Shown one piece after another: positions 1 through 64,000 of a DNA stretch of 64,000 nucleotides (positions within the stretch are counted from its first letter, which is position 1; every line of letters starts with the position of its first letter). The notes below the pieces were generated by a model that saw only the letters and a program-made list of their open reading frames with translations, was not told the DNA's origin and did no database searches. A program made the position numbers and the translations under genes. The stretch lies in sequence record PZ171032.1, one strand, 5' to 3'. Source of the DNA: a phage.

Positions 1-54
1 AAATAGGCTCCACACAACACCTTTGTGGTAGTGTTCTTTGTAGATAAATTTCAA
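1..54 (-). CDS. possible start of a gene continuing beyond the window edge (partial)
   Basis: AGGAGA (reverse complement of 62-67) lies 7 nt upstream of a TTG at 54 and the frame stays open to position 1; alternative start and very short, so weak. Confidence 0.2.
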   Translation of the reverse strand, partial: MKFIYKEHYHKGVVWSLF

Positions 55-77
55 TTTGCTGTCTCCTAATGCAAAAA

Positions 78-99
78 GCCCCACCCTTTCGGGCAGGGC
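78..99 (-). terminator. rho-independent terminator-like hairpin after the 106..588 gene
   Basis: GC-rich interrupted stem (gcccc a ccc / ggg c a gggc) with tttc loop, followed on the minus strand by TTTTTGC. Confidence 0.4.
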
Positions 100-105
100 C
101 TAGTG

Positions 106-588
106 TTAAACCCGGATACCTATTGTATACTCGGTGGATACCAATGTCAAATCTAAATTTAAAATTTCTTGCATCTCATAATATGCGTCCAGGGTGAGAT
201 ACATTTCCCCATCCTTTTCTACATACTTGTCCAAGTGCTTGAGGCATTTCGGATAACTATCGAGTGCAGCTTTCAGACACTCAAACTCTGTGCTGTTGAT
301 GAGTCCTTCCATCTTGGCTACCCGTTCTGGGGTAACGATAGCACTGTAGTGAGATTTAGCTTCCTGAATGCAATGGGTCCAAGCATCAACTTTCTCTTCG
401 AAAAGCCCGAAGAATTTCTTTTTGGTGAGCTTCAGATTCTTTAAGTGCTTAAGCACTCGGTTGCCGATCACAGCCACATCACGAAACTTAAGGATCACTT
501 TGTCGATATCCTCGCGGCCTATTTTCACAAAGCAAGCCTCACACATTTCAGGAGCTGCGTAACCTACTTTCCACATAAAATCTGACAT
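106..588 (-). CDS. hypothetical protein, N-terminal Cys motif
   Basis: 160-aa ORF; N-terminal WKxGYAAPxxCExC motif is shared with the 19144..19344 product; no recognisable family. Confidence 0.6.
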   Translation of the reverse strand: MSDFMWKVGYAAPEMCEACFVKIGREDIDKVILKFRDVAVIGNRVLKHLKNLKLTKKKFFGLFEEKVDAWTHCIQEAKSHYSAIVTPERVAKMEGLINSTEFECLKAALDSYPKCLKHLDKYVEKDGEMYLTLDAYYEMQEILNLDLTLVSTEYTIGIRV

Positions 589-600
589 AACACTATCTCC

Positions 601-999
601 TTATTCTTCCTGAAAAGCAACGATATCATATGAACTTGCAGACGATCCTGGTGAAGAATGACTCCAGTCTAGGTCATCAGAGTAGTCAGCGTACTGTGCA
701 CCACTACGTAGTTTATATTTTACCCACTTACCTGGTGCAGGGTTTTCACCACCTTCCCATACTTCCCAGCCTTCTGGCAGGCCGTCCTGGGAATAGTCAT
801 CCACCTCACTAATAATCTTAGGGTTTGGCACCAAGATCCCTGCAGGCTCTTCCTTCCGGATAAGTGTCCACACAACATAGGTGTCTGAGCAGGCGCATGA
901 TAGCAAAGTATATCCACTATTCAGAACTTCTGCAAGCTCTTTTTCAGCATCTTCCAATTTGGTTAAGTGGTATTGGAGAATCTTCACACCTGTAATCAT
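601..999 (-). CDS. hypothetical protein
   Basis: 132-aa ORF packed tightly in the co-oriented minus-strand gene run. Confidence 0.55.
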   Translation of the reverse strand: MITGVKILQYHLTKLEDAEKELAEVLNSGYTLLSCACSDTYVVWTLIRKEEPAGILVPNPKIISEVDDYSQDGLPEGWEVWEGGENPAPGKWVKYKLRSGAQYADYSDDLDWSHSSPGSSASSYDIVAFQEE

Positions 1000-1343
1000 C
1001 AGAAACCTCCCACTTCTTCGGCAAATGCAGCTGCTGTCGTCGCTGCATCCAGATAGGACTCTAGTTCACGGGCTGCACGTTTGTAAATTGAGTGGCGAAT
1101 ATCGTTTGGCAGTTGGTAGAAGTCCACCTCTTCACCGTTGTGGTAAACATGCACATCAGTGATCTGTCTAAATCCGTAATAGTCAACATCAGAATCACGG
1201 CACTCCGGGTCTGGCAACTGGACAACTGCCTGAGCTTCTACAGTGAACATATCGTCAAGTTCGAAATCGATTTCAAAAGTGTATGGTTTATAACGTTTCA
1301 TCATTTGATTGTACTCTTTATTGATCAGACTTATCTTTCGCAA
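999..1343 (-). CDS. hypothetical protein
   Basis: 114-aa ORF; its stop overlaps the start of the next gene. Confidence 0.55.
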   Translation of the reverse strand: MRKISLINKEYNQMMKRYKPYTFEIDFELDDMFTVEAQAVVQLPDPECRDSDVDYYGFRQITDVHVYHNGEEVDFYQLPNDIRHSIYKRAARELESYLDAATTAAAFAEEVGGF

Positions 1344-2643
1344 TTAAGGTCGGGGCAAGTTTGTAATAACGGAAGCCACCACCACCTTGCCAGTTTACAG
1401 ACTTAGAAATACCACCTTGATCTTCCCCATCGATCACTTTTTCCAAGCGCGGAATAATATGGGTATGGCAATGATCACCAATCTCGATGGAGATCCAACG
1501 TCTTTTCATCTTGTGAGCTACAGCGGCAGTAGTTCCCGAACCACCGAATGAATCCAATACCAAATCACCTTCTCGCGTACACATTTCGAAAATCCGCTTC
1601 AAAAGCGCTTCTGGTTTTTTCCCATTTTTGAAACTAACGCCGCCTTCATTTGCTATTCCATTCCAACTAATGTCTGTCCAAACATCAGTTATTAGTTCCG
1701 CAGGTTGCATATCACCGTCAATTTCCAAAAGCCTGTTGGAGTAAAAGACCATTTGCCTACCATTTGCGATATAAAATCCTTCAACATCCTCATTTGGATG
1801 TACATAAACCTTATCCCTATCTTTCTTTGACTTCTCTATAGTTTCTTTTCTCTTTATTTTAGCACCACCACCAATTGCAACAGATTGAAATACACGTTCT
1901 GCATTATCAATTGCAAATTGTGCTAATTCATCATCGAATGTGTCAGGCAGTTTTTTCTTGGCTTCTTTTGCATCTTTATAGCCATTGGCCTTTGCAAACG
2001 CATCGGCAATACCGCACCACGTCCAATTTTTATAATGATCATCCGGGTTTAATAGGTATTTGTTATATCCGGTATCATAACCTTTAGGTATATAGATTTT
2101 GTTAAGCGGTTTCTGGGTGCGATCTTTTGCATATACAAGCAAAAAGTTTGCTGTGGAGAAAACTGTGGCTCCTGTTGCCTTAAATCCCGAAGGGGAATTT
2201 GTGGTCATCGATATGGTATTTAACTGATTTGCACGACCAAAAATCTCGTCCATCAAAACTTTTAAATACGCCATTTCGCAATCATCTAAGTGAACGAATA
2301 TTACCCCGTCATCACTTAGAAGATTACGAATTATTTCTAACCTATCCCTCATTAAGCCCAGCCAAATGGAATGCTCCAGACTATCATCGTAGTGCTCAAA
2401 AGCCCTCCCGGTGTTGAATGGTGGGTCTATGTAAACACACTTCACTTTGCCTGCGTACTCTTGCTCTAGCGCCTTCAATGCTAATAAGTTATCTCCAAAA
2501 ATCAGCTTATTATCAAAAATATCGTTTTCGGTAACTCTCTGGCTGTGGTAAGACTTACTCGAATCTTCTAACAAAATGTGCGGCTCTAATTTTTTGCGCT
2601 CGTTTTTACCTATCCAGGTAAGTTCTAATTTGGTTTTGCTCAT
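1318..2643 (-). CDS. DNA methyltransferase, N6-adenine/N4-cytosine family, beta-class motif order
   Basis: Catalytic motif IV 'YIDPPFNTG' precedes AdoMet-binding motif I 'LDSFGGSGTTAAVA' near the C-terminus, with a long intervening putative target-recognition region; AAGGAGAG Shine-Dalgarno upstream. Confidence 0.85.
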   Translation of the reverse strand: MSKTKLELTWIGKNERKKLEPHILLEDSSKSYHSQRVTENDIFDNKLIFGDNLLALKALEQEYAGKVKCVYIDPPFNTGRAFEHYDDSLEHSIWLGLMRDRLEIIRNLLSDDGVIFVHLDDCEMAYLKVLMDEIFGRANQLNTISMTTNSPSGFKATGATVFSTANFLLVYAKDRTQKPLNKIYIPKGYDTGYNKYLLNPDDHYKNWTWCGIADAFAKANGYKDAKEAKKKLPDTFDDELAQFAIDNAERVFQSVAIGGGAKIKRKETIEKSKKDRDKVYVHPNEDVEGFYIANGRQMVFYSNRLLEIDGDMQPAELITDVWTDISWNGIANEGGVSFKNGKKPEALLKRIFEMCTREGDLVLDSFGGSGTTAAVAHKMKRRWISIEIGDHCHTHIIPRLEKVIDGEDQGGISKSVNWQGGGGFRYYKLAPTLIAKDKSDQ

Positions 2644-2670
2644 CGTTTGGTGCTCTCCTTAGTTTTTTGT

Positions 2671-2687
2671 GGGGAGGAGGCCTCCCC
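2671..2687. other. GC-rich stem-loop between the 2705..3046 gene and the methyltransferase gene
   Basis: ggggagg / cctcccc 7-bp inverted repeat; on the minus strand it is followed by an A-run, not a U-run, so it is not a canonical terminator. Confidence 0.3.
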
Positions 2688-2704
2688 TTTATACTCACAT
2701 CTTA

Positions 2705-3046
2705 CTACTCAAGGTCTTCAGAGTCAAGCTCAAAAAGAATCAAACTGTGCATGCCTGCAGAGAGATCAACACACCCTGCAACAATAAGGGTCTGATAGTA
2801 AGGTTCAGCACCCTCGATGTCTTCGTTAAAATCCACAACAAGGTAGTCACCTTTGTTAAAGGTGTATTTGTCCGATGTGAATGCAAAACCTGCCCAGTCC
2901 CCTACTGCAGGATCTTTATCAGTCACCTTTGTTAGCAGTAGATCTTTTTCACGAGATCTTTTAGTAAAATCGTGAATCACAACATCCTTCTCTTCAGGAG
3001 TTGGATTGCCACACACGTAGTTAACGATATTTCTCCACAAACTCAT
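2705..3046 (-). CDS. hypothetical protein
   Basis: 113-aa ORF; its start overlaps the helicase stop. Confidence 0.55.
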   Translation of the reverse strand: MSLWRNIVNYVCGNPTPEEKDVVIHDFTKRSREKDLLLTKVTDKDPAVGDWAGFAFTSDKYTFNKGDYLVVDFNEDIEGAEPYYQTLIVAGCVDLSAGMHSLILFELDSEDLE

Positions 3047-4413
3047 ACGTCCCCCTCTTCGGCTCTGGTTTCAAAATCTTTCCTGACAATTTTGTCTAAG
3101 TCAGGGAATGTTGTATTGTAAAACTCTACGACTCGCGGGTCAACAATAATGTCAACTTCTCTTAGTGGACGCAACAAGTTTATTCCTTGTATTGTCTTAA
3201 CTCTGCTCAAAGCGACATACGTCATCCCAGGAGAGAAAGCTCCGTTCTTTCCAAGGTCTAGGTTGTAACAATCTAGCGTAAGTCCTTGACTTTTATGAGA
3301 TGTTACGGCGTACCCAGATTTCAGAGGAAGTTGCTTGTATGACCCAATCACTACCCTCTCTATAAACTTCTCCATCTTCCTTTCTGCAATGTTGTATCTC
3401 TGAGATGGCTTATACTCGTTATTCTCCCACAACCTCTGCTCTATGTCAACCTGTGTTCCATCTTCAAGCTCTACCACCACCGCCTTGTTCTTAAATTTAA
3501 CAATTGTGGCACGTGTTCCGTTAACATAATAAGGTACTTTGTGCGTCGGGTCAACATCGTTGGCGGTTATCATAACTTTCATGCCAATTTTCAACTTCAT
3601 CTCCTGCTCAACTGGCAGGGTGGAGGGAAACTTACCCTTCATTTCCCCAGTGTATACCTTCTCCGGGGCGTTGATGGCATCATAGAACCTTCTGTTCACT
3701 TCCTCTGCTTGTTTGTTGGTGGCGCAAATTGTGAGAGCGTCTGTTGGTACACCGCCTTTGTAACAGCGAGCATTAAGTTCTGCTACAACCTCTTTTATGC
3801 GACGACCCTCACGAACACAGTTGAGCATTGTGGCAAATCGAATAGACTCCTGTCGGAACTGATCTATTAGGGCTATGTTGTGGAGGTCAAGCTCTTTCCA
3901 AGATTCGGTATAGCAACACAGGTCTGTATGGTAGAAGTTGAAGTAGGCTTCCTTCTCCATAGAAGAGACAACAGGAGGTGCCTGGTAAAAATCGCCAAAC
4001 AATATGACCTGTATGCCTCCGAAAGGTTTGTCATTTTTTCGAAGGAAGCGAAGTTTCCTATCCATCTCTATAAACTTATCAGCACGGATCATAGAGATTT
4101 CATCGATAATCAGGATGGTAAATGCCTTGCTTTTCAAAGGCTTTGCTGTTTTTGCCCTTATTGCGGTCCAGTCTGACTCCATGCTCACACCTGCTGCAAG
4201 ATCGAAGGTTCGGTGTGCTGTTGCTCCATTAACGTTTAAAGCGGCTACCCCTGTCGGGGCAACCGTTATGCAAGAGTCTCCATACATTGACTGGATCATG
4301 TTGATGAGGTACGTCTTCCCACAACCTGCGGGTCCTGAAACGAAGACATTCTCACCGCTCATGATTGCAACGAGGGCAGCATCTGTGCCTACATCATACT
4401 GCCCTTTTTCCAT
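3043..4413 (-). CDS. Dda/PIF1/RecD-like superfamily 1 DNA helicase
   Basis: Walker A 'VSGPAGCGKTY', Walker B 'ILIIDEISMI', and C-terminal 'SHKSQGLT' and 'YVALSRVKT' motifs typical of RecD/Pif1/Dda helicases. Confidence 0.88.
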   Translation of the reverse strand: MEKGQYDVGTDAALVAIMSGENVFVSGPAGCGKTYLINMIQSMYGDSCITVAPTGVAALNVNGATAHRTFDLAAGVSMESDWTAIRAKTAKPLKSKAFTILIIDEISMIRADKFIEMDRKLRFLRKNDKPFGGIQVILFGDFYQAPPVVSSMEKEAYFNFYHTDLCCYTESWKELDLHNIALIDQFRQESIRFATMLNCVREGRRIKEVVAELNARCYKGGVPTDALTICATNKQAEEVNRRFYDAINAPEKVYTGEMKGKFPSTLPVEQEMKLKIGMKVMITANDVDPTHKVPYYVNGTRATIVKFKNKAVVVELEDGTQVDIEQRLWENNEYKPSQRYNIAERKMEKFIERVVIGSYKQLPLKSGYAVTSHKSQGLTLDCYNLDLGKNGAFSPGMTYVALSRVKTIQGINLLRPLREVDIIVDPRVVEFYNTTFPDLDKIVRKDFETRAEEGDV

Positions 4414-4778
4414 TACGCCTCCTCGTAAAGAATGTCGATAGTGTTACCGTCTCGGTCAACCACGTATTCAATCGGGTCTCCGTCCTTGCGTGCTTCCGGA
4501 GCTACCACAATCTCATAGCGGCATGCACGGCACTTAGCGCTATTGTGTTGGTATGGCACACTAACCACATCTGCAGGGTCAACCATGACAGTCATTACAG
4601 TGCCGTAGCTCTTCGCATACTCTTTGCTGGCGCAGTGTAAGCCATAGGAGCACGCAGCTTCAGGATCATCCTCTACAAAGTTACGAGGCATGGATACAAA
4701 AGCACCTTGGTATTGTGGGACTTTACCACTGTGCCAATCCACCCACTTGCTACCGTTAAACTGAACCCTTTGTAGCAA
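4413..4778 (-). CDS. hypothetical protein; may be the frameshifted continuation of the 4673..5617 gene
   Basis: 121-aa ORF with TTG start, overlapping the 3' end of the upstream ORF by about 105 nt in the -1 frame. Confidence 0.4.
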   Translation of the reverse strand: MLQRVQFNGSKWVDWHSGKVPQYQGAFVSMPRNFVEDDPEAACSYGLHCASKEYAKSYGTVMTVMVDPADVVSVPYQHNSAKCRACRYEIVVAPEARKDGDPIEYVVDRDGNTIDILYEEA

Positions 4779-5617
4779 ATGATTCGACCATCTTCTGCAA
4801 TCTGAATATCATTGGCCTGCATAAAATCGTAGAGCATGTTTACAGATTTTGCAGAAGGATTGCGTAGCAGGCGAACGAGGAATTTCACATAGCGGTCATC
4901 CAGCGTTCCGTCTGCATAATCTTTCTCAATTTTCTTTGCAATGGTGGATCGCATCTCTACACCGTAGTAGTAGAGCTTACCATCTTTCATGATCAGGTTG
5001 TCTGCAAGTGTGGTGAACTCATTCTTGCGTTCCAGCCAGACAAGGATTTCACCAATTGCCTCGTCATATTCCTGAACAGAGATATGGTCGAAGACTTTCT
5101 GGTAAACTTCCTCACTTTCGCTGCGGCGAATTTCAAAAATGCCTTCGTTGCAGGTGATCTGGAGGAGTTCCCCACAAATAACTACCAAAGGCTCGATGCT
5201 TCGAGTTTGTTGCTGAGACACACTGCTCACCACCTCCAGCACCGGATCTTTGACTTCTACTAAAGGTTCTTCTGACTTGATTGCCACCCCAGTGAACCCC
5301 ACACCGTGAACAACACACAGTGGGTATACCACGCCCCAACGTTTAACGGAACCTTCGCCTAAGTCTAAGATCATGGCGTACTTACCATTATCTTCCAATC
5401 CATAGCGGAATAAACGGGCCTCTTCGCGGGTTTCAAAATCCTCACGGGTGTAGCAGACGCTGTCACGGTCAGGATCGAACAACTCTGGGGCACCCACTGC
5501 CAGTGTCCAGGTTGTGTCGCCTTTCTCAATGGCACATGTGAAACCCTTCTTCTCAAGTTCTGCACGGCGGTCTCGTGCTTCTTTACGGGTTTTGAAATGT
5601 TCGTAGATGAAAATCAT
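4673..5617 (-). CDS. hypothetical protein
   Basis: 314-aa ORF; no recognised motif; the last ~35 codons overlap the 4413..4778 ORF. Confidence 0.55.
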   Translation of the reverse strand: MIFIYEHFKTRKEARDRRAELEKKGFTCAIEKGDTTWTLAVGAPELFDPDRDSVCYTREDFETREEARLFRYGLEDNGKYAMILDLGEGSVKRWGVVYPLCVVHGVGFTGVAIKSEEPLVEVKDPVLEVVSSVSQQQTRSIEPLVVICGELLQITCNEGIFEIRRSESEEVYQKVFDHISVQEYDEAIGEILVWLERKNEFTTLADNLIMKDGKLYYYGVEMRSTIAKKIEKDYADGTLDDRYVKFLVRLLRNPSAKSVNMLYDFMQANDIQIAEDGRIICYKGFSLTVASGWIGTVVKSHNTKVLLYPCLVTL

Positions 5618-5627
5618 CTTGGTCTCC

Positions 5628-7610
5628 TTATTTGATGTTATTCTTTGTATCGATCAGTTCACGGTATTCAATCATAGCAGGAGTGTCCCAATATTTCAAG
5701 CCCACATGCTTCAAAAGTGGATATTTCTTTTCCAATCTTGCAATATAGGCCTTTCCGCACTTAACCCGGTTGGCGATTAAGATTTTGGCACGATGATTTA
5801 GCTCACTGTGCTTCCACGCGGTGTTACCTTCCCACTTGTGGAAATGTGGCCGATAATTTCCAAAATCCTGCATGGGGATAATTTTCCCTAATTGTCTATA
5901 CAGGCTGTCATATGAAGTTTCATTTGCTGCGCGAGTCAGTAAGAATTTCCAGGCGTCCTCTTTCAACAAATGTTCCACATTTTTCTCTGTAACATACTGG
6001 CAATCAGGATCAGTCCAAAGCAGACGGGATTCTGATACCAGGTACAGGTCTTCCCCTTCAGGAATCTGGAGTGCCGCACGCACACGGTCATAATTTTGCT
6101 GGTAGATGTTACTCAGCTGTCCCAGCCAACAACTTCCACGTTGGATATCGCCCTCATAAGGAATGCAGTGCTTAATCTTCTTGAACTCTGCCTTAGTAAT
6201 ACGTTCACGACGGAAGTAACCATCCTTCTCAAGCTTTTTAACCCAATAACCTGGCTCGTAATGAGTTTTTGTTTCACCTTTCTTCGCAGGTCGGCGAGGG
6301 AGCTCTGATAACAATTTGACCGTATCTGCAAAGAACGGGTGGTGTGCCGCTTCTTTAAACTCTTCCACCAAATCCGTGTTACGGCAATAGAAAACGTTGC
6401 GTCCGGTGATCTCGCTTAAGTAGTTACACTTATTTCGGTTATATTTGCCGTCTCCGTCGTTAAACACTAAGTAGACCCCTCGTAAGAACTCCGACTTTCC
6501 GTAGCAGGCGTAACCTATGCGGCCTTTATTTAAGCCGCCAGCGAAGATCTCACAATCTCCCAAACTTCCTAGTCCTGTCTCTTCCCATCGGTCCCACATA
6601 AAATTCTTACCGAAGATGTGCCCGAACACTCCACTGTTCTTCATCATCTCACGTGCTTCTGAGGATGTTTTTGCTGTCTCCAATTCCGCAACAACTTCTG
6701 CCCCACGAAGACGGATACCCTCTTTGACAAAAGCCTCCAACCGCTCTTGGAATCCACCATCGTCGTGCCCCTCTATGGTCCATTCGCGCCCAGGGTTAAT
6801 ATTGCAATCCCCAATAGGGATCTCTACACAGATTGCAGGGTAGTCTGTCAATGTTTCCAGAAACTTAGAGCGGTAAGGTTGGTGTCCCATCACCACACGG
6901 CTCTCATCAGAGCTGGTATAACCTTTCAGGATAGTCATTTTCCAACCATCTTTCTCGTAGCGATACTGCGCCTCAACCTTGTCACCTTCCAGCATCTTAC
7001 TGGTCATAGGGTCGGTAACGGTAAACGGAAACTTTGCATAGCGTAGGCATGACGCAATAGCAGTGCGATATTTCAGAATATGCTCTTTCTTAACATGGAA
7101 CTGAACTTTTACCCCGTTGTGCTCTTCAGTCTTTCGCTCGCGGATCTTGGTAACGTTTGGGATACCCTGATCCAAGAACAATAGATATGTGCTTTCAACA
7201 CCATTGTGTACACTGATCACATCGAAAGTGTCCACCATGCTGAACGGGGCCTTTGAACCAACACCTTTATTACCCACCAGAGCGTTGCTGTTGCGCTTGG
7301 TTGACTCTCCGAGGTTCATGAAAGTGTTGCGGACCATCTCTTCTGACATGCCTAATCCAACGTCCTGCACAAAGAAGTATGGTTCAAGGTCTGTAGGAGA
7401 GTGAATGATGATCGGTACATCGCCCCGTCCAGACTCAACATGAGAGTCCACAGCATTGAAGATTGGTTCACGGCAGCTTGCCAGCACCTTATCTTCGTAA
7501 ATCCCTTTAATGATTAGCCCAAAAGTCTCTTTGTTCAGAGAAATTGAGCCCCTGGTGACCTCCATATTTCCAGTTAGCACTGCTTTAGTTTCATTACTGT
7601 TTACAATCAT
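5628..7610 (-). CDS. GHKL-superfamily ATPase, Hsp90-like N-terminal domain, with a large uncharacterised C-terminal region
   Basis: N-box 'EPIFNAVDS', G1 box 'QDVGLGMS', Hsp90-like 'NLGESTKRNS' and G2 box 'GNKGVGSKAPF' within the first ~130 aa; the remaining ~500 aa match nothing I recognise. Confidence 0.6.
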   Translation of the reverse strand: MIVNSNETKAVLTGNMEVTRGSISLNKETFGLIIKGIYEDKVLASCREPIFNAVDSHVESGRGDVPIIIHSPTDLEPYFFVQDVGLGMSEEMVRNTFMNLGESTKRNSNALVGNKGVGSKAPFSMVDTFDVISVHNGVESTYLLFLDQGIPNVTKIRERKTEEHNGVKVQFHVKKEHILKYRTAIASCLRYAKFPFTVTDPMTSKMLEGDKVEAQYRYEKDGWKMTILKGYTSSDESRVVMGHQPYRSKFLETLTDYPAICVEIPIGDCNINPGREWTIEGHDDGGFQERLEAFVKEGIRLRGAEVVAELETAKTSSEAREMMKNSGVFGHIFGKNFMWDRWEETGLGSLGDCEIFAGGLNKGRIGYACYGKSEFLRGVYLVFNDGDGKYNRNKCNYLSEITGRNVFYCRNTDLVEEFKEAAHHPFFADTVKLLSELPRRPAKKGETKTHYEPGYWVKKLEKDGYFRRERITKAEFKKIKHCIPYEGDIQRGSCWLGQLSNIYQQNYDRVRAALQIPEGEDLYLVSESRLLWTDPDCQYVTEKNVEHLLKEDAWKFLLTRAANETSYDSLYRQLGKIIPMQDFGNYRPHFHKWEGNTAWKHSELNHRAKILIANRVKCGKAYIARLEKKYPLLKHVGLKYWDTPAMIEYRELIDTKNNIK

Positions 7611-8107
7611 TTATTGCGCTCCTTGTAGTAGATATGACTCCCGAATTGAGCTGTCCTCTGCATCTTTTTTGCCCATTTCGGTCGTACTTTGGTCGTATGG
7701 TAGTGTGTTGCTCCACCTGTTATATCCATAGCCATGTATGCAACATGGTTGTTATTATAGACCTTTAGAAGCATCTTTGCAAGACTTTTAGCGTGATCCC
7801 ATGAATCTTTTTCTGTCACCTTAAAAGTTTTGCCGTAGTTTGTCCACGAAAACTGATTAGGTTGGTAGACAATCTTTCTTATAGTGTCCGGGTATTTGGG
7901 ATGAGATTTCCTGTTTAGGGTGGCAAACCCAGATGCCAGCATACCCATCGTGCCATCCCCTCTAGCTTCCCTGTAGATATTGCATGCTAGAATGTTTTCC
8001 TTAGTATCTGATGGCTTGCAAGTATGGTATACTTTTTGTTTTGGTGCTGCAACAACAGGCAGCGATAAAAATGCGCTCAAAATAATAGCAAAGATCTTAA
8101 TTTTCAC
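7607..8107 (-). CDS. secreted cell-wall hydrolase, SleB-type (Hydrolase_2 family); candidate endolysin
   Basis: N-terminal signal peptide 'MKIKIFAIILSAFLSLPVVAAP'; 'NIYREARGD...LNRKSHPKYPDTIRKIVYQPNQFSW' matches the SleB consensus (IYxEARGE...LNR...P.FP.TI..V..Q..QF). Confidence 0.7.
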   Translation of the reverse strand: MKIKIFAIILSAFLSLPVVAAPKQKVYHTCKPSDTKENILACNIYREARGDGTMGMLASGFATLNRKSHPKYPDTIRKIVYQPNQFSWTNYGKTFKVTEKDSWDHAKSLAKMLLKVYNNNHVAYMAMDITGGATHYHTTKVRPKWAKKMQRTAQFGSHIYYKERNK

Positions 8108-8127
8108 AATGACTCCAAATAGAAAAT

Positions 8128-8143
8128 CCCCGCCGAAGCGGGG
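8128..8143 (-). terminator. rho-independent terminator after the 8157..8537 gene
   Basis: ccccgc-cgaa-gcgggg hairpin followed on the minus strand by ATTTTCTATTT; the same hairpin sequence recurs at 34562 and in near-identical form at 40373. Confidence 0.6.
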
Positions 8144-8156
8144 GAGGTCTTAGAAA

Positions 8157-8537
8157 TTAATCGTAGTGTGCCAAAATCTCTCCATCGTTGCAAGTTCCCT
8201 CTACAAAGTTATGAAGATTCATGCACTCATCTTGATAGAAGAATTTACCGCTTTTCAGCCGTAGGCCAAACAACTCCGCATCTCCACGATGGCAAGCCTC
8301 TACAAGTTCATAGATTTCATACGGCAACTCTCCGTCGTCATGGAAGAATCCAGCCTTATCGTTGACATAAATGAAGAAATAATCACTGCTATCGCAAGCG
8401 TCCAATATTTTAAACCAGATTTCATCTACATCTTTTTCTCGGATATCGATCACGCAAGTGGAGCTGCATTCGTACTCCTTCTCCGGCTCCTCGGTCAATA
8501 CCACCAGGTAGTTTCCCCGCTTACCTACTTTAGCCAT
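8157..8537 (-). CDS. hypothetical protein
   Basis: 126-aa ORF, acidic and Cys/His-containing; no family recognised. Confidence 0.55.
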   Translation of the reverse strand: MAKVGKRGNYLVVLTEEPEKEYECSSTCVIDIREKDVDEIWFKILDACDSSDYFFIYVNDKAGFFHDDGELPYEIYELVEACHRGDAELFGLRLKSGKFFYQDECMNLHNFVEGTCNDGEILAHYD

Positions 8538-8546
8538 ACAACCCCC

Positions 8547-9731
8547 TTAAGCTTTAGCCAAAATGGCGCTAAACTCTTCACCAAACTCTTTTACAATCTT
8601 CATCAGGTTTGGGTATGCTTTGATCAACTGAGCAACAATCTTGTCACGCCCTTTACCGATAAGCAAGGCATTTCCTAAGGCGTTAGGTTTCATCATCGCC
8701 ATAAAGACTGAGAATACAAAATCTCGGTTCTCGTCCTTGAAATTTTCCCAAAGGAAATCGAGGAAGTTTGCCACACAGCTAACAAGATCTTCGTCGGAGA
8801 TACTTGCATTTTCCATCATATTGCGAATAGCGATACAACCTTCAGATCCAAGAATCCACAAAATGTCTGGCTGCTTAGGACCTACGTATTCTTTGCAGCC
8901 ACCTGCCATAATCCGACCGATTTCCGGTAAATTACGTTTCTTGGTGTGGTAAGTCCAGATCTCTACCGCTGCAGTGTGACCAATAGCACCTTGTAGAAGA
9001 ACACGGGCCATAGCGTCAGAAATAATACCGCTGTCAAAATCGTGCAAGATGTCAGATGCAGCAACCCAAGATCGCGGTGTGGCAAAAGATGGACAATTAA
9101 TCTCAGCCATAGCCTCATAATTATCAATAGCTGAGGGAACTCTTTTCAAATATCCAATTACAGAGGAATGCACCCCATTAAGGAATGCGTAGTCCTCAAT
9201 AAACACCTCTGCATTGCTTGTAACCTCTACAATGATAAAACGGTTAGCCAGAGGGGCTTCGAGCGCCGAAAGAACCGCACCATCTGTAGAACGGTTACCC
9301 GCAGCCACAAAAACAGAACCCTTAGGGAATGCATAGGTGCCGCACTTGTGGTCAAGCATAATTTGCATTGCAACCTTTTGCAGGTAGTTATCTGCATGAG
9401 TGAGCTCATCCAGAAAGATAATTCCGCTCCAGTCAGGATCCGCAGGCCAAAATTCTGGAATTGCAAACACTGTACGTGTAGTTCCATCCGCTTCTACAGG
9501 GATAGGTAGCCCAGATAAGTCGGCAGGATCTTTATCTGACAGTCGCACGTCAACAAGGTTGTCATCTCGCTCACCGAACATATTATCAGCGATCTGCTTC
9601 ATCACCTGGCTTTTACCCACACCCATTGGTCCCAAAATTAGGACAGATCGGCTATGACGTTGGGCAAACTGAATAATAGCTGGCAACTCACGGACAGTGA
9701 TTTGACCACTTTCGAATACGTTTCTTGACAT
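8547..9731 (-). CDS. AAA+ ATPase, MoxR/CbbQ-like
   Basis: Walker A 'LGPMGVGKSQ', Walker B 'IIFLDELTHAD'; size and layout typical of MoxR-type ATPases that partner with VWA proteins. Confidence 0.78.
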   Translation of the reverse strand: MSRNVFESGQITVRELPAIIQFAQRHSRSVLILGPMGVGKSQVMKQIADNMFGERDDNLVDVRLSDKDPADLSGLPIPVEADGTTRTVFAIPEFWPADPDWSGIIFLDELTHADNYLQKVAMQIMLDHKCGTYAFPKGSVFVAAGNRSTDGAVLSALEAPLANRFIIVEVTSNAEVFIEDYAFLNGVHSSVIGYLKRVPSAIDNYEAMAEINCPSFATPRSWVAASDILHDFDSGIISDAMARVLLQGAIGHTAAVEIWTYHTKKRNLPEIGRIMAGGCKEYVGPKQPDILWILGSEGCIAIRNMMENASISDEDLVSCVANFLDFLWENFKDENRDFVFSVFMAMMKPNALGNALLIGKGRDKIVAQLIKAYPNLMKIVKEFGEEFSAILAKA

Positions 9732-10000
9732 TAGTAAAAGTCCTCTACTTGTGTGTAAGTGTTTTCAAAGTTTTCCAAAACAGATATCACATCGAATCTG
9801 TCAATATCATACGTGACTCTCCAGTTGTACGCAACCCTTTCTGCTGTTGCCTCTTCTGGCGCTAGTCGTCTGCTGGCATAAAAGAGTGTTGGAGTACACT
9901 TTCTTGCTTGCCCTCTAACTTTCCCATAATAATATCTGTGAATATCTTTGTCAAAATTTAACTCTTTTTCTGCACGAAGTTCATATTGCTGGTATAACAT
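9731..10000 (-). CDS. hypothetical protein
   Basis: 89-aa ORF; stop overlaps the MoxR start (translational coupling). Confidence 0.5.
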   Translation of the reverse strand: MLYQQYELRAEKELNFDKDIHRYYYGKVRGQARKCTPTLFYASRRLAPEEATAERVAYNWRVTYDIDRFDVISVLENFENTYTQVEDFY

Positions 10001-10044
10001 CTCTACTACTCCTTAAGCAGCATCCTTGCCGCCATTCCTGCCCA

Positions 10045-10425
10045 CTAAAATGCAGTCCGAATCCAGACAAGGTTCTTATCTGCCCAATCATAGAGGCAAG
10101 TCATTGCACTATTGAATTGCTCACACGGAGGATAATCTTCTTCCATCTGGCGCATAGCAGAGCCTTGTGGGTAAAGCTCCCGTGCTGCAAACCACGCGTC
10201 GTAGTCATCAACGGTGTCGAAGTAGTATACAACATCCTCTAACTCAGGATCGAACTTTGAACTATCAGGATCCAGTTGTTCAGGGAACTTGGAGCGTAAC
10301 TTGCCAGCTACAATACTTGCCAACTCGCTAACATGCTTATTGTCCCACTCCACTAGCTTCCCGTCTTCAGTGATGCGTCCTAACCACTGATCATGAAGGT
10401 CAACTGTTGTCTTCCACTGGGCCAT
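10045..10425 (-). CDS. hypothetical protein
   Basis: 126-aa ORF with AAGGAG Shine-Dalgarno downstream for the next gene. Confidence 0.55.
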   Translation of the reverse strand: MAQWKTTVDLHDQWLGRITEDGKLVEWDNKHVSELASIVAGKLRSKFPEQLDPDSSKFDPELEDVVYYFDTVDDYDAWFAARELYPQGSAMRQMEEDYPPCEQFNSAMTCLYDWADKNLVWIRTAF

Positions 10426-10427
10426 TA

Positions 10428-10685
10428 TCAGTCCACCTCTTCTTCTCGTTGTAGTTCAAGATACCCGTAGGTCTGGACATCTTCAAGGGTGTGGAACTCC
10501 CCATCTGCCGCTAATGCACGAACAACTTGGCACAAAACCTTATGAGGAACTTCATCCAGACCAAGATTCAGTGCAGGGAACACCTTATCTAAGTCAACAA
10601 AATAAATGAACTGTAGCTCACCAGCTTCAAAAGGTGTATCTTCAATAAACATCTTCTCGGCATTAGTCAAGATCTGCACTTTCAT
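10428..10685 (-). CDS. hypothetical protein
   Basis: 85-aa acidic ORF. Confidence 0.5.
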   Translation of the reverse strand: MKVQILTNAEKMFIEDTPFEAGELQFIYFVDLDKVFPALNLGLDEVPHKVLCQVVRALAADGEFHTLEDVQTYGYLELQREEEVD

Positions 10686-11041
10686 TATTCTACCTCCTCT
10701 TCTTTTTCTTCGGCATTAGTTTCATGGCTACCCCACTCCGGAGTTTCCACCTCGATAGTAAACTCACGCACTACACGGTAATTGCCCATGAAGCGCTCTA
10801 CTTCGTCAAGGCTTATGGAGAGGCCATTGGCAACCAGGTCTGCAGCACCCTCTTCTACCAGGTAGTCCAGATTGGCTTCCAGAGCCTCAGGTTCAAACCC
10901 TGTCAATGCAATCAGATAACCTTCCCCTTCATCAGGGAGGACAATACAGCCCAATTGATTTTCTTTAAAAAGGCAGTGACCATCATTATTGATTGGGTGT
11001 TCATTGCAGTAAATAGCTGCACGATAAGTAACTTTAGACAT
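10685..11041 (-). CDS. hypothetical protein; start re-assigned to the ATG of MSKVTYRA
   Basis: The ORF-track start at 11062 has no ribosome-binding site; the ATG at 11039-11041 is preceded by AAGGAGA at 8-nt spacing; the first 8 codons lie inside the 29-bp inverted repeat. Confidence 0.55.
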   Translation of the reverse strand: MSKVTYRAAIYCNEHPINNDGHCLFKENQLGCIVLPDEGEGYLIALTGFEPEALEANLDYLVEEGAADLVANGLSISLDEVERFMGNYRVVREFTIEVETPEWGSHETNAEEKEEEVE

Positions 11042-11046
11042 CGGTA
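11018..11046. repeat. 29-bp perfect inverted repeat, copy A
   Basis: tgcacgataagtaactttagacatcggta is the exact reverse complement of 12880..12908. Confidence 0.85.
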
Positions 11047-11054
11047 AGGTCTCC

Positions 11055-11333
11055 TTAGGCAATTGTCATTTTACATTCTTGAAATTTTAACACAAGACGG
11101 TGATTGTGTCTAGTGTCTAAAAAGATTTTTTCAACCATCAGGCACACGGTATAACCGTCCATCTTGTTGACAACAAAATCTCCAGGATGAGGGAGGATGT
11201 CTCCCGGATTGGGGAAACATAGTCCACTCAGAAAGGCATCGTCAGTGGTGGACTTAATAGATTTCCACACACTGTCTGCCTGAACATGTTCACCGACGTA
11301 ATATACATTACCACATGCCTTCATCATAGTCAA
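11055..11333 (-). CDS. hypothetical protein
   Basis: 92-aa ORF; start overlaps the upstream stop. Confidence 0.5.
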   Translation of the reverse strand: MTMMKACGNVYYVGEHVQADSVWKSIKSTTDDAFLSGLCFPNPGDILPHPGDFVVNKMDGYTVCLMVEKIFLDTRHNHRLVLKFQECKMTIA

Positions 11334-12229
11334 ACCCTCGCATAAATTAAACTTGTATCAGTATACTTCTTTAATGGGTAAATATCCTGTCCATAGATGC
11401 AATCATTAAACACCTCATCTACCCAAAGGCTACACTTATATCCCATCATTTCTAAAACACCCATCTCTTCTTCGGTAAACTTATCACCGCTCTTGCAAGA
11501 TGTCAATACCTCATTCTGAACTCTTGCTACCTCGAAGCGGTTATTGGCAATATCGCTATTGGCGATCAAATACTCACCTAGAGGGTGTGCGGCATTAAAG
11601 ATGCACAGTGGACGGCTGACGTAATAGTCTCCGGGTGTATAAAAATTGTTGAGGTCTTTCACTAGAACATTCTTATCAGTCACTTCATTTATAACATCAT
11701 GCATATCGCACATCTTTATATGTTTGAGGATTCCATCCCCCATCACAAAATAAAAACTTGCTGAGACACTTTCGGCATAGATCTTACTAGATCCGTTGTA
11801 GTTGTATTTTACTCGGATGCTAACGGGGGTTTTTCCTGTCGCGTTAGCCATCATCCAAAGAAATGGCAGCTCATACTTCTCCTCTGAGGAAACAAAAGGT
11901 GAGGTAGCCAGAGATCGAAAACCTCCAGAGAAGTTGAAAGTTACAGAACCGCTCCGGCGGTATGATACCGCGTATTCTACTTTTATATCGACATACCCAT
12001 TGGAATAGGTGTGTCCTTCATTATCTAAATATGTCCACTTATCAGACCCAGATACCAATCTACGCTCAATAACCTTCATCACTATAGGAATTAATGGGTT
12101 GGTACAAACCGCTTTTGAAGTAGCTTTATCATCTAAAGCCTCGTAAATTGCAGAAAGGATGTCCCCAGCTGAAAGATTGGTTGTTATGTCCTGTTTCCAC
12201 CGCGTACTAAAACTGTTAAGATTTGCCAT
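11330..12229 (-). CDS. hypothetical protein, first gene of the minus-strand early unit
   Basis: 299-aa ORF; AGGAG Shine-Dalgarno 9 nt upstream; sits directly downstream of a sigma70-like promoter. Confidence 0.6.
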   Translation of the reverse strand: MANLNSFSTRWKQDITTNLSAGDILSAIYEALDDKATSKAVCTNPLIPIVMKVIERRLVSGSDKWTYLDNEGHTYSNGYVDIKVEYAVSYRRSGSVTFNFSGGFRSLATSPFVSSEEKYELPFLWMMANATGKTPVSIRVKYNYNGSSKIYAESVSASFYFVMGDGILKHIKMCDMHDVINEVTDKNVLVKDLNNFYTPGDYYVSRPLCIFNAAHPLGEYLIANSDIANNRFEVARVQNEVLTSCKSGDKFTEEEMGVLEMMGYKCSLWVDEVFNDCIYGQDIYPLKKYTDTSLIYARV

Positions 12230-12269
12230 AAGTAAGTGCTCCTATGTTAGTTTTCTTTCGAATGGGTGC

Positions 12270-12298
12270 ACTATATTGTGGAGTTAGAGTAAAGTCAA
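12270..12298 (-). promoter_or_regulatory. sigma70-like promoter for the minus-strand early unit
   Basis: On the minus strand: -35 TTGACT (reverse complement of 12293-12298), 17-bp spacer, -10 TATAGT (reverse complement of 12270-12275). Confidence 0.55.
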
Positions 12299-12311
12299 CA
12301 CGTTTTTGATG

Positions 12312-12340
12312 TTGACATCTGTTGAGACAATTGATACGAT
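12312..12340 (+). promoter_or_regulatory. sigma70-like promoter for the plus-strand unit
   Basis: -35 TTGACA at 12312-12317, 17-bp spacer, -10 TACGAT at 12335-12340; its -35 box forms an inverted repeat with the -35 of the divergent promoter. Confidence 0.4.
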
Positions 12341-12371
12341 TTCTTCACTTACAGAGCACGAGAGACGACTC

Positions 12372-13349
12372 ATGAATCTTGAAAAATATTATACACCAGA
12401 AGAGTTAGAGCGCTTGCTCAAAAAATATAGACGCAAACAGAATAACGCACGGAAACGAGATATAGAGTTCGACCTGTCATGGGAAGAATACCTCCTATTT
12501 GGTAAAAAACTTTTAGGAGATGGAGTATGCGACTATACCCTTATACCTTTTGACATGCACACAGATGAAAACGGGCTGGGGAATCCTTTCTACCCATCTC
12601 TGGAGCGGATAGATGATGAAGGTCCTTATGCGGTTGATAACTGTTGTGTGGTGGGATTGAGATGCAACTCTCTAAAGGACTGTCTGGTAGATAAAAAGAC
12701 TGCAGTCTTGATTAAAGACGAAACTGATCGAAAAATTGTCCAGCAGATGATGCTCCACCTGAGCGAAGAGCGTATGGAGAAATTGAAAGGTGATTATACT
12801 TTTGAAGATTTCATCTTGCAATATGGAACGGAAGAGGATAAACTAGCACTCTTTGACGAAGAAGAGGAGGAAGATATGCTACCGATGTCTAAAGTTACTT
12901 ATCGTGCACCCAAGAAGCACATTTCCGACATTGTAAACGAGCCTATCACAGAAGAGATTGAAGAAATGACGCAACAGGTGCATGAAGAGGAAAAAGAGAC
13001 TCAGGAGGTCGAAGAGGAGATTACAGAAGAGGTTCCTGCACTACCTGATGATGTTGAGATTGCCAAAGCTTACACTTTCTATTGTCAAACGTTCTACGAT
13101 GTAGGTATGAAAGTTGATCTGTCGTTCAGCCAATTTAAGAGTTCGTATATTCGCAAATGCTGTGCTTTAACTGGTGAACGTCTTGGAGCTGGACTTAAAC
13201 CCCTGTTGGTGACCGACTGGAATAAAGGTTTCACTAAAGGAAACTTTATGGTAGTATCTCCAATTATGGAGAAAGCTATGACAGATCTTATGAAGACCAC
13301 CCGCATGACAATGACCGAGTTGGCAGGTATTTTCAAACACGTTAAATAA
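12372..13349 (+). CDS. hypothetical protein with acidic linker; possibly two fused modules
   Basis: The ORF-track TTG start at 12306 lies upstream of the promoter -35; the first ATG after the promoter is 12372 (MNLEKYY); an internal 'MSKVTYRA' at 12884 lies within the 29-bp inverted repeat and is preceded by GAGGAGG. Confidence 0.55.
   Translation: MNLEKYYTPEELERLLKKYRRKQNNARKRDIEFDLSWEEYLLFGKKLLGDGVCDYTLIPFDMHTDENGLGNPFYPSLERIDDEGPYAVDNCCVVGLRCNSLKDCLVDKKTAVLIKDETDRKIVQQMMLHLSEERMEKLKGDYTFEDFILQYGTEEDKLALFDEEEEEDMLPMSKVTYRAPKKHISDIVNEPITEEIEEMTQQVHEEEKETQEVEEEITEEVPALPDDVEIAKAYTFYCQTFYDVGMKVDLSFSQFKSSYIRKCCALTGERLGAGLKPLLVTDWNKGFTKGNFMVVSPIMEKAMTDLMKTTRMTMTELAGIFKHVK
12880..12908. repeat. 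29-bp perfect inverted repeat, copy B
   Basis: taccgatgtctaaagttacttatcgtgca is the exact reverse complement of 11018..11046. Confidence 0.85.
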
Positions 13350-13361
13350 TGACAGGGGCCA

Positions 13362-14843
13362 ATGGCCCCTTCTGGAGTTTTAATGGATAGCAGAAGTTCA
13401 GAAATCATTGCCTCGCAGAAAGATGATGCCCTGAGAATGTTGCAGGCTGCACGTATGTATCTCCTTGAAAAGCTGCCGTTTTATGGCACACTACTGTCAG
13501 GGTTGCAGTTCGTAGAAAACCACACATGGTGCTCCACCATGGCAACCGACCATAAACGCATCTATTACAGTCCTGAGTTCATTATGGGATTGGCTGATGA
13601 GCGCAAGGCTATTCTTAAGGCTTCTCTAACTGACGAGCAGTTTGAGATGGCTGAAGTTTTCTATTCCCCAAAATCTGTGAAAGAGGTGGCCTTCCTTCTG
13701 TCACATGAGGTGGGGCATATTATCTGTGATCATCTAGTCCGTGGTAAAAGCTTTGAGCCGGAACTGTTCAATATTGCTTGTGATCACGTTATCAACACAG
13801 GCCTTGTGGTTGACTTTAGCAAACCTCCTTGTGTTTTCTTCCCGAAGGGGAAAAGCACTACGTTCATGAAAGGTAAGCCTTTTGGCTTCTTAGCCAGCTG
13901 CTACTGTGACATGAGGTTTCATGGATGGATTGCTGAGAACGTTTATGCAGTTCTTGATAAGCAAAGAGATCAGAATAACGGTAAAAGTAAGAACGGTAAA
14001 GGTGAGAACTCTCAAAGTGATAAGCGACAAACCGATGATCACATGAGTGGGAACGGTGGCACCAGTGATAATCTTGGAAAGGCTATGGGGTATGATCAGC
14101 CACAACCTGTAATCAGCCAATCTGATAAAGATCAGGCCATGCAGGACTCTGGTGATATGCTGGAGGCAGCAATGCAAGCTTCCGGAGGTCGTTGCCCTGA
14201 GGCGGTGCGTGAGTTTGTCAAGAACAGGGGTAAGCCTGTAATCAACTATATAGACATCATTAAGCAACGCATGTTGTCTAAACGAAAGGCTGAACTGACC
14301 TACAGAAAACCTGGTCGCCGATCTGGGTCTTTGACCAGCACAATGCGAAAAGTTGGGGCTATAAACAAGAACCAGCACGTTATTGTTCCCGGTCGTAATC
14401 CGGAAAACACCATAGATATTGTTGTAGCTTTAGACGTTTCTGGCTCGATCTCTCAAAGAACTTTAAAGAAAATGTTCAATGAAATCACCGGATTGTGCAA
14501 TCTGTATAAAGAGTTTAAGGTTACAATGTTCTGTTGGTCAACTGAGGTTGGAGAGGTTAAAGTATACACTCGCGGTAACATAGATGAGATGATCAACTAT
14601 GAGGTCCACTCAACATGGGGCACAACAGCTGCTTGCGTGTTCGAGTATCTAGATGCCAACATACCAAATGCAAAAGATGTCATCGTATTGACCGACCTAT
14701 ACTTTGAGCATAACTTTGAACAAAAGGCTGTTGACAACAAGTGGAAAAAGTACGATACTTTATGGGTTCTCACCGAAGGGTATAATAAAAATTATATCCC
14801 TAGCTTTGGGAAAACTGTGGAATTAATCGAGTACGCTAAGTAA
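13362..14843 (+). CDS. metallopeptidase-like (HExxH) plus von Willebrand factor A domain protein (DUF2201-type layout)
   Basis: 'LLSHEVGHIICDH' zinc-binding-like motif in the N-terminal half; C-terminal VWA MIDAS motif 'VVALDVSGSIS'; this layout commonly partners with MoxR ATPases. Confidence 0.72.
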   Translation: MAPSGVLMDSRSSEIIASQKDDALRMLQAARMYLLEKLPFYGTLLSGLQFVENHTWCSTMATDHKRIYYSPEFIMGLADERKAILKASLTDEQFEMAEVFYSPKSVKEVAFLLSHEVGHIICDHLVRGKSFEPELFNIACDHVINTGLVVDFSKPPCVFFPKGKSTTFMKGKPFGFLASCYCDMRFHGWIAENVYAVLDKQRDQNNGKSKNGKGENSQSDKRQTDDHMSGNGGTSDNLGKAMGYDQPQPVISQSDKDQAMQDSGDMLEAAMQASGGRCPEAVREFVKNRGKPVINYIDIIKQRMLSKRKAELTYRKPGRRSGSLTSTMRKVGAINKNQHVIVPGRNPENTIDIVVALDVSGSISQRTLKKMFNEITGLCNLYKEFKVTMFCWSTEVGEVKVYTRGNIDEMINYEVHSTWGTTAACVFEYLDANIPNAKDVIVLTDLYFEHNFEQKAVDNKWKKYDTLWVLTEGYNKNYIPSFGKTVELIEYAK

Positions 14844-14858
14844 GAGAGGAGGTTATTT

Positions 14859-15122
14859 ATGGCAACAGAGTTAAAATTTGCATCAAACCGTAAAACTAAG
14901 AAGTATCTGTCCTCAGTAGCTCCAGGCACTGTGGTGATGTTTGTTGATGAACTTGGGGATGTGAATACAGCACTTGTTGTAAAATCACATCCTGCAAACA
15001 TATATGTTGGGGTATTTGACCTGTTCAGAAAGGTGTTTGTAGAACTGCCTCACAGTTTGGTTGTTACAGAAATGGATGCCTGCATAGAAATTCTTGGCGA
15101 AGTTATGGTGGAGGAACAATAA
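14859..15122 (+). CDS. small hypothetical protein, member 1 of a 4-gene tandem paralog array
   Basis: 87 aa; shares a G-T/E-VV...ELD.KI.ILGE pattern with the next three ORFs; GAGGAGG Shine-Dalgarno. Confidence 0.6.
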   Translation: MATELKFASNRKTKKYLSSVAPGTVVMFVDELGDVNTALVVKSHPANIYVGVFDLFRKVFVELPHSLVVTEMDACIEILGEVMVEEQ

Positions 15123-15385
15123 TGGCTACCAGCATTGTATTCAATTCTAAGGTGAAGAACAAAAAGCGTGCAGACAGTTTTCCGTGTGGGACCGTGGTAA
15201 GTTGCGACGGAGACGGCATTCAAAACATAGTTATGATTGTCAAAACAGGAGAACATTGTGTGTGGGGGTTCGATTTAGAAAATAATGAGTTGTACGATCT
15301 GCCGCCAAACATGAAAGTTACAGAGCTTGACACCAAAATTACCATCCTTGGAGAGACAAGCTATTCAAAAGAAGGAGGAGAATAA
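15122..15385 (+). CDS. small hypothetical protein, paralog 2
   Basis: 87 aa; start overlaps the preceding stop (TAATGG). Confidence 0.6.
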   Translation: MATSIVFNSKVKNKKRADSFPCGTVVSCDGDGIQNIVMIVKTGEHCVWGFDLENNELYDLPPNMKVTELDTKITILGETSYSKEGGE

Positions 15386-15648
15386 TGACCACAAAAATCA
15401 CTATCGCAGAACCGAAAGCTAACACTCAGCCTATCGAAAAGTTTAAGTGCGGTGAGGTGGTAACATTCACACCAGATAATGAAGATGCTAAGATTTTCGC
15501 AATGGTCACAGCTGAGTGGATGTGTGACAACACCACACAGGTTCTGCGTTTTGACACCTATCTTACCGATGAAATCAGGAACGACAAGATTGTGACTGGT
15601 GTGGATACTGAGATTGTTTTCTACAAGAGCTTTTTAGAGGGTTTCTGA
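15385..15648 (+). CDS. small hypothetical protein, paralog 3
   Basis: 87 aa; start overlaps the preceding stop (ATAATGA). Confidence 0.6.
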   Translation: MTTKITIAEPKANTQPIEKFKCGEVVTFTPDNEDAKIFAMVTAEWMCDNTTQVLRFDTYLTDEIRNDKIVTGVDTEIVFYKSFLEGF

Positions 15649-15649
15649 T

Positions 15650-15883
15650 ATGGCAAAAATTAGAAAATTATCTAGCAATCAGGTTGTGAAAGACTTCGAA
15701 TCTGGAGAGATTCTTTATGTTCGTGATGCAGATGACGAAGGTGAAGATCTCGTTATGTTGGTGGGGCACGCTGAGGACGGATGCATCCAAGCTGTTTTTC
15801 TTGAAACAGCTATGGTGCACTGGATAGAGCTGGACCTGAAAGCACGAAAACCTAAAGCAGAAATCCTGATTTACGAAGATTAA
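15650..15883 (+). CDS. small hypothetical protein, paralog 4 (more diverged)
   Basis: 77 aa; keeps the central Gly, acidic patch and hydrophobic C-terminal pattern. Confidence 0.55.
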   Translation: MAKIRKLSSNQVVKDFESGEILYVRDADDEGEDLVMLVGHAEDGCIQAVFLETAMVHWIELDLKARKPKAEILIYED

Positions 15884-15899
15884 CAAAAAGGAGATAGCC

Positions 15900-16349
15900 G
15901 TGTTGAGCAAACGTGAATGCGACAGCATTAGCCTGAATTCTTATAAGAAACAATGGTTTGGGGTGGAAGTTTGCCGACTGCGGCTAGGCTCCTACCTGAA
16001 CTTCGTTTATTATGAGAGTGACAGTCGTATCGTTTCTTATGAAGTGTTCTACACTAAGAACACATTCGAACTGCGCCGTAAAGTAGATGGCGGGAGAACT
16101 ACCCCCCAGAATAATTGGGAAACTATTCTGCCTCCAGATGTTATAGGAAGTCCCCTGAATGTATCTGAAGATGAAAATCTTATGGTTCATGCTATGATGG
16201 GACTTGACAGCTTAGAGCTGGCAATCTATGATATGTCCATCGAAGCAGTTAAGCTGGACTACATCGAAAACACTTTAGAGGAAGGTATCAAGAAGTTTCT
16301 CAGTGAGAAATTAAAAGACCACTTTCATAAGGAGCTATATCTGTTATGA
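15900..16349 (+). CDS. hypothetical protein
   Basis: 149-aa ORF with GTG start preceded by AAAGGAGA. Confidence 0.55.
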   Translation: MLSKRECDSISLNSYKKQWFGVEVCRLRLGSYLNFVYYESDSRIVSYEVFYTKNTFELRRKVDGGRTTPQNNWETILPPDVIGSPLNVSEDENLMVHAMMGLDSLELAIYDMSIEAVKLDYIENTLEEGIKKFLSEKLKDHFHKELYLL

Positions 16350-16591
16350 AGACCCGTAAAGAACGTAACAAAATTTTACCTGGAGCTCTCGAACACCTGA
16401 TGAAGTGCAGATCTATTTGGCACTCTGCCAAGGAAGGGCAGAAGGTGGTTGTGGTTAGTGACAATACCAACCCGTTTGGAGATTATACCACCATGATGGC
16501 CCCATATGTCCGTGATGGCGTTGTAGAAGTGGTCCCTTACAACGGTTTGCATGAACGGCACTTTGAAAGCACTTTGCTAGTGGAGCTATAG
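16346..16591 (+). CDS. hypothetical protein
   Basis: 81-aa ORF; start overlaps the upstream stop. Confidence 0.5.
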   Translation: MKTRKERNKILPGALEHLMKCRSIWHSAKEGQKVVVVSDNTNPFGDYTTMMAPYVRDGVVEVVPYNGLHERHFESTLLVEL

Positions 16592-16593
16592 TC

Positions 16594-17160
16594 ATGGCGG
16601 TCAATGTGGCTTACAACACAGGAAAGCTTGACAGAGACATTGGGTGTCTTGTCCTTTCAGATACAGAAGAGTATTGGGGTTATGGGTTGCTGTCAGACCC
16701 ACACCCGAGCAACCTTGTATCAACAGTGCTATACCGCTACGACCCTGTGCCAACGGTACACGACAAAGACATTCACGACCTTCGGATCAAGTGTCTGGAA
16801 GATCTGCTGAACAATGGTTGCAACGATCTGCGGGTAGCCAAGGAGAAGCTTACAAACATTCACAAAGAGGAAGTGATGAGTACCCTCAGTAAAAGATCAG
16901 TGCACAAAAAGATGATGCTGAACTTTGCAATGGGTATCTACATGGATGGGTATAAGGGAGGGGATCCGATCCTCAAGCTTCGCTGCCCGACACTGTGGGA
17001 AAGAGTGGTTGACAGTAAGGACGGTACTGCCCTGCTCGAACTCCACACTGCAGGTTGGATTTGGCGGTATGTAGACGGATACCCTCTGTGGGCATGTGGA
17101 CCTGGGGAATTTGTTGACAGACCTAGCGCGGTGGTGGACTTACTATTGCAGTTTGAATAA
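16594..17160 (+). CDS. hypothetical protein
   Basis: 188-aa ORF. Confidence 0.55.
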   Translation: MAVNVAYNTGKLDRDIGCLVLSDTEEYWGYGLLSDPHPSNLVSTVLYRYDPVPTVHDKDIHDLRIKCLEDLLNNGCNDLRVAKEKLTNIHKEEVMSTLSKRSVHKKMMLNFAMGIYMDGYKGGDPILKLRCPTLWERVVDSKDGTALLELHTAGWIWRYVDGYPLWACGPGEFVDRPSAVVDLLLQFE

Positions 17161-17217
17161 AAAGGTGAGTTATAAGGTATTCATACACCTACCAACAATA
17201 CAACAGGAGAGACTAAG

Positions 17218-17493
17218 ATGACGAAAGAAGAGGCCGACGTATTAGATTTTGCACTAGAGGCTACGCAGGAGGCTTTGGTGTTAGCTTGGAAAATGAACCA
17301 GCGTGCTGCAGAATGCAACCGCCGCATCAATGAGATCTTGGGCATGTCTATGTATGATTTCACCATGCATGCCGGAGAGATTCCTGAATTAACTGCCGAG
17401 ATGAATGATCTTGACGATAAAATTAATATCATTCTGAAGACAGCAGAAACAACTCACCAAACCGCCCGTAAATTTATCAACGAGAAGGTGTGA
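17218..17493 (+). CDS. hypothetical protein, predicted helical
   Basis: 91-aa ORF; AGGAGAG Shine-Dalgarno. Confidence 0.55.
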   Translation: MTKEEADVLDFALEATQEALVLAWKMNQRAAECNRRINEILGMSMYDFTMHAGEIPELTAEMNDLDDKINIILKTAETTHQTARKFINEKV

Positions 17494-17960
17494 ATATGGA
17501 CTACAGCTACTGCGGGGAAGAAGTCCCTTTTAATTACAGCAATCTTACCACGAGCAATCCATATGAGACTCGCCACGGCACGCACATCATTGCCATCGAC
17601 TTTGATGGAACGTTTAATGCGAGCCCTTTCATCTTCTCCCGCCTGATCAGGGATCTGAAGAAGGAGGGGTGGACAGTCTACCTTGTGACTTTCCGATTCA
17701 TTACTCAAGACAATGTAGACATTGAGTATTGGCGCAAGGAGCTCGATGTTGGTGTGTTCTACACAGGTGGTGTTCAGAAGGCAGCCTACCTGGCGCAGTT
17801 TGATATCTACCCAGATATCTGGATTGATGATTCTCCGGCATGTATTCCGGCTAAGAATCAGTTAGAGTTTGCAATGAAGGAGATTGAGTATAAGTCTGAG
17901 GCTAAGCGGAACGGATGGCCCTTTATTATTGAAGATTACCCAGATCCTGAACCGGAGTAA
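17490..17960 (+). CDS. HAD-superfamily phosphatase-like protein
   Basis: HAD motif I 'IIAIDFDGT' and motif IV-like 'IWIDDSP'. Confidence 0.55.
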   Translation: MNMDYSYCGEEVPFNYSNLTTSNPYETRHGTHIIAIDFDGTFNASPFIFSRLIRDLKKEGWTVYLVTFRFITQDNVDIEYWRKELDVGVFYTGGVQKAAYLAQFDIYPDIWIDDSPACIPAKNQLEFAMKEIEYKSEAKRNGWPFIIEDYPDPEPE

Positions 17961-17965
17961 GAGCC

Positions 17966-18136
17966 ATGAGGCGAAGATATCATTACCTGATGTGGAAGTT
18001 ATATCAAAATGCTGCCAAAGCCTATCATACCATGTTTGGCAATGACGATCACTACATCATGTTACATCTCACCGCTATTGAGCATCACAATGAGTGGATT
18101 CATGCAATCGTGGCAGGTGATAAAGACTTTAAGTAA
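17966..18136 (+). CDS. small hypothetical protein (not in the ORF track, below 60 aa)
   Basis: 56-codon ORF MRRRYHYLMWKLYQ... with GGAGTAAGAG Shine-Dalgarno; fills an otherwise empty 226-nt gap. Confidence 0.3.
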   Translation: MRRRYHYLMWKLYQNAAKAYHTMFGNDDHYIMLHLTAIEHHNEWIHAIVAGDKDFK

Positions 18137-18186
18137 AGTATACCTCAAAAACGTATAGTGCGGCTTTCTAGACGGAGACTGATTAA

Positions 18187-18567
18187 ATGTGCAAGTGTAA
18201 ATCCTATAATTGGAAAGTGAAAGGTGCCAATCATCCAAATGTTATCGTTGATGTGCCTAAAAATCTTCGTGACGGCAAAAAACGTGTGTGCCTTGATAAG
18301 TGTATGGCTAAGCCTATCATGAGTTTGTGGGCAGCAGGTTTGAAAACGCTAAACTGCTGCTGTGGTCATAACAAAGATATTCCAAGCATCATTATCCCAG
18401 AAGATGCAGATCCTAAAGCTTATGCCAAAATACTGACCCGCTATCCCAGCACCTTCCTGATCGGAAAATGGTGTCACGATGAACTCCAATGGTGGATAGC
18501 CTATGGTAGTATAGGCACTACTTTTGGCTTCCCAGCTTTGTCAGAGCGCTATGTCAAAGTGTCATAA
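18187..18567 (+). CDS. Cys-rich hypothetical protein
   Basis: 126-aa ORF with CKCK...C..KC...NCCCGH cysteine cluster; GGAGACTG Shine-Dalgarno. Confidence 0.55.
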   Translation: MCKCKSYNWKVKGANHPNVIVDVPKNLRDGKKRVCLDKCMAKPIMSLWAAGLKTLNCCCGHNKDIPSIIIPEDADPKAYAKILTRYPSTFLIGKWCHDELQWWIAYGSIGTTFGFPALSERYVKVS

Positions 18568-18576
18568 TAGAATTTA

Positions 18577-18594
18577 AGGCCTCAAACGAGGCCT
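18577..18594 (+). terminator. weak terminator-like hairpin
   Basis: aggcctc-aaac-gaggcct 7-bp stem; the downstream U-run is poor. Confidence 0.3.
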
Positions 18595-18671
18595 GTGCCT
18601 TCATAAATTTCCCCACCCTGTGCGATTGCCTTCCTGAATAAAATACCCTCTCAGATCTCTTAAAATTAAGC

Positions 18672-18700
18672 TTGACACCACCACCAGATCTATATATAAT
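18672..18700 (+). promoter_or_regulatory. consensus sigma70 promoter
   Basis: -35 TTGACA at 18672-18677, exactly 17-bp spacer, -10 TATAAT at 18695-18700; followed by GAGGAG Shine-Dalgarno and the ATG at 18733. Confidence 0.65.
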
Positions 18701-18732
18701 TCTCACCAACCAACCAAACAGAGGAGATCGTC

Positions 18733-19140
18733 ATGGATAATCTTGCAGATGTAAATGTCGAAATTGTTAAACTAAAGTTCTTGGGCTTTCGGGACCCTTA
18801 TTCTTTAACAGCCATACTAATGGATACTCACTTCACACCAGGTAAAGAGTACACTGCCTTCCGTTATATTTGCGGAGATCACGAATCAGCTTACAGTGTG
18901 AATACAAACCTCGGCGAGGGATATTTCATCAGAGATATCACAGATCACTTGTGGGGCATGTGGGAGTTGGTGGAGGAAGAGAATAAATCCCTTCCTAAAG
19001 AGATTTGGGTGCACACCTTCCACACAGGTAAGTTTGGAGGTACGGAACATAAGTCTATCCACTATGATGAAGAAAGTGCCATCAAACAACAAGCTGTGCT
19101 TGGTGGATCTATAGAAAAATTTGTTAAATGCGAGGACTGA
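18733..19140 (+). CDS. hypothetical protein
   Basis: 135-aa ORF directly downstream of the consensus promoter. Confidence 0.6.
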   Translation: MDNLADVNVEIVKLKFLGFRDPYSLTAILMDTHFTPGKEYTAFRYICGDHESAYSVNTNLGEGYFIRDITDHLWGMWELVEEENKSLPKEIWVHTFHTGKFGGTEHKSIHYDEESAIKQQAVLGGSIEKFVKCED

Positions 19141-19143
19141 GAA

Positions 19144-19344
19144 ATGGCTGATTTTTGTAAAGATTGCTCTGAAGAGTTGTTTGGCTTTGACTGCAAAGAT
19201 TTGGAAGGTCTGATCACTGAGGATCAGTGGAAGGAAGGCTATGCAGCACCTGTTATTTGTGAAGGTTGTGGCTATACCTATGTTGACCATAAAGGTAAGC
19301 GCGTCAAGCCGTCTGAAGATGGGGCATGTTGGGAGTATTACTAA
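19144..19344 (+). CDS. small zinc-ribbon-like protein
   Basis: 66 aa with two CxxC pairs (CKDC, CEGC); 'WKEGYAAPVICEGC' motif shared with the 106..588 product. Confidence 0.5.
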   Translation: MADFCKDCSEELFGFDCKDLEGLITEDQWKEGYAAPVICEGCGYTYVDHKGKRVKPSEDGACWEYY

Positions 19345-19357
19345 CTATAAAAAGAAA

Positions 19358-19373
19358 GGGGCCGTTTGGCCCC
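19358..19373. terminator. bidirectional rho-independent terminator at the convergence point
   Basis: ggggcc-gttt-ggcccc hairpin flanked by AAAGAAA upstream and TTTTTATTT downstream, so a U-run follows it on both strands. Confidence 0.65.
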
Positions 19374-19391
19374 TTTTTATTTACCCCCTTG

Positions 19392-22300
19392 TTAACGAGA
19401 AAAGGTTGCGTAGGCTTCTAGACGATACTGCTGGTCACCAGGGAACATAACACCTATAGAGGCTGTCCCTAGAATCCTGCCTTCCTTTCCAGACTCCATT
19501 CTGAACCCTACCCATCCTGAACTCCTTGCAGCCTCGATGTTGTCGCTATACCCGAAAGTGGCAAGATCGTCAACACCAGCCCCAAACAGCAACTGAAGCT
19601 GACTTCTCGGAAGCCCTATAATTTCAGGAATATACGCACCAAAGTACACCATCTGCCCTACCTTAGGACCGCTGCCGTACTCCATCGGTTTGCTTGTAGA
19701 GAAAGTCTTCATACCAGAAGTACCTGCCGGATTAGGGTATGCCCCGTTTGTTGCTGTACCTATCCACATTCTCCACTGTGGTGCCATCTGTTTGACAGTA
19801 AAAGATGTTGAAGACGTTTTGCGCCCTGCATCATCTGTAACTACAAACTTTATGGTGACATTCCCAGTAGCTTTAAATGTTACCAGTCCTGTGGTGGCAT
19901 CCACTGTTGCAATGTTGGTATTACTACTTTCCCAAGTCTTTCTAATCCCGGATACGTTGGAAGGGGTAATAGAAGGTTCCTGCATCTGCAGTTTACCGCC
20001 CACAATCCCTATGCCGTTGCCAGGATTATACAGTGCACCAACCTCGTCTATAATGTTCCCTGCTTTGAGACTATACTTCCTTGAGAAATTGTAGGTTCCG
20101 TTATAAGTGTGTGTCCCTGAGAAGGTGACATCTGCCTTCCCGTAAGAGATGCAAACCAACGCATACTTCCTGTCAGGCAACGTTTCTCCAGTCTCTGGGT
20201 GAGTTTTACCTACCTGGAACACACTCGGGTCAGTAGAGTCGTGACTATCACTAACGGAGCTTGGACCGCCCATCAACTGTGACAAACAATTCCTTACCCA
20301 TGTCCAGTTATTATCGCTGGAGAAGTCCACAGTCAAATCAAACACAACCCACTCATTTGGCTTCCACACAGGTGTTGTAATGGACTTGCCTACACCACCT
20401 CCTTGGAGTGTTGCCGACTGTTCAGTGATCAGGGCCGCATAGGCCAGAGTTCCTAAACTCAGAGTCTGGCTTGCTGTCCTCACTACCTTAGAATCAGCAT
20501 CTGTGAAGTTGTTGATGATTTGGAATGTGCCATAAGTGTTTTTACAGGTAATTCTGGCGTTCAGTGTGTCAATCTTCCTCACATCTGCCATAGCAGTGTT
20601 AGACACAGAGAAGTCAGAAGCTTTAGCTGAGTTTGCCGCAACAGCAGGATCAACGTTAAGAGTTGCGTTGAACTGACAAGCAGGAGTAACCAGTAGCTTG
20701 TTATCACCTATTTGCTTCCATGAAACACTTTGAACAGGGAGATTCCATTTAATACCTGAGAAAACCTTAGCAACCCTTGGCCCCAAAGCTCCAGTCCTGT
20801 TGTCTTTACAGCACATAGACATGGTGATCGTTGACGGAGTGGCCTGACCAAATAATTGCTGTGCTTTTGCAGAGGACATAGTGTAGAAATTGTCCTTAAC
20901 AAACTCATCAGCAGCTAAAGATCCATCAGCTCTCCACCACTGAACCTGATACCCTGTTTTGTCCCAACCACCGACCTGCTTCAAGTCCTCCCAGGAGATT
21001 TCCAGATCCCCGGTGGTAGGATTGATTGCAGCAGTTCCTGGTGTTCCAGATGACCATATTGGAATATCGAACCACGCTGGTTTAACCGACTGCACTGCGC
21101 TGGGACCTATTGCGGCAGCAAGTTGCTGGCCCATCAATACGCGAGCATCTTTCACCAGACCCCACTCAATCATAGACCCAGAGTAACCTTCTTTCTTGTA
21201 GGCTGAGGATCCGTTCAAATGGATGAGTCGGCTTGTGCCAAAGTTATGTGCTCCACCACCGTTGTCGTCTGCAAAATTGGTTATGATTCTGTCCCTGATA
21301 TTTTTCCATGCCCTGCCTCCAATCTCGTAGTCATGGTCATAACATCTTTGCAGTGTTGTCCAGCAAATGATCGCCATCCTTCTACCATTGCTGAAGCCAA
21401 AGGCCTGATCGTTAAGCTCTCTCCACAAGTAGCAGTTGGTGGTCCACATGGCCCTATGAATGTTAAACCAGTTTATAGATTTGGCTGAGTTGTTCCACTG
21501 AGTCCCAGGTAATTCAGGCCATACTGCATTAACCAGCATGTCTTCTGTTCCTGCATCAACCAGGAACCCTCTCACCTTCTTACCCATGCCTACCCTATCT
21601 TTTGCAATCCAACTGCCAAACAATCTCAGTTTTGGACCGTAGACAACATCTTCCGGATGCTCAAAAGAAATATATTTTAGGTATATTGTAGGGTCACCAT
21701 AGGTGCCATCACAAACAGCTTTGTGCATGTTCTCACCAAGGTCTAGACGAAGTCCTGTTACAACTCTAGACGTGTCGGTGAATTTGTCTGTTAAATCAAA
21801 CTCATACCACCACCAACCTGCACCCAACAATACTTTCTTACAACGCTGTGCATCTGTATCAGATATTCTCTTATCGCCTGCAAAAGGTGAGTCAGCAAAC
21901 TGATAGTGCAGAGCAACCTCAAAAGGATGTGTGGATGTCCCGTTTTCTGCAAGAACTTGTTTACCTATCAGGTCGCACTTAATGATCATCACAACACGTT
22001 TGTATCCGTTTGTTACCGGAATTTGCATGGACATGGATGTCCCATCCATGTTTGATCTCAGTGCAGTCATGATGATATAAGGGTCAACGGCATTGCCCAA
22101 AGTCTCAGGACCGGGGATTATCTTATACTTCTTGACCTGCCCCATGATGTAGTCACTTGCGTAAGTTGCCTCATTCAAGCAAGATCCTCCACCAGGTAAC
22201 TCACCAGGTCCCCAGAAAAATGCGCCGTAACAGTTGTAGAACCACTTGTTAGGATCGTATTTATTCTTGAAGGTCTGAACCTCGTTGGCCTGTTTTGTCA

Positions 22301-25028
22301 AGAAAACCTGCGTGTCTGTGAAGATTGCAGGGTTTACTCTCGCCTGTCTTGGAGGGTAACCTGTAGTTTGGTTAAACCACAAATTACAAGAGTAATCCCT
22401 CATATAGTCATAATCAGAGTATTTGTTTACATCTTCGTTCCAACACATGTTTAGGTTGGTACCGCCCATGCATACAATATATTCTGCGACATACTTATCA
22501 CTTCTGGTAGGAATACCTATGAACCATCTGTTAACAGGCTCATCCCAAGCTGTGCGCTCATCTTTAACGCAGATAGCAATCCAGTCATGTGTTCCTGTTT
22601 TCTTGCACACATCTCGCTTCATACCATAGTAGAACTCTTTAGTATTCGGCTCAGGTGCATTTATCAGGTAACTCCATGCCTGATTTGCATAAGTTCCATT
22701 GGTGCGTGGATCATGATCAAAGGCATACATGATGATCCTTTCCCCACCAAGATGTTCGCCAAGAGTAACTTTGACATTCACATCGCCGTAACCATTGCGA
22801 ACAACATCCATATTGTCAATAGAGATGCCTCTGGGAGTGTAGGCAATCTTCAGCGAGTTATCCTCACTAGTGCCACCAAGTGTAATCCCTATGTTGTTTG
22901 TTGTCCCGTCGGCATATCTTACTGTGGCTTCCCAGCGTATTCCGAAATATCCTGCATCATGGCTAACAATTTTCAGTGTACGAGCACCAGAGTTAGGTTT
23001 TCCAGGATCAGGCCAAGGATTTGGATGTTCATGGACAGTCAACGATGTCCCGTTTTGCTCGTTGACCTGCAACATTTTACCGCCTCTGCCGTTAGGGTTG
23101 AACTCCCACAAGGCTTGTGTTTTCACAATATTGTCATACGTGGTACGTCTCTGATCGTAGATCTCCTGAGTCACATCGTAGGTTACAGACCCGGCATCCA
23201 TTCTATGGAGTCGTACTATATACGATGTATCGCCTTCTACAGCAGGTTGAGCTGCGTTAAGCCCGAAGTATACAGTATCGTTGACATGGAACTGTTTGTT
23301 TCTACCGACAGTATGCCACTTGCCGTTGGACGGGTACGCTGGGACGATAGTGTTCCAGTTCAAAGTCCTTGTTGTGTGGGTTCTGCCTGTGCCATGTTTG
23401 TCATGATAGGTTATTTTTACAGAGTACAGTCCACGTCTGTTAACATTTCTGTTATATTGGGTAACAACAACTTCGTTGGCCCCGCCGTGGTTCCAGTTGG
23501 TGGAGAATTGGTAATTTGCATCTGTAACAACCGTGCCTGCAGCATTTACCAGTTCAATCTTGTCAATAATGAACGTAGCCCCCTCTGGCTGAGGCTTCAA
23601 TTTCATCTTGACCGTGTCACCAATGTAAATATTGCTAACGCTGCTAACACCGTTAACTTCGAAAATATAATCAACACCCCAACTGTCTACTGGGACATTT
23701 TTATACCAATTCTCAGGAACCTCTGTGAACCCCTGGCTATTAAGTCTGCCGCCAAACAGGTTGTTAGATCCTGCAAAACTTCCCCTTGGGATGCCTGACC
23801 ACCAAAGTTTACCATTAACAACAGTAAAGGTTCCTAAGAAACCTTCTCTGTGGATGCCTTGGAAATAAACACTCTCTGTCCAGCTAACTGGCAGGCGTTG
23901 CTCAACATATTTAGCTGTAGCAAGAGCTTGATAGTGGATAAAATTAGCCCTAGGGCTATTGTTTGCAGATTGTGCACCAATATCATTACACAAGTTGCGA
24001 GAGAATCCACGATACTGTTTAGTGCCATTATTGAAGAAAATGCCACTTGTGCCATATCCACGAGCCATTATCACCTCATGGGTGTAGGTGATATTTAAGG
24101 AACGCCATGTGTCATCTCCCCAGACGTCTTGCCCGTAGAATACGTTAACAAGCTGCTGGTCATTGGGTTTGTGCATCCTCTGTGTGGCAATTATTGCCCC
24201 GTTAGGGCCACACATAAACCCTTTCCACTCCTCATCTGCAGGAATGCCCCTCAAATCGTTACGAGTAATCTGCACAGGGGGCCAAACAAGGTCGTTTCTA
24301 CTGTTATTTCTCAGAAAGTCGTATCCAGCAATCCAGAAACCCCTAGGACCACCGAAAATAACAGAGTTGTCATGCACCTCACAGTTGATGCTTGGGTTTT
24401 TCCAAGGGCCTGTTTCAGGATTTTCCGATGTCTCACCAATCTTTACAGGGGTTGCATGCTGATTTTTATCTACATGCAAAGATCCGTAGGTGTTGTTACC
24501 AGATCCATACAGGTTAAGTATGCCAGTACCTTCTGCCTCTGCAATAACCCAGACAGTGTTGTTAATACCGCCCATCACCTCAATAAGGCGTTCTGGGTGG
24601 GTGTCAAGGTGCAATCCTTTAACAATCTGCTCTGGGAGTGGTGTCCACTCGTTTACGCAAACATCATTACCGCCTGCCGCAGTGGATCCGATAAGACCTG
24701 CAGTGCAGCCGATGTAGAAAAACTGGTTATCAAAAGTCCGGATCACAAACGCGCGGTCTGCTCTCCACACATGATCAACATTCCAGGCTGTTTCGCTCGG
24801 ATAGTTTATAGGGCTACGATCCCCAGTGCGGCACTCTCCGAACTTGTTATAGCCAGTAATATTAAGCTGACCATCATCAAAAAGTATAGCTAAGCTATTT
24901 ACATAGGATACTGTGTTGCTTGTACCATCACTGTTGTCTATTGGGTATGACAGAACAGCAAGTTCCTTAATTCCACCCCTCTTATCGAGGAAATGACGAC
25001 CAAGTTTTAGCAAAGGGATTGGAAGCAT
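19392..25028 (-). CDS. giant virion-associated protein (1878 aa), probable tail fiber/tailspike with RCC1-like N-terminal repeats
   Basis: Largest ORF in the window, at the distal end of the fiber cluster; N-terminus has RCC1-like repeat signatures ('ILFDDGQLNITGYNKFGE', 'VWVIAEAEGTGILNLYGSGNNTYG'); Trp/Tyr/Asn-rich. Confidence 0.6.
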   Translation of the reverse strand: MLPIPLLKLGRHFLDKRGGIKELAVLSYPIDNSDGTSNTVSYVNSLAILFDDGQLNITGYNKFGECRTGDRSPINYPSETAWNVDHVWRADRAFVIRTFDNQFFYIGCTAGLIGSTAAGGNDVCVNEWTPLPEQIVKGLHLDTHPERLIEVMGGINNTVWVIAEAEGTGILNLYGSGNNTYGSLHVDKNQHATPVKIGETSENPETGPWKNPSINCEVHDNSVIFGGPRGFWIAGYDFLRNNSRNDLVWPPVQITRNDLRGIPADEEWKGFMCGPNGAIIATQRMHKPNDQQLVNVFYGQDVWGDDTWRSLNITYTHEVIMARGYGTSGIFFNNGTKQYRGFSRNLCNDIGAQSANNSPRANFIHYQALATAKYVEQRLPVSWTESVYFQGIHREGFLGTFTVVNGKLWWSGIPRGSFAGSNNLFGGRLNSQGFTEVPENWYKNVPVDSWGVDYIFEVNGVSSVSNIYIGDTVKMKLKPQPEGATFIIDKIELVNAAGTVVTDANYQFSTNWNHGGANEVVVTQYNRNVNRRGLYSVKITYHDKHGTGRTHTTRTLNWNTIVPAYPSNGKWHTVGRNKQFHVNDTVYFGLNAAQPAVEGDTSYIVRLHRMDAGSVTYDVTQEIYDQRRTTYDNIVKTQALWEFNPNGRGGKMLQVNEQNGTSLTVHEHPNPWPDPGKPNSGARTLKIVSHDAGYFGIRWEATVRYADGTTNNIGITLGGTSEDNSLKIAYTPRGISIDNMDVVRNGYGDVNVKVTLGEHLGGERIIMYAFDHDPRTNGTYANQAWSYLINAPEPNTKEFYYGMKRDVCKKTGTHDWIAICVKDERTAWDEPVNRWFIGIPTRSDKYVAEYIVCMGGTNLNMCWNEDVNKYSDYDYMRDYSCNLWFNQTTGYPPRQARVNPAIFTDTQVFLTKQANEVQTFKNKYDPNKWFYNCYGAFFWGPGELPGGGSCLNEATYASDYIMGQVKKYKIIPGPETLGNAVDPYIIMTALRSNMDGTSMSMQIPVTNGYKRVVMIIKCDLIGKQVLAENGTSTHPFEVALHYQFADSPFAGDKRISDTDAQRCKKVLLGAGWWWYEFDLTDKFTDTSRVVTGLRLDLGENMHKAVCDGTYGDPTIYLKYISFEHPEDVVYGPKLRLFGSWIAKDRVGMGKKVRGFLVDAGTEDMLVNAVWPELPGTQWNNSAKSINWFNIHRAMWTTNCYLWRELNDQAFGFSNGRRMAIICWTTLQRCYDHDYEIGGRAWKNIRDRIITNFADDNGGGAHNFGTSRLIHLNGSSAYKKEGYSGSMIEWGLVKDARVLMGQQLAAAIGPSAVQSVKPAWFDIPIWSSGTPGTAAINPTTGDLEISWEDLKQVGGWDKTGYQVQWWRADGSLAADEFVKDNFYTMSSAKAQQLFGQATPSTITMSMCCKDNRTGALGPRVAKVFSGIKWNLPVQSVSWKQIGDNKLLVTPACQFNATLNVDPAVAANSAKASDFSVSNTAMADVRKIDTLNARITCKNTYGTFQIINNFTDADSKVVRTASQTLSLGTLAYAALITEQSATLQGGGVGKSITTPVWKPNEWVVFDLTVDFSSDNNWTWVRNCLSQLMGGPSSVSDSHDSTDPSVFQVGKTHPETGETLPDRKYALVCISYGKADVTFSGTHTYNGTYNFSRKYSLKAGNIIDEVGALYNPGNGIGIVGGKLQMQEPSITPSNVSGIRKTWESSNTNIATVDATTGLVTFKATGNVTIKFVVTDDAGRKTSSTSFTVKQMAPQWRMWIGTATNGAYPNPAGTSGMKTFSTSKPMEYGSGPKVGQMVYFGAYIPEIIGLPRSQLQLLFGAGVDDLATFGYSDNIEAARSSGWVGFRMESGKEGRILGTASIGVMFPGDQQYRLEAYATFSR

Positions 25029-25047
25029 TGTGTTCTCCAGATAAGAA

Positions 25048-25069
25048 AACCGCCCCGTCAGGAGCGGTT
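25048..25069 (-). terminator. weak terminator-like hairpin
   Basis: aaccgc / gcggtt stem with a 10-nt loop; U-rich tract follows on the minus strand. Confidence 0.25.
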
Positions 25070-25076
25070 AGATATA

Positions 25077-26822
25077 TTAACGTTGTGCAATTACTACGTC
25101 TACAATATCACCAACACCACAATATGTTAATTGCAGCAGGGTAACACTGTTAGCCTTGTTGTTAATAACAGGTGTTGCCGACAGGATAGCATACTTATCG
25201 TGCAAAGTCACGTTGTGACCTACAGCATCCTGAATGACATAGATAACTGCAGTGAATGGATAAGGTTTATCTTCCGCTGATGTCCCAGGCCACTGCCCTA
25301 TTGTAAAATCCCCTTTAGCGTGGACAACATACATACTGGCCTGCCCGTTAGGTGTCCATGTCCCACTAGATGCGTCAACCTCCTCTAAGTCAAAGTCTAC
25401 TTTTCCTGCATGGAAAGAAGGGGCGGTGATAGTTTTACCTGCCTCGATCTCTTGTGAGGTGGTTATCTTGCCACTAGAGTTGATACCATTACAGACAAAG
25501 TTAACATTAGAGAAATCTGGCAACCACCCTGTCACTGTGCCAGAAATCTCAAGGTTATGCAGGCGTGTTGTTCCTGTGCCGTTGTCATTTAAGCTAACAT
25601 CACCATTTACCTGCAAGTTTCTGGTAACGTTGCAGTTTTCAGAGTTTGCAGTTGTTGCAGTTAAAGTGGTTGTTGTCAGCTCGGTAATTATGCCTTTGTT
25701 GGCTGTAAGACCTTCCCCTTCAAAAGTTGCACGCTCATTGACTCTCAGGGTATTCAGAGCTATGTTTTGGATAGAGGCTGTACCTCGAATAACTACAGAC
25801 CCGCCAACCTCTAAATCGCCATTTACCAATGCATCGCCCGTGCTTTCAATGTAGCTAGGGTAGATCATGGTGCCATCGACAGAGTAGGTTATCCCTGTAA
25901 CGGTGCCTGTCACCTCAAGGTTCTTAACCCTAGCGGTCCCATCGACCTGCAATGTCGGTTCGGTTGCTGCCTTCATGGCATTGCCACGAATGTACACGTA
26001 GTCAAAAAAGTTATTACCCAGACCATCAAAATGCACATCGTTATTATTAGCCACTGGTTTCCCAGAAGTTATAGTGTCAGCTATAATCCTGTGGGTGGAC
26101 ACTTCATGAGGTTGCAGCTCTGTGCTTCTCCAGTCTGCATGCTTAGGATCGCTCCACGCAAAAGTAAGTGTAGAAGTATTTGCCGTGAGGATCAGGTTCC
26201 TGAAGCGTGCATTGGAATCTGCTCCATTAACAGGCCCATGTAAGGTAAGTGTGCCCCCAACTATGGTGTTGGCAAGTTCTGTAAGACCTTTTACCACCAA
26301 AGACCCTACAGTAACTTTCATCCCCTCCATGGCTTTAAATATACTATCTACATAGTCAACAACAAACTCTGTGTTTGCTATAGACTCAGACTTATCGTCC
26401 ATTGGAGGAGTAGGTACTCGCGGGTCACCTTCGAACCTTGGGCTGTTAAGTTTTGCGTAGTATTTTGCCATTACTGCAGAGTCGGTGTATAATCTCCAGT
26501 TTGGAGATTGTGAAGGATCTGCTGGCATTCTAACCGGGTTAGATTTTGATGCTGCGGGAGCGTACCACCACTGAGGGCCTGTGTCCCCTTTAAACTCATA
26601 CAACTGGTTAAAAACTGTTGTGGATGCACCATACGCCCAAGGGATTGGTGGCGTTTTAAAATAAAGGGTGTCAAGCATGGCTTTTCGTACCGTAGGGATA
26701 GTGGTCCCATCCTCTACGACAACTTCATCCACAGCGTTACCGTTGACAATCAAGTGCAAACGTTCAGAATCAACAATTACTTGATCTACCGCCTGCTCGA
26801 AGCTTGTCATGTCTTGCGCCAT
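25077..26822 (-). CDS. tail fiber/tailspike-like protein
   Basis: 581 aa, Thr/Asn/Gly/Val-rich repetitive beta-strand-like sequence ('NLEVTGTVTGITYS', 'LEISGTVTGW'); located in the fiber cluster. Confidence 0.5.
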   Translation of the reverse strand: MAQDMTSFEQAVDQVIVDSERLHLIVNGNAVDEVVVEDGTTIPTVRKAMLDTLYFKTPPIPWAYGASTTVFNQLYEFKGDTGPQWWYAPAASKSNPVRMPADPSQSPNWRLYTDSAVMAKYYAKLNSPRFEGDPRVPTPPMDDKSESIANTEFVVDYVDSIFKAMEGMKVTVGSLVVKGLTELANTIVGGTLTLHGPVNGADSNARFRNLILTANTSTLTFAWSDPKHADWRSTELQPHEVSTHRIIADTITSGKPVANNNDVHFDGLGNNFFDYVYIRGNAMKAATEPTLQVDGTARVKNLEVTGTVTGITYSVDGTMIYPSYIESTGDALVNGDLEVGGSVVIRGTASIQNIALNTLRVNERATFEGEGLTANKGIITELTTTTLTATTANSENCNVTRNLQVNGDVSLNDNGTGTTRLHNLEISGTVTGWLPDFSNVNFVCNGINSSGKITTSQEIEAGKTITAPSFHAGKVDFDLEEVDASSGTWTPNGQASMYVVHAKGDFTIGQWPGTSAEDKPYPFTAVIYVIQDAVGHNVTLHDKYAILSATPVINNKANSVTLLQLTYCGVGDIVDVVIAQR

Positions 26823-26831
26823 GATTTCTCC

Positions 26832-27098
26832 TTAAGCTTTTTGCTCTTCGTTTTTAACGTGGTCAGGGTGCTGGCAACCCCACCGGAGCGAGATGAATTT
26901 GCTAATAAGCTGGGGGCAGGCTACTGAAGGTGCATATATCCACGCATACCATTCAGGAAGCGTATCATTATACCCCATATGAATAAACACCCCAGTCATC
27001 ACCGCCATGCCTATGTTCGACCATAGCTTAGATTGGGATACTTTCGTAGGGTCATCAGATGCCGCAACCAGTCCCCATAAAAACTGAGTTAGTTTCAT
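26832..27098 (-). CDS. small membrane protein (holin-like topology)
   Basis: 88 aa with 2-3 hydrophobic segments ('FLWGLVAA', 'IGMAVMTGVFIHMGY', 'WYAWIYAPSVA') and a charged C-terminus; directly downstream of a fiber gene. Confidence 0.45.
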   Translation of the reverse strand: MKLTQFLWGLVAASDDPTKVSQSKLWSNIGMAVMTGVFIHMGYNDTLPEWYAWIYAPSVACPQLISKFISLRWGCQHPDHVKNEEQKA

Positions 27099-27109
27099 TT
27101 ACCCTCTTT

Positions 27110-28156
27110 TTAAGCATAAGATATAGTGATCCATTGACCGTTTACAAGTTTTTGGATAGCACCTGTCCAGTAATCACCTTGATAAGGGTGTTTATAAGCG
27201 TAGTTACCAGAGCACATCACATGTCCAGGGTAGACTCTTGACTCTCTGTAGGTGGTTTTGAAACGGTTCGCTATCCTTACATCGTCAACCCCTCTACTGG
27301 GCATAGGGACAGTAAGGTTACCACTACCGTCTGCGCTGTTACCGTTTACCCTGCGGACCACGTTTCTTCCACCAACGGTTGCATATTGGCCTCTAACGGT
27401 TTCATCGTTACAATCAACTCTTCCACCTATTTGAGCGCTTCCGCAGGATTGTTGTCCGTTAACAGTGGCTCTTGGTATCGTGACCGCATTGGCATTTGCA
27501 GAGGAACTTTTTGCATCGTTGCATTCAAGATTTCCTTGGATAGCCAGTCTTGCACGGTTGGCAGTTATAGCATTGAGCTTCATAGCCGAAAACACAGTCT
27601 GCCCACCAGAAGGTTGAAATCTCCAACGGAACCCGTCTATTTGGTGAGAAGGATCATCAAGGTCTGTGCCGTCAGCACCACCGATGTTGTCCATAATCCA
27701 GAAGTCCATCGTCGTCTTGTCTGGAGTTATGGTGGTATATATTGCCGCATTGTCTGTTGACGCAGATGCAAACTCGATTCTTTGAAGGCCTAAAGTTTGA
27801 GTCTGAGTCATTATGTCTCCAGACTTGTCAACATACAGATCGTCCATTTCTTCAGGCGAGTATACATTGAGAACTTGACGTGCAGCAGCTTTGTCTGGAA
27901 CGTCTGCTAGATTATTAGTGACCCTTAAGAATCTATTATCCCATCCTGGGACAACATCTTCTGTTAAATGCTTTAACCACGCAGAAAGCATGTGAAGTTC
28001 AAAGTTAACAACTTCACATGCCACTCTTTGTGTCATATCCCAACCTTTCAATCTCTCTTCTTTTTTTGGTTGAGACTTATTCAACTCTCCCGTATTTTCA
28101 AGCACAACATCCTGATTGGCCCAAATATCAAGAGGGATAACTGGTTTAGTCATCAC
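27110..28156 (-). CDS. tail fiber protein with P2 gpH-like C-terminal tip (paralog 2)
   Basis: 348 aa; C-terminus '...AIQKLVNGQWITISYA' resembles the conserved P2 H / Mu S tip ending; paralogous to 29168..30208. Confidence 0.7.
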   Translation of the reverse strand: MMTKPVIPLDIWANQDVVLENTGELNKSQPKKEERLKGWDMTQRVACEVVNFELHMLSAWLKHLTEDVVPGWDNRFLRVTNNLADVPDKAAARQVLNVYSPEEMDDLYVDKSGDIMTQTQTLGLQRIEFASASTDNAAIYTTITPDKTTMDFWIMDNIGGADGTDLDDPSHQIDGFRWRFQPSGGQTVFSAMKLNAITANRARLAIQGNLECNDAKSSSANANAVTIPRATVNGQQSCGSAQIGGRVDCNDETVRGQYATVGGRNVVRRVNGNSADGSGNLTVPMPSRGVDDVRIANRFKTTYRESRVYPGHVMCSGNYAYKHPYQGDYWTGAIQKLVNGQWITISYA

Positions 28157-28183
28157 GTTCTCCTGAGAAAATTCCTTAGGACT

Positions 28184-28212
28184 ATTTTAACACTTTAGGG
28201 AACAAAATGCAA
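28184..28212 (-). promoter_or_regulatory. sigma70-like promoter with extended -10 (TGnTAAAAT)
   Basis: On the minus strand: -35 TTGCAT, 17-bp spacer, TGT-TAAAAT; sits right after the 28212..28233 terminator and before the fiber gene. Confidence 0.4.
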
Positions 28213-28233
28213 GAACGGAGTCCTTTCCGTTCT
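28212..28233 (-). terminator. rho-independent terminator-like hairpin
   Basis: agaacgga-gtcctt-tccgttct 8-bp stem followed on the minus strand by TGCATTTTGTT. Confidence 0.45.
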
Positions 28234-28242
28234 GACCTTTGT

Positions 28243-28557
28243 TTACCTTTTACTATGCTCTACGAGCATGTGCAAAATCTTTTGTACATCGGCTCTGATG
28301 CCGGAGACATCTGTCCTGACATCCTGCTTAAGGTCGTTAATATCGGCCTCTAGCTTGCTTAACCGGGTCTCTATAACGGAATCAAGTTTATCTTTTGTAA
28401 CCATACTGTTTTTCACTAAGATGAGGTCTTTCTCCAGCTCATCCAACCTCTTGGAAATGCCTTTCCATTTGGTGTGCCACTGGTTGAAAGCCCATACACA
28501 GATCGGGACAACGGTACCCATGCAGATACCGTACAATGCCGCCAAATCCAACTCCAC
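28243..28557 (-). CDS. membrane-anchored coiled-coil protein
   Basis: 104 aa; N-terminal hydrophobic segment 'LAALYGICMGTVVPICVWAF' followed by a charged helical region. Confidence 0.5.
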   Translation of the reverse strand: MELDLAALYGICMGTVVPICVWAFNQWHTKWKGISKRLDELEKDLILVKNSMVTKDKLDSVIETRLSKLEADINDLKQDVRTDVSGIRADVQKILHMLVEHSKR

Positions 28558-28568
28558 AACACCTCCTC

Positions 28569-29153
28569 TTAGAGGGTAGGTCGCTCCGGGAAGAAAATGT
28601 CAGGGGCTTTAGATGTATCTATTTCAAGAAGTTTTACCCTGTACATTTTCAAATCTCTGATGTTACGTTTCTGGTCATCAGTAAGATCATATTCAAGGTC
28701 AATCATGTCTTGATAGGCACCAATTCTAGCAGTAGCCCAAGCAAGTTCTGTCTCTATGACACCCTCTGCCTGTTGAACAAAGAATTCATTATCTGTGACA
28801 AATTCATCACCAACTAAACGCAAAGCGTCGTGGTGAAGCATAATGTTTTCTGGTACCTCTTCTTTTTTGGCGATAACCACACGAAGACCTGGAGCAGGCC
28901 ATAAGGCATCAGGTTCTTCTGTAGATGTCTTAAGAATTCCCTTCTCGTCAACAAGTAGGAAGATACAACCCGGATTTTCTTGTCGCAATGTTCGTGACTG
29001 CACATACCAATCGCCATCATCATTACGTAAAAAATACCCAGTGTATGCGGTGTAATCCTCAACCTCTTGAGGGGTCAGCTCCTTGGTTTCCTTGTTGGCG
29101 TGGTATTCGCCAGATCCCGGTTGGTAAAGTTTAAACTCTTTAAGTATTTTCAT
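28569..29153 (-). CDS. tail fiber assembly protein (Tfa chaperone family)
   Basis: C-terminal 'LTDDQKRNIRDLKMYRVKLLEIDTSKAPDIFFPERP' matches the Tfa signature as recalled (a conserved Y-R, a D-x-S and an A-P-D-I ... P tail); immediately downstream of a gpH-like fiber. Confidence 0.75.
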   Translation of the reverse strand: MKILKEFKLYQPGSGEYHANKETKELTPQEVEDYTAYTGYFLRNDDGDWYVQSRTLRQENPGCIFLLVDEKGILKTSTEEPDALWPAPGLRVVIAKKEEVPENIMLHHDALRLVGDEFVTDNEFFVQQAEGVIETELAWATARIGAYQDMIDLEYDLTDDQKRNIRDLKMYRVKLLEIDTSKAPDIFFPERPTL

Positions 29154-29167
29154 GCTAGTCCTCCGAT

Positions 29168-30208
29168 CTATGCATAATTAACAGTGATCCATTGACCATT
29201 TACAAGTTTTTGTAAAGGTCCTGCCCAGTAAGTTGAACCACGCATCTCTTTTTTGTCACCGAAATGCCAGCCTGTGACAACGTAGCCGTTGCGGATTGGA
29301 GATTCAGAAACGCCGTCCACAAGTCTTGCACCGATTCTGATGTCTTGCACACCCGTCTGCGGGATAGTGATCGTTACATCACCGTTACCGTTAGCCGTCA
29401 CTCCGTTCACAGAGCGAACCACATTTCTGTTACCTACAACACAGTGCTGGCTTCTTACAACCATACTGTCACAACTTGCACCACCATTAACATATACTGA
29501 CCCAGCCGTCAACTGACTAGCCACATTACAGTTGGTGAATGTTGCGGTATTGCTGATAGTAAGGTTATTGCACCTCATGTTATCGACAACTTCAACATTG
29601 CCTACCACTTTCAACAGCGCACGGTTAGCCGTGATCGCGTTAAGGTACATCAAAGTGAACTCTGGATTAATATCCGGCTGAGTTGGCTGGAATCTCCAAC
29701 GAAACGCATCTATTGTAGATGTGCCACCATCATCAAACGACCCAAAATTATCACTTAACCCAAAGTCGAGAGTTGTCTTATCTGGGCCAATAGTTGTCTC
29801 TATCCAAGCCTTATCTGTCTCGGCAGCTTTAAAGTTGATACGTTGCAAACCCAATGGGCCTGTCATTGTATCACCTGTAACTTTTACATACCTAGCGTCT
29901 GCCTCTTCCTTAGTAATAATCCCAAGGTTTCTACGGGCAACAGGAATGTTCAAAAGATCACTCAAGTTATTATCACGTACCAGATAACGGCCTTCTTGAG
30001 CGGGGATCTGCTCGTCAGCAATGTATTTTGCCCAAGTCCCGAGCATATTGAAAATATAGTTAAGCTCTTCGCATGAGGGCTTTTGACCAAGATCCCAACC
30101 TTTTCTCCACAAATCATCAATCGGGCGTAGCCTGTTCTGTCTGTGGGTGTTAGGCAGAACCTGATCCTCCTCTGCCCAAATCTCTAATGGAAAACTAGGT
30201 TTTGACAT
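29168..30208 (-). CDS. tail fiber protein with P2 gpH-like C-terminal tip (paralog 1)
   Basis: 346 aa; C-terminus '...GPLQKLVNGQWITVNYA'; N-terminal and central regions align with 27110..28156. Confidence 0.7.
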   Translation of the reverse strand: MSKPSFPLEIWAEEDQVLPNTHRQNRLRPIDDLWRKGWDLGQKPSCEELNYIFNMLGTWAKYIADEQIPAQEGRYLVRDNNLSDLLNIPVARRNLGIITKEEADARYVKVTGDTMTGPLGLQRINFKAAETDKAWIETTIGPDKTTLDFGLSDNFGSFDDGGTSTIDAFRWRFQPTQPDINPEFTLMYLNAITANRALLKVVGNVEVVDNMRCNNLTISNTATFTNCNVASQLTAGSVYVNGGASCDSMVVRSQHCVVGNRNVVRSVNGVTANGNGDVTITIPQTGVQDIRIGARLVDGVSESPIRNGYVVTGWHFGDKKEMRGSTYWAGPLQKLVNGQWITVNYA

Positions 30209-30220
30209 TTTATCTCCTGA

Positions 30221-32293
30221 TTATGAGAAGTCTGGCGGGACAACATCTTCTACATACCCTTTCAGAGCAACCTGCCCCATATGAAGCACGGTAGAATCTC
30301 TAGCGGTAACAGTGATGCTGTCAGACATTACTTGCGGGTATGCCCACACATACTGTTTTACCTCAGGGTATCTATACTCTATAGTTGCCATGTTTCCGCA
30401 AATACATCTCCATAAAAATTCTTGGTAATTCCTAGTTGGGTCGTAGCCATATACCGGAGCAAGCTCTTTACTAGGAACGAACCCTGCAAGGTATTGTATT
30501 TCAGACGGTTGCCAACCTAACTTAACGATAGGTATGTTTACAGACTCTTTTGCCTTTTCAATACCTCCCTGCATCACCCAATCGTAGCACTCAGTGCAGA
30601 AGAAATCAAGAGCACCTGCTTCCTTTTTATATTGGTCAGCAAGGTTCAGCTTTTGCGTAAGCTCGGTTTCCATAATGGTTGGGAAAAACAGCAAAGCTGT
30701 CATCTGAGCTGATGCAGCGTGTGCTTTTATTGCCTTTGAAATAGCCGCAATACGAGCGCCAAGCTTACCACGACAAAATGCTACATACTTGTCGTAAACA
30801 CCGCCAGTTTTAGGATCGTCAATAGTCCCAATATCTAATGCATACTCGCCTGTCTCATCATAAAACGCCTGTTTTGTAGGGTAATCATAAATACAAGGTC
30901 TACGAGTATCGGTATTGTACCACCACCACGGTTCACCAACCTGCATAATCACTGGCAGGTTGTTTCTCATAGCGGCTGATGCAAAATTCTTAAATACTGC
31001 AGTAAGGAAATTCATACCCTCTTCAATGGTTGGAGACAGGAGGTAGCTACAAGGTGTATACCCTGTTTTAGCGTAGTTATCGTTCCAGTCTCTTTGGGTC
31101 CATTCCAACGGGCAGGCGTCGCTGAAAAGCTCAAAACTTACAGATTGCATAACGTCGAAGTTATGTCGTTTGGCATTGTACATAAAATCATCATGCCATT
31201 TATAAGCTGCAGCGTTTAGCGCTCCTGTTCTGTTTATAGACCATTGGGTTCCTGACCATGTGTAGTCATAATAATGACTCATACCAACATAATGGTTTAT
31301 GGTTCCGGTATAGCCCAGACGCTTGATATTGTTCAACACCCTTAAAGGAGACACGTTCCACATATCGTCATATGCGGTGCAGATCCCAACATCGTGCTCT
31401 TTAACCTGAATATTGTTAAGTTGCATCATTTTCCAGCCTGTGTCTGGCTGGAGCAGATCTAGGCGCAACTCACACTCTACATTTTCCGTTCTCGGGTCTG
31501 TGCTATTACTTACCCAGTCTTTAGGCATGAGCGGTATTAAAATCCTTCTCACCTGCCGAGGATCAACACCCATCATGTTGTTGTTCTGGTCCATCCCGAC
31601 GCAGTCCTCAAAATCAATATGAATTTCTGCAACATTCTTATCCTCTGAGATGCTGACAGCATATTGAGCTAAAGGAACATAGATGATTGTGCCATCAACA
31701 AGGTCTACAGTCATAATCATCTTTTCAGGAGTGGAGAAGTTGCTGGCGTTGGTTATTGACATTCTGAACCAAAGCTTGGTGTTTCTCATCTCATAGTGAT
31801 CATCAAACCCAATACCGAAATGGTCATACTTGTCAACTGTTTCCCAAATGCACCCAGCCATACCCCCATATGTTCTTGACACTAAACGGTTAATACAACA
31901 GTTGTTATCTGCAACAATACAGGTACTTTCAGTCTGCTGAGTAGTTGTAACCCAATACCTTGGGTGAAACATTCTCTCCTCAACAGTATCCCAAGATATC
32001 CTGTCAAGATTCTCATCTGAAACTATTGTACATTTCGCCCTTTGTGTTCCAATCATCACCCCTTGAGATTTTGATGAAAACTCCATAAAGAAGCTTCTTG
32101 GCAACCTGTTGGGTAATTTGTCAACAATTTCCACAGGGATCTCAATACTGGTTGCCCCAATTGGGATAGTTACATCGCCCTCAACATGATTATAATCCCT
32201 ACCAGGAACGGCAGTATCCTGAACTGTTCGGTAATGAAACTGTGCAGCCATTGTAGAGTAATCACGGTAAGGTTTAAAAACAGCTGTTGCCAT
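30221..32293 (-). CDS. baseplate/tail fiber-associated protein with possible glycoside-hydrolase-like C-terminal domain
   Basis: 690 aa; aromatic-rich C-terminal half ('GEPWWWYNTD', 'FFCTECYDW') reminiscent of carbohydrate-active enzymes; position between baseplate and fiber genes. Confidence 0.45.
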   Translation of the reverse strand: MATAVFKPYRDYSTMAAQFHYRTVQDTAVPGRDYNHVEGDVTIPIGATSIEIPVEIVDKLPNRLPRSFFMEFSSKSQGVMIGTQRAKCTIVSDENLDRISWDTVEERMFHPRYWVTTTQQTESTCIVADNNCCINRLVSRTYGGMAGCIWETVDKYDHFGIGFDDHYEMRNTKLWFRMSITNASNFSTPEKMIMTVDLVDGTIIYVPLAQYAVSISEDKNVAEIHIDFEDCVGMDQNNNMMGVDPRQVRRILIPLMPKDWVSNSTDPRTENVECELRLDLLQPDTGWKMMQLNNIQVKEHDVGICTAYDDMWNVSPLRVLNNIKRLGYTGTINHYVGMSHYYDYTWSGTQWSINRTGALNAAAYKWHDDFMYNAKRHNFDVMQSVSFELFSDACPLEWTQRDWNDNYAKTGYTPCSYLLSPTIEEGMNFLTAVFKNFASAAMRNNLPVIMQVGEPWWWYNTDTRRPCIYDYPTKQAFYDETGEYALDIGTIDDPKTGGVYDKYVAFCRGKLGARIAAISKAIKAHAASAQMTALLFFPTIMETELTQKLNLADQYKKEAGALDFFCTECYDWVMQGGIEKAKESVNIPIVKLGWQPSEIQYLAGFVPSKELAPVYGYDPTRNYQEFLWRCICGNMATIEYRYPEVKQYVWAYPQVMSDSITVTARDSTVLHMGQVALKGYVEDVVPPDFS

Positions 32294-32979
32294 TAACCCT
32301 CCTGTCTAGTTGCGTTTACTGTAATACTTTCACAATAAATGGTTGTGGTGTCCCAATCAGGTCTTACGTCAGGAACATATAGCAAAGTAGCCAGCCCACC
32401 AACTCCGAATTGGTTTTCTTCCCACACTGATCCGAAGCCAAGAGCTGTGGAGTCCCCTTCAAAACCAAAAGCTTGCCCTTGCGATTCTGTAAGACGCAAA
32501 TGACAAGGCAATGGTAGCATATCTAAGATCTGGTCGATAGACTGCAGTATGTCAAAGCAGGTTTTTCTAATGTTTATGTCAAACCTGAAGTTGTCTCCTT
32601 TCCACGTATCGAAATTGTCTCTTCCGAACAATTGTCGCAAGGTAGAGATGACATCTTCGCGAGTCCCGCCCCTTGATGCTGCGGCCTGCTGAATAATTAG
32701 TGTGGCACGAAAATCAGCATCTGAAAGTCCATTTCTAAGAATACCAAGTTGATTACCAACTTCGTCAAGGTATCTTCCGCTGGCATTGTTAAGCAATCTT
32801 CCTTCAGCCAAACCTACCAGCATCTTATCAACATCCTCCAACCTTTTAAGGTACACGGTTAAGAATGTGACTAAATTAACCTTCTCAGCCAGAAAATCTC
32901 CAGGCAGGTAGTCAAGACCTCCCTGAACAAAATCTGGCAGAGTGTGGATGTGGTTAACATCCGACTTAATCTCTGCCAT
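32293..32979 (-). CDS. putative baseplate wedge/tail-fiber attachment protein
   Basis: 228 aa directly downstream of the baseplate-J-like gene with overlapping stop and start; assignment is by position. Confidence 0.35.
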   Translation of the reverse strand: MAEIKSDVNHIHTLPDFVQGGLDYLPGDFLAEKVNLVTFLTVYLKRLEDVDKMLVGLAEGRLLNNASGRYLDEVGNQLGILRNGLSDADFRATLIIQQAAASRGGTREDVISTLRQLFGRDNFDTWKGDNFRFDINIRKTCFDILQSIDQILDMLPLPCHLRLTESQGQAFGFEGDSTALGFGSVWEENQFGVGGLATLLYVPDVRPDWDTTTIYCESITVNATRQEG

Positions 32980-32990
32980 ATCTCGCCGCC

Positions 32991-34481
32991 TTAAATAGTT
33001 TGTTGGAAAGTTATATTACTTTCGTCGAGGTCAAACACCTCGGTCATGTTCGCAACAATATCGTTTGTAGTGTAAGCTTCATCAGAAGCTCCTACTGGTT
33101 TAACTTGAATTACCAGTCTATTAAATCTGCCTATTGACACAGCAGCAGATGCAGCACCGACCAATTGGATATTATACAACGTATCTGCAACATCCAGTCC
33201 GTTAACAACCTGCAAAAGAGCCTCTACAATGGCATCTTTTTCGGTTGTGGAAAGCGCAGCACCGGAGTAGGTAATTCTTACATCCAGTCGGTAGGTATTT
33301 GCCTTGGAATAATAAATTCTTTCAGTTTGACCGTCAGATGTAGTGACATCGTAGAAAATATTACCATAAGTCCTGTTCGTACAGGCGATAGTTTGGTAAA
33401 GCGCTTGGCAAATGTCCTCCGTTGCACCACCAAACACAACCACTTGGAACTTGTAAGGAGGTATACCTTTAGCATCAGTTTTATCGGTGTTGTTGGAGAA
33501 CACTCTCACTTTCTCAACACCTTTCACCTCGCTTACAGCGCTAAGGATTGCAGGACGAGTGGCCTTAGATGTTAACTGTTTTGTGCTGGAAGCTCTTAAG
33601 CGATACTCGGAGTCTTTCTCAACATCCCTGCCCTCATTGAATCTTTCTCGGTTGGTAAGTTTGATAAATCCACTGGGCGTAGGCGACATTGTTGTTACGG
33701 TTTCTGCCTCTCTTGACAGCTCACCAGCCTCGTTGGCGATAACATCCAGGGTGATAGTTCTTTCCCCTACAATCGGGGATACTCTGAAATCTACTCTACT
33801 ATTAAGTCCAACTTGATCAAGATTCGAATTGTACCCTATCCACAACGTCCCTGTCAACATATCGATCTGAATCAAATCGTCGTTCAACAGGGTTGTATTA
33901 TCGACAATGAATTGCTTAATCTCTCCGTAAAAGCTTGGCAAATCAGAAGAGTCCAGAGACTTATCTGTTAAAACCAGGCTTTTTGTTTTGATACTTCCAT
34001 CTGTCTGGTTGGTAATTTGGAAGTTGTATTTCCCAATCCTTAGGTCTGGAGCATTTATTCTGTGAGCAATAAGATTCCCTGCTACTTGCACATCGTTGCT
34101 AAGAACAAAGTTGCCACTGTCCAGCGTATAAGTTTTGGAATCATAAATCATATTGTACGGCACAGTTGTGTTGATTGTCAACTGGCAGGTACCTGATGAT
34201 TTAGAACGGCCTCTTCGGTAAATACCCTGTCTTCCAAGAAGCTCATCTAGGTAAATACCTTCTGCCCCATACAGCGTCTGTGATGCGTATACAGATGCTG
34301 CCATAAGAATAAGTTGATACTCTCTCTCGTTGAAGATAGTGGTCAGCTTATCTGCAACGGAGTTACTCTGTACGTTGAAGTTTTCGCCAAAAGCACGGAT
34401 CAGGCTTTGCTTAGTTTCAACGATTAGGTCATTTAGGGTTGGTATAACGAAACCAGCCTCTGTCAATCCATACTTAGCCAC
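32991..34481 (-). CDS. baseplate J-like protein
   Basis: 496 aa; N-terminal pattern 'YGLTEAGFVIPTLNDLI...L..AFGENF' typical of the baseplate J family; preceded by its own promoter. Confidence 0.5.
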   Translation of the reverse strand: MAKYGLTEAGFVIPTLNDLIVETKQSLIRAFGENFNVQSNSVADKLTTIFNEREYQLILMAASVYASQTLYGAEGIYLDELLGRQGIYRRGRSKSSGTCQLTINTTVPYNMIYDSKTYTLDSGNFVLSNDVQVAGNLIAHRINAPDLRIGKYNFQITNQTDGSIKTKSLVLTDKSLDSSDLPSFYGEIKQFIVDNTTLLNDDLIQIDMLTGTLWIGYNSNLDQVGLNSRVDFRVSPIVGERTITLDVIANEAGELSREAETVTTMSPTPSGFIKLTNRERFNEGRDVEKDSEYRLRASSTKQLTSKATRPAILSAVSEVKGVEKVRVFSNNTDKTDAKGIPPYKFQVVVFGGATEDICQALYQTIACTNRTYGNIFYDVTTSDGQTERIYYSKANTYRLDVRITYSGAALSTTEKDAIVEALLQVVNGLDVADTLYNIQLVGAASAAVSIGRFNRLVIQVKPVGASDEAYTTNDIVANMTEVFDLDESNITFQQTI

Positions 34482-34514
34482 GTCACTCCTCCGGTATGAA
34501 AATCTCTACAAGGT

Positions 34515-34543
34515 ATTTTACCAAATTTTGTAACAATAGTCAA
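34515..34543 (-). promoter_or_regulatory. sigma70-like promoter with extended -10
   Basis: On the minus strand: -35 TTGACT (reverse complement of 34538-34543), 17-bp spacer, TGG-TAAAAT (reverse complement of 34515-34523). Confidence 0.55.
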
Positions 34544-34561
34544 TCTGAGCATAAAAATAAA

Positions 34562-34577
34562 CCCCGCCGAAGCGGGG
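34562..34577 (-). terminator. rho-independent terminator
   Basis: ccccgc-cgaa-gcgggg hairpin followed on the minus strand by TTTATTTTTAT. Confidence 0.65.
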
Positions 34578-34586
34578 CTTTAAAGG

Positions 34587-37500
34587 TTAGTCGTGAGACT
34601 CGTTCCAAGGTCCCTGGAAGCTTGAGTTAGAACGGCTTACTACAACAGTAGGACAGGATATTGCGACCCCTGTTACAGAAGACGTTGACCATGGTGTGTA
34701 GATTTCAACAACAATATCTATGGTTTGTTCACCAAGACCTGTTATCCCTACCGCACACATGCCGTTGTTGTCGTTTCCGTACTTCTTACCTGCAAGGATT
34801 TGATGTCCGGCTATCCAAACGTTGAGCTGGGAGCTGGCAAGAGTACCATTCAGTTTAAAGAAGAATGTTACGTTCTTACCCTGACCTGAAACGTTATCTA
34901 CGTATCTCCACCTCCAACGGCAAACCCTTTGCTGGGAGTTATATACTGGAGCACAATCCCCATAAGTCCTGTGTGCAACAATTGCACCTTCGAACTGGTT
35001 AGCGCGGATAACAGAAGCTTCTACACGACCACGGAAGGTACCTCCGGTTGCGTCTATGGTGCCTCTAAAGCTACCATTATTGGCATAAACATCCCCACGG
35101 AAGGTACCACTAGTGGCGTTAACTGCCCCTGTGAAGTTACCAGAACTGGCGTTGATGTTGCCTTTCACCCACACATCCATAAATTGGGCGTGCCCGTTCT
35201 TGTTAATATACCAACCGTATTTATGGTACCCGTTGCCATCGTAGTTGTTTGACGAAATTTCTTGTGCGATCTTGGCAGAGGAGATCGTGCCATTCTCTAT
35301 AAAAGCGTCTTTCAAGAATGCTTGGTTGTTCTTGATTGCGAAAGCAAGGGTTGCTGTTCCATTGCCTGGGTTGTATACCGCAAAATTGTTTGCACTAACC
35401 ATGAAGTAGGATTGAACTTGGCCCCCAGACCCTTCCATCCCCAACTGGATACCTGCAACATATTTATTCCCTGCGGAGTCTACCTGTATTTTTGTGCCCC
35501 ACTGAGCATTTACTTTACCCTCTAAGTCGGTTACAGCCTTAGATGTTGTAGCTACTGCAGCCCTGATCTCGGACACATCCCCAACACCATCAATGATCTC
35601 CTGCTTAGCAACGGCAAGTTCTTGACGAATAGCTGACGCTGTGCCGTTAATCAGATCAACAGTGGCGTTATTAGTTTCAGAAATATTCGCAGACAAGTCT
35701 TTCTTCGTCTGAGTCAGCTTATTGTCCAACCCAGTAATATTATTGGTGTTGGTTGTAATCTGCCCTTTAGCAGTGGTTAACTGCTCAGTCAAAGCTGCCG
35801 TTTTCTGATTCAACAGGTCAGTTGTGGCCTTGTTGGTGGTAGAAATCAACGTATTAAGATCAGACTTGGCGGTGTTTATCTTACCATCAAGCGTGGTGTA
35901 GTTTTTGGACACTGTGGCGTTGGTCTGGCTAATCTTCTGGTCAAGAGTCTCAGAAGTTCTGTTCAGCAAGTCCACAGTGGCCTGGTTAGTGCTCAGAATG
36001 CTCGCATCCAACTCAGATCTTTGAGTATTCAACTTGCCCTCTAGGCTCTTATCACCAGCCAGATAGCCTTTTTCAACATCTCCGATCTGCTCAGTCAACT
36101 CGCCCTGTGCAGCAACCAGTTTTTCATCCAACGCCTCTGTTTTCTTATTAAGAAGATCAGTGGTGGATTTGTTGGTTGACTCAATCAAGGATGATAGTTT
36201 AGCACTCTCATTCTGCAGGTTGTTGGTCAACTCACCTTTCGTTGCTGTCAGCTTGCTGTCTAAAGCCTCGGTTTTCCGATTAAGGAGATCTGTAGTCGTT
36301 TTATTGGTTGATACAATCAGAGAGTTCAGCTCAGAGCTTTCCTGTGCTAAAGCATCTTCCAATTCACCCCTTGTTGAAACAATCTTCTCGTCCAAAGCTT
36401 CAGTTTTCTGATTTAACAGATCGGTTGTAGCTTTGTTAGTGGTCTGGATTAGAGAAGTCAACTTGCCACTTTCTTTAGAAAGATCATTTGCAAACTTATT
36501 CTGAGTGGCTACCAGTTTCTGGTCTAGAGTGGTAAGCGTTCCATTAACGTCCTGGAAGTTGTCGTGGGTTTCTTGGATGAATATTCCAACCCTATCCCCC
36601 AACTGAGCATACAGCTTGTCTACTCTAGAGAACTCACCTTCCATGTGGTCAAAAGCCTCGTCAACTCTACCATCCATGTACCTGTTAAGTTCTGTGACAC
36701 GATTTTCAACCTCTTCAATAGAGGAATCCAAAGTGCTCATCAACTCTTTATAAGTTTCTGTCTTTTTGAATTCAGCATCTATCTGAGGCATCAAATCCTC
36801 GATAGAGGTGTAGCAGCGTGCAGCGCATTCTACAAACTGAGAGCTACCAAAAGCGTTTGTGGTTCTAATATACCAATAATAAACCTTATCGTTCTGCAGG
36901 CCTTCAGATGTCCAAGTTGAACCAACACCCATACGGGTGGCGTTTGAAGTAACGGTTGCATCACTGGTGTCGGGCAACCTTGTCATACCAGATGTCCAAA
37001 AGTCATACTGGGTGCTTACACTTGCTAAATCCCTGCTGTGTGGAATCAAGGTGATAGCAAAGTATCCCTGCTTAACCTCTACAGAAACAGGAGCTTCAGG
37101 TGCCTGAATGTTAAACTCGCAGTACGCTTCTGGAGATACACCACCTTTATAAGATGTTGCAACCACGGTTGCTGTGTATGATCCTTTGGTCAAGCCTTCT
37201 ACTCGGACAAACTGCTCAACTGTCTGTGCTGTCCAAACAATCTCTCCGTTCTTTCTTACCTGTACAATATTTTGAGCGTAAGTTCCAACGTTGTCCCAAG
37301 CCAAAACACCGTGAGTTACTTCTCCGGCTTGGAGAACGGAATATCTGAAGTTTTGCGGTTGAGCTACACCAGATGGAGATATCGGAATATCTACATTGCC
37401 AGAATCCGGAAGTTGCCCTGTGGCATCATTCCACTCTTTAGCATCTTGACGAAGTTTTACCTTGACACCACCCTTTTTGGTAAACTCCCATTCAAGAACC

Positions 37501-38732
37501 CTCATTTCTTGGCCCACTATACCAATACTTGGAAGGTTCATTGTAACGTAACGACCAGGTTTAAATTTAAAACCTCGCATATTGCAGGTGACTTCAATAA
37601 TCCTGCCAGCTCTAGCGCGTCTTAAGAAGATTGCAGAAACACGCTGAGCTTGATAAGGACTGGTAACAAAGCGATAGTCTATATCGATTATCTTTCTTTC
37701 TCCATCCTTCTCTATCCACTCTGGGACAAACACTGATGGAAAATCTGTTTCAGAATACCCTTTGGTCGGACTAGTGAATCTGCCAGTTATTGTGTTGGAT
37801 CTTTTGTCAAATGAGGCTTCCGGATAGATCTTGACCTCACCACAGACACAATCCTCACTCAGCGTCATTGTTGCCGGGCCATAGTATGCACCAACCAGCA
37901 AACCATACTTACCAGCTACATAGCTGAGATCTGCGCCACAAGCTTTCAGCATTTCTGCCATAATGCTTGCCGGAGCCTCGTCCATGTCAAACTCGCCATT
38001 AATGGTGTATCGGCGCTCACTGGTTCCGTCTGCGTTTTTTACCGCCTCGTCGCATATGTTAGCAGCCTCCTTGAAGGACTCCCAGTTGATGGTTTCGTCA
38101 GGACATTTAAGGTACGTTCTTAAATAGTCTAGAATCACCAAGGACGCGTTATTGGTATACACCTCTTTACTGATGCGAGGATCATAGCATTTTTTACCAA
38201 CCTTGACGAGTGTAACGTTTGGCAACCCAAAAGGAAACTTGTTAGGGTCGAACTTGAAGCTGGCACGTAGCCAACTGATCCCTCTACCTATCATGTCTGG
38301 TGACCACGATGGGCAGTGTGTCCCCATGAAAGGATCAGCCGTTTTTCTGTCGTTATGTAACTCCCACGATACCAAATCTCCATACGAGGAAATAGGATTA
38401 CCATCGACAAGTATATCTTCTATACCTTCCAGAGGGTGATTGGCAAGAACAATAGCACAATGGAGGGTTTTGTCTCTATCCTGCTCCAAAAACGCAAGCA
38501 ATCCAGATGTGCGTGTCTTTCCATACACTACAGAGCAAGGTGCAGCAGAAGATCTGAGAAGCTTTTGTCTATCTTGCTGACTTCTGTAAGATTTGTTGCC
38601 CTCAAAAATCTTATCCAGAGTTCTGGTGGTAACAGTGTTCAGGCTGTCAGCCAGAGCTGCCTTGGATGCGTTCCAGTCATAACTTGAAGATCTTGCAGAA
38701 GCAACGATGTTATCAATCATTGCAATTGGCAT
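34587..38732 (-). CDS. large tail fiber protein (1381 aa) with central coiled-coil repeat shaft
   Basis: Central ~300 aa of ~44-aa tandem repeats ('LIxSTNKxTTDLLNxKTEALDxKL...GEL'); C-terminal Gly/Asn/Thr-rich region; large structural ORF in the fiber cluster. Confidence 0.7.
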   Translation of the reverse strand: MPIAMIDNIVASARSSSYDWNASKAALADSLNTVTTRTLDKIFEGNKSYRSQQDRQKLLRSSAAPCSVVYGKTRTSGLLAFLEQDRDKTLHCAIVLANHPLEGIEDILVDGNPISSYGDLVSWELHNDRKTADPFMGTHCPSWSPDMIGRGISWLRASFKFDPNKFPFGLPNVTLVKVGKKCYDPRISKEVYTNNASLVILDYLRTYLKCPDETINWESFKEAANICDEAVKNADGTSERRYTINGEFDMDEAPASIMAEMLKACGADLSYVAGKYGLLVGAYYGPATMTLSEDCVCGEVKIYPEASFDKRSNTITGRFTSPTKGYSETDFPSVFVPEWIEKDGERKIIDIDYRFVTSPYQAQRVSAIFLRRARAGRIIEVTCNMRGFKFKPGRYVTMNLPSIGIVGQEMRVLEWEFTKKGGVKVKLRQDAKEWNDATGQLPDSGNVDIPISPSGVAQPQNFRYSVLQAGEVTHGVLAWDNVGTYAQNIVQVRKNGEIVWTAQTVEQFVRVEGLTKGSYTATVVATSYKGGVSPEAYCEFNIQAPEAPVSVEVKQGYFAITLIPHSRDLASVSTQYDFWTSGMTRLPDTSDATVTSNATRMGVGSTWTSEGLQNDKVYYWYIRTTNAFGSSQFVECAARCYTSIEDLMPQIDAEFKKTETYKELMSTLDSSIEEVENRVTELNRYMDGRVDEAFDHMEGEFSRVDKLYAQLGDRVGIFIQETHDNFQDVNGTLTTLDQKLVATQNKFANDLSKESGKLTSLIQTTNKATTDLLNQKTEALDEKIVSTRGELEDALAQESSELNSLIVSTNKTTTDLLNRKTEALDSKLTATKGELTNNLQNESAKLSSLIESTNKSTTDLLNKKTEALDEKLVAAQGELTEQIGDVEKGYLAGDKSLEGKLNTQRSELDASILSTNQATVDLLNRTSETLDQKISQTNATVSKNYTTLDGKINTAKSDLNTLISTTNKATTDLLNQKTAALTEQLTTAKGQITTNTNNITGLDNKLTQTKKDLSANISETNNATVDLINGTASAIRQELAVAKQEIIDGVGDVSEIRAAVATTSKAVTDLEGKVNAQWGTKIQVDSAGNKYVAGIQLGMEGSGGQVQSYFMVSANNFAVYNPGNGTATLAFAIKNNQAFLKDAFIENGTISSAKIAQEISSNNYDGNGYHKYGWYINKNGHAQFMDVWVKGNINASSGNFTGAVNATSGTFRGDVYANNGSFRGTIDATGGTFRGRVEASVIRANQFEGAIVAHRTYGDCAPVYNSQQRVCRWRWRYVDNVSGQGKNVTFFFKLNGTLASSQLNVWIAGHQILAGKKYGNDNNGMCAVGITGLGEQTIDIVVEIYTPWSTSSVTGVAISCPTVVVSRSNSSFQGPWNESHD
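35590..36490. repeat. imperfect tandem repeats (~132-nt period) encoding the coiled-coil shaft
   Basis: About six degenerate copies of the motif gttttctgatt-aacagatc-gttgt-gc-ttgttgg visible in the nucleotide sequence; boundaries approximate. Confidence 0.6.
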
Positions 38733-39169
38733 TAATACCTCCAGACATCAACAACGATAGAATCTTTCATATCGAACATAAAGACCCCTTTATCACCTTT
38801 CGCCCAAATCTGGTTGTTCCAGAACACACCAGCGGTGAGCCCGTTCAGACCCTCGAAGATAACAATATCGCCACGCTGAACCTGTTTAGGAGTATCTAGT
38901 CGAGTCATAAAGAGATCAAAAATAGTAGGCAGGTGTGTGGTTTTGAAACGGAGCATGCACCATCTTTTGCTTTCCAACTCTGTTTTATACGTTCCTTCGA
39001 AGTTAGAAAGAAAATCTGTTCCGTATTGGGCATCAACACACTTAGCTGCAAAGGTGCAGCAATCGTGGAATCCCCATTCAAAAGGTATGGTGGCCTCTTC
39101 GTCAAACACTTTCCACAATCTTTCTTGCCAATCCACTAAACGAGGGTGTGTGCTCATTAAACCTCCCAA
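38732..39169 (-). CDS. hypothetical tail-associated protein
   Basis: 145 aa; 'WGFHDCCTFAAK' looks superficially like a Cys-peptidase motif but no matching catalytic His was found; stop overlaps the fiber start. Confidence 0.45.
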   Translation of the reverse strand: MGGLMSTHPRLVDWQERLWKVFDEEATIPFEWGFHDCCTFAAKCVDAQYGTDFLSNFEGTYKTELESKRWCMLRFKTTHLPTIFDLFMTRLDTPKQVQRGDIVIFEGLNGLTAGVFWNNQIWAKGDKGVFMFDMKDSIVVDVWRY

Positions 39170-39723
39170 ATGATCGGGCGGCTCGCCACCTGATCCACAT
39201 ATTTAAAAAATCTGTCATTATCGTTTCTTGAGCTGTGGCTTTCCTCCGTGTACCGATAAGGAAAACCTCTTAACCAGCTGTTGAAGATGGAAGAGATGGA
39301 TATGGACAAAGCACTATTCTCACCTGTCTGAATAGCCATATCTGTTATAAGTCCGTCAAACAAGCCATTAGTTGTAACAGGTAGACCATTCTCCATAGCG
39401 GTAATGTACAACGTGGCACGACAACCAGAATACTCCGTCTTCAGCAGATCACCCACATACTTAGGATCAAACCCGTTTAATGTTGCTACCACAGATCCGA
39501 AGTTGGTGGCATCTTTCTCAGACACAGCAGTTAATGTTGCTGATCCCCCTATCCCTATAAAATGTTGCCCCTCAATTACTACAACACCAGTGCCTGAGCA
39601 CACTCTGACAGTTCCTGTCGGTAGCTCCAGCTTTGCAGCAATTAAGATCTCAACACCATCAAGCTCCAGCTTTTCAAGAAATAAATTATCTAATGGCGCT
39701 CTGATCATCTTAGAAATCCTCAA
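39157..39723 (-). CDS. hypothetical tail-associated protein
   Basis: 188-aa ORF co-transcribed with the fiber genes. Confidence 0.5.
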   Translation of the reverse strand: MRISKMIRAPLDNLFLEKLELDGVEILIAAKLELPTGTVRVCSGTGVVVIEGQHFIGIGGSATLTAVSEKDATNFGSVVATLNGFDPKYVGDLLKTEYSGCRATLYITAMENGLPVTTNGLFDGLITDMAIQTGENSALSISISSIFNSWLRGFPYRYTEESHSSRNDNDRFFKYVDQVASRPIIWEV

Positions 39724-40300
39724 AGAAGTTGATAACTATATTATCACCTTTTTGCATAGCATCGACTTTTTGCTTAATTTTATAAATATCTCTGATATGA
39801 AACCTACCCTTCGGGGATTGAGTTATTATCTTCATAGTGTCCCCTGCGGCAATAGGTTTTCTAAGTCTTGGAGATATGCTTATAACAGCAGACCCAACAC
39901 CATCGCTACGCACTGGAGCTGTTACCACTTTCAATTCATCATTGACAGATATTTTATCCCCAGCTCTGGCTATGTCTCTGTTTGGCTCCCACCCAACCGT
40001 CTTCAAAAAATCGTCGTTACCAGTAGGCCCAAGGGCGATTGGCTCATTAGCTGTTACCGAGTGACCGTAAGTTTTAATAAGAAAGATGTTCCCATCTTTA
40101 TACACCTGATCAACAAAGCTCTTAAGCTCTAGCAACTGTGACTCGCTGATATTGGAAACCGTCAAAGTGCCTTTCCAGTTGGGTGTGGCATAGGTTACTT
40201 TTTGCGTTTTACCTGTAAACGGACTTTTAAACGTAACAATATCTGCCAGCAGCTCCAATCTAATATCTGGAAGGTATCTAGGCCTTTCCCATAAAAACAT
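39710..40300 (-). CDS. hypothetical tail-associated protein
   Basis: 196-aa ORF, first gene after the 40373 terminator and promoter. Confidence 0.5.
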   Translation of the reverse strand: MFLWERPRYLPDIRLELLADIVTFKSPFTGKTQKVTYATPNWKGTLTVSNISESQLLELKSFVDQVYKDGNIFLIKTYGHSVTANEPIALGPTGNDDFLKTVGWEPNRDIARAGDKISVNDELKVVTAPVRSDGVGSAVISISPRLRKPIAAGDTMKIITQSPKGRFHIRDIYKIKQKVDAMQKGDNIVINFFEDF

Positions 40301-40331
40301 TGTGCCTCCAGGTTAAACAATCATGATAATT

Positions 40332-40360
40332 ATTTTACCAGATTTTGAGTTAATACGCAA
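40332..40360 (-). promoter_or_regulatory. sigma70-like promoter with extended -10
   Basis: On the minus strand: -35 TTGCGT, 17-bp spacer, TGG-TAAAAT (reverse complement of 40332-40340). Confidence 0.4.
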
Positions 40361-40372
40361 TACAAACAAAAA

Positions 40373-40392
40373 GCCCCCGCCGAAGCGAGGGC
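40373..40392 (-). terminator. rho-independent terminator
   Basis: gcccccgc-cgaa-gcgagggc hairpin (one mismatch) followed on the minus strand by TTTTTGTTTG. Confidence 0.5.
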
Positions 40393-40399
40393 AAAACAG

Positions 40400-43300
40400 T
40401 TACTTCAGTTTCTCTTGCAACCCAGCAACAACCTCTGTCAATTTTTTAACCTGCTCCTCAAGGGCAGTTATTTTATCGTCCTGTTCCCTGCAAACCTGGA
40501 CAAGCAAGCCTGTTACAGCTGCGTAATCCACGCTGTAGAATCTTTCCTCTGTTATTAAAGGAGTTCCATCCTGATCAGGGTTTGGGATTTCCTTGCTTTG
40601 CACGAAAGAGCTAACTGCTTCCGGCAGCGCTTCAAGCACTTCTTGTGCTATAACACCTGCATAAGGCATACCATTCTCTTTTAAAGTGTAGGTATAGCCC
40701 TTCATCTTCCTGATAGCTTCTAACGCGTTAGGAATAACCTCTATGTTATCCTTCAGGTCGCGGTCAGAGTTTTGGTTCACAGATACACAGTTCACTGCAC
40801 CGTTTACAGAAAGGTATCTTGATTTATCTGGCAAGGTACCACAATGCCATACCCAATTTGATTGAGAATCGTCAAGAACCTTAAACTCCAACACGTTTGG
40901 ACGATTTCCTGTACTGCCGTTGCCCCAATAGTGCATATGAGCGCTATTCGCAGGCATGTTGCCACCGTTATTAGTAACATGGCTTCCAGAAATATATACC
41001 TTTAACTCTGAGGTCGGTATTTCCCCTTCGGGAGTTGTTCCTCCATATCTGAAGCTAACACCATTGCCACCTGTTTGGGTCCACGGGCCCCAAGTGAAGG
41101 TTTGTCTCACCATATTACCATAACGTATAAATCTATCGCCGTGATAGGTAATATACTCTTGAACACACCCATTACCGTTATTGGCGTTATTCTGCAACAC
41201 AATAAGTGTTCCAGCTTCATTTACCGGATAATGACGATCATATGTTGCATCATTATTTGCCGATTGATGGTAAATGCCTTCCCACAACCCATTATAGGTG
41301 TCAAGGTCTGAGGTACCGAGACCCTGACCCCTGTGCTGCATAGCTTTATTCCAGGGGTGGTGATTACCGCCTTCTATAGACCTGGTGTATAAGTTACTTT
41401 GTCTGCCAGCAATCTGGAAAGCGTAGTTTCCCGAGAATCCTACAGATAAACCTCCTACAACCATGGTGTCTTGTGGACCGTTAACATTACCAGCCATTAT
41501 TTTTGACGGGTTATTAGGCCCGAACTGGTTGTTCCAGTCTCCACCAGTATGACATACAAAACCACCTGGGGCTGAAAAAGTACCATCCTTATTGAAGTTG
41601 TAGAATCTATGAGCTGTGCCCACAACATCTCGAACAATAACTTGACCAGCCTCTGGAGTAGACCTGAACTCTGCTTGACCTTTAAGGCCAGCACCATTAC
41701 CGCATTTAGAGGTAAACGTGCCGTTAGTTAGATCCTCTGTTCCATCTGATGCACACTGGAATCCTGCGTTAGAGAATAGCGCCTTTCTAGGACCACTGTA
41801 GCACAAATAGTCAAAACCGTCAGCCCATAGCTCTACTTTAGGCATGTTCATTTTGCTCATTATCGCATAGCGTTCAGCAGTGCCTATATAGTGCCACTGT
41901 GTGCCGCCGCCAGTGTAGAACCCTGAAGTCCCTTTGAAGTCAACAATAGGTCTAGTGTTGGTATTGTTATCTCCAAGAACAGCCAGATTTAAATCTGCTG
42001 ACTGGAGAGGTGCAACGAACTTAACACCGTCCTGATTGTTTGTTACAGAGCCGACTTGATAATCTTGCTCTCTGGTAAACACTTCGACAACATTTCTACT
42101 TGCGTATATGCTGACAGGGAAAGCACGAGCCTCTGCATAGAAAGCAACATACTCTTGTTTACCCCTTGTTGGAGCAACCATCCCAAGAAGTGCTTTTTCA
42201 TTTTGATAGAAATTCACTACCCCGTAGAAAGAGTCCCCTCTATCTGTCCAACCACCAGTTCTATAGTGACACTGTAAGGTGGCGCAGTTCATAGGGTCAC
42301 CGCCGGATGACGATCTGGTGACTAGGGTAATATCAGTGCCAGTTGCTGGAGCATAATACGGATCTGTTCTAACGATGATTGGGTAGTATTTCCCATCTTC
42401 CATCCCTGCAGTTCTTGGCAGTGTTAAGAAATCTTTGACACCCGCAGCTATAGGAACTTTGAACAGATTCTGAGCATCTGCCAGGGTTGTAGCCCCTGTA
42501 CCACCTGCTGCATGAGGTAAAGGTTCCCACTTAGCCTTCCGGTTGTTATAAACACCCCACTCCAGACTTCCGTTACCGGATTCGTCCATCCCACCATCCC
42601 AGATAACCATCTTGGCGGCTTTCTTGGACCCCCAGAAGCCTCTTTCTGCTCCTGAACTACGGATCCACTCTCCAAGTCCCCAGTTTGTCAGCTGACCAGT
42701 AAGATCCCCAACCTGCATGTATTTAGGGCAGTCTAATACACCGTCTTCGCGGAAACCTAGATATCTATGAGTTTCAGATCCTTTTGCACCTTTGTGCAGG
42801 TGGATTGTCAACCAAGCTTTATTGTCGTTTCTTACCTCAGAGTAGATCCTATATCCATGCTCAAGGACACCGTCAGCGCTATATTTGTCCCCGTTAACAA
42901 TACCGGATGCTGACTTAACATCAGCAGAACTTTGAGACAGGTAAAGGTGCCCGAAGGTAGGGGAGTTTCTAGACCCGAGACCGATGTGCGATCTAAAGGT
43001 ATCATCGTTACGAGGTCTGACCATCGGCTGCCATGAAGTCCACTGGTTTGTGTTGGCCTGATAGGTTCTCAAATACCAAACATCTACGTTAGAGAATGGA
43101 TAGTATTCCTGACGACAGCCTGTACCGCCGTTAGCATTGTTCTGCCAAACAATCAAGTGACCAGCACCAGAACCTGCAGGGTAACCATTTGCCTCGGTTG
43201 CATAAGCAGTCATCGGCTGATAGTATACACCATCCTGATTACCAGTCAAGTTATTGATATTGAAATTTGGCTCAAGGGCTGCACGTTGCTTATAGAAAGC

Positions 43301-44212
43301 CCCTAAGTTAATGCGTGCACCTGCGGCATCTCTGGCCCCAGTACCGCCTTGCTCTATAGCAAGAGGTTGCCACGAAGCTGTTTGTTGGTTCCACATGCCC
43401 CAACGGCCTGTTGCATCAAGCTGCAAGTACCCTGCTGTGTTTAAATCATCTCCAGCACGGATAACTGTTCTTGTTGGGTTGTTTGCCTCTAGGCGTTTAA
43501 ATTCATCACGAAGTGCTATTCTTTTTGTTGTTGCTACACCGTTGGTTACTGCAATGGTATACATGGCTCCGGTGGTAGCGCCACGGAAAATACCATCAAC
43601 AGTTGTAGTATCACGACGAGATACCACACCATTCAGAAATTTTTCACCAGCTGCTACAGAAGGGTAGTTGGTAGTTCTTCCCTCTTCAATAACTGCAGGA
43701 CCAACAAAGTTATCAAGGTGAATAACATCACCTACAGTGTGCACTGTACCAAAATCTACACGCTGTGCAAGTGCTTTAGCATCGTTAGCTGTCTGAACAG
43801 TAACATCCATTACATCCTGGACAGACTGCCCTTCGGCTGTCATAATCATAGATGCACCAATGGTAGATTCCAGCTCCTCCCTTAGGGACGGGTCAGTATA
43901 TACCATCCATGCAGCGTCAGTAATCCCACCATCTGAGTACGGTGAAGACAATGCAGGAACAGTGTGTGGAAATTCGCCTTTCCAACGCAGGTAGAGGTCT
44001 TCCTCTTCGAAGTAGGCAAAATCCATTGGGCCGTTTAACTTACCACCTTCCTTAAAGGAGATTACATGAGAAACAGTCCCATCAACATGGACAACATCGC
44101 CAATTTTTACACGACGGGTCAGGTCTGGTTGTTGAACAACCAGGTAATCATCCTCTGTCACTGCGGTAGTGGCAGGAAGAGATTCAATTCTGACAACTTT
44201 AATATCAGCCAT
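40400..44212 (-). CDS. tail fiber/tailspike (1270 aa) with C-terminal intramolecular chaperone domain (peptidase S74-type)
   Basis: C-terminal 'NQNSDRDLKDNIEVIPNALEAIRKMKGYTYTLKENG...AGVIAQEVLEALPEAV' matches the autoproteolytic chaperone signature (SDxRxK ... GxIAQEVxxxLPEAV); N-terminal ~100 aa homologous to the 46847..47515 product. Confidence 0.85.
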   Translation of the reverse strand: MADIKVVRIESLPATTAVTEDDYLVVQQPDLTRRVKIGDVVHVDGTVSHVISFKEGGKLNGPMDFAYFEEEDLYLRWKGEFPHTVPALSSPYSDGGITDAAWMVYTDPSLREELESTIGASMIMTAEGQSVQDVMDVTVQTANDAKALAQRVDFGTVHTVGDVIHLDNFVGPAVIEEGRTTNYPSVAAGEKFLNGVVSRRDTTTVDGIFRGATTGAMYTIAVTNGVATTKRIALRDEFKRLEANNPTRTVIRAGDDLNTAGYLQLDATGRWGMWNQQTASWQPLAIEQGGTGARDAAGARINLGAFYKQRAALEPNFNINNLTGNQDGVYYQPMTAYATEANGYPAGSGAGHLIVWQNNANGGTGCRQEYYPFSNVDVWYLRTYQANTNQWTSWQPMVRPRNDDTFRSHIGLGSRNSPTFGHLYLSQSSADVKSASGIVNGDKYSADGVLEHGYRIYSEVRNDNKAWLTIHLHKGAKGSETHRYLGFREDGVLDCPKYMQVGDLTGQLTNWGLGEWIRSSGAERGFWGSKKAAKMVIWDGGMDESGNGSLEWGVYNNRKAKWEPLPHAAGGTGATTLADAQNLFKVPIAAGVKDFLTLPRTAGMEDGKYYPIIVRTDPYYAPATGTDITLVTRSSSGGDPMNCATLQCHYRTGGWTDRGDSFYGVVNFYQNEKALLGMVAPTRGKQEYVAFYAEARAFPVSIYASRNVVEVFTREQDYQVGSVTNNQDGVKFVAPLQSADLNLAVLGDNNTNTRPIVDFKGTSGFYTGGGTQWHYIGTAERYAIMSKMNMPKVELWADGFDYLCYSGPRKALFSNAGFQCASDGTEDLTNGTFTSKCGNGAGLKGQAEFRSTPEAGQVIVRDVVGTAHRFYNFNKDGTFSAPGGFVCHTGGDWNNQFGPNNPSKIMAGNVNGPQDTMVVGGLSVGFSGNYAFQIAGRQSNLYTRSIEGGNHHPWNKAMQHRGQGLGTSDLDTYNGLWEGIYHQSANNDATYDRHYPVNEAGTLIVLQNNANNGNGCVQEYITYHGDRFIRYGNMVRQTFTWGPWTQTGGNGVSFRYGGTTPEGEIPTSELKVYISGSHVTNNGGNMPANSAHMHYWGNGSTGNRPNVLEFKVLDDSQSNWVWHCGTLPDKSRYLSVNGAVNCVSVNQNSDRDLKDNIEVIPNALEAIRKMKGYTYTLKENGMPYAGVIAQEVLEALPEAVSSFVQSKEIPNPDQDGTPLITEERFYSVDYAAVTGLLVQVCREQDDKITALEEQVKKLTEVVAGLQEKLK

Positions 44213-44226
44213 TCTTTCTCCTGAAA

Positions 44227-44243
44227 GGGGGCAAACAGCCCCC
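44227..44243 (-). terminator. intercistronic hairpin (attenuator/terminator-like)
   Basis: gggggc-aaaca-gccccc hairpin immediately after the upstream stop codon; followed on the minus strand by TTTCAGGAGAAAGAATG (Shine-Dalgarno and start of next gene). Confidence 0.4.
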
Positions 44244-44247
44244 TATG

Positions 44248-46845
44248 TTAAAGGTACAATCCACGGTATTGAGCATAGAGGCCCAGACCGCGAAGGATTT
44301 CGCCAGAGTGATAGCCTACCGGATCAGAAACTGCCCAGCAGCCGTTTAAAACATTATCCCCATTAATGAAGTGGTGCTTTTGCAGTAGCTTCACACAGGC
44401 TTCTACAACAATGTCTATTTGAGGTATTGTCTCTGAATACCCGCACAGACCTAGCCAGCAGCAACCTGCAAGCCATTCACCTACCACCCACATCCTGTCT
44501 CCTCTGTCTTGATAAGAATATCCCCCAGAGGTGTTAAAGTCTGTAGGCAGATTTCCTGAATGAGATGACTGGAATCTGTTGAGGAACCATGCCCATTTCT
44601 GGCAGAACAGGAATAGTCTTTCATCAACAGGTTCTTTATGTTTCTTGAGCTCATATATTGTGCGGCACGCAGCAACAAAAGATCTTGACTGGAGCTTAGA
44701 GTTATCTACCATCTCCCACCAACCAGCCAACCCTTCATTACCTCTTTGCCATACATAACGTGAGGCAACTGGACCCTCTGTCTTAAATGTATTGTTATAC
44801 CAGACTTGAGCGTCATACAGAAAGCCTATTGTATTTGACAATCTATGGCGATCTATGTTTTCTGCACCCATGCAGTAGACTGCTGGGTATTGCATGCCAG
44901 GATAGGGCCAATTTGGCCTTTCCTCTAAAAGATAGTTTTCCTTATCTATTACCTTTCCGGCAGGGAACACACCTGGTGTGTGCCTGTATGCACCTTGCTT
45001 GTAGTTTCTGACATAGCAATCGCCAACCTTAGCGGTTGATTCTGTCTTGCTTGCCATCCACACGCTAAACCAGATTAGATAAGCATCTCTATCTGCAATA
45101 TAGAATTGCGGCAGCGTGTTGACGCAATACAGATCAAACAAGCCATTACCTATCTGCCTGTCGCTTAGGCTGAAATCTACAGAGGTGAGCCCCTTAGGAT
45201 TAGCAAAGAAAGGTTTAATCTCTTCTTCGGTGTGATGAGGTTGTGTCGGATCTAGTTTGAAATCTCCTAGAGTAAGAGTTTCTGTTATCCATTGTCCATT
45301 AGTGGCATATAGATCAGCATACCATAACCACCTGTCTTTGTCAAGAAATTTGACCCTTACCATCTCATCATCTGATCGATAAGTTACTGAGTTTAAAGAA
45401 ATCTCTCTCCCAAAATTGAAAGTTACTTTACCTCTTGCTATATTACAACGGGTGAAGTTGTCAGAGTGGTTGTAAATGTCTGTATCATACTGCATACTAA
45501 CACTAGCGCCACCGCTTACGGCAATGTTTTCCTCTTTAGGTAAGAGATACGGATTACCGTCTTTACCAACTACCTCTACGAAATCAGTAACCTTGGCAAC
45601 TATTTCTGTTACCTCTGCCCCTCCAAAAGGAACCCCTATCCTGTACTGTTTTTTGTTATTGTTGCCATCATTAAGGATGAAATGTGGCTGGAACAGAACC
45701 CCTTCTCCTCCGAAATTCATAACAATTTCAGCATCTCTGCCTATTTTGTATGTAGTCCCTTTTTGAATTATTTCGCAAGGCTGGCGTGCGTTCATTCTAA
45801 AATTGATATACCCGTCACTGTCCCTGCTCATGACAGGAACTGTTCCTGCAACAAGACAAGCACCATCTGTAAACGGTGCCTTAACCAACGTGGTCTTTCT
45901 AAACAGTTTGTCGTAGGCGTTTATGTCACTGAAATTAAGCAACTTGTTGTAAGACTGTTTAAACGCGGTGTAATACTTTTCCTCACCTGTCAAGGTGTAG
46001 AGTTGATAACAAGCGTCACACCACATTTCTTCCCCGTCCAACTCTGGGGCCTGATTATCTGCAACCACGTTTATAGGATTTACAATTACAGGGGATCCTG
46101 CAGGTATCACCGATCCACCCTGCTCTTGAGGTAATCTCACACAATAGGTTACCTTGTGGCTGCCTGTAACACCCTTATCTTGTAATTGGATTGTGCCGAA
46201 CTCTACAGACGTATGACCACTATCGGCTATGCTACCGTTAGCCCAATAGCGGTTACCATCCCATGCTATATACCACTCAACCCACCAACTTAATCCGGAT
46301 GTTGTCCAATCCGGGTTAGCATCTGTGCCGCCGTAAACATCAGAGTCTACAGTGTTTCTTCCTAACACACCGTTATACGCTTGGAATGCCTTGTCCAGGT
46401 ATTCCCCCCATGTCGGAGATCCAGCTGGGATTTTTCCTCTACCATTGGTAAAAGACACCACCACATCTTTAAACCCACCATGTGATGGAACCCCATCTGT
46501 GGATAGAGGGTAGTGGGACAATCTTTGCATTTTACTTTCTACTGCATATGCACCCAGAAGATGGCTATTGTAAGCTTCCCAAGCATCTTTTGCCCTATCC
46601 AAGTAGAAATCGCTTTTCGATGCCCTGTATGCTTCAATGTACCCCAGAATCAACACAGCTTGGGACTCATGCATTGCCCAATCATTATTTATCTTATTAC
46701 CTGACCACCCTGCAGCTATAAGACCATCAGGGTTTACTAGCTTATTTTGTGTAGGGGTGTTGGTAATACCTGTGTTGTTATCGAGGCACTTCCTGTGCCC
46801 CTCAATCATCTGAAATACGTTATCAATGTTGTGTTGAATACGCAT
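44248..46845 (-). CDS. tailspike-like protein with probable enzymatic (glycosidase/depolymerase-like) domain
   Basis: 865 aa, Trp/Tyr-rich ('SWWVEWYIAWDGNRYW', 'VGEWLAGCCWLG'); lacks its own N-terminal anchor; its start (ATG at 46843-46845) abuts the upstream adapter stop codon (46847-46849). Confidence 0.55.
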   Translation of the reverse strand: MRIQHNIDNVFQMIEGHRKCLDNNTGITNTPTQNKLVNPDGLIAAGWSGNKINNDWAMHESQAVLILGYIEAYRASKSDFYLDRAKDAWEAYNSHLLGAYAVESKMQRLSHYPLSTDGVPSHGGFKDVVVSFTNGRGKIPAGSPTWGEYLDKAFQAYNGVLGRNTVDSDVYGGTDANPDWTTSGLSWWVEWYIAWDGNRYWANGSIADSGHTSVEFGTIQLQDKGVTGSHKVTYCVRLPQEQGGSVIPAGSPVIVNPINVVADNQAPELDGEEMWCDACYQLYTLTGEEKYYTAFKQSYNKLLNFSDINAYDKLFRKTTLVKAPFTDGACLVAGTVPVMSRDSDGYINFRMNARQPCEIIQKGTTYKIGRDAEIVMNFGGEGVLFQPHFILNDGNNNKKQYRIGVPFGGAEVTEIVAKVTDFVEVVGKDGNPYLLPKEENIAVSGGASVSMQYDTDIYNHSDNFTRCNIARGKVTFNFGREISLNSVTYRSDDEMVRVKFLDKDRWLWYADLYATNGQWITETLTLGDFKLDPTQPHHTEEEIKPFFANPKGLTSVDFSLSDRQIGNGLFDLYCVNTLPQFYIADRDAYLIWFSVWMASKTESTAKVGDCYVRNYKQGAYRHTPGVFPAGKVIDKENYLLEERPNWPYPGMQYPAVYCMGAENIDRHRLSNTIGFLYDAQVWYNNTFKTEGPVASRYVWQRGNEGLAGWWEMVDNSKLQSRSFVAACRTIYELKKHKEPVDERLFLFCQKWAWFLNRFQSSHSGNLPTDFNTSGGYSYQDRGDRMWVVGEWLAGCCWLGLCGYSETIPQIDIVVEACVKLLQKHHFINGDNVLNGCWAVSDPVGYHSGEILRGLGLYAQYRGLYL

Positions 46846-46846
46846 C

Positions 46847-47515
46847 TTAGATAGCTCCTGCGATAATCAGTGCCCCGTACCAAGTTAACCCGTTGTCGTA
46901 GGTTTCCAACTTGAAAATATCTGTTGCACCAGCTGTAAATGTTAGGATAGGATCTCTTCCGTAGGACCATTTAACATTACCAGGCCAATAGACTTTGTTG
47001 CCGCCAGAGGTCTGAGTAATGCATACGGTTATAGTTCTCGCCACTCCTTCAAGACCTTCTGTTTGATTTTCAAAAGAGATTGTGGTATTTGAAGTTAGTC
47101 GAACCTTAAAGGTATCCGCAACTTCAAGATCCATATCAAGCTGACCACCGATAGATCCGTAATCAACTATTCTGCCAGAAGAAGTTGCAGCAAGCTCACC
47201 AAAAACAGACCAGGCATTTGCAGACACACCCCCAGCACCCTCTACAGTGGAGTCTGGGAGGATTATTTTAGGATAATCCCCGTTCCACGTGTAGTAGCGC
47301 TTAGTTTCTGGGTCATAAGCAAAGTCCTTCTTGCTCTTAAGATAACCACCCTCTGTGAAATAGACTATCTTAGTAATGCTAAGATCGTTGACAACATCGT
47401 CAATCTTAGCCTTTCTTGTCCCATCAGTCTGGTTGACAACCAAGAAGTCATCACTCAGGACTGTTTCTGCATCTTCAAGATCTGGAATTGGTATTGTAGG
47501 ATAAGCTACAGCCAT
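46847..47515 (-). CDS. tailspike adapter/anchor protein
   Basis: 222 aa; N-terminus 'DDFLVVNQTDGTRKAKIDDVV...FTEGGYLKSKKDFAY' is homologous to the N-terminus of the 40400..44212 fiber. Confidence 0.55.
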   Translation of the reverse strand: MAVAYPTIPIPDLEDAETVLSDDFLVVNQTDGTRKAKIDDVVNDLSITKIVYFTEGGYLKSKKDFAYDPETKRYYTWNGDYPKIILPDSTVEGAGGVSANAWSVFGELAATSSGRIVDYGSIGGQLDMDLEVADTFKVRLTSNTTISFENQTEGLEGVARTITVCITQTSGGNKVYWPGNVKWSYGRDPILTFTAGATDIFKLETYDNGLTWYGALIIAGAI

Positions 47516-47524
47516 GATTTCTCC

Positions 47525-48241
47525 TTAGTTAACATCAATAGCACGACCAGACTGGTTGGCAATAGCCTCATCATTGGAGGTAGCAATAACACCAGAGTAT
47601 TCGCGCTCATCTGGAGCAAGCGTCCAGGTATTGCGGTTAATGGTTTGTTCTGCCTCAGTCATCAGCAGATCTTTATCCTGAGTCAACAGAGAGCCTACAG
47701 GGATCGGGTTTTCCATCTCAGGACCAGCATACTGGTTCCACCATGTGGCATCTCCGGTTCTAGGTAATCTGAAGTTGATCAGGTAGTACAGTTTATTAGC
47801 CCACTTAATCCAACCCTCATCATCACAGAGAGAGGTTGTCCCAGAATCAGGTTGTGGGTAGGTGAACTGATCAAGACCTACGAAAGCCAGCCTTACAATC
47901 TCGTTCTCTTTGGTAACAACCTCGAAGAACGCTTGGTATGTTCTCGATCTTCGGTCCATGGTAGACTGGAAGTTTATGATGTTTAGCACATCCGGCTCTT
48001 GTCTTGCCACTTCCATGATCTTGTTATCAAGAACAGTCTTCATGACCTTCTTGCTGAGAAAGTCCATATAAGGGAAGCCAAACAGCTCGTCAAAGTACCA
48101 GCTCCCCTTCCACGTATTAAACCTCATCCACAAGCGCTGGCGCAGACTTACCTGGTTTGAATCTATCAACTCAAGACCTTTGTCTATCGCCAAATCGCCT
48201 GTCTGCGGGTCCATCAATATATCACTATAAAGCGTAGCCAT
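47525..48241 (-). CDS. baseplate wedge protein, gp25/gpW-like
   Basis: 238 aa; N-terminal 'DPQTGDLAIDKGLELIDSNQVSLRQRLWMRFNTWKGSWYFDELFGFPYMDF' matches the GPW/gp25 pattern. Confidence 0.5.
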   Translation of the reverse strand: MATLYSDILMDPQTGDLAIDKGLELIDSNQVSLRQRLWMRFNTWKGSWYFDELFGFPYMDFLSKKVMKTVLDNKIMEVARQEPDVLNIINFQSTMDRRSRTYQAFFEVVTKENEIVRLAFVGLDQFTYPQPDSGTTSLCDDEGWIKWANKLYYLINFRLPRTGDATWWNQYAGPEMENPIPVGSLLTQDKDLLMTEAEQTINRNTWTLAPDEREYSGVIATSNDEAIANQSGRAIDVN

Positions 48242-48253
48242 GAAAGCCCTCTA

Positions 48254-48931
48254 TTAGTGCGGTCCACTTGTCTCGCCATCAGGGCAAGAGTGGGTATGAC
48301 CTTTATATTCTGCATAGAATGAATCCAAATCCACACCTGCAGCAGTTATAATTCTACCAGATGGGTCTATTGTAGCACCATTCATTCTGATATTCCCATC
48401 CACAGCAGCTCGCAAATTGGCAGCCCCGTTAGTGAAAGAAAACTCCCCGCTGCTGTCGCACCGTAATGTCCCACCAGGTGTTTGAAGCTCAAAATCGCCA
48501 GAAGGTGTCAGTTTAAAATAAACTCTATCATTCCATAACTCTACGTTATCAGGATCGATCTGTAAGGCGTTTGAGTCTGAATGAACAGAGGTGATTGCCC
48601 ACCCTGGAAACAGGCCGTGAGTTTGTTGATCGTCATTATTGTTTTCATTCCTCTCTGAAAACTGCAATCCTACAACATCTCCAGCCTTAATAGGAAGTGT
48701 TAACCTTGCCTTTCCGCTGTTTGCAGACATCACCTGAATTGGAACGTCATAGATAAGAGGGTATCTCTCCACATCTCCGTCATCAAACGTGGTTTCAGCT
48801 ATTGGCTGCACGGCTGCAGAAGGTATACTGTAGTCAACACTGACAACTCTGGCCCTGATACTTGTGTGGTAATCCCTCATTATTTTTTCTATGAAGGATC
48901 TTACAGCAGCATCTTTCCTATTTATTGCCAT
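48254..48931 (-). CDS. baseplate central spike, gpV-like
   Basis: 225 aa; C-terminal 'YKGHTHSCPDGETSGPH' is an apex-type His-containing motif; sits between the baseplate hub and wedge genes. Confidence 0.55.
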   Translation of the reverse strand: MAINRKDAAVRSFIEKIMRDYHTSIRARVVSVDYSIPSAAVQPIAETTFDDGDVERYPLIYDVPIQVMSANSGKARLTLPIKAGDVVGLQFSERNENNNDDQQTHGLFPGWAITSVHSDSNALQIDPDNVELWNDRVYFKLTPSGDFELQTPGGTLRCDSSGEFSFTNGAANLRAAVDGNIRMNGATIDPSGRIITAAGVDLDSFYAEYKGHTHSCPDGETSGPH

Positions 48932-49935
48932 TATACCTCCTCAGTTTTGTCAACAACTCCACCCACTGTTTCCCCAAGGCCAAGCTCTGTAGTGTAATCA
49001 CCTCCTTCTATGGTGCCCTTATGATGCACCGTGATCACCTTATAGAATCCTGTATATTGCTTGCTTTTAAGATAAATAGTGGACTCTGGGAGGATAGCTC
49101 CGTTAAGGCATGTGGTTACAGTAAGGCCAACATCCTCTCTCGGGTTTTTCTTTTTCTTTTTAGATGTCGAACCACCTTTGGCAGCAGCTTTAGCTTTTCG
49201 TTTTTTAGCAGGTTCTGGGTTTTTAGGGGTAGGCGATCCGTGCATCCCAGACTCTGCACTTATTTCAAACACAGAGTCTTTGAACCTTTTTCCAACCTTG
49301 GTCCAATACAAAGCTCCATCCTGAACGCTAAACGTGGAGTTGGTCAGCCTTGCAAACCTGCGTAGGTTCTCTGCAGTGTTTCCAGAGAAAGCCATAGAGT
49401 ATTGCAAAGTCTGGTTTCCAAAACCAACAACCCTACCTTTTGGCAAGTTCATATCCTTCAGCAGGTCATTAAGCACAGAATTCAGAGGTGTTCCTTTCTG
49501 ATAAGATCTTGTGCTTTGGCACTTAATGATGTTCTCAGTACCATCCCCAAAGATGAACTTAGTTTTTCTGGTCGGACCTTCCCACCTGTCTTCAACAAAC
49601 TCTACAGTTCCGGAGAATATCAACTGGTTCTCATCATCATAGCCAGCCTCAAACATGACTGCAAGGGCATCAGCCTGATGCATATCCAGATAGTTAACTG
49701 TATCGTCAGACAGGTTGTAAACTGTCACATAACCTTTGTTTGGCTCTTTGGTATTGTCCTTTTGTATGTCAAACTCTATATTGGCAGCACCAGTGTCTGA
49801 GCTAACTTCATAAACTCCGGAATCACTATCCCCTTTCTTTTCAACAGATTTTGGGATATTGGTTTTTGATTTACCGCCATGTTCTACCGGACGACCAAAC
49901 AATAATCGCCATGTTCTACGTCTGTACTCTGCCAT
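48931..49935 (-). CDS. baseplate hub/tail protein with Lys-rich low-complexity insert
   Basis: 334 aa; contains 'PAKKRKAKAAAKGGSTSKKKKKNPRE'; assignment by position after the tape measure gene. Confidence 0.45.
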   Translation of the reverse strand: MAEYRRRTWRLLFGRPVEHGGKSKTNIPKSVEKKGDSDSGVYEVSSDTGAANIEFDIQKDNTKEPNKGYVTVYNLSDDTVNYLDMHQADALAVMFEAGYDDENQLIFSGTVEFVEDRWEGPTRKTKFIFGDGTENIIKCQSTRSYQKGTPLNSVLNDLLKDMNLPKGRVVGFGNQTLQYSMAFSGNTAENLRRFARLTNSTFSVQDGALYWTKVGKRFKDSVFEISAESGMHGSPTPKNPEPAKKRKAKAAAKGGSTSKKKKKNPREDVGLTVTTCLNGAILPESTIYLKSKQYTGFYKVITVHHKGTIEGGDYTTELGLGETVGGVVDKTEEV

Positions 49936-50315
49936 TATTCTAACCCTTGCTGTTCCTTGTAAAGATCAACCGGAGTGCCGTATACAAGTTGTAGCTCAGA
50001 TCTCGCCCCAAGGTTATATCTTCCAACCCTACCCCAATATTGATCGTCTTTAAACGACAGCACCATCAGTCTACCTTTCGGTAAATCATCTCTGTAATGC
50101 AGTCCGTCTAAAATATCTTGACAAGCTGTTACTTTTCTGGTTACTAAAGGGCTGTCACCTACTGGACCAAGAGATAACCACCAGGACTCATCCCTCTCAT
50201 TCCATTGCATACGCATTTCATACGTTTCGTTGTCTAAAACAACACGCATGGTTTGATCAGGAAAGCCGTCAATGTCCCACACAAAGGTGATTATGCACCA
50301 ATCTTTAAGCTCCAT
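49935..50315 (-). CDS. hypothetical tail/baseplate protein
   Basis: 126-aa ORF, translationally coupled to its neighbours. Confidence 0.5.
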   Translation of the reverse strand: MELKDWCIITFVWDIDGFPDQTMRVVLDNETYEMRMQWNERDESWWLSLGPVGDSPLVTRKVTACQDILDGLHYRDDLPKGRLMVLSFKDDQYWGRVGRYNLGARSELQLVYGTPVDLYKEQQGLE

Positions 50316-50327
50316 TATACGCTCCCC

Positions 50328-51212
50328 TTATTTCCCGTTAACTCTGTTGTAGTTTCCCTGCTCAGATGGGACTATGGTAGAGGGTCTTCCATATTCCTGA
50401 TAATACCAATCAGCAGCTGATTGGGTAACACCGTTTTCATCTGTCCACATCATGGATTTATATGGCTGCCACTCCTCTGCAGCATTTGTGGATGCAGTGT
50501 CTGCAAATGCCCCTGTGTCCCTCTTGTTACCTACGTTACTACCATTCTTACAGTCGTTGACAGCACCTTTTTGTTGGGTCTTGCCTACTTTCTTGGGATT
50601 GCTGTATACAGTTGCATTAACAACCTTGTTCAAGTAGAATGTGCGGAACTCTGTAAGTTCTACATCAAAAACCATTGCAGCACCTTCGCCAACAGACTTG
50701 CTGGCAGAAAGACTGGTTATGATATAGTTCTCAAGAAGTCTCTCCTCGGTAACCAAAGAAACCAACTGTCGCTTATTAATGATCTCAGTCAAAGCCTCCA
50801 GTGCAGCACTTGGTCGCATAGATGCTGCGGGGTTTTTAGAGTCAGTATTCCTATCGATGTAGTTTTGCTCATAGATTATATGTGGAGATGTATTTACCCT
50901 ACCAGTAAAAGAAAATACACCATCTTTAATTACAGCGTGGTCTGACAGGGTAGATTTATCTTCCACCGCAAACCCAGTCTTATCAACAGAATGTTTGAAA
51001 GAGTAATTCTCAACCTGATCGAAGATAATGGCAAGATCGTTAGTAAAGTTTTTACCCTTCATCTCTATGTTGCGACCGCCATAGTTAAGACCGCTGACAA
51101 ACATGGTGTACTTTACATCGCTTTCGGTTTGCTGCTCTGCCTTTTCAGCCTTTGGAGATTTAACCTCTCGAGGCTTGTACAGGTCTTTTTCATCAACTAT
51201 ATTACTTTGCAT
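50328..51212 (-). CDS. tail/baseplate protein (post-tape-measure gene)
   Basis: Start re-assigned to the ATG of MQSNIV (preceded by GGAGAGG); the ORF-track start at 51239 lies inside the promoter region. Confidence 0.5.
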   Translation of the reverse strand: MQSNIVDEKDLYKPREVKSPKAEKAEQQTESDVKYTMFVSGLNYGGRNIEMKGKNFTNDLAIIFDQVENYSFKHSVDKTGFAVEDKSTLSDHAVIKDGVFSFTGRVNTSPHIIYEQNYIDRNTDSKNPAASMRPSAALEALTEIINKRQLVSLVTEERLLENYIITSLSASKSVGEGAAMVFDVELTEFRTFYLNKVVNATVYSNPKKVGKTQQKGAVNDCKNGSNVGNKRDTGAFADTASTNAAEEWQPYKSMMWTDENGVTQSAADWYYQEYGRPSTIVPSEQGNYNRVNGK

Positions 51213-51245
51213 AACCTCTCCAGGACACTCCGATACCATCTAAAT

Positions 51246-51274
51246 ATTGTATCATAAAATAGCCGTTTTTACAA
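51246..51274 (-). promoter_or_regulatory. sigma70-like promoter
   Basis: On the minus strand: -35 TTGTAA, 17-bp spacer, -10 TACAAT, between the 51290 terminator and the gene start. Confidence 0.35.
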
Positions 51275-51289
51275 CACTGATAGAATAAA

Positions 51290-51305
51290 GGGGGCCAGAG
51301 CCCCC
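51290..51305 (-). terminator. rho-independent terminator after the tape measure gene
   Basis: gggggc-caga-gccccc hairpin followed on the minus strand by TTTATTCTAT. Confidence 0.6.
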
Positions 51306-51316
51306 TGCACAGTTTA

Positions 51317-53653
51317 TTACCAAAGGTCGGTAGACATGAAGTTGATATCTTTATTGTTCTCCCACTCCAGTTTTGCATCAAATATTTTGTTAAACTCACC
51401 CTCATCTATTGAAATCGTGATTTTCCCATCACTGATTTCTAAAGGTAACATTTCCATAGTTCTTAATTGAGAAGCAAAACCAGGGCCACCTGGTAACGGA
51501 AGAGTCCCGCCCGGCAAGGTGTCCAAAGGATTAACAAACCCGTTACCTCCTGATATGATATCTTTGCGAATCATATCGCTGATAGTATCCAGCTGCTGAT
51601 TTCTTTCACTCAACGGGTTGTAACGGTCATTAAACAATTCCCCGGCGCTTAGTATTGTACCGATAATGCCTAACTTACCGAGCAGACCAACTTTGCCACC
51701 AGGTGTCTTGAGGCCACCTCCCCCCTTTCCTGCCGGAGCGCCACCACCAGATCCTTCTGTAGTAGCGGCACCCGCTGCTCCAGCTGCACCCCTTAGAGAG
51801 TTAAGGAATTTAAAGGTTTTTACAAGCATGGATGCCATGACAAAACCTTTTGTAAGGGCGTTCACTACCAGCATGATGGCAGCAGCAAACCCTGCCCATT
51901 TAGCATAGCTAAAGGTGTCATGAAGCTCTTCAGAATATTCCTTCGTCTTGGCTGTTATGAATCCCCATTTAATCCCCCATTCAAGGAAAAACATGCGGAT
52001 CTTGACTATAGTGTTGTTTAGTTCACCAACTACCCAGTTAAGGCCTCTCACAAATCCACTAACAAAATCACCAGAGGCATCCCACACAAATTGCAGAGTC
52101 TCGCCAGTGCGGATTAGTGTATAATAGAACTCTGTCAGTTCGTCAGACCAACGGGTGAACAGTTTCTGACGAGTCAGTTCGATGAAGGTTTTCAGTCTGT
52201 TTTCTGCCAGCACGTTAGACTTCTGCATTCTTTCATAGCCAGCTGCAGATGCCTCGTTCATGTACTTAGCCACATACTTCATGATCTTGGCTGTTTTAAC
52301 CTCACCTTTCTTCATCATGTCCATGAACTGATCCATGGATAGTTCAGAAAGACCAAAAGCCTCTTTAGTGGCCTTGATAAAAGGTTCGTATGCACCCGGC
52401 AATGCTTCAGCAAGTTGTTGCTTCAGTTCTTCGGACATTACTTGTCCTTTCCCAAGCATCTGTTGGATTGCCATAATACCGCGCTGGTATTTTACCTCAT
52501 CAGCACCATAAGCAGCAGCATACTGGGAGTATGCAGAAAACAGCTCATGCACTTCCTGATTTGTCATCTGGTTTTTGGCGTTTACCGACATCTGGGCGTA
52601 ACCTTGAAGACCAGATTTGAGATCAAAACCAAGACGCATAGCCTCTTGCTGGACAAACGCAACCTCACTGTTGGCTTTGTTTGGATCTCCAGTAACAGCA
52701 GTAAGAGCAGCACTTGCGCCCTCCATCATGTGACCGGATCTGTTAACCGCAGCAAATCCAGAAAAAGCTGTATACGCAGCTGTTGCATTAATAACAGATC
52801 TACGTAAGTCTCTCATGGCATCGCCTAGTGTAAGCGTTTGGCTGGTGGCACTTTTAAATCCAGACTGCAGCGCTGACAGGTGGGCGTTAAAGGTTGACTT
52901 TTTCATTTCCCCGCGAGCAAACCTGGACTCTAACTCTGAGTATCCTGGCAAGCTTCCACGGAATCCTGCCCCATACTTGGCAGAGAGTCTTATCGCAGAG
53001 TTGTAGAGGTGGGTTCTTCTTGCCTCACGATCCGACATAAGCCTATTATCCATACCAGCTTTACTGTCTCTTCTTAGCTGTCTATGATAACGATTCATAG
53101 CGGCTGTCTGGGCTTTCACAAGATTAGGATCTGAAGCCACCCCACCCATGTTCGGGTTGCCTGGAATATATCTGAAAGACTTGGCGTTAGCAAGAACTCT
53201 TGCCTTAGGTGCCTTATAACCCCCATAGGATACTGGTGCAGATTTGGCAGCTTTTTTAGCCTCTTTAGCTTGCTGCTGGTAGAACTTACGCATCCTAGCC
53301 ATCTCTGGGTTTTTGGCGGTAAGATTGCCTACAGCTTGCCTACGTCTTGCATTCTCCCTACGCTCTATTGCAGCCTTTACTGCAGCCTCTTTCTTGGCCT
53401 GAGCAACGCTCTCCCTGTGCAGTTTAGCATTTGCCTGAGATTGCTGTCTGGCAACCCTCTGCATTGTCTGCTGGGTTTTAACAGCTACCGCCTGCCATCT
53501 ACTCATGGGGTTGGCTGAGTTAAAATCCTCGCCCAGTTTCCTGAACTCCCTCCCAATACTGCGAATTTTCTCTACAGCTTTTTTGTAGGAGGAGTTCTCT
53601 ATCTCAAAGCCAATCTTGTTGACTGTTGTGGCAACTATTTTGTTTGTAGCCAT
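51317..53653 (-). CDS. tail tape measure protein
   Basis: 778 aa, Ala/Gln/Lys-rich helical N-terminal half, Gly-rich C-terminal region; position after the frameshifted chaperone pair. Confidence 0.8.
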   Translation of the reverse strand: MATNKIVATTVNKIGFEIENSSYKKAVEKIRSIGREFRKLGEDFNSANPMSRWQAVAVKTQQTMQRVARQQSQANAKLHRESVAQAKKEAAVKAAIERRENARRRQAVGNLTAKNPEMARMRKFYQQQAKEAKKAAKSAPVSYGGYKAPKARVLANAKSFRYIPGNPNMGGVASDPNLVKAQTAAMNRYHRQLRRDSKAGMDNRLMSDREARRTHLYNSAIRLSAKYGAGFRGSLPGYSELESRFARGEMKKSTFNAHLSALQSGFKSATSQTLTLGDAMRDLRRSVINATAAYTAFSGFAAVNRSGHMMEGASAALTAVTGDPNKANSEVAFVQQEAMRLGFDLKSGLQGYAQMSVNAKNQMTNQEVHELFSAYSQYAAAYGADEVKYQRGIMAIQQMLGKGQVMSEELKQQLAEALPGAYEPFIKATKEAFGLSELSMDQFMDMMKKGEVKTAKIMKYVAKYMNEASAAGYERMQKSNVLAENRLKTFIELTRQKLFTRWSDELTEFYYTLIRTGETLQFVWDASGDFVSGFVRGLNWVVGELNNTIVKIRMFFLEWGIKWGFITAKTKEYSEELHDTFSYAKWAGFAAAIMLVVNALTKGFVMASMLVKTFKFLNSLRGAAGAAGAATTEGSGGGAPAGKGGGGLKTPGGKVGLLGKLGIIGTILSAGELFNDRYNPLSERNQQLDTISDMIRKDIISGGNGFVNPLDTLPGGTLPLPGGPGFASQLRTMEMLPLEISDGKITISIDEGEFNKIFDAKLEWENNKDINFMSTDLW

Positions 53654-53707
53654 GGTTTCCTCATAATAAAAAGGGCCAGATCCCAGAAAAGGAATCCGGC
53701 CCTTAGA

Positions 53708-53956
53708 TTATCCTCTCCTGCGCTTAGCTTTCGCAGCAGCTGCGGCAGCCTTCTGCTCCCGCTCCATTTCCCTGTTTTGGACGGTATCTAGGAATTCTTC
53801 GATATCAAGATACTCACAGAGCTTCAGGAAATACGCCATATCTGCAAGATTTAGCGATTCAAAATTTTCCCCTTTGAAATTCTTGAGCACCCTGCACCAA
53901 AGAAAGTCGAACCAGTTGAGTGAACTATTCTTAGCTGCCCACTCACTGGCCCTCAC
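53708..53956 (-). CDS. tail assembly chaperone, frameshift extension segment (T-like part)
   Basis: 82-aa ORF with GTG start, in the -1 frame relative to 53968..54441; that frame is open upstream back to the slippery site. Confidence 0.55.
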   Translation of the reverse strand: MRASEWAAKNSSLNWFDFLWCRVLKNFKGENFESLNLADMAYFLKLCEYLDIEEFLDTVQNREMEREQKAAAAAAKAKRRRG

Positions 53957-53967
53957 AACAACCTTGC

Positions 53968-54441
53968 TTATTCCTGCTCTTCCGGAGTCTGATCCAGGTT
54001 GTTCACCTGCTGAATCATACCCATCTGCTGTAACATCTCCAGAAGGCTTCCTAAACCGTCTTGTGTGAAAAAACAGCCGTAGTTAACCTCCAGAACCTTA
54101 CCTGCCAGCTTAATCATCTCCAGCAGATGCCCTGCAAACACAACATCAGGGTTAAGCTTATCCACACCATCTACGGTAATATCTTCGAACAAGATTTTAA
54201 ATAACTCTTCAATAGAGCTATCATCGAGTTCTTGGAACAGGTAAGCCAGAGCAGTAGGAAGGACCTCTGCCATATTCTGACCACCAGAGATAATAGATCC
54301 ACCGATAGCACCTAGCGGGACAGCCACAATCTTACCGATTTTAGGCATGTTTTTCATTGCTTTCATCGGTCCCCAGTGGGTGATCACGAAGTTGTGCCCT
54401 GCTAAATCAATCTCTGTTGTAGGTCTAAAGTTTATAGCCAT
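53968..54441 (-). CDS. tail assembly chaperone (G-like part)
   Basis: 157 aa, between the tube and tape measure genes; contains an in-frame U UUU UUC slippery heptamer. Confidence 0.65.
   Translation of the reverse strand: MAINFRPTTEIDLAGHNFVITHWGPMKAMKNMPKIGKIVAVPLGAIGGSIISGGQNMAEVLPTALAYLFQELDDSSIEELFKILFEDITVDGVDKLNPDVVFAGHLLEMIKLAGKVLEVNYGCFFTQDGLGSLLEMLQQMGMIQQVNNLDQTPEEQE
54067..54073 (-). other. candidate programmed -1 ribosomal frameshift site
   Basis: Minus-strand heptamer T TTT TTC, phased X XXY YYZ with the 53968..54441 reading frame; the -1 frame is open from here through the 53708..53956 ORF. Confidence 0.5.
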
Positions 54442-54484
54442 TTTATAGCATCCTTATTAGTCATGTTGTGCACCATATTTGTGT

Positions 54485-54513
54485 ATTTTACCATGATTAT
54501 GGTGCATTGTCAA
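54485..54513 (-). promoter_or_regulatory. sigma70-like promoter with extended -10 and overlapping inverted repeat
   Basis: On the minus strand: -35 TTGACA (reverse complement of 54508-54513), 17-bp spacer, TGG-TAAAAT; a 9-bp inverted repeat TGCACCATA / TATGGTGCA (54469-54477 and 54498-54506) straddles the -10 element. Confidence 0.55.
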
Positions 54514-54565
54514 TTTAACCTTTCAAGCAATTCAAGAACGTGTGTCAAAACCATAAAAGCAAAAA

Positions 54566-54585
54566 GCCCCACCCGAAGGTGAGGC
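54566..54585 (-). terminator. rho-independent terminator after the tube gene
   Basis: Minus-strand GCCTCACC-TTCG-GGTGGGGC hairpin (one G-U pair) followed by TTTTTGCTTTTAT. Confidence 0.65.
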
Positions 54586-54603
54586 TTATGCTAAAGTGTG
54601 CCC

Positions 54604-55077
54604 TTAGATAATACCTGCAAGACCTGCGAGGCCAGTAAGAGCACCAGTGATGTTATCACGGTTGAGCCATGCATCCAGAATACCGATATCCCAGTCCAGT
54701 TGGCCTACTTCGGTTCCGTAAGTCAGGTCAGGCTGTTTCTGGATCCAACCGATTGTGGAAATACCAGGACCCTGGCTACCTTCCAGCAGAACCGGGAAGA
54801 ATACCAGACCAGTAATCGATGCCTGTTTCTGCCAGTCAGAAAGGTAAGCGTTCCATACAGAAGTGTTCTGCAAAGACACGGTCATAACACCAGATTGGTT
54901 ACGGGACAGAGCTGCAGACATTTCACCATCCACACCAACGTGAGGATAAATGTTGTCTTCGTTTCTTGAAACAACAATCTTGGTGTCAGCAGCGAAGCCA
55001 GTGACACGCTGCTGCATCAGATACAGTTTGACCTTTTTAGGGTCATACGCATAAGGAGTTAAAATTTGAGTTTCCAT
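54604..55077 (-). CDS. tail tube protein
   Basis: 157-aa ORF directly downstream of the sheath-sized gene and upstream of the chaperone/tape-measure unit; followed by a strong terminator. Confidence 0.55.
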   Translation of the reverse strand: METQILTPYAYDPKKVKLYLMQQRVTGFAADTKIVVSRNEDNIYPHVGVDGEMSAALSRNQSGVMTVSLQNTSVWNAYLSDWQKQASITGLVFFPVLLEGSQGPGISTIGWIQKQPDLTYGTEVGQLDWDIGILDAWLNRDNITGALTGLAGLAGII

Positions 55078-55087
55078 CTAGGCTTCC

Positions 55088-56464
55088 TTATTCAGTCATT
55101 GCAACAGCATTGGTGGATTTAGAACCAACTTTGTCCAGAAGGACGTTGATCCGGATACGAACGAAGTGCAGGGCGTTGTTATACACCAGTTCTACTTTCA
55201 CACCTTCCAGAACACGAGCAGCCAACTGATTGGTTGGGATTTCTGCACGTTTAGGAACTGTGATGATCGGGTCGTAGAATACATTATTGTCTTCGTCGAA
55301 ACCCGTCAGGATCGCACCATTCTTAATGCCAGTGTTGATTGGGTTGTTCATCAAGACAGATTTGATAACCGGAAGATCATCATCAGACATCTTCATGCTT
55401 AAACCCATATTGGAGCGACGATGCATGTACCCAAACATGGATTCTTCAGATCTGAACTTGATCCAGTGTGCAAAACGAATAGCGTCTGCATACTGACCTG
55501 AAGCACACTTGCCTTCCCAGAAAGCACCAACACCATTAATCATTCTGTAGAAGTTAACGTGGTTTTCCCAAATCGCCATACGCTGAGTTAAAGTCAGAGA
55601 TGGGGCAATCACACCCGGCATCTGTTTTAAGTGCAAGCTGTCACCGTAAGACGGATCGTTGGATGCCATAGCGCCTACGATACCACCCTCTGGAAAATCT
55701 TTATCAGCACGAGGATCGTACATGCCAACACTGTCATACTGTGCAGCCATTAGCTTGGTGGCGATGTTATTATCTTTACCAGTCACATCTTCTGCAGTAG
55801 AGTAGACATGCAGCTTGTAGTTAGCCTGAGCCCACTTAGCACATGCTTCAATGTCGGTGTGGTCTTCATGGCACAGGAAGTACCAATTGTCACGCTCAGC
55901 ATTGATCTTATCAACTACTGTCGAAGGTTTTTCAGCATTGGCGATATTTTTGATTGTATAGTTACCGGTATGATAACCAACAGTGCAGTCACCAGTGATG
56001 GTGAGAACACCTTCATCAGCCTCTACAGTGATATCGTTCAAGCTATCATCTGCTTCAATTTTAGTCTTCATTGACTCTGCAATCTGAGTTGCACCTGTTC
56101 CACCAGAGATAGGCACTATCAAAGAAGTATTGTAGCTACCTTTTGCAATAGTCATTACGACATCGGTATCAGCTGCGGCAGCAATACCTTTAAAATCTAC
56201 AGTGGTCTTTTCTTTGGCCTGTCTGCCGATCATAACATATTGTGGAGGGAATACACCACCAAAAGCTTTTGCTGCAAACTCATACGCTGCAGAGCCTTGT
56301 GCGAAACCATCTTCCACCATCTGGTCCAGCTCAGCATATACGCGAGCTCGCTCAGTAAAGTTATTGTGGATAGCGATGAACAGGGGAGTTTCGAAACCTA
56401 CAGTGTCAATAGGCTGGGTTCCGAGGTTAACTGTAACATCTACCACTTTATCTAAATATGGCAT
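55088..56464 (-). CDS. tail sheath protein
   Basis: 458-aa ORF immediately upstream of the tube gene (conserved sheath-tube-chaperone-tape-measure order); assignment by synteny and size. Confidence 0.55.
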   Translation of the reverse strand: MPYLDKVVDVTVNLGTQPIDTVGFETPLFIAIHNNFTERARVYAELDQMVEDGFAQGSAAYEFAAKAFGGVFPPQYVMIGRQAKEKTTVDFKGIAAAADTDVVMTIAKGSYNTSLIVPISGGTGATQIAESMKTKIEADDSLNDITVEADEGVLTITGDCTVGYHTGNYTIKNIANAEKPSTVVDKINAERDNWYFLCHEDHTDIEACAKWAQANYKLHVYSTAEDVTGKDNNIATKLMAAQYDSVGMYDPRADKDFPEGGIVGAMASNDPSYGDSLHLKQMPGVIAPSLTLTQRMAIWENHVNFYRMINGVGAFWEGKCASGQYADAIRFAHWIKFRSEESMFGYMHRRSNMGLSMKMSDDDLPVIKSVLMNNPINTGIKNGAILTGFDEDNNVFYDPIITVPKRAEIPTNQLAARVLEGVKVELVYNNALHFVRIRINVLLDKVGSKSTNAVAMTE

Positions 56465-56503
56465 TTGTTTCCTCTTAATATCTGTGCACGGATATCAAAC
56501 ACG

Positions 56504-56520
56504 CAGTGTAATCATTACAC
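56504..56520. promoter_or_regulatory. perfect 17-bp palindrome upstream of the sheath gene
   Basis: AGTGTAAT-C-ATTACACT lies between a TATAAT hexamer (reverse complement of 56526-56531) and the sheath Shine-Dalgarno. Confidence 0.4.
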
Positions 56521-56536
56521 TACACAATTATAACGA

Positions 56537-57088
56537 TTACTGACCGCTGTCTGTAACCGCTTGACCAGCATCGGGTGAAGGGAAATGTGTGGTTACTTCA
56601 GCCTTGATTCCCTGGAGATCTTCAAAAGCCCCAATGTCTGTCTCAACAAACCTTACGTTAAATGTCAGCATTACTGTGGCTCTATTTTCATACGTCTGCT
56701 TATTCAACGGCACCCTTTGAGGTGAGATTGTTGAATTGTTGGAGTAGGCAAAGCACGACCCCAGAGGGAAATACTTGTCATAAAACATTGGAAGATTTAT
56801 TGCTTGCAATACTCTACTCAGTGCAGCATATGCCCTGCCACGATAAGCTGTTAACAGATAAGTAACAGTGTAACTGTGGGTGACGTAAGCATTACCCTCC
56901 GCATCTTGAAACTCATTGTCTTCCCAAGTGGTGGGGTTGATCGCCAAAGTTTGTAAAAGTACAAACTCACCTTCCGGCTTCGGTATAGTAGAACTTTCTG
57001 CCAGAACCACAGTTCTTCCTGTAGCAACCTTGACGAGTTTAGCAATAGTGGTTTCAAGATCAGAAAAAACTTTTTCGAAAGCTTCCAT
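56537..57088 (-). CDS. virion neck/tail completion protein (by position)
   Basis: 183-aa ORF in the head-tail joining block. Confidence 0.5.
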   Translation of the reverse strand: MEAFEKVFSDLETTIAKLVKVATGRTVVLAESSTIPKPEGEFVLLQTLAINPTTWEDNEFQDAEGNAYVTHSYTVTYLLTAYRGRAYAALSRVLQAINLPMFYDKYFPLGSCFAYSNNSTISPQRVPLNKQTYENRATVMLTFNVRFVETDIGAFEDLQGIKAEVTTHFPSPDAGQAVTDSGQ

Positions 57089-57513
57089 TAGTTTTCTCCT
57101 TCAGGCTCTTCTACCACAAAAAATCTATATCTCCCCCCGCCAGACGTGACATATGCATCACACTTTAAAACGGTAAACCATTTCAAGTCACCACGGATGT
57201 CAGGCAGTTGAATTTGATCAGCCATTGCATACGTTCCTTCATCTGGACTATACAACTTGGTTGATGAGTAAACTGTAAAAGCCTCATACTGTCTGTCACC
57301 TTCAGGGTTTATTTGAGAGGAGTAATCTTTAGCTGCCCTTCCTGTCAACGGCTGCACAACACACTCTAAGACATCAAACTCTTCATACTCAAGTTCTAAC
57401 CCCTCGTTGACAAAAGGCCCACCAGTTGTTTTGTTATACACTCTGTGGCGACCTTTGAATGTTTTACGAGGTATTAGCCTGTTCTTTCCTATCAGCCTAT
57501 AACCTGCTGCCAC
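57088..57513 (-). CDS. virion neck/head-tail joining protein (by position)
   Basis: 141-aa ORF, translationally coupled. Confidence 0.5.
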   Translation of the reverse strand: MAAGYRLIGKNRLIPRKTFKGRHRVYNKTTGGPFVNEGLELEYEEFDVLECVVQPLTGRAAKDYSSQINPEGDRQYEAFTVYSSTKLYSPDEGTYAMADQIQLPDIRGDLKWFTVLKCDAYVTSGGGRYRFFVVEEPEGEN

Positions 57514-57522
57514 TCAACCCCC

Positions 57523-57987
57523 TTATTTTTGCTGTCCGATTTTAAAGGTTGCAGATTCAAGCAGCACATCGTAATGCCGCATAGCTTCGTTGAAGCCCTT
57601 CTCTTGTGCCCACTGCTCACTAACCGTAGGATTACTAAACTGCCCAGCCTCAATAACAAACTGGATAGCTTTGGCCCCTGTATCCCCCATCTGCCTGAGA
57701 ATGGCCTCTGCACTTGACCCTCTAGCCATAGCTCTCAACAATTTTTCTGTTAAGGTCTGCAGTTGAGTGCTGTGAAATGCAAAGGCTGTCTCCATAAAAT
57801 TGCGAACAGGCAGCCCGTTCCAACCGAAGTTGTGAATAGCTGCCAATGTCGCCATATTTAAGCCCGAAGGGTGAGGTTCGTCATAAAAGCCGTAGGTTAT
57901 TGTTTTGCTCTCAAGTTTCACAAGTTCTTTGTAAAAGCGATCTAAACGCTTTAGGTTGAACCTTGTTTGACATTTAACCTTTAGCAT
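57523..57987 (-). CDS. virion neck/head completion protein (by position)
   Basis: 154-aa ORF downstream of an extended -10 promoter. Confidence 0.5.
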   Translation of the reverse strand: MLKVKCQTRFNLKRLDRFYKELVKLESKTITYGFYDEPHPSGLNMATLAAIHNFGWNGLPVRNFMETAFAFHSTQLQTLTEKLLRAMARGSSAEAILRQMGDTGAKAIQFVIEAGQFSNPTVSEQWAQEKGFNEAMRHYDVLLESATFKIGQQK

Positions 57988-58006
57988 TATTATTCCTCAC
58001 TAATGT

Positions 58007-58035
58007 ATTTTACCACAAAGATGAATCAAAAGCAA
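58007..58035 (-). promoter_or_regulatory. sigma70-like promoter with extended -10
   Basis: On the minus strand: -35 TTGCTT, 17-bp spacer, TGG-TAAAAT (reverse complement of 58007-58015). Confidence 0.4.
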
Positions 58036-58041
58036 CAATTT

Positions 58042-58662
58042 TTAAAAGCTGCGTTTGCGTCTCGGGTGGCGAGGAGGTTGGTTATTTAGACCACTGATAG
58101 GTGTAATCCCCTGGACATCGAACGGTCCGTTGCTGTTTTCATTAAATTTAACCCGAATTCCTTCATCTACACGAACACCACCAATGATAATCATTCTGCT
58201 GTAAGCATCTAGCTCAGAGTCTACATAGTCTGGGTGTGCCAGCAGCCAATCAAGGAAATCTTTCCATTGGGCGTAGGAAGATCCACCACGAATCTCTATG
58301 GTCTCATCCCCTATTTTTTCCAGACGGGAAGTTATACTTGCATTACCGCTGGACACTTCCTGCATCATCAGCCACCGCACAAGCTGCACAAGCACATTGT
58401 ACTTAAGCAGAGGTAGCTTATCAGGATCTGCCGGATAATTTAGTTTCAGCTTCTCCATGTCAAGGAATGTTTTAATTACCTCGTCAGAGAGGGTTTCCTC
58501 ATCAACATTGCCAAGCAACAACCTAATAATATTAATAAGAGGTTGGTCTGGATCAGGTTCCGGAGGTACAGGATCTTCTTTTGGTGGTTCTTCTGGGGTA
58601 TCAACTACACCATCATGGTTAGGCGGGGACGGGATAATCTCTTCATCTTCATACCATGCCAT
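58042..58662 (-). CDS. hypothetical virion protein (head-tail connector region)
   Basis: Start re-assigned to the ATG of MAWYEDEE (GAGG Shine-Dalgarno 9 nt upstream); the ORF-track N-terminal extension to 58719 covers the terminator hairpin. Confidence 0.5.
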   Translation of the reverse strand: MAWYEDEEIIPSPPNHDGVVDTPEEPPKEDPVPPEPDPDQPLINIIRLLLGNVDEETLSDEVIKTFLDMEKLKLNYPADPDKLPLLKYNVLVQLVRWLMMQEVSSGNASITSRLEKIGDETIEIRGGSSYAQWKDFLDWLLAHPDYVDSELDAYSRMIIIGGVRVDEGIRVKFNENSNGPFDVQGITPISGLNNQPPRHPRRKRSF

Positions 58663-58686
58663 TTGAAAATACCTCGTAAAAATAAA

Positions 58687-58711
58687 GCCCCATTCCTGAT
58701 TTGGAAGGGGC
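58687..58711 (-). terminator. terminator-like hairpin
   Basis: gcccc ... ggggc stem with inner ttcc/ggaa pairing, followed on the minus strand by TTTATTTTTAC. Confidence 0.4.
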
Positions 58712-58721
58712 CTTAACAAAA

Positions 58722-59567
58722 TTATGCCAGTGCAGCCTCAAAATCTTTCATCATATTTTGGAAAGTTTTTGCCTTACTTAAGGTAACACCGTACTCTTTG
58801 GCGAAGGTTTGGAGTGCATCTTTTGAACCACTTTTGTCATCTTCGTTGTTAAGAGCTGCTGCCTGCTGTAGTATGGCATCAACATCACTACGAGAAGATC
58901 TTGATTCTTGTGCCTGTTCAGGATCCTGCTCAGTGCCTTCCTCAGGTACAGTCGGGCCTTGGGATTCTTCACCACCACCAGGTTCAGTAGGACCTACAGG
59001 CGGCTCCGGCTCTGGTTCAGGCGGTGGAGCTATCGTAGAGACCAGTCCAAGATTTACAACCTGAGAACGTTTCTTAGGCCACTCAATGGTGAAAGTTTGG
59101 GTATCTTCTTCATAAACAATGTTGCATTCCTCATCGTTTATGGTCACTTTTTTAGGCATCCCTACAGGGTCCCATAGATGGCCCTCTGCCACGGAAACTT
59201 GGAAAGCCGCATCTACCTCTTTAAACACTGACGGGGTGAGTGTGATATTGACATCCCCGCTTTGCAGTGTTAAAGTGCTTTCATCAAGGTTCTCTGTGAA
59301 GAACAGAAGAATAACACCCATACGGATAGTTGAAATACCAGTATCAATTGGCAGGCCTGTGTGTTTTGCAATCTTCTCGAAGAAGTCTACAATCGTTCTA
59401 CATGGATAGTGAACACTGCCGATAACGAATTCTGTTGGTGGCAGCAGGGCTGATAAACCAACATTGATTTCTGGGTTATATTGTGCTAAAAATTGATAAA
59501 AACTTAACTGATTGTTGAAAACTCTTAATAGAGGATCATACTCAACTGGATATACGGCTCTCTTCAC
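58722..59567 (-). CDS. hypothetical virion protein with Pro/Glu-rich linker
   Basis: 281 aa with GTG start and AGGAG Shine-Dalgarno; contains 'PPPEPEPEPPVGPTEPGGGEE'. Confidence 0.55.
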   Translation of the reverse strand: MKRAVYPVEYDPLLRVFNNQLSFYQFLAQYNPEINVGLSALLPPTEFVIGSVHYPCRTIVDFFEKIAKHTGLPIDTGISTIRMGVILLFFTENLDESTLTLQSGDVNITLTPSVFKEVDAAFQVSVAEGHLWDPVGMPKKVTINDEECNIVYEEDTQTFTIEWPKKRSQVVNLGLVSTIAPPPEPEPEPPVGPTEPGGGEESQGPTVPEEGTEQDPEQAQESRSSRSDVDAILQQAAALNNEDDKSGSKDALQTFAKEYGVTLSKAKTFQNMMKDFEAALA

Positions 59568-59600
59568 GGGACACTCCTGTTAAACCCTAATAAATAAAAA

Positions 59601-59623
59601 GGGGAGGGGAGAACCCCCTCCCC
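59601..59623 (-). terminator. strong rho-independent terminator after the major capsid gene
   Basis: 9-bp GC stem ggggagggg / cccctcccc with agaac loop, followed on the minus strand by TTTTTATTTATT. Confidence 0.7.
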
Positions 59624-59647
59624 ATATGGGATGAATCACCTTAGTGA

Positions 59648-60658
59648 TTAGCCACCGTTTTTCAGAGTTACTTTAACAACCAGCTCTGGGCGGGTGTTAA
59701 CTGCCAGCATAGAAGTTTCAGATTCAATCTTCTCTTCACGCAGGTATGCAGAGTGTTTGTACCACATGTACAGTTCCTGTGCTGGAGTGTTTGCTTCGTT
59801 AACATCGTCTGCCGGAGCAAAGTGCAGCTGGAACATCTGATCAATACCCATCGGCAGGATGCGAGCCTCTTTCTTAGGAATATTGCCAGAGATATCTTCG
59901 ATAAAGGTGATACCTTTATGCTCAAACACACGGTATACGCTGTCTTGACCGCCAGCACCCAGACGGCGACGCAGAGGTTCCTGAGCAGAGCCGTAATAGG
60001 TGTATGCCAGTTCTACCAGAGGATGATGGGTAATAGCACTGAAGAACTCTGGTGAGCACAGGGCTACAATACGATAGCCAGCTGCGTTATCGCCAGCTTG
60101 CAGCGCGATGTGCAGACGAGCTTCTTCCAGAACCTCCATCGGATCCTGATCTGCTTTTGCAGGGTCAATCTCAACAGACTTCTGAGAAACACCCCACAGA
60201 GTGTAGTAGTCATACTGACAGGTTGTGTCGCCAGGTGCATAGGATTTACCCAGAATAGCCTGGAACAGCGCCTTCTCACGCAGTGCTTCATGAGAAACAC
60301 GGATACGGCGAACAACGCGGGTTACTACATCCTGAACAGTTTTCGGAGCATCAGGGGTGAAGTAACGACGGAAGTTCTGAACATCTGCTGCGGTGATGCC
60401 TTTGTCCAGAGGGAAGAACGGGATGTTCAGGTTTTTAACCTGAGCACGTTCACTACCAACGTAGTTACGCTCACCGCCACGACGGCGTGCCGGAATGTCG
60501 GTTACAACTTCATCAACACGCTCAATCTGGGCAATTGTTGAGGTGCCGAGACGGGTTTCGAACAGATCCATACCAGTAATCAGGCGGAATTGACGCGGAA
60601 CAAGGTCCAGAGTAGCACCTAAATCAACAATGCCAAATTCATCTTTACGAGTAATCAT
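59648..60658 (-). CDS. major capsid protein (lambda gpE-like family)
   Basis: 336 aa; follows the scaffold and decoration-like genes as in lambda-type head modules and is followed by the strongest terminator in the window; the family assignment is from recalled resemblance to lambda gpE (~341 aa) and is not verified. Confidence 0.65.
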   Translation of the reverse strand: MITRKDEFGIVDLGATLDLVPRQFRLITGMDLFETRLGTSTIAQIERVDEVVTDIPARRRGGERNYVGSERAQVKNLNIPFFPLDKGITAADVQNFRRYFTPDAPKTVQDVVTRVVRRIRVSHEALREKALFQAILGKSYAPGDTTCQYDYYTLWGVSQKSVEIDPAKADQDPMEVLEEARLHIALQAGDNAAGYRIVALCSPEFFSAITHHPLVELAYTYYGSAQEPLRRRLGAGGQDSVYRVFEHKGITFIEDISGNIPKKEARILPMGIDQMFQLHFAPADDVNEANTPAQELYMWYKHSAYLREEKIESETSMLAVNTRPELVVKVTLKNGG

Positions 60659-60706
60659 TTATTTCTCCAAAGTAAAACTTAAATATTTTCCCGAACAATT
60701 TAGGGC

Positions 60707-61096
60707 TTACTCTTCACCAAGAGTCTGGACGTGAACTTTGTTACCCAGAGCTTCCAGCTTTTCAAGAACAGCCTGCTTAGCTGCTTCACCGTTAGACCCC
60801 AGCAGCTTATCTTTTGCAAAGGTAACACCGTGAACTGCAACAACCAGTTTATATTTCTGACCTGTTTGCAGAGGCTCAGCGAGATGAACTTTTCCTGCAT
60901 CTTTTACCAGAGCTCGGTCTACGAGAACGCCATAAACGTCTGAGCCATCATCGTTAGCGATAGTGCCAGTTTTTGTTACAACAGTACCAGCATGATGGTG
61001 CTCTGTCAGTGTAATTTCCATCTCTTTAAAATTGTAGCCAGCATCGCTAGAATCAACTTTGCCGAGCACGATATCAGAATATTGAGCGGTAATCAT
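60707..61096 (-). CDS. head decoration-like small capsid protein
   Basis: 129-aa ORF between scaffold and major capsid genes, the position of gpD in lambda-like head modules. Confidence 0.45.
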   Translation of the reverse strand: MITAQYSDIVLGKVDSSDAGYNFKEMEITLTEHHHAGTVVTKTGTIANDDGSDVYGVLVDRALVKDAGKVHLAEPLQTGQKYKLVVAVHGVTFAKDKLLGSNGEAAKQAVLEKLEALGNKVHVQTLGEE

Positions 61097-61116
61097 TTAT
61101 TTCCCCCGTTAATGTC

Positions 61117-62094
61117 TTATTTGTTAGATTCTGCACGTGCACGAGCAAGTGCTTTTGCAACGTTTTCAGCAAGAATTTCTTCTGCGGATTTTGCAATATC
61201 ATCCACAACAGGTTCGCCATCATTACCATGTTCAGTGGTGGCAAACTCTTCTTTGGTTTTATGCACCTCTGCTTCCAGCTCTTCAATTTTTGCTTGAGCT
61301 TTCTCCAGCATAGCTACGATAGGTTCGTTAGCTTTTTCCAGCATGAAGTCAACCAGGGTTGCATGATCTTCTTCACCAACAAAGCTTAAAGCTTGAGCCT
61401 TAGTCAGCATTTTAGCTTTTTCAACTTCAACCTGGGCCTTGATGATTTCTTCAGCTTTACTCTGGGTTGCTTTCAGCTCTTCTACTTGCTTCAGCAGATC
61501 CAGATACTCTTTAGTTTTGGTTACGTCCACCGGATTCTCCTCGGTATTTGCGGATTTTGCAACATCATCCACCTCGGTAGTTTTATCCACCTCAGCAGGT
61601 TCCTGTACCGCCTTGATCAGGTTCCCTTCTTTATCGAAGAGATCAGCGGTTACTTGTTCAAAAATCTGTTGTGTTTTTAACAGGCTGTACTGATCTACCA
61701 CACTAAGCTGCTTGCCTTCTTTTGCAGCCTTATGAATGGTCACGTTATCACAACGCTCTTCCAGCCATGCAATACAAGACTCTGCGTCAGCTTGCGCCCA
61801 TTCCCAATCAGGATGCTCTTTAGCCCAAGCCTCCTCTTCAATCTCAAAACCAAGCATGTGTGCAAGTGCTTTAGCATCATCATACCACATATCGAAGAAA
61901 CGACGCAGGTATTCTTCAAAACTAAGCTCCACAGTAACTTGGCGAAGTGCCTTAACAATATCGTCTGTTAACTGCTCAGGCTTAAGATCACTCTTCATCA
62001 AAAGAGATACAGGTCTGTTGTTAGCGCTATAGCCTTGCGCCTTATGGCACAGGGCAATCCCCTTCTCTTTAATAGTAATCGTTTTTTCAGACAT
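61117..62094 (-). CDS. capsid scaffolding protein
   Basis: 325 aa, acidic and Ala/Glu/Lys-rich with coiled-coil character ('KIEELEAEVHKTKEE'); directly upstream of the capsid genes. Confidence 0.6.
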   Translation of the reverse strand: MSEKTITIKEKGIALCHKAQGYSANNRPVSLLMKSDLKPEQLTDDIVKALRQVTVELSFEEYLRRFFDMWYDDAKALAHMLGFEIEEEAWAKEHPDWEWAQADAESCIAWLEERCDNVTIHKAAKEGKQLSVVDQYSLLKTQQIFEQVTADLFDKEGNLIKAVQEPAEVDKTTEVDDVAKSANTEENPVDVTKTKEYLDLLKQVEELKATQSKAEEIIKAQVEVEKAKMLTKAQALSFVGEEDHATLVDFMLEKANEPIVAMLEKAQAKIEELEAEVHKTKEEFATTEHGNDGEPVVDDIAKSAEEILAENVAKALARARAESNK

Positions 62095-62525
62095 TATTCA
62101 TTGCCCTCTTCTACAACACTGATCCCGAAGTTTACGTTGGTAATTTCACCAGTTTCTTCATCAACATTACCTGTTGCCTGAATGCTTAGGCCACCAACAA
62201 TGCCAGCCTTCTTAGCTTCCCATAATTCAGGATTATTGTATTTAACTTTAGCAACCCAAGAGCCAGCCTTGATGACCTGCTCAGTGCCAATTACTACAAC
62301 ATCAAACTCTTCTTGAATCCACGTCTTTTCAATAGTGAAAGCATCTGTAGAGGTCAAGTGAAAAAGGTTTTCAGAAACTAGGCCTGCGGCGTATGCTGCG
62401 TCCCAGTTATCTTTAGCCTTTTTGATGGTGTCTTTACTCATCCACTCACCGTGAGCATCTTTAGTGTCAGGCTCGTAGATGATTTCGTAGGAAATCATTT
62501 CTTCCTGTGGCATCTTATTCCCCAT
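62094..62525 (-). CDS. putative prohead protease/head maturation protein
   Basis: Located between portal and scaffold; the ORF-track N-terminus overlaps the portal gene by ~90 nt, so the start is set to the internal Met (MGNKMPQEEM); no catalytic motif verified. Confidence 0.35.
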   Translation of the reverse strand: MGNKMPQEEMISYEIIYEPDTKDAHGEWMSKDTIKKAKDNWDAAYAAGLVSENLFHLTSTDAFTIEKTWIQEEFDVVVIGTEQVIKAGSWVAKVKYNNPELWEAKKAGIVGGLSIQATGNVDEETGEITNVNFGISVVEEGNE

Positions 62526-62580
62526 GTGGATTATTTTATCACGCCAAAGGAGGTTTTGCAACCCCCTGTGTTGATAATTT

Positions 62581-63993
62581 TTAATTTTCCATGTTGGATA
62601 TGGAATTATCTCTGGTTGATGACATCTTAGAAGTGCCGTTGCCAGTGGATCCTGCAGCCATTCCATCACCAGCCCTACTGATGTCCTGGCCCAAGAGCTT
62701 CATCAGCTCTTCCTGATCCATGTCCTCGTCAAATCTTTCATCAAACCCGCCTACTTCAAGAATCTTATTAATTACTGCAGGAGTTTTTGGCAAGTAACCT
62801 ACAGCACCGATCCTCTGGACAAACTTGGAGAAGCTCTCCATATCCACTTCTTCAATCAGACCAGGTTTCAGTTTAGGCATATCATCATCTTCAAGGATGA
62901 TACCATTCAATGCCAGAAGCTGCGGAATAAGATCTTTATTGAAGGCCTCAGTGATAATATCTATATCACGCTGAACAAAATGACCATGGATAGACTGTTT
63001 TGACTCAGACAGAGAGAAGGACCCAACGTTATCGTTACCGAGGTTAATAAAGCCAGCACCGAAACGGTCAAGAATCGCCTTCTTACGGGCATCAATCAAA
63101 TCTTTAGTGGAATACTGCTTACCCATACCGTCAACCCCCTTCAGGGTCATGGAGTAAAGCTCTTTACCAGACTTATCTCTATCAGACGGAAGTATAAAGA
63201 AACTTTGCTCACCACTATGGGCGTTTGCTGCGTCAAGCATAAGGTCTGCAACCATTCTCCCTTCCATTGAATTCGGGTCAATGCTGGCCTTGTTCAAAAT
63301 ATTGGAAGGAATTTTCAGCTCAAGCACACCACCAAGGTCTTTGGAACAGCCAACAACCTCAAGGTTTTCAATCAGAACTTTCTCACGGAAAGATCTGTAG
63401 CAACCTATCATCGGTGACACACCTGCAGGGTTAGATTCTGTTCCTGACAGGGTCATGAGCATAAGCTTTTTAGCAGGGATGAAAATTTCAGGCTCATTAA
63501 AGCCTTTTGAAGGCATTGCAGCAAGAGGTCCAGCCCAGCGTGCATTCTGAGTGTTTAGAAATGCATTAGGTGATTGATAAATACCTGTCAGTGTTCTACT
63601 ATTCTTGTCAAAGACAAACGGCTCTGATCTGGACAAACTGGCCTGAGGTCGGAATGCAATTTTATCAATAAGAAGCATCCCGGCATATTTACCTTCTTTC
63701 TCTCTGCGGTATACTTTCTCAAACAGTGAAAAACCATACTCGTTAAAGGTAGCTGCACTTCTTGCAATATCTCGAAGAGTTTGTTGGTTTGCCAAATTAC
63801 GCAAAGAATACTCTATAAGCTCGGCAGCTTTCTTAGAGTCTTCACTTTTAACATTATAAAGGATCTTAAAATCATTAAATGCTTTCGTGATGAAAACATA
63901 TTTTGTATCTAAGGCAGTAGCAACTGTGGAATCACATTTCATAGTCTCCACTGTAGCAATCAGCTGAGGCCAACGCAATTCCTCAACCATCAT
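62581..63993 (-). CDS. portal protein (5' end probably beyond the window)
   Basis: 470+ aa, first gene of the head module with an acidic Gly/Ser-rich C-terminus; the frame upstream of the first ATG stays open to the window edge. Confidence 0.5.
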   Translation of the reverse strand: MMVEELRWPQLIATVETMKCDSTVATALDTKYVFITKAFNDFKILYNVKSEDSKKAAELIEYSLRNLANQQTLRDIARSAATFNEYGFSLFEKVYRREKEGKYAGMLLIDKIAFRPQASLSRSEPFVFDKNSRTLTGIYQSPNAFLNTQNARWAGPLAAMPSKGFNEPEIFIPAKKLMLMTLSGTESNPAGVSPMIGCYRSFREKVLIENLEVVGCSKDLGGVLELKIPSNILNKASIDPNSMEGRMVADLMLDAANAHSGEQSFFILPSDRDKSGKELYSMTLKGVDGMGKQYSTKDLIDARKKAILDRFGAGFINLGNDNVGSFSLSESKQSIHGHFVQRDIDIITEAFNKDLIPQLLALNGIILEDDDMPKLKPGLIEEVDMESFSKFVQRIGAVGYLPKTPAVINKILEVGGFDERFDEDMDQEELMKLLGQDISRAGDGMAAGSTGNGTSKMSSTRDNSISNMEN

Positions 63994-64000
63994 AGATTGC

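Follow-up and report, generated by a model that had tools for sequence, protein, structure and literature searches.

Promoter-like sites and terminators of the late module

The DNA analysed here, a window of 64,000 nt (sequence record PZ171032.1), belongs to the genome of a Vequintavirus, an rV5-like E. coli myovirus with approximately 97% identity to sequenced relatives. The late region (19392-64000) contains the structural genes, and intergenic sequence makes up only 2.6% of its bases. Its intergenic gaps contain the following promoter-like sites, given as -35 hexamer, spacer length and extended -10 element, with the corresponding promoters of coliphage rV5:

62533..62561, minus strand: TTGCAA-17-TGaTAAAATa, between the stop of the portal gene (62581) and the ATG of an XkdF-type protease gene (62513)
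58007..58035, minus strand: TTGCTT-17-TGgTAAAATa, before the Neck1/tail-completion gene (57523-57987); rV5 P056
54485..54513, minus strand: TTGACA-17-TGgTAAAATa, before the tail assembly chaperone gene (53968-54441); rV5 P051
51246..51274, minus strand: variant TTGTAA-17-TGaTACAAT, before a Dit-like gene (start 51212), directly after the terminator 51280..51306
40332..40360, minus strand: TTGCGT-17-TGgTAAAATa, before the distal tail protein gene (39710-40300); rV5 P040
34515..34543, minus strand: TTGACT-17-TGgTAAAATa, before a baseplate J-like gene (32991-34481); rV5 P036
28184..28212, minus strand: TTGCAT-17-TGtTAAAATa, before a tail fibre gene (27110-28156); rV5 P030

Five of these sites (28184, 34515, 40332, 54485 and 58007) had been listed in an earlier sequence-only reading of the window, and its coordinates and strand proved exact. 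The window-wide search added the site at 62533-62561, whose downstream gene matches Pfam Peptidase_S78_2. All five listed sites face a structural gene, as had been proposed, and the partial -35 element described at a 17-bp spacer was recovered as a TTG at exactly 17 nt from the -10 hexamer in each of them and in 6/6 window sites overall. In three of the five, the -35 hexamer matches the consensus at just 3/6 bases; the site at 54485-54513 reaches 11/12 consensus bases plus the TG. The hexamer is TAAAAT at 6/7 late-module sites, the seventh being the TACAAT variant, and a TG at -15/-14 is present in all six as well as in the variant. TAAAAT agrees with TATAAT at 5/6 positions and keeps T-12, A-11 and T-7.

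The motif and the five sites have been known since 2013 from rV5, where P030, P036, P040, P051 and P056 are listed as "putative late promoters" with the consensus TggTAaAAtA (Kropinski et al. 2013, Virol J 10:76, PMC3606486, Table S4C). The rV5 genome is about 95-97% identical to the present one, with the same sites in the same placement before late genes, and its published 37-nt sequences differ from those in the window by 0-3 substitutions, all outside the core. rV5 P048 falls in the same gap as the variant 51246-51274, the published motif there being centred on TGtTGTAAAAAC. The site at 62533-62561 is absent from the sequence-only list as well as from rV5 Table S4, and neither conservation across lineages nor the fixed TTG at 17 nt is described in the rV5 paper. 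Its authors likened the motif to the T4 late consensus TATAAATA and left the recognising factor undecided (PMC3606486). No start-site or RNA-seq studies of Vequintavirinae were found in the literature searched.

The terminators and terminator-like structures of the module, several of which are shared with rV5 (t041, t049, t050, t052 and t060 neighbouring the sites), are as follows:

59589..59623, minus strand: intrinsic terminator 3' of the major capsid gene, without a promoter behind it; rV5 t060
54553..54587, minus strand: intrinsic terminator 3' of the tail tube gene, hairpin plus U-tract, -22.4 kcal/mol, z = -5.8; rV5 t052
53663..53704, minus strand: intrinsic terminator immediately 5' of the tape measure gene, without a promoter behind it; rV5 t050
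51280..51306, minus strand: intrinsic terminator 3' of the tape measure gene; rV5 t049
44223..44243, minus strand: hairpin plus short T-run between the 865-aa and 1270-aa fibre genes, without a promoter behind it
40360..40392, minus strand: intrinsic terminator 3' of the 1270-aa fibre gene; rV5 t041
34551..34580, minus strand: intrinsic terminator 3' of the 1381-aa fibre gene
28202..28233, minus strand: marginal terminator, hairpin -12.8 kcal/mol with poor U-tract, overlapping the -35 of the site 28184-28212
25041..25067, minus strand: intrinsic terminator 5' of the 1878-aa fibre gene, without a promoter behind it; rV5 t028

The proposal that each listed site sits just after a terminator is thus correct for 34515, 40332 and 54485, each preceded by a strong hairpin with U-tract, and marginal for 28184; it fails for 58007-58035, upstream of which no terminator was found.

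Frequency and conservation of the motif

The plain 9-mer TGNTAAAAT is only modestly enriched window-wide, with nine matches, 9/9 on the minus strand, against 3.7 expected (3/100 shuffles reach nine). The composite TTG-N17-TGNTAAAAT was observed six times against 0.11 expected, a count reached by 0/100 shuffles. All six composite matches are located on the minus strand, in intergenic DNA and 19-43 nt upstream of a structural gene start, and the start codons downstream carry Shine-Dalgarno sequences. A similar frequency of the motif within coding DNA, named in the sequence-only reading as a refuting condition, was not observed: intergenic sequence, with its small share of the late region, holds 6/7 of the minus-strand late-region matches (binomial p = 2e-9), and under a first-order Markov model of intergenic sequence 0.065 matches are expected, with 0/5000 simulations reaching the observed six. 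A generic sigma-70 consensus scan gave 34 against 32.9 for one half of this region and 43 against 29.0 +/- 4.9 for the other, and was thus barely enriched.

Four further Vequintavirinae lineages carry the motif at orthologous gaps as well, and TAAAAT was found at most of the gaps examined there. In the aligned gaps, the blocks TTGCAA or GTTGnTTTTG and TGnTAAAATA are invariant while the spacers have diverged; for the site 62533-62561, TTGCAA and TGnTAAAATAA are invariant in all four lineages. The relatives sharing motif positions have genomes of 45-51% GC. Across five Vequintavirinae structural modules, a TG precedes 30/33 intergenic but 10/47 coding TAAAAT hexamers, corresponding to densities of 4.0 and 0.058 per kb. 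In 29 intergenic sites from five lineages with a 17-nt spacer, which are not independent samples where they occupy orthologous positions, -35 positions 1, 2 and 3 are T in 27/29, T in 27/29 and G in 19/29, and an A follows the hexamer in 20/29. The columns beside the TTG carry almost no information and the remainder of the -35 hexamer is unconserved. TTT replaces TTG in 10/29 sites, the T's being part of a terminator T-tract. Outside this set, an Aeromonas relative carries TTGAAA-N14-TGnTAAsAT, and in the sister subfamily Stephanstirmvirinae some corresponding late-module gaps contain a canonical TTGACA -35 with a TAnnnT hexamer at 16-18 nt. The conservation of the class at orthologous positions across Vequintavirinae lineages is the first of two modest additions made here.

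In a close relative, the early regions hold about 30 promoters of the TTGACA type whose -10 hexamers vary; TGnTAAAAT is nearly missing from these regions and from the DNA-metabolism cluster. Early promoters of the TTGACA class are also listed for rV5 (PMC3606486, Table S4A), and the early motif of Certrevirus is AAAA-N3-TGTTGAC-N19-TATAAT (PMC7344957). The early promoters of Vequintavirinae are likewise of host type and belong to the same phages, but differ from the present sites by a near-perfect TTGACA, A-rich upstream sequence, varied -10 hexamers, mostly without TGn, and their location in the early and DNA-metabolism regions. The suggestion that the shared motif marks a common regulatory class is supported in this sense: the sites make up a class of their own, restricted to the late module and conserved at orthologous positions across Vequintavirinae lineages.

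Candidate modes of recognition

Extended -10 promoters are a textbook class, and the sites are probably sigma-70-type extended -10 (TGn/-10) promoters of the Vequintavirus late (structural) gene cluster. Such promoters are read by sigma-70 region 3 through the TGn and need no -35 contact (Hinton 2010, PMC2988021). The present sites resemble this class in the TG at -15/-14, the retained T-12, A-11 and T-7, the weak -35 at 17 nt, and the correct gene orientation and distance. They differ in a hexamer that is nearly always TAAAAT followed by A, more uniform than in host promoters, and in their confinement to a phage late module. Initiation at the sites, sigma-70 as the factor and the means of late timing are what we infer from this picture. 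If unmodified host polymerase reads the sites, the late timing of the structural genes would be left unaccounted for. Sigma-70 would need neither the A that is invariant at hexamer position 3 (TAAAAT instead of TATAAT) nor the A that often follows the hexamer, and an additional phage factor could be involved.

With regard to timing, it is a tentative and rather doubtful proposal that TGnTAAAATa constitutes a late-specific class across Vequintavirinae, timed either by an AsiA-like switch or by a phage factor specific for the TAAAATA core. TGn/-10 promoters are immune to AsiA (PMC2988021), which suggests one possible route for an early-to-late switch. In the switch version, a phage protein would disable the -35-dependent TTGACA early promoters and spare TGn/-10 promoters without being an AsiA homologue, and an Srd-like protein encoded at 12306-13349 may possibly be involved. 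A search with T4 AsiA returned 1173 records; the 40 listed were genomes of 160-250 kb or short fragments of T4-type phages, and no homologue in a genome of Vequintavirus size was among these matches (40 of 1173). In a local tblastn search of 213 kb of Vequintavirus DNA the lowest E-value was 0.28, and no AsiA homologue was found. T4 middle promoters (MotA box plus AsiA) are similar in depending on a sigma-70 -10, often on TGn too, and in having a non-canonical element where TTGACA would stand, but the present sites lack a MotA box and have TTG at the canonical 17 nt. A MotA box (w w w TGCTTtA, centred at -30, 11-13 bp from the -10) is not conserved in the 29 aligned sites, where inspection found TGCTT-like strings at some sites only, 10 or 15 nt away.

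T4 late promoters require neither a -35 nor a TGn and work with gp55, gp33 and gp45. They share with the present sites an AT-rich -10-region motif before structural genes, and AAATA is common to them and the rV5-type core, but they lack the TTG and TG conserved here. A T4-type late promoter was ruled against by the conserved TTG at 17 nt and the TG at -15/-14; moreover, TATAAATA occurs just once in the window (plus strand, 39781), and the sites match it at 5/8 bases. A broader version of this idea, which we consider unlikely, assumes phage-specific late promoters whose extended core TGgTAAAATa, and not the sigma-70 consensus, is read by host core polymerase together with a phage-encoded factor that resembles or modifies sigma, comparable in function to T4 gp55/gp33 or to sigma appropriation. 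The TTG at a fixed 17 nt and the near-obligatory TG, as signatures of sigma-70 region 4 and region 3, speak against it, even though the core is more uniform than sigma-70 needs (TAAAAT in 6/7 sites, trailing A in 20/29) and the class does not extend beyond the late module to any degree. A scan of the window's plus-strand cluster found no sigma-like family, none is annotated in the portions of relatives' genomes consulted, and the AsiA and MotA-box searches were likewise negative. The likeness to TATAAATA seen by the rV5 authors and the Srd-like protein, labelled 'decoy of host sigma70', would fit a phage factor, but homologues of gp33, gp45 and gp55 are reported to be absent in rV5 (PMC3606486). 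The conserved TG and TTG at 17 nt, together with the near absence of the class from early regions, favour the sigma-70 extended -10 reading over a T4-like late one, and these sigma-70 hallmarks, the second modest addition, argue against the T4-late-promoter analogy of the rV5 paper.

It is very improbable that the conserved block is not a promoter at all but an operator bound by a regulatory protein of the phage, or a 5'-leader RNA signal for, say, processing or stability. Conservation alone is silent on which molecule reads a sequence, and the motif always lies 19-43 nt upstream of a start codon. The second conserved element at a fixed 17 nt upstream of the motif, separated from it by an unconserved spacer, is typical of polymerase contacts and not of an RNA signal; dyad symmetry or a repeat typical of operators is missing, some counterpart gaps in Stephanstirmvirinae hold canonical -35 and TAnnnT hexamers, and with an upstream transcript start an RNA element would usually directly follow a terminator. 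Chance matches in AT-rich intergenic DNA have practically no prospect of explaining the sites: although AT-rich motifs of this length are frequent in general and the excess of the plain 9-mer is modest (9 against 3.7), a chance origin is refuted by the composite counts (6 against 0.11), the composition-matched intergenic simulation (6 against 0.065) and the intergenic-versus-coding comparison of TG, and all matches lie on the coding strand; the motif is also kept at orthologous positions in genomes of 45-51% GC.

Proposed re-initiation in late transcription

Under the sigma-70 extended -10 reading, host RNA polymerase holoenzyme would contact the TG at -15/-14 through sigma region 3 and TAAAAT through region 2, with region 4 contacting the TTG of the weak -35 where present. 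Transcription would be predicted to start about 7 nt past the hexamer, at approximately 62526, 58000, 54478, 51239, 40325, 34508 and 28177 (each +/-2), giving short leaders of about 12-36 nt that would carry the ribosome binding site of each block's first gene, namely those for the prohead protease, Neck1, tail chaperone, Dit-like protein, distal tail protein, baseplate J and tail fibre. Interspersed with the promoters are intrinsic terminators that follow highly expressed genes, namely those for the capsid, tube, tape measure and long fibres.

Several promoters adjoin or overlap a terminator T-tract, as does the -35 of the site 40332-40360, so the most likely role of the promoters is re-initiation after partial termination, which would set the relative dosage of gene blocks. 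The sequence-only reading had proposed a structural module split into several units in place of one long transcript. This picture is too tidy: four terminators have no promoter behind them, so that the tape measure gene and similar genes can be reached by read-through alone, and the units are not neatly separated. A division into independent operons is thus the disfavoured reading.

As a discovery the sites carry little weight, as they have been in print for rV5 since 2013 and extended -10 promoters are well known. Collections for phage therapy and biocontrol make wide use of vequintaviruses. Their engineering, for example as reporter phages or for payload expression, would benefit from a validated map of the late promoters and leaky terminators, which would also frame the question of late-gene timing in a phage that has no RNA polymerase of its own and no known sigma factor.

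Recurrence and placement of the motif

The structural genes of the window occupy a single minus-strand cluster, and the ORF map agrees with the annotation of a curated relative. Over a 14-kb stretch around the sites, many genomes of Vequintavirus, the genus of rV5-like E. coli myoviruses, are 94-97% identical to the window. Window positions 27000-41000 are also matched by 18 GenBank "Campylobacter phage" records (MG0656xx series, mostly with C. jejuni as host), with about 96-97% identity across the 14 kb for the records listed; their host labels look doubtful.

Gene clusters of the window
19392-63993 (-): structural (late) cluster, from the portal gene (62581-63993) at the right end to the long tail fibres (19392-25028)
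12306-19140 (+): second cluster
1-12229 (-): third, left-hand non-structural cluster

The second cluster includes three tandem 87-aa ORFs (14859-15648, (+)), the first two of which share one PHROG of unknown function while the third belongs to another. It also encodes a DUF2201 metallopeptidase/VWA-like protein (13362-14843, (+)), a few kb from a MoxR-type ATPase (8547-9731, (-); named from the annotation of a relative) on the opposite strand. Proteins of these two types are usually partners.

The recurring extended -10 motif, TGNTAAAAT, has nine matches in the window, every one on the minus strand. Direct reading confirmed the sequences and coordinates of the five sites named in the sequence-only reading. 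The composite pattern TTG-N17-TGNTAAAAT was observed six times against 0.11 expected, these being the same five intervals and 62533-62561. A variant seventh site, TTGTAA-17-TGaTACAAT at 51246-51274, follows the terminator that ends the tape measure gene.

Promoter-like sites and the first gene after each
62533-62561 (-): XkdF-type prohead protease
58007-58035 (-): Neck1/tail-completion protein
54485-54513 (-): tail assembly chaperone
51246-51274 (-): Dit-like protein (variant site)
40332-40360 (-): distal tail protein
34515-34543 (-): baseplate J-like protein
28184-28212 (-): tail fibre

Similar frequency inside coding regions had been named as grounds for abandoning the motif. According to the gene map, intergenic DNA makes up 1175 of the 44609 bases of the late region (2.6%), and six of the seven minus-strand matches there are intergenic (binomial p = 2e-9), so the motif is less frequent in coding sequence. 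With matched composition, 0.065 matches would be expected, and none of 5000 simulations reached six. The matches at 1856 and 63659 lie within ORFs and were left out of the count. TAGACA-17-TGtTAAAAT at 11084-11112 (-) was also set aside: it falls in the final 30 nt of ORF 11055-11327, just ahead of gene 10685-11041 in the left-hand cluster, and may represent an internal promoter of this type that is not part of the late module. A generic sigma-70 consensus scan gave 34 hits versus 32.9 by shuffle in one half of the region and 43 versus 29.0 +/- 4.9 by shuffle in the other, level with chance or modestly higher, and picked out only 34515, 54485, 62533 and the 51246 variant among the sites; taken alone, it speaks neither for nor against the motif.

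At each site the hexamer stands 19-43 nt upstream of a start codon that has a Shine-Dalgarno sequence. The gene that follows the portal gene (62094-62669, (-)) matches Pfam Peptidase_S78_2, the XkdF-type prohead protease family (E = 9e-18). Its longer 191-aa version, named "DNA methyltransferase" by the best PHROG and in a Pharokka-annotated relative, shares 89 nt with the portal gene and would engulf the site at 62533-62561; across lineages, the start codon kept is the ATG at 62513.

The motif and the five sites are already known from phage rV5, for which 33 sigma-70-like promoters (11 having an extended -10) and a MEME motif TggTAaAAtA with eight copies upstream of late genes were reported (Kropinski et al. 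2013, PMC3606486). The five sites correspond to P030, P036, P040, P051 and P056 of rV5 Table S4C with 0-3 substitutions, all outside the core, and P036 and P051 appear in the rV5 sigma-70 list as well (PMC3606486). The counterpart of rV5 P055 (window ~57100-57130, TGgTAGAAG) was not counted, as it lies inside a coding region, at its 3' end, and the hexamer lacks the final T. A literature search found no transcript mapping in Vequintavirinae.

Comparison across lineages

The structural modules of Seunavirus, Mydovirus, Certrevirus (51% GC) and Serratia phage Kashira (51% GC) were compared, together with those of two Stephanstirmvirinae and one Aeromonas Plateaulakevirus. TGnTAAAAT recurs at orthologous gaps in these four other Vequintavirinae lineages, namely ahead of the protease, Neck1 and baseplate J genes and behind the tape measure gene. 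In aligned gaps the blocks TTGCAA or GTTGnTTTTG, and TGnTAAAATA, are invariant, the spacers between them have diverged, and the terminator hairpins are unlike in sequence. At the 17-nt spacer, the -35 triplet of 29 sites begins with T in 27, continues with T in 27 and has G in 19; the other 10 have TTT, belonging to the terminator T-tract, in place of TTG. The columns flanking the triplet are uninformative, and 20 of the 29 sites have A directly after the hexamer. Across five Vequintavirinae modules, with no preselection on TG, this dinucleotide precedes TAAAAT in 30 of 33 intergenic versus 10 of 47 coding occurrences, with densities of 4.0 per kb in intergenic versus 0.058 per kb in coding DNA.

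Close relatives have about 30 TTGACA-type promoters, with A-rich upstream sequence and varied -10 hexamers, in their early and DNA-metabolism regions, in agreement with a Certrevirus early promoter (PMC7344957), and TGnTAAAAT is nearly missing from the intergenic DNA there. The suggestion that the shared motif marks a common class therefore holds, as the sites are confined to the late module and recur at orthologous gaps.

In some corresponding gaps of Stephanstirmvirinae (ahead of portal and protease-like genes, behind the tape measure gene), a canonical TTGACA -35 is followed 16-18 nt downstream by TAnnnT hexamers. The Aeromonas phage has TTGAAA-N14-TGnTAAsAT; across the late-module gaps 11273-11351, 12345-12497, 16332-16505, 22527-22689 and 24919-25087 of this distant relative (L006, Aeromonas phage phiA009), the pattern is TTGAAA/TTGACT-N14-TGnTA(A/T)nAT. 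Predicted extended -10 late promoters are therefore not restricted to Vequintavirinae, although the hexamer differs in character.

Candidate readers of the sites

The promoter anatomy was borne out: TG, TAAAAT (which retains the key positions) and TTG at a 17-nt spacer would offer contacts to sigma-70 regions 3, 2 and 4, respectively. Two of the three elements (-35, TGn, -10) suffice for a promoter (Hinton 2010, PMC2988021). On these sequence features the sites are probably sigma-70 extended -10 promoters.

The rV5 authors set their motif against the T4 late consensus and reported gp33, gp45 and gp55 homologues to be absent (PMC3606486). T4 late promoters use neither a -35 nor TGn, whereas the window sites have both; the presence of TG and phased TTG thus makes host sigma-70 holoenzyme a likelier reader than a late system of the T4 type. 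The T4 late consensus TATAAATA itself occurs once in the window, on the wrong strand, and was rejected.

Given that the TAAAATa core is uniform and the TGnTAAAAT class confined to the late module, a phage factor may be involved, or a switch that leaves TGn/-10 promoters unaffected. Such a factor is an unlikely reader, however: no sigma-like protein was found in the sequences examined, only an Srd-like protein of 347 aa at 12306-13349. This protein was the sole sigma-like or RNA-polymerase-binding candidate in PHROG and Pfam scans of 12306-19140 (+), and the parts read of the annotations of two relatives name no other sigma-like protein. PHROG matches label it "decoy of host sigma70" and "Srd anti-sigma factor"; the best of them is labelled HNH endonuclease, and Pfam gives no match. 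Its gene adjoins a divergent control region (12230-12305).

Putative promoter in the divergent control region
12270-12298 (-): TTGACT-17-TATAGT, equal to rV5 P010

A tblastn search with T4 AsiA matched T4-type phages only, among the matches listed, and found no homologue in 213 kb of Vequintavirus DNA. An AsiA-like switch is thus without homology support, and a non-homologous analogue is conceivable. TGCTT-like strings at some sites (58007; Neck1 orthologues) are spaced inconsistently, at 10 or 15 nt to the -10. Across the sites inspected no MotA-box-like element was found at the required distance, and the MotA-box reading was rejected. Chance and non-promoter readings, taken jointly, are very improbable. 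The enrichment of the composite pattern and its intergenic placement show the motif to be real and non-random.

Terminators and transcripts of the late module

Each site had been placed just after a terminator. This is correct for 34515, 40332 and 54485, which, like 51246, have strong hairpin and U-tract terminators upstream; 28184 is preceded by a hairpin with a poor U-tract, and no terminator was found upstream of 58007 or 62533. The terminators adjoining the sites are likewise in the rV5 tables (PMC3606486). A 12-pair AT-rich hairpin (56494-56526, (-)) lies in the 72-nt gap ahead of the tail sheath gene, with a perfect TATAAT, lacking TG or a -35, upstream of it.

Further terminators
59589-59623 (-): after the capsid gene, no promoter-like sequence behind
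53663-53704 (-): directly ahead of the tape measure gene, no promoter-like sequence behind
44223-44243 (-): inside the late module, no promoter-like sequence behind
25041-25067 (-): inside the late module, no promoter-like sequence behind
19347-19373 (T-runs on both strands): hairpin GGGGCCAAACGGCCCC where the (+) cluster and the late cluster converge; equal to the bidirectional rV5 terminator t026/t027

Since four late-module terminators have no promoter-like sequence behind them, polymerase must read through them to reach several essential genes, an arrangement that implies attenuation. The suggested split of the module into several units is therefore imprecise. Transcripts that overlap, being partly terminated and then re-initiated, describe the late module better than separate operons do.

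Follow-up and report, generated by a model that had tools for sequence, protein, structure and literature searches.

A peptidase S74-type chaperone domain, predicted to cleave itself off, at the C-terminus of a Vequintavirus-type lateral tail fibre

The lateral tail fibre gene and its neighbourhood

The DNA analysed here is a stretch of 64,000 nucleotides from a phage (sequence record PZ171032.1), called the window in the following. Its minus strand contains an open reading frame (ORF) of 1270 amino acids (aa), which had already been described in an initial annotation and whose C-terminus reads VNQNSDRDLKDNIEVIPNALEAIRKMKGYTYTLKENGMPYAGVIAQEVLEALPEAV, as quoted there. This gene and a hairpin close to its end are located as follows.

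40400..44212, minus strand: gene for the lateral tail fibre (1270 aa), including the stop codon; ortholog of rV5 gp41 (rv5_gp041) and RudolfGeigy bas52_0026
40373..40392, minus strand: intrinsic-terminator-like hairpin of 8 pairs, 7 of them G-C, followed by TTTTTGTTTG; begins 8 nt past the fibre stop codon

Over its whole length the gene is 96.5 % identical at the DNA level to bas52_0026 of Escherichia phage RudolfGeigy (Vequintavirus; MZ501102), which is annotated as 'lateral tail fiber protein', and about 80 records of Vequintaviruses (rV5-like phages) cover it to 100 % with 93–96.5 % DNA identity. Eighteen records labelled 'Campylobacter phage' are about 95 % identical to Vequintaviruses of E. 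coli; these records are without annotation, and we do not count them as an argument against E. coli as the host. The protein matches the family phrog_6578 ('tail fiber protein') over the full length with 1729 bits. Its counterpart rV5 gp41 (YP_002003543) comprises 1272 aa and shares 95 % protein identity in the C-terminal 136 aa. The fibre gene is flanked by a gp42-type fibre protein of 865 aa on one side and a gp40-type protein of 196 aa on the other, the same arrangement as in rV5, and the flanking genes match rV5 gp42 and gp40 to gp37 of the tail-fibre gene cluster. Judged by full-length orthology and conserved neighbourhood, the ORF is a Vequintavirus gp41-type lateral tail fibre. A terminator is annotated in phage HdK5 under the region matching the hairpin. 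Terminator-like sites in this region do not exceed the shuffled expectation, so that its position is the sole argument for the hairpin at 40373..40392.

The C-terminal S74 domain

The extreme C-terminus of the fibre (residues 1149–1270 of 1270) is occupied by a domain of the peptidase S74 family.

40403..40768, minus strand: C-terminal intramolecular chaperone domain, residues 1149–1270 (122 aa, 13.6 kDa); self-cleavage would release it

Read on the minus strand from 40780, the sequence begins with V-N-Q-N-S-D-R-D-L-K-D-N-I and later contains GYTYTLKENG and GVIAQEVLEALPEAV, identical to the wording of the initial annotation; the interval 40403–40780 proposed there encodes residues 1145–1270. 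A profile search, suggested as a check of the domain assignment, gave a clear result. The Pfam family PF13884 (Peptidase_S74, 'Chaperone of endosialidase') matches residues 1149–1200 of the full protein with 54 bits and E = 2e-14, the curated gathering cut-off being 22 bits. With the C-terminal fragment of 126 aa alone the score is 58.3 bits, and positions 1–57 of the 58 profile positions are covered. The last 126 aa are also matched by 30 PHROG tail-fibre families, and similar C-termini were found in 1373 phage records (tblastn). No second S74-type domain was detected within the window by phmmer against all 186 ORFs of at least 80 aa.

Searches of the PDB with the sequence alone led to the chaperone-bearing fragment of S16 gp37 (6F45; E = 1.4e-5), in which the S-D-R-x-x-K motif is aligned, and to the intramolecular chaperone (ICA) domain of MyRF (7DC3). 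A profile built from 12 sequences additionally recovered 3GUD, 7Y5S, 8JOV, 6EU4 and 9VVR. The presence of the domain and its membership in the profile family are thereby directly supported, and profile and model matches confirm the original observation that the fibre C-terminus belongs to the peptidase S74 or endosialidase-type chaperone family.

Predicted fold of the chaperone

An AlphaFold2 model of residues 1136–1270, built with the closer homologs described below, reached a mean pLDDT of 81. It starts with two short helices and a small hairpin; a further helix, a long beta-hairpin (residues 1200–1228) and a C-terminal helix of 40 residues follow.

40529..40615, minus strand: predicted long beta-hairpin, residues 1200–1228 (DSSP on the model); counterpart of the T5/K1F 'tentacle', shorter
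40406..40525, minus strand: C-terminal helix of 40 residues, residues 1230–1269 (pLDDT 88–96); predicted trimeric coiled coil nucleating assembly

The chaperones of T5 and K1F are described as an alpha/beta body with hairpins called 'tentacles' and a coiled coil at the centre (PMC4690869), and the modelled order of elements matches this description. The hairpin, however, lacks about 45 residues relative to K1F and T5 in the alignment with distant sequences (see below). In a Foldseek search against the PDB the best seven matches (probability 1.00, E = 2e-4 to 2e-3) were all 3GW6 (K1F), 7DC3 (MyRF ICA) or 4UW8 (T5 pb1 with its chaperone), whereas the eighth had E = 0.23. The predicted fold is in this respect that of the family, although the TM-scores are modest (0.37–0.54); values of this size are to be expected for a single modelled chain superposed on crystal structures of intertwined trimers.

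The Ser/Lys dyad

The catalytic dyad of the S74 family consists of a serine and a lysine, for which the fibre offers the following candidates.

40766..40768, minus strand: Ser1149 (codon TCT), putative nucleophile, with which the released chaperone would begin; in register with Ser911 of K1F and Ser1264 of T5
40751..40753, minus strand: Lys1154 (codon AAG), predicted general base (Ser + 5); aligned with K1F Lys916 and T5 Lys1269

The TCT codon lies exactly where the cleavage serine had been placed and encodes residue 1149, the serine of the S-D-R-D-L-K motif. Two alignments bear on its conservation. The first, distant one combines the last 175 residues of the fibre with rV5 gp41, the K1F endosialidase gp17, T5 pb1 and a further eight distant fibre sequences of phages, retrieved by tblastn; the hosts of these phages include Synechococcus, Vibrio, Klebsiella, Proteus, a bacterium of the Roseobacter group, Salmonella and E. 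coli. Five columns are invariant in it, Ser1149 and Lys1154 among them. The second contains 52 closer homologs from a collection of 5.8 billion proteins, all of them with PF13884, and here Gln1147, Ser1149, Asp1150, Lys1154 and Ile1157 are invariant. A conserved Ser/Lys dyad, whose absence had been named as an argument against the assignment, is thus found in 12 of 12 distant and 52 of 52 closer sequences.

Counting along the translated reference genes, the dyad falls on Ser911/Lys916 of K1F and Ser1264/Lys1269 of T5, so that its register with characterised proteins is likewise a direct observation. The K1F numbering, obtained from the translation of NC_007456 gp17, is presumably that of Schulz et al. 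2010. Wild-type T5 pb1 undergoes cleavage, and the exchange S1264A abolishes auto-proteolysis, whereas the role of Lys1269, activation of the serine hydroxyl, is a structure-based proposal (PMC4690869). Serine and lysine were reported to be absolutely conserved across ICA domains and to form the catalytic dyad of endosialidases (PMC3742443).

One component of the active site has no clear equivalent. For T5 it was proposed that Arg1250 of an adjacent chain completes the oxyanion hole, and does so only once the trimer has folded (PMC4690869). The residue nearest to this position, Arg1132, is present in only 8 of the 52 closer homologs, and a clear equivalent of the oxyanion arginine is not recognisable. 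Among the same homologs Arg1104 is conserved in 46 of 50, but it lies 45 residues upstream of Ser1149 rather than 14; Glu1109 (50 of 50) is also located further upstream than expected.

The lack of an assignable arginine would suit a domain that aids trimerisation and then stays in place, uncleaved, as the distal end of the fibre. A precedent is the C-terminal 'fin' of the P22 tailspike, which was proposed to be an uncleaved auto-chaperone (PMC4690869). We regard this as unlikely. A dyad as strictly conserved as Ser1149 and Lys1154, accompanied by the equally invariant Gln1147, Asp1150 and Ile1157, is to be expected only where selection acts on catalysis, and the behaviour of T5 pb1 and its S1264A variant also speaks for cleavage.

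N-terminus, shaft and distal tip

Outside the chaperone four further regions of the fibre can be delimited.

43904..44077, minus strand: Tail_spike_N domain, residues 46–103 (Pfam PF18668, 41 bits; cut-off 25); probably the end that serves for attachment or as adaptor
43094..43234, minus strand: knob-like motif, copy 1, residues 327–373; includes GHLIVWQNNANGGTGCRQEYYPF
41144..41281, minus strand: knob-like motif, copy 2, residues 978–1023; internal repeat of copy 1
40769..41071, minus strand: residues 1048–1148, the distal tip of the mature fibre, which is allele-specific; ends at Asn1148, the predicted new C-terminus

The N-terminus resembles those of the tail spikes or fibres 9OCC, 9LNA, 9D84, 4QNL and 5W6H in sequence searches of the PDB. 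The two knob-like segments share 49 % identity (E = 2e-10) when they are compared directly with each other; a self-BLAST of the whole fibre returned the identity match only, and Tandem Repeats Finder reported nothing over 34500–44300. For the shaft, a beta-helix or triple-beta-helix had been suggested. However, no beta-helix family was matched by profile search: a Pfam scan of residues 138–940 at E-values up to 5 gave nothing, so that neither an enzymatic nor a 'beta-helix' shaft is backed by a beta-helix, lyase or hydrolase family, and an NCBIfam scan of the full 1270-aa protein gave nothing either. By analogy with related fibres, a trimeric fibre with an interdigitated C-terminal tip would be a defensible version of the suggestion.

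A larger monomer model of 330 aa (residues 941–1270) is of low confidence (pLDDT 68, pTM 0.37); it places beta-strands upstream of Ser1149, at pLDDT 40–77. The fold search with this model gave no match at E ≤ 0.001, and its first Foldseek matches, the R-pyocin fibres 6CL5 and 6CT8, are weak (probability 1.0 but TM about 0.2). Within the tip, the column counts of the closer homologs show W1096, G1097, R1104, E1109, G1138 and Q1147 to be conserved within the subfamily.

Proposed folding and self-cleavage

From these data it is very probable that Ser1149–Lys1270 is an endosialidase-type S74 intramolecular chaperone, which would template the trimeric tip and then cleave itself off. By analogy with the characterised members of the family we infer trimerisation, the chaperone role, cleavage and the exact scissile bond. 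Three nascent chains would join via the C-terminal helix (1230–1269), which would form a coiled coil. In each chaperone the small alpha/beta body, together with the beta-hairpin, would then keep the neighbouring distal tip (approximately residues 1048–1148) in place and serve as its template, and an interdigitated trimeric fibre would fold starting at its C-terminal end. The active site would be complete only once the tip has trimerised correctly; Lys1154 would then activate the hydroxyl group of Ser1149 for an attack on the Asn1148-Ser1149 peptide bond. As a result, a chaperone of 122 residues (13.6 kDa) would be released, and a kinetically stable fibre of 1148 residues (125 kDa) would remain, whose new C-terminus would be the receptor-facing tip.

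Cleavage as such is established for the K1F endosialidase and for gp37 of the S16/T2 type. For T5 it was inferred from missing density that Ser1264 is removed along with the chaperone (PMC4690869). Provided that the serine is part of the released piece, as in T5 pb1 and K1F, this piece is predicted to have 122 residues and the mature fibre 1148. The earlier estimate of a mature fibre shorter by about 121 residues was therefore right to within one residue, 122 being the more likely number. In the accessible literature we found no direct demonstration of, and no mass or N-terminal data on, cleavage of rV5 gp41.

The released trimer of 122-residue chains might have a second role, as a decoy, as a regulator of the assembly order or as a cap that covers the receptor-binding tip until release. 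Its acidic character (pI 4.6) and its long coiled coil are features that fit such a role without supporting it directly, and 'transient chaperone caps' on fibre tips have reportedly been discussed for phages of Alteromonas. Folding and catalysis, however, explain all conserved positions, and we know of no post-cleavage role for any phage S74 domain, so that a second role appears very improbable. A chance or compositional match caused by the coiled coil, with the region being merely a helical tail, can practically be dismissed: the last 40 residues do form a generic heptad-like helix, but the Pfam match (1149–1200) sits upstream of it and exceeds the cut-off by 32 bits, and independent structural and profile matches as well as the alignment of the dyad reach the same family. 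A chaperone that templates the tip and is then released by its own activity thus continues to be the preferred reading.

Alternative tips in related phages

About 40 Vequintavirus records match the fibre gene only to about nucleotide 2807. The fibre of JeffSchatz is an example: it is 92 % identical through residue 1047, where homology ends, and continues with about 430 unrelated residues that lack S74 and have only a sub-threshold Laminin_G_3/ConA-like match. It is followed by an extra ORF of 110 aa (phrog_1361), which has no counterpart in the window. Since homology stops at residue 1047 and the tip beyond it is unrelated, the exchangeable unit would be the tip together with its chaperone.

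As a tentative and rather doubtful extension of this, Vequintaviruses may alternate between two tip cassettes on an otherwise identical shaft, perhaps exchanging a chaperone in cis for one in trans. As read from the sequence, the cis cassette found here would correspond to residues 1048–1270, a tip of about 100 aa with a built-in, self-cleaving chaperone. The cassette of the JeffSchatz/LL12 type would provide a tip that might be lectin-like and comprises about 430 aa, and the 110-aa ORF (phrog_1361) could be a candidate for a separately encoded, trans-acting fibre chaperone.

Relation to published work

The S74 family has been characterised structurally and mechanistically since 2007–2010. For rV5, gp41 was found in the virion proteome by Kropinski et al. 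2013, and its C-terminal domain gave an HHpred match to 3GW6 (probability 98.7) together with a predicted coiled coil (PMC3606486). The LL12 paper of 2020 assigned pfam13884 to residues 1151–1200 of rV5 gp41, while LL12 gp41 is without pfam13884 (PMC7229145), and according to the RBPseg atlas of 2025 a self-cleaving S74 domain closes several fibre classes, those of the Vequintavirinae included (PMC12143355). As the domain was already described in rV5 gp41 (2013, 2020) and in fibres of the Vequintavirinae (2025), the finding is correct but already known. Its value is practical rather than conceptual, and no new biology is added. The mature fibre likely ends at Asn1148, probably the receptor-facing tip; tags or fusions at the C-terminus of the fibre protein would be cut off; and residues 1048–1270 would be the module to move together when the host range of rV5-like therapeutic phages is engineered.

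Comparison with known systems

The closest counterparts are rV5 gp41 and its Vequintavirus orthologs such as RudolfGeigy bas52_0026, which represent the same gene at the same position of the locus with a published 3GW6-like or pfam13884 C-terminus. Apart from its length of 1272 aa, rV5 gp41 differs by point changes only (NQNS here, NQSS in rV5).

Among solved structures, the distal long tail fibre gp37 of Salmonella phage S16 (6F45) is the closest relative in sequence; the S-D-R-x-x-K motif is identical, and its hairpin is about as short. However, it is part of a long tail fibre of the T4-like type, which also requires the adhesin gp38, and comes from another phage family. The ICA domain of MYRF/MrfA (7DC3), membrane-bound transcription factors of eukaryotes, has the same fold, the same dyad and the top TM-score (about 0.53), but what its cleavage frees from the ER membrane is a transcription factor, and no fibre is involved.

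The chaperone of the K1F endosialidase (endoNF; 3GW6) is the founding member of peptidase family S74. It has the dyad in register (Ser911/Lys916) and the same order of elements, and it gave the best Foldseek match. In contrast, sequence identity is only about 13–16 %, an insertion of about 45 residues in K1F leads to longer tentacles, and its passenger is a sialidase tailspike, whereas the passenger here is a non-enzymatic-looking fibre of 1148 aa, in which residues 138–940 contain no Pfam domain.

The best functional analogue is probably the L-shaped tail fibre pb1 of T5 (1396 aa; 4UW8 with and 4UW7 without chaperone). Identity in the aligned region is 13 %, the T5 'bullet' tip domain is undetectable in the present fibre and Arg1250 is without a clear counterpart. 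Nevertheless, pb1 too is a long lateral fibre, comparable in size, that carries a chaperone of 133 residues at its C-terminus, and its Ser1264/Lys1269 align with Ser1149/Lys1154.

Conserved residues and repeats of the fibre

Upstream of the predicted self-cleavage site (Asn1148-Ser1149) of the 1270-aa lateral tail fibre, Arg1104 is kept in 46 of 50 sequences of the fibre's subfamily and Glu1109 in all 50 (window 40886-40903, minus strand), and the pair W1096-G1097 is likewise conserved, whereas Arg1132, at the T5-like arginine position, is not conserved in this subfamily. Judged by this pattern of sequence conservation, the folding sensor, an arginine of the neighbouring chain (Arg1250 in T5) proposed to complete the oxyanion hole in the folded trimer, may therefore lie elsewhere than in T5 and K1F.

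A knob-like motif (…LIV(W/L)QNNANxGxGCxQEY…) also occurs twice in the fibre; the two copies are 49% identical to each other (E = 2e-10) and are each preceded by a GGTGA motif (residues 289 and 570):

43094-43234, minus strand, knob-like motif
41144-41281, minus strand, knob-like motif

The name 'pyocin knob domain-containing S74 family peptidase' is attached to some E. coli homologs, and the low-confidence 330-aa model (residues 941-1270) weakly resembles the R-pyocin fibres 6CL5/6CT8.

Among the matches to the fibre gene are 18 GenBank records (MG0656xx; including H8-H14, H22-H23 and H27) without annotation, labelled 'Campylobacter phage' with the host Campylobacter jejuni. Their identity to the fibre gene of this E. 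coli Vequintavirus is about 95%. The host label looks doubtful.

Genomic surroundings

40373-40392, minus strand, G+C-rich hairpin followed by a T-run
44248-46845, minus strand, gp42-type protein (865 aa)
34587-38732, minus strand, gpJ-like central fibre protein (1381 aa)

The hairpin starts 8 nt past the fibre stop codon, inside the 99-nt gap to the gp40-type gene, and is plausibly an intrinsic terminator within the tail-fibre gene cluster. In phage HdK5, the annotation places a terminator beneath the corresponding match. The gp42-type protein, encoded upstream of the fibre, strongly matches phrog_2871 ('tail protein') and gave no Pfam match; the annotation of BASEL phages calls it a lateral tail fibre and gives it glycosidase domains.

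The gpJ-like protein comprises only 1279 aa in rV5 and RudolfGeigy. The additional residues are probably located in the coiled-coil region, where the translation contains reiterated '…SLIxxTNKxTTDLLNxKTEALDxKL…' segments. Since VB-EcoM-WM, BP9 and ECML-10 possess the same long allele (97% identity), the difference represents ordinary allelic variation.

Alternative tips at the gp41 locus

Alternative alleles exist at the gp41 locus (window 40403-41071, minus strand, versus 6140-7772 of the JeffSchatz locus, MZ501082). JeffSchatz-type fibres share the sequence through residue 1047 (92% identity) but continue with about 430 unrelated aa lacking the S74 chaperone domain. Downstream follows an additional 110-aa ORF (phrog_1361, annotated as unknown function), which has no counterpart in the window and may be a trans-acting chaperone in place of the built-in one.

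Follow-up and report, generated by a model that had tools for sequence, protein, structure and literature searches.

A conserved pair of Vequintavirus tail genes may encode an adapter and its six-hairpin-fold cargo

In the podophages K1E, K1-5 and SP6, a small virion-bound adapter carries separately encoded, anchorless tailspikes that degrade glycans. The T4 gp10-like (XD) branched tailspikes are also among the closest described systems: CBA120 TSP2/TSP4, G7C gp66-gp63.1, and the Klebsiella KP32-type anchor with a second receptor-binding protein. For K1E and K1-5, adapter-mediated tailspike attachment is mentioned in PMC13450770. In rV5, gp41, gp42 and gp43 were all detected in virions by mass spectrometry (PMC3606486). 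The P22-like N terminus of gp43 and a glycosidase prediction for phi92 gp141 are already published, and the review PMC5380687, citing Schwarzer 2012, lists gp141 as a glycosidase. In the literature searched, we found no adapter-cargo link of gp43 or gp140 to gp42 or gp141, no six-hairpin fold in phage tail fibers, and no sialidase in the lateral tail fiber of Vequintavirinae. The genes discussed here thus encode known virion proteins; what is new is comparative evidence that the C-terminal domain of one of them is paired with the other.

The DNA analyzed is a stretch of 64,000 nucleotides from phage record PZ171032.1 (hereafter, the window). The phage is a Vequintavirus (rV5-like, infecting Escherichia coli), with 97.5% nucleotide identity to Escherichia phage RudolfGeigy over 7.9 kb; in the nucleotide comparison of this 7.9-kb stretch, 116 records covered at least 80% of the query, and window proteins have 97-99% amino acid identity to many Vequintavirus records. 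Three consecutive genes on the minus strand come after those for the baseplate hub, the spike and a gp25-like protein. They encode p222 (222 aa, 46847-47515; full-length match to PHROG 7760, “tail fiber protein,” E = 8e-120), p865 (865 aa, 44248-46845) and p1270, a long lateral fiber (1,270 aa, 40400-44212) that ends in a Peptidase_S74 intramolecular chaperone (aa 1149-1200, 40613-40768). PHROGs 7760, 2871 and 6578 were matched over their full length, and the annotated gene order places the three genes in the Vequintavirus lateral-fiber set. They are orthologs of rV5 gp43, gp42 and gp41 and homologs of phi92 gp140, gp141 and gp143, which follow the gp25-like gene in the same order.

The first two genes are separated by a single base. 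At the junction, the sequence is ...atc TAA g ATG cgt, with the stop codon of p222 at 46847-46849 and the start codon of p865 at 46843-46845, confirming the earlier note's observation that one begins right behind the other. An AGGAG sequence (46855-46859) lies 9 nt 5' of this ATG, within the last codons of p222. In other phages, the two open reading frames (ORFs) mostly lie -4 to +1 nt apart. The frame of p865 has a stop codon 8 codons 5' of its ATG, so there is no hidden N-terminal extension and a fusion of the two products by frameshifting or readthrough can be rejected; no slippery heptamer was seen by eye at the junction. Homologs of p865 in other phages begin at the same N terminus, and a phmmer comparison among the window ORFs revealed no similarity between p865 and the anchor of p222. 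The earlier claim that p865 lacks an anchor of its own is therefore well founded.

p222 does have an anchor, and it is paralogous to that of p1270, as had been proposed from the sequence. BLASTP aligns aa 8-105 of p222 with aa 7-105 of p1270 (43898-44194), a stretch of 99 aa in which 38% of positions are identical and 55% positive (E = 3e-18). When aa 1-110 of p222 were used as a phmmer query against the 272 window ORFs of at least 50 aa, the only matches were p222 itself and p1270 (E = 2.8e-17). The extreme N terminus (aa 1-45, 47381-47515) carries the motif ..I.DLP....V...D[YF].V..Q.D.T.K.., which the alignment also places in p1270, phi92 gp140 and phi92 gp143. It is followed by a Tail_spike_N domain (PF18668, the TSP1/Gp66 N-terminal domain) at aa 51-105 (47201-47365). 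This domain scores 41 bits in p222 and 41 bits in p1270 (aa 46-103), above the Pfam gathering cutoff of 25 bits, and both proteins thus belong to the family. Compared with the PDB, this region of p222 gave weak sequence matches to N-terminal parts of tailspikes (9occ gp13, CBA120 TSP3/TSP4 and 4oj5 TSP1). The earlier note suggested that both anchors use the same baseplate site, but homologous anchors could equally well serve sites that are equivalent, neighboring or in mutual contact.

The remainder of p222 is dominated by a C-terminal domain of about 95 aa (aa 126-219, 46859-47140), which is conserved in the ORFs upstream of p865 homologs and carries the motif QGTGANKV-WP.NVKW..GR.PVLSF..G..DV..F.T.D.G.TW.G. 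Clustering at 50% identity divides these C domains into 14 groups, and by sequence they matched no Pfam family and no solved structure. The domain is modeled as strands, probably a beta-sandwich, with a pLDDT of about 65. The model of the whole protein has low confidence (pLDDT 45), which makes its resemblance to attachment modules weak; the alignments were shallow (4 homologs for p222 and 6 for p865), hence mediocre models for both proteins. The domain contains a single Asp-box-like motif (ETYDNGLTW, aa 204-212), and the BASEL collection labels p222 a “sialidase domain protein.” We rejected this label, because there is only one Asp-box, Pfam BNR reached only E = 0.094 in 2 of 18 C domains, and about 95 aa is too small for a beta-propeller with several Asp-box repeats. 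We propose instead that this is a docking domain for p865.

The proposal stems from the distribution of the two sequences. The C domain forms the end of the ORF directly upstream of the p865 homolog in all 66 testable IMG/VR loci, i.e., those with a p865 homolog and upstream sequence; 62 of them were already found by single-sequence phmmer at E <= 1e-3. For the reverse comparison, 90 loci were collected by scanning for a degenerate DNA motif of the C domain and confirmed with an HMM. Eight had too little downstream sequence, and a p865 homolog lies downstream in 81 of the 82 testable ones, with one exception. Roughly 150 pairs of the two genes were gathered in all. Among named phages, tblastn matched p865 to 525 records and p222 to 513, with nearly identical taxon profiles, and the matches adjoin in records listed for both; most of the distant p222 records match only over aa ~110-222. 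The pair spans Vequintavirus, phi92/phAPEC8-like phages (gp140 then gp141 in phi92), the jumbo phage 121Q, Rosemountvirus, phiEa21-4-like phages and 157-kb Vibrio phages. It thus recurs in myo-, sipho- and podo-type genomes and across at least 14 lineages with less than 50% identity, while the anchors differ: ahead of the C domain stands Tail_spike_N in some of the proteins, and others have SPRY plus an Ala-rich coiled coil, a tail-tube domain or, in phi92 gp140, a stub of 45 aa. About 90 representatives at 50% identity show these two genes, the cargo having the same N-terminal start. Three p865 homologs are extended by about 270 aa at the N terminus. One of them alone, P0037, matches the C-domain HMM, weakly (13 bits, i-E 0.004-0.04); hhalign of an extended homolog against the C domain gave a probability of 0.9%, and a broader HMM did no better.

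Since the C domain is almost always encoded directly before a p865-like protein, p222 is probably the adapter that holds p865 on the tail. We give a probability of roughly 0.6 to the reading, drawn from sequence comparison, that in the Vequintavirus tail the two proteins together make up a receptor-binding or glycan-processing unit of two components. It is based on the synteny in both directions, the translational coupling, and the detection of both products in virions. The role of adapter for p222, already suggested in the earlier note, has gained from the near-obligate pairing across lineages with interchangeable N termini, from which we infer the physical docking itself. Tight synteny and co-inheritance could also come from joint assembly or regulation of proteins that form no stable complex. 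In the mechanism we propose, p222, presumably a trimer by analogy with tailspike N termini, would be attached to the baseplate periphery via its motif and Tail_spike_N domain, and its C-terminal beta-sandwich may be the dedicated docking site. p865 would be translated from the coupled start just after the p222 stop and, having no virion-binding module of its own, would bring a predicted six-hairpin barrel into which a beta-sandwich is inserted. It would most likely bind, and probably cleave or otherwise modify, a conserved surface polysaccharide.

The nature of the cargo is seen mostly through its predicted structure. The p865 sequence matched nothing in Pfam or the PDB, and its family profile gave weak six-hairpin matches only. 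The model, of moderate quality (pLDDT 64, pTM 0.48), is an (alpha/alpha)6 six-hairpin barrel built from N- and C-terminal helical segments, as in the six-hairpin glycosidase superfamily. Between these segments, the model places a beta-rich, sandwich-type insert (aa 330-613, 45007-45858). Within the family, conservation is lowest in this insert (0.24-0.48 per block, versus 0.5-0.66 in the barrel segments); PHROG 23426 matches aa 482-580. The modeled barrel is not a right-handed parallel beta-helix, and we therefore rejected a classical trimeric beta-helix tailspike or depolymerase. No CAZy glycoside hydrolase (GH) or polysaccharide lyase family was reached at the curated threshold. Among 34 p865 homologs the best GH scores were for GH76 (E = 0.0034, 3 members) and GH127 (E = 0.0083, 2 members), all below gathering. 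The earlier description of the protein as enzyme-like thus holds for the predicted fold and not for any CAZy or Pfam family. The model supports a glycosidase-like character at the level of the fold, from which a depolymerase activity may be surmised. The Trp/Tyr richness that had been noted (3.1% and 5.5%) is real but weak, and it does not single out p865, since p222 (2.3% and 5.4%) and a neighboring 238-aa baseplate protein (3.4% and 3.8%) have similar values.

A six-hairpin fold does not in itself establish hydrolysis by p865, since epimerases, lyases, terpene cyclases and the SSV19 tail protein VP4 have it as well. The adapter and its cargo could then be correctly identified while p865 is a non-catalytic glycan binder, an epimerase or a lyase rather than a depolymerizing hydrolase. 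The structural matches of the model include 2-epimerases, isomerases, a PL35 lyase and the non-enzymatic VP4, and the lack of a GH family at threshold points the same way. Furthermore, p865 is more than 95% conserved among about 120 Vequintavirus records, which suggests a conserved target, not a serotype-specific one. Still, hydrolases head the structural matches, the acidic residues E60, D270, E272, D502 and D678 have a family-wide conservation of at least 88-97%, and the phi92 homolog is listed as a glycosidase in the review cited above. We regard a non-hydrolytic cargo as somewhat unlikely, although it is the strongest of the alternatives.

It is less likely that p222 and p865 are independent virion proteins, adjacent because of shared expression or assembly order. 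The C domain would then be the lectin-like receptor-binding tip of a complete short fiber, and p865 would bind the baseplate or another fiber by its own surface, e.g., by a conserved N-terminal helix. The position of the C domain at the extreme C terminus, the usual place of receptor-binding tips, fits this explanation, as do its Asp-box-like motif, found in many glycan-binding proteins, and the conservation of the N-terminal 20-60 residues of p865 across its family. Co-expression leaves unexplained, however, why, with the anchors being swapped, the C domain alone stays with p865 (66/66 and 81/82 loci), and p865 homologs have no recognizable attachment module. Were the two proteins independent, what we found would be no more than two adjacent, conserved tail genes of an ordinary kind. 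We consider it improbable that p865 is instead a large Tfa-type assembly factor that folds the C-terminal tip of p222 and stays bound to it, its barrel being a scaffold and not an enzyme. Like tail-fiber chaperones, p865 is encoded directly downstream of a fiber gene and is translationally coupled to it, and the tail-fiber chaperone of Mu forms a complex with the fiber and is part of the mature virion (PMC7432712). Finally, the 1-nt gap looks like a broken ORF and a few homologs are extended at the N terminus, but a recent cut of an ancestral single-chain tailspike of this lineage, leaving one gene for the anchor and one for the enzyme, is effectively refuted by the family-wide layout, by the folded and conserved C-terminal domain that p222 has of its own, and by the proper Shine-Dalgarno sequence, ATG and in-frame upstream stops of p865. 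The “split tailspike” of the earlier note has thus to be given up: p865 has no tailspike-type beta-helix, and the two genes form a conserved adapter and cargo cassette that is the norm for the whole family, not a split particular to this phage.

The adapter reading may extend beyond Vequintavirus. In a 2026 cryo-EM study of phi92, fiber II is described as “short, thick, rigid” and as joining the base of fiber I (gp143); its identity, called “a significant challenge,” was left unassigned, gp140 alone having been tried as a candidate and gp141 not being among the candidates. The fiber I protein has the anchor motif of gp140. We tentatively suggest, as a possibility we would not yet favor, that the C domain and the p865 family are a portable plug and socket that mounts a six-hairpin glycan enzyme of about 100 kDa on a scaffold specified by the N terminus, and that gp140 and gp141 together are fiber II. 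In rV5 and phi92 this scaffold would be the baseplate; siphovirus-like elements of about 30 kb would use a tail-tube-like protein, and coiled-coil or SPRY fibers would serve elsewhere. rV5-like and phi92-like phages are prized for their broad host range and are candidates for therapy; the pair is a concrete hypothesis for one of their appendages, which can be fitted into density. It also draws attention to a conserved, putatively glycan-active protein, different from tailspikes, in several hundred sequenced phages, and to a small putative docking domain with which p865-type cargo could be grafted onto other phage scaffolds.

As in K1E, K1-5 and SP6, a small virion-bound protein would hold a separately encoded, anchorless cargo, although here we infer the docking, together with the oligomeric state, catalysis and substrate. 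The docking domains of those phages have no detectable sequence relationship with the C domain of p222. Their cargo is a trimeric endosialidase, a lyase or a beta-helix spike, whereas p865 is predicted to be an (alpha/alpha)6-barrel protein. Compared with six-hairpin enzymes (GH8, GH48, GH76, GH88, GH105 and AGE/cellobiose 2-epimerase), p865 has 7-14% identity, reaching no family threshold, and its modeled barrel, unlike theirs, is broken by some 280 aa of inserted beta-rich sequence.

The proteins at issue lie in a fibre locus (window 40400-48300) that is 97.5% identical to that of Escherichia phage RudolfGeigy. In 116 phage records, almost all from Vequintavirus (the rV5-like myophages), the match covers 80% or more of the locus. 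The genes are on the minus strand and run from the tape measure protein (51317-53653) through the tube initiator and plug, the hub (48931-49935), the central spike (48254-48931) and a gp25-like baseplate protein (47525-48241) to the 222-aa p222 (46847-47515; rV5 gp43), the proposed adapter, the 865-aa p865 (44248-46845; rV5 gp42), its proposed cargo, and the 1270-aa long fibre p1270 (40400-44212; rV5 gp41). In rV5 virions, gp43, gp42 and gp41 were each found by mass spectrometry, and the same authors already remarked on the HHpred similarity of the gp43 N terminus to that of the P22 tailspike (PMC3606486). The matches to the fibre locus include 18 "Campylobacter phage" records (23 in the protein search; GenBank MG0656xx, host C. 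jejuni), about 96.5% identical to the E. coli Vequintavirus of the window; these genomes are probably mislabelled or contaminants. Directly after p1270 come ORFs of 196, 188 and 145 aa (38732-40300, minus strand), annotated in RudolfGeigy as tail fiber protein, baseplate protein and cell wall hydrolase, respectively. They are followed by a protein of variable length (34587-38732, minus strand; 1381 aa here, 1279 aa in RudolfGeigy and rV5), for which the RudolfGeigy annotation gives lateral tail fiber and a fibronectin type III domain; COG4733 (phage-related tail component) is present in rV5 gp37. Together these ORFs look like a second, siphovirus-like tip module inside a myovirus fibre locus.

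An earlier note had read p222 as sharing its N-terminal anchor with p1270 and as being followed at once by an unanchored p865, and this observation as a whole is real. The two N termini are 38% identical over 99 residues (pairwise alignment, E=3e-18), both pass the Pfam threshold for Tail_spike_N (PF18668, 25 bits), and the anchor occurs in only these 2 of the 272 ORFs of the window. In p222, Tail_spike_N (residues 51-105) is preceded by a short motif (residues 1-45) common to p1270, phi92 gp140 and the phi92 endosialidase gp143. Residues ~115-222 form a beta-sandwich in the structure model (pLDDT ~65), the remainder of which is unreliable; the C-terminal domain of ~95 aa, hereafter the C-domain, had no match in Pfam and PDB sequence searches. 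The BASEL label of p222, "sialidase domain protein," probably stems from its single Asp-box-like motif (ETYDNGLTW), and we reject it. At the junction (TAA-g-ATG), p865 starts immediately after the p222 stop; an AGGAG lies 9 nt upstream of the ATG, within the last p222 codons, and a stop closes the p865 frame 8 codons before its start. No anchor-like region was found in p865 by a Pfam scan or a search against the window ORFs. The AGGAG, the Shine-Dalgarno sequence of p865 (46855-46859, minus strand), falls in Ala-Gly codons near the p222 C terminus (..IIAGAI*). An ..AG.. ending is also common among the adapters of other phages, so part of the dipeptide's conservation may be due to ribosome binding for the gene that follows.

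The association of C-domain and p865 extends far beyond this genus. By tblastn against named phage genomes, 525 records carry a p865 homolog and 513 a p222 match, with almost identical taxon profiles; in most of the distant p222 records the match is confined to residues ~110-222. In records hit by both searches the p865 and p222 matches adjoin, e.g., in phage inny, Vibrio phage K386, Salmonella phage PKM.Hi.22.6 and phiEa21-4, and the counterpart pair in phi92 is gp140 followed by gp141. Among 71 IMG/VR loci with p865 relatives, 66 had usable upstream sequence, and in all 66 a C-domain ends the ORF directly upstream (62 detected by single-sequence phmmer, 4 more by HMM). The two ORFs mostly overlap or are spaced -4 to +1 nt. 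In the reverse direction, a degenerate C-domain DNA motif retrieved 94 IMG/VR stretches; 93 were analysed as loci, and the HMM confirmed the C-domain in 90. A p865 homolog lies immediately downstream in 81 of these, the downstream sequence is too short to judge in 8, and 1 is exceptional. The two locus sets are not independent, since they have many contigs in common; the C-domains form 14 clusters at 50% identity. The exception (IMG/VR 3300033153_010125, 966-4559, minus strand) encodes a 1198-aa protein with the C-domain at residues 1116-1194, the only C-domain protein found to lack a p865 homolog, over the 1.6 kb of downstream sequence available.

The proteins encoded upstream are ~160 to 1198 aa long and have mutually unrelated N-terminal parts: Vequintavirus-like phages have Tail_spike_N, phi92 gp140 has a 45-aa stub, and others have an Ala-rich coiled coil and SPRY or, in siphovirus-like contigs of ~30-38 kb, a tail-tube (major-tail-protein) domain plus repeats. 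In these contigs the cassette has the head genes on one side and, on the other, a second tube protein, the chaperones and the tape measure protein. This synteny and the unrelated N termini point to the C-domain and p865 as the co-inherited unit, with an exchangeable anchor, as expected of an adapter with its cargo. The tube-type arrangement is seen in IMG/VR contig 3300031418_000467 (2313-4004 and 4001-6823) and ~40 similar loci: the p865 homolog is paired with a 563-aa protein made of N-terminal tail-tube domain, repeats and C-domain, and after the pair come a 168-aa second tube protein, two small ORFs that presumably encode the chaperones, and the tape measure protein. Here the cargo would sit on a tube-like ring instead of the baseplate. 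A 293-aa metagenomic protein (P0070) has the opposite domain order, with a p865-N-terminus-like region (residues 1-195) before a clear C-domain (195-274, E=2e-22); it is an assembly chimera or else a recombinant. Three p865 homologs (P0029, P0040 and P0037, of 1795, 1209 and 1512 aa) have N-terminal extensions of ~270 aa ending with an Asp-box-like 'F.T.D.G.TW.G' directly ahead of the p865-like region. From their sequences they may be fused adapter-cargo proteins; a C-domain match is weak in P0037 (13 bits) and undetected in the other two.

What is p865? Sequence comparison gives it neither a Pfam family nor a PDB relative, and 1.8 billion representatives, scanned exhaustively with HMMER, yielded only 92 relatives, nearly all with the same N-terminal start point. 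Its AlphaFold2 model is moderate (pLDDT 64, from an alignment of 6 sequences), in which helical hairpins at the two ends (~1-320 and 660-865) flank a beta-rich block (330-613). Independently of the model, a 34-sequence family profile matched only six-hairpin proteins in PDB, below threshold, and weakly GH76, GH127 and GH47 in Pfam, all below threshold. The barrel segments are more conserved than the beta insert, and acidic residues E60, D270, E272, D502 and D678 are kept in 88-97% of homologs. The model, the profile matches and these residues argue for a six-hairpin, carbohydrate-enzyme-like protein and against a beta-helix tailspike, an identity that we reject. The richness in Trp and Tyr pointed out earlier holds in that W (3.1%) and Y (5.5%) exceed those of the other large fibre proteins here, yet it is not distinctive among neighbours. 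A tail protein of phage S144 is, we assume, probably another p865 homolog. The S144 study gives that protein an HHpred hydrolase prediction and describes it as unlike both spikes and fibres, and phi92 gp141 is listed as 'glycosidase' in a review that cites Schwarzer 2012 (PMC5380687).

The best overall explanation, to which we give a probability of about 0.6, is that anchored p222 holds p865, which acts on a conserved surface glycan. p222 would attach to the baseplate periphery by an N-terminal module whose paralog is in p1270, and its C-domain would hold p865, itself made by coupled translation; p865 would then bind, and probably process, the glycan. Conservation of p865 at 95% or more over ~120 Vequintavirus records suggests such a conserved target, and the BASEL authors considered the conserved parts of the fibre locus to be probably aimed at conserved glycans. 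Indirect evidence supports the adapter role of p222 well. Gene anatomy, homologies, fold class and synteny are shown, as is virion presence through published work; the p865-p222 contact and its stoichiometry, like catalysis and substrate, are what we infer. The homologous anchors, previously assigned to one baseplate site, could equally serve equivalent sites, neighbouring sites or mutual contact. The rival readings take p222 and p865 as independent proteins, p865 as a Tfa-like assembly factor, or p865 as a non-hydrolytic barrel. A literal recent split of one tailspike is in effect refuted by the two-gene layout, which is found throughout the p865 family. "Split tailspike" was thus imprecise, and "depolymerase" for p865 and "same site" for the two anchors are imprecise or unproven terms.

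The three genes themselves were already known; for their pairing as adapter and cargo (gp43-gp42, gp140-gp141) we found no description in the searchable literature. The 2026 phi92 cryo-EM paper left a 'short, thick, and rigid' fibre II, joined at the base of fibre I, without assignment, having tried gp140 alone and with gp141 absent from the candidates. We speculate that gp140 plus gp141 is a natural candidate, because the N-terminal motif of gp140 is common to the fibre I protein gp143. The C-domain has no detectable sequence relationship to the docking systems of K1E, K1-5 and SP6 or of CBA120, G7C and the KP32 group, and the cargo is a six-hairpin protein here, whereas it is a trimeric beta-helix or endosialidase in those phages. 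The likeness is one of function, to adapter-mediated tailspike mounting in K1E, K1-5 and SP6, and to the branched receptor-binding complexes for which CBA120, G7C and the KP32 group use gp10-like domains.
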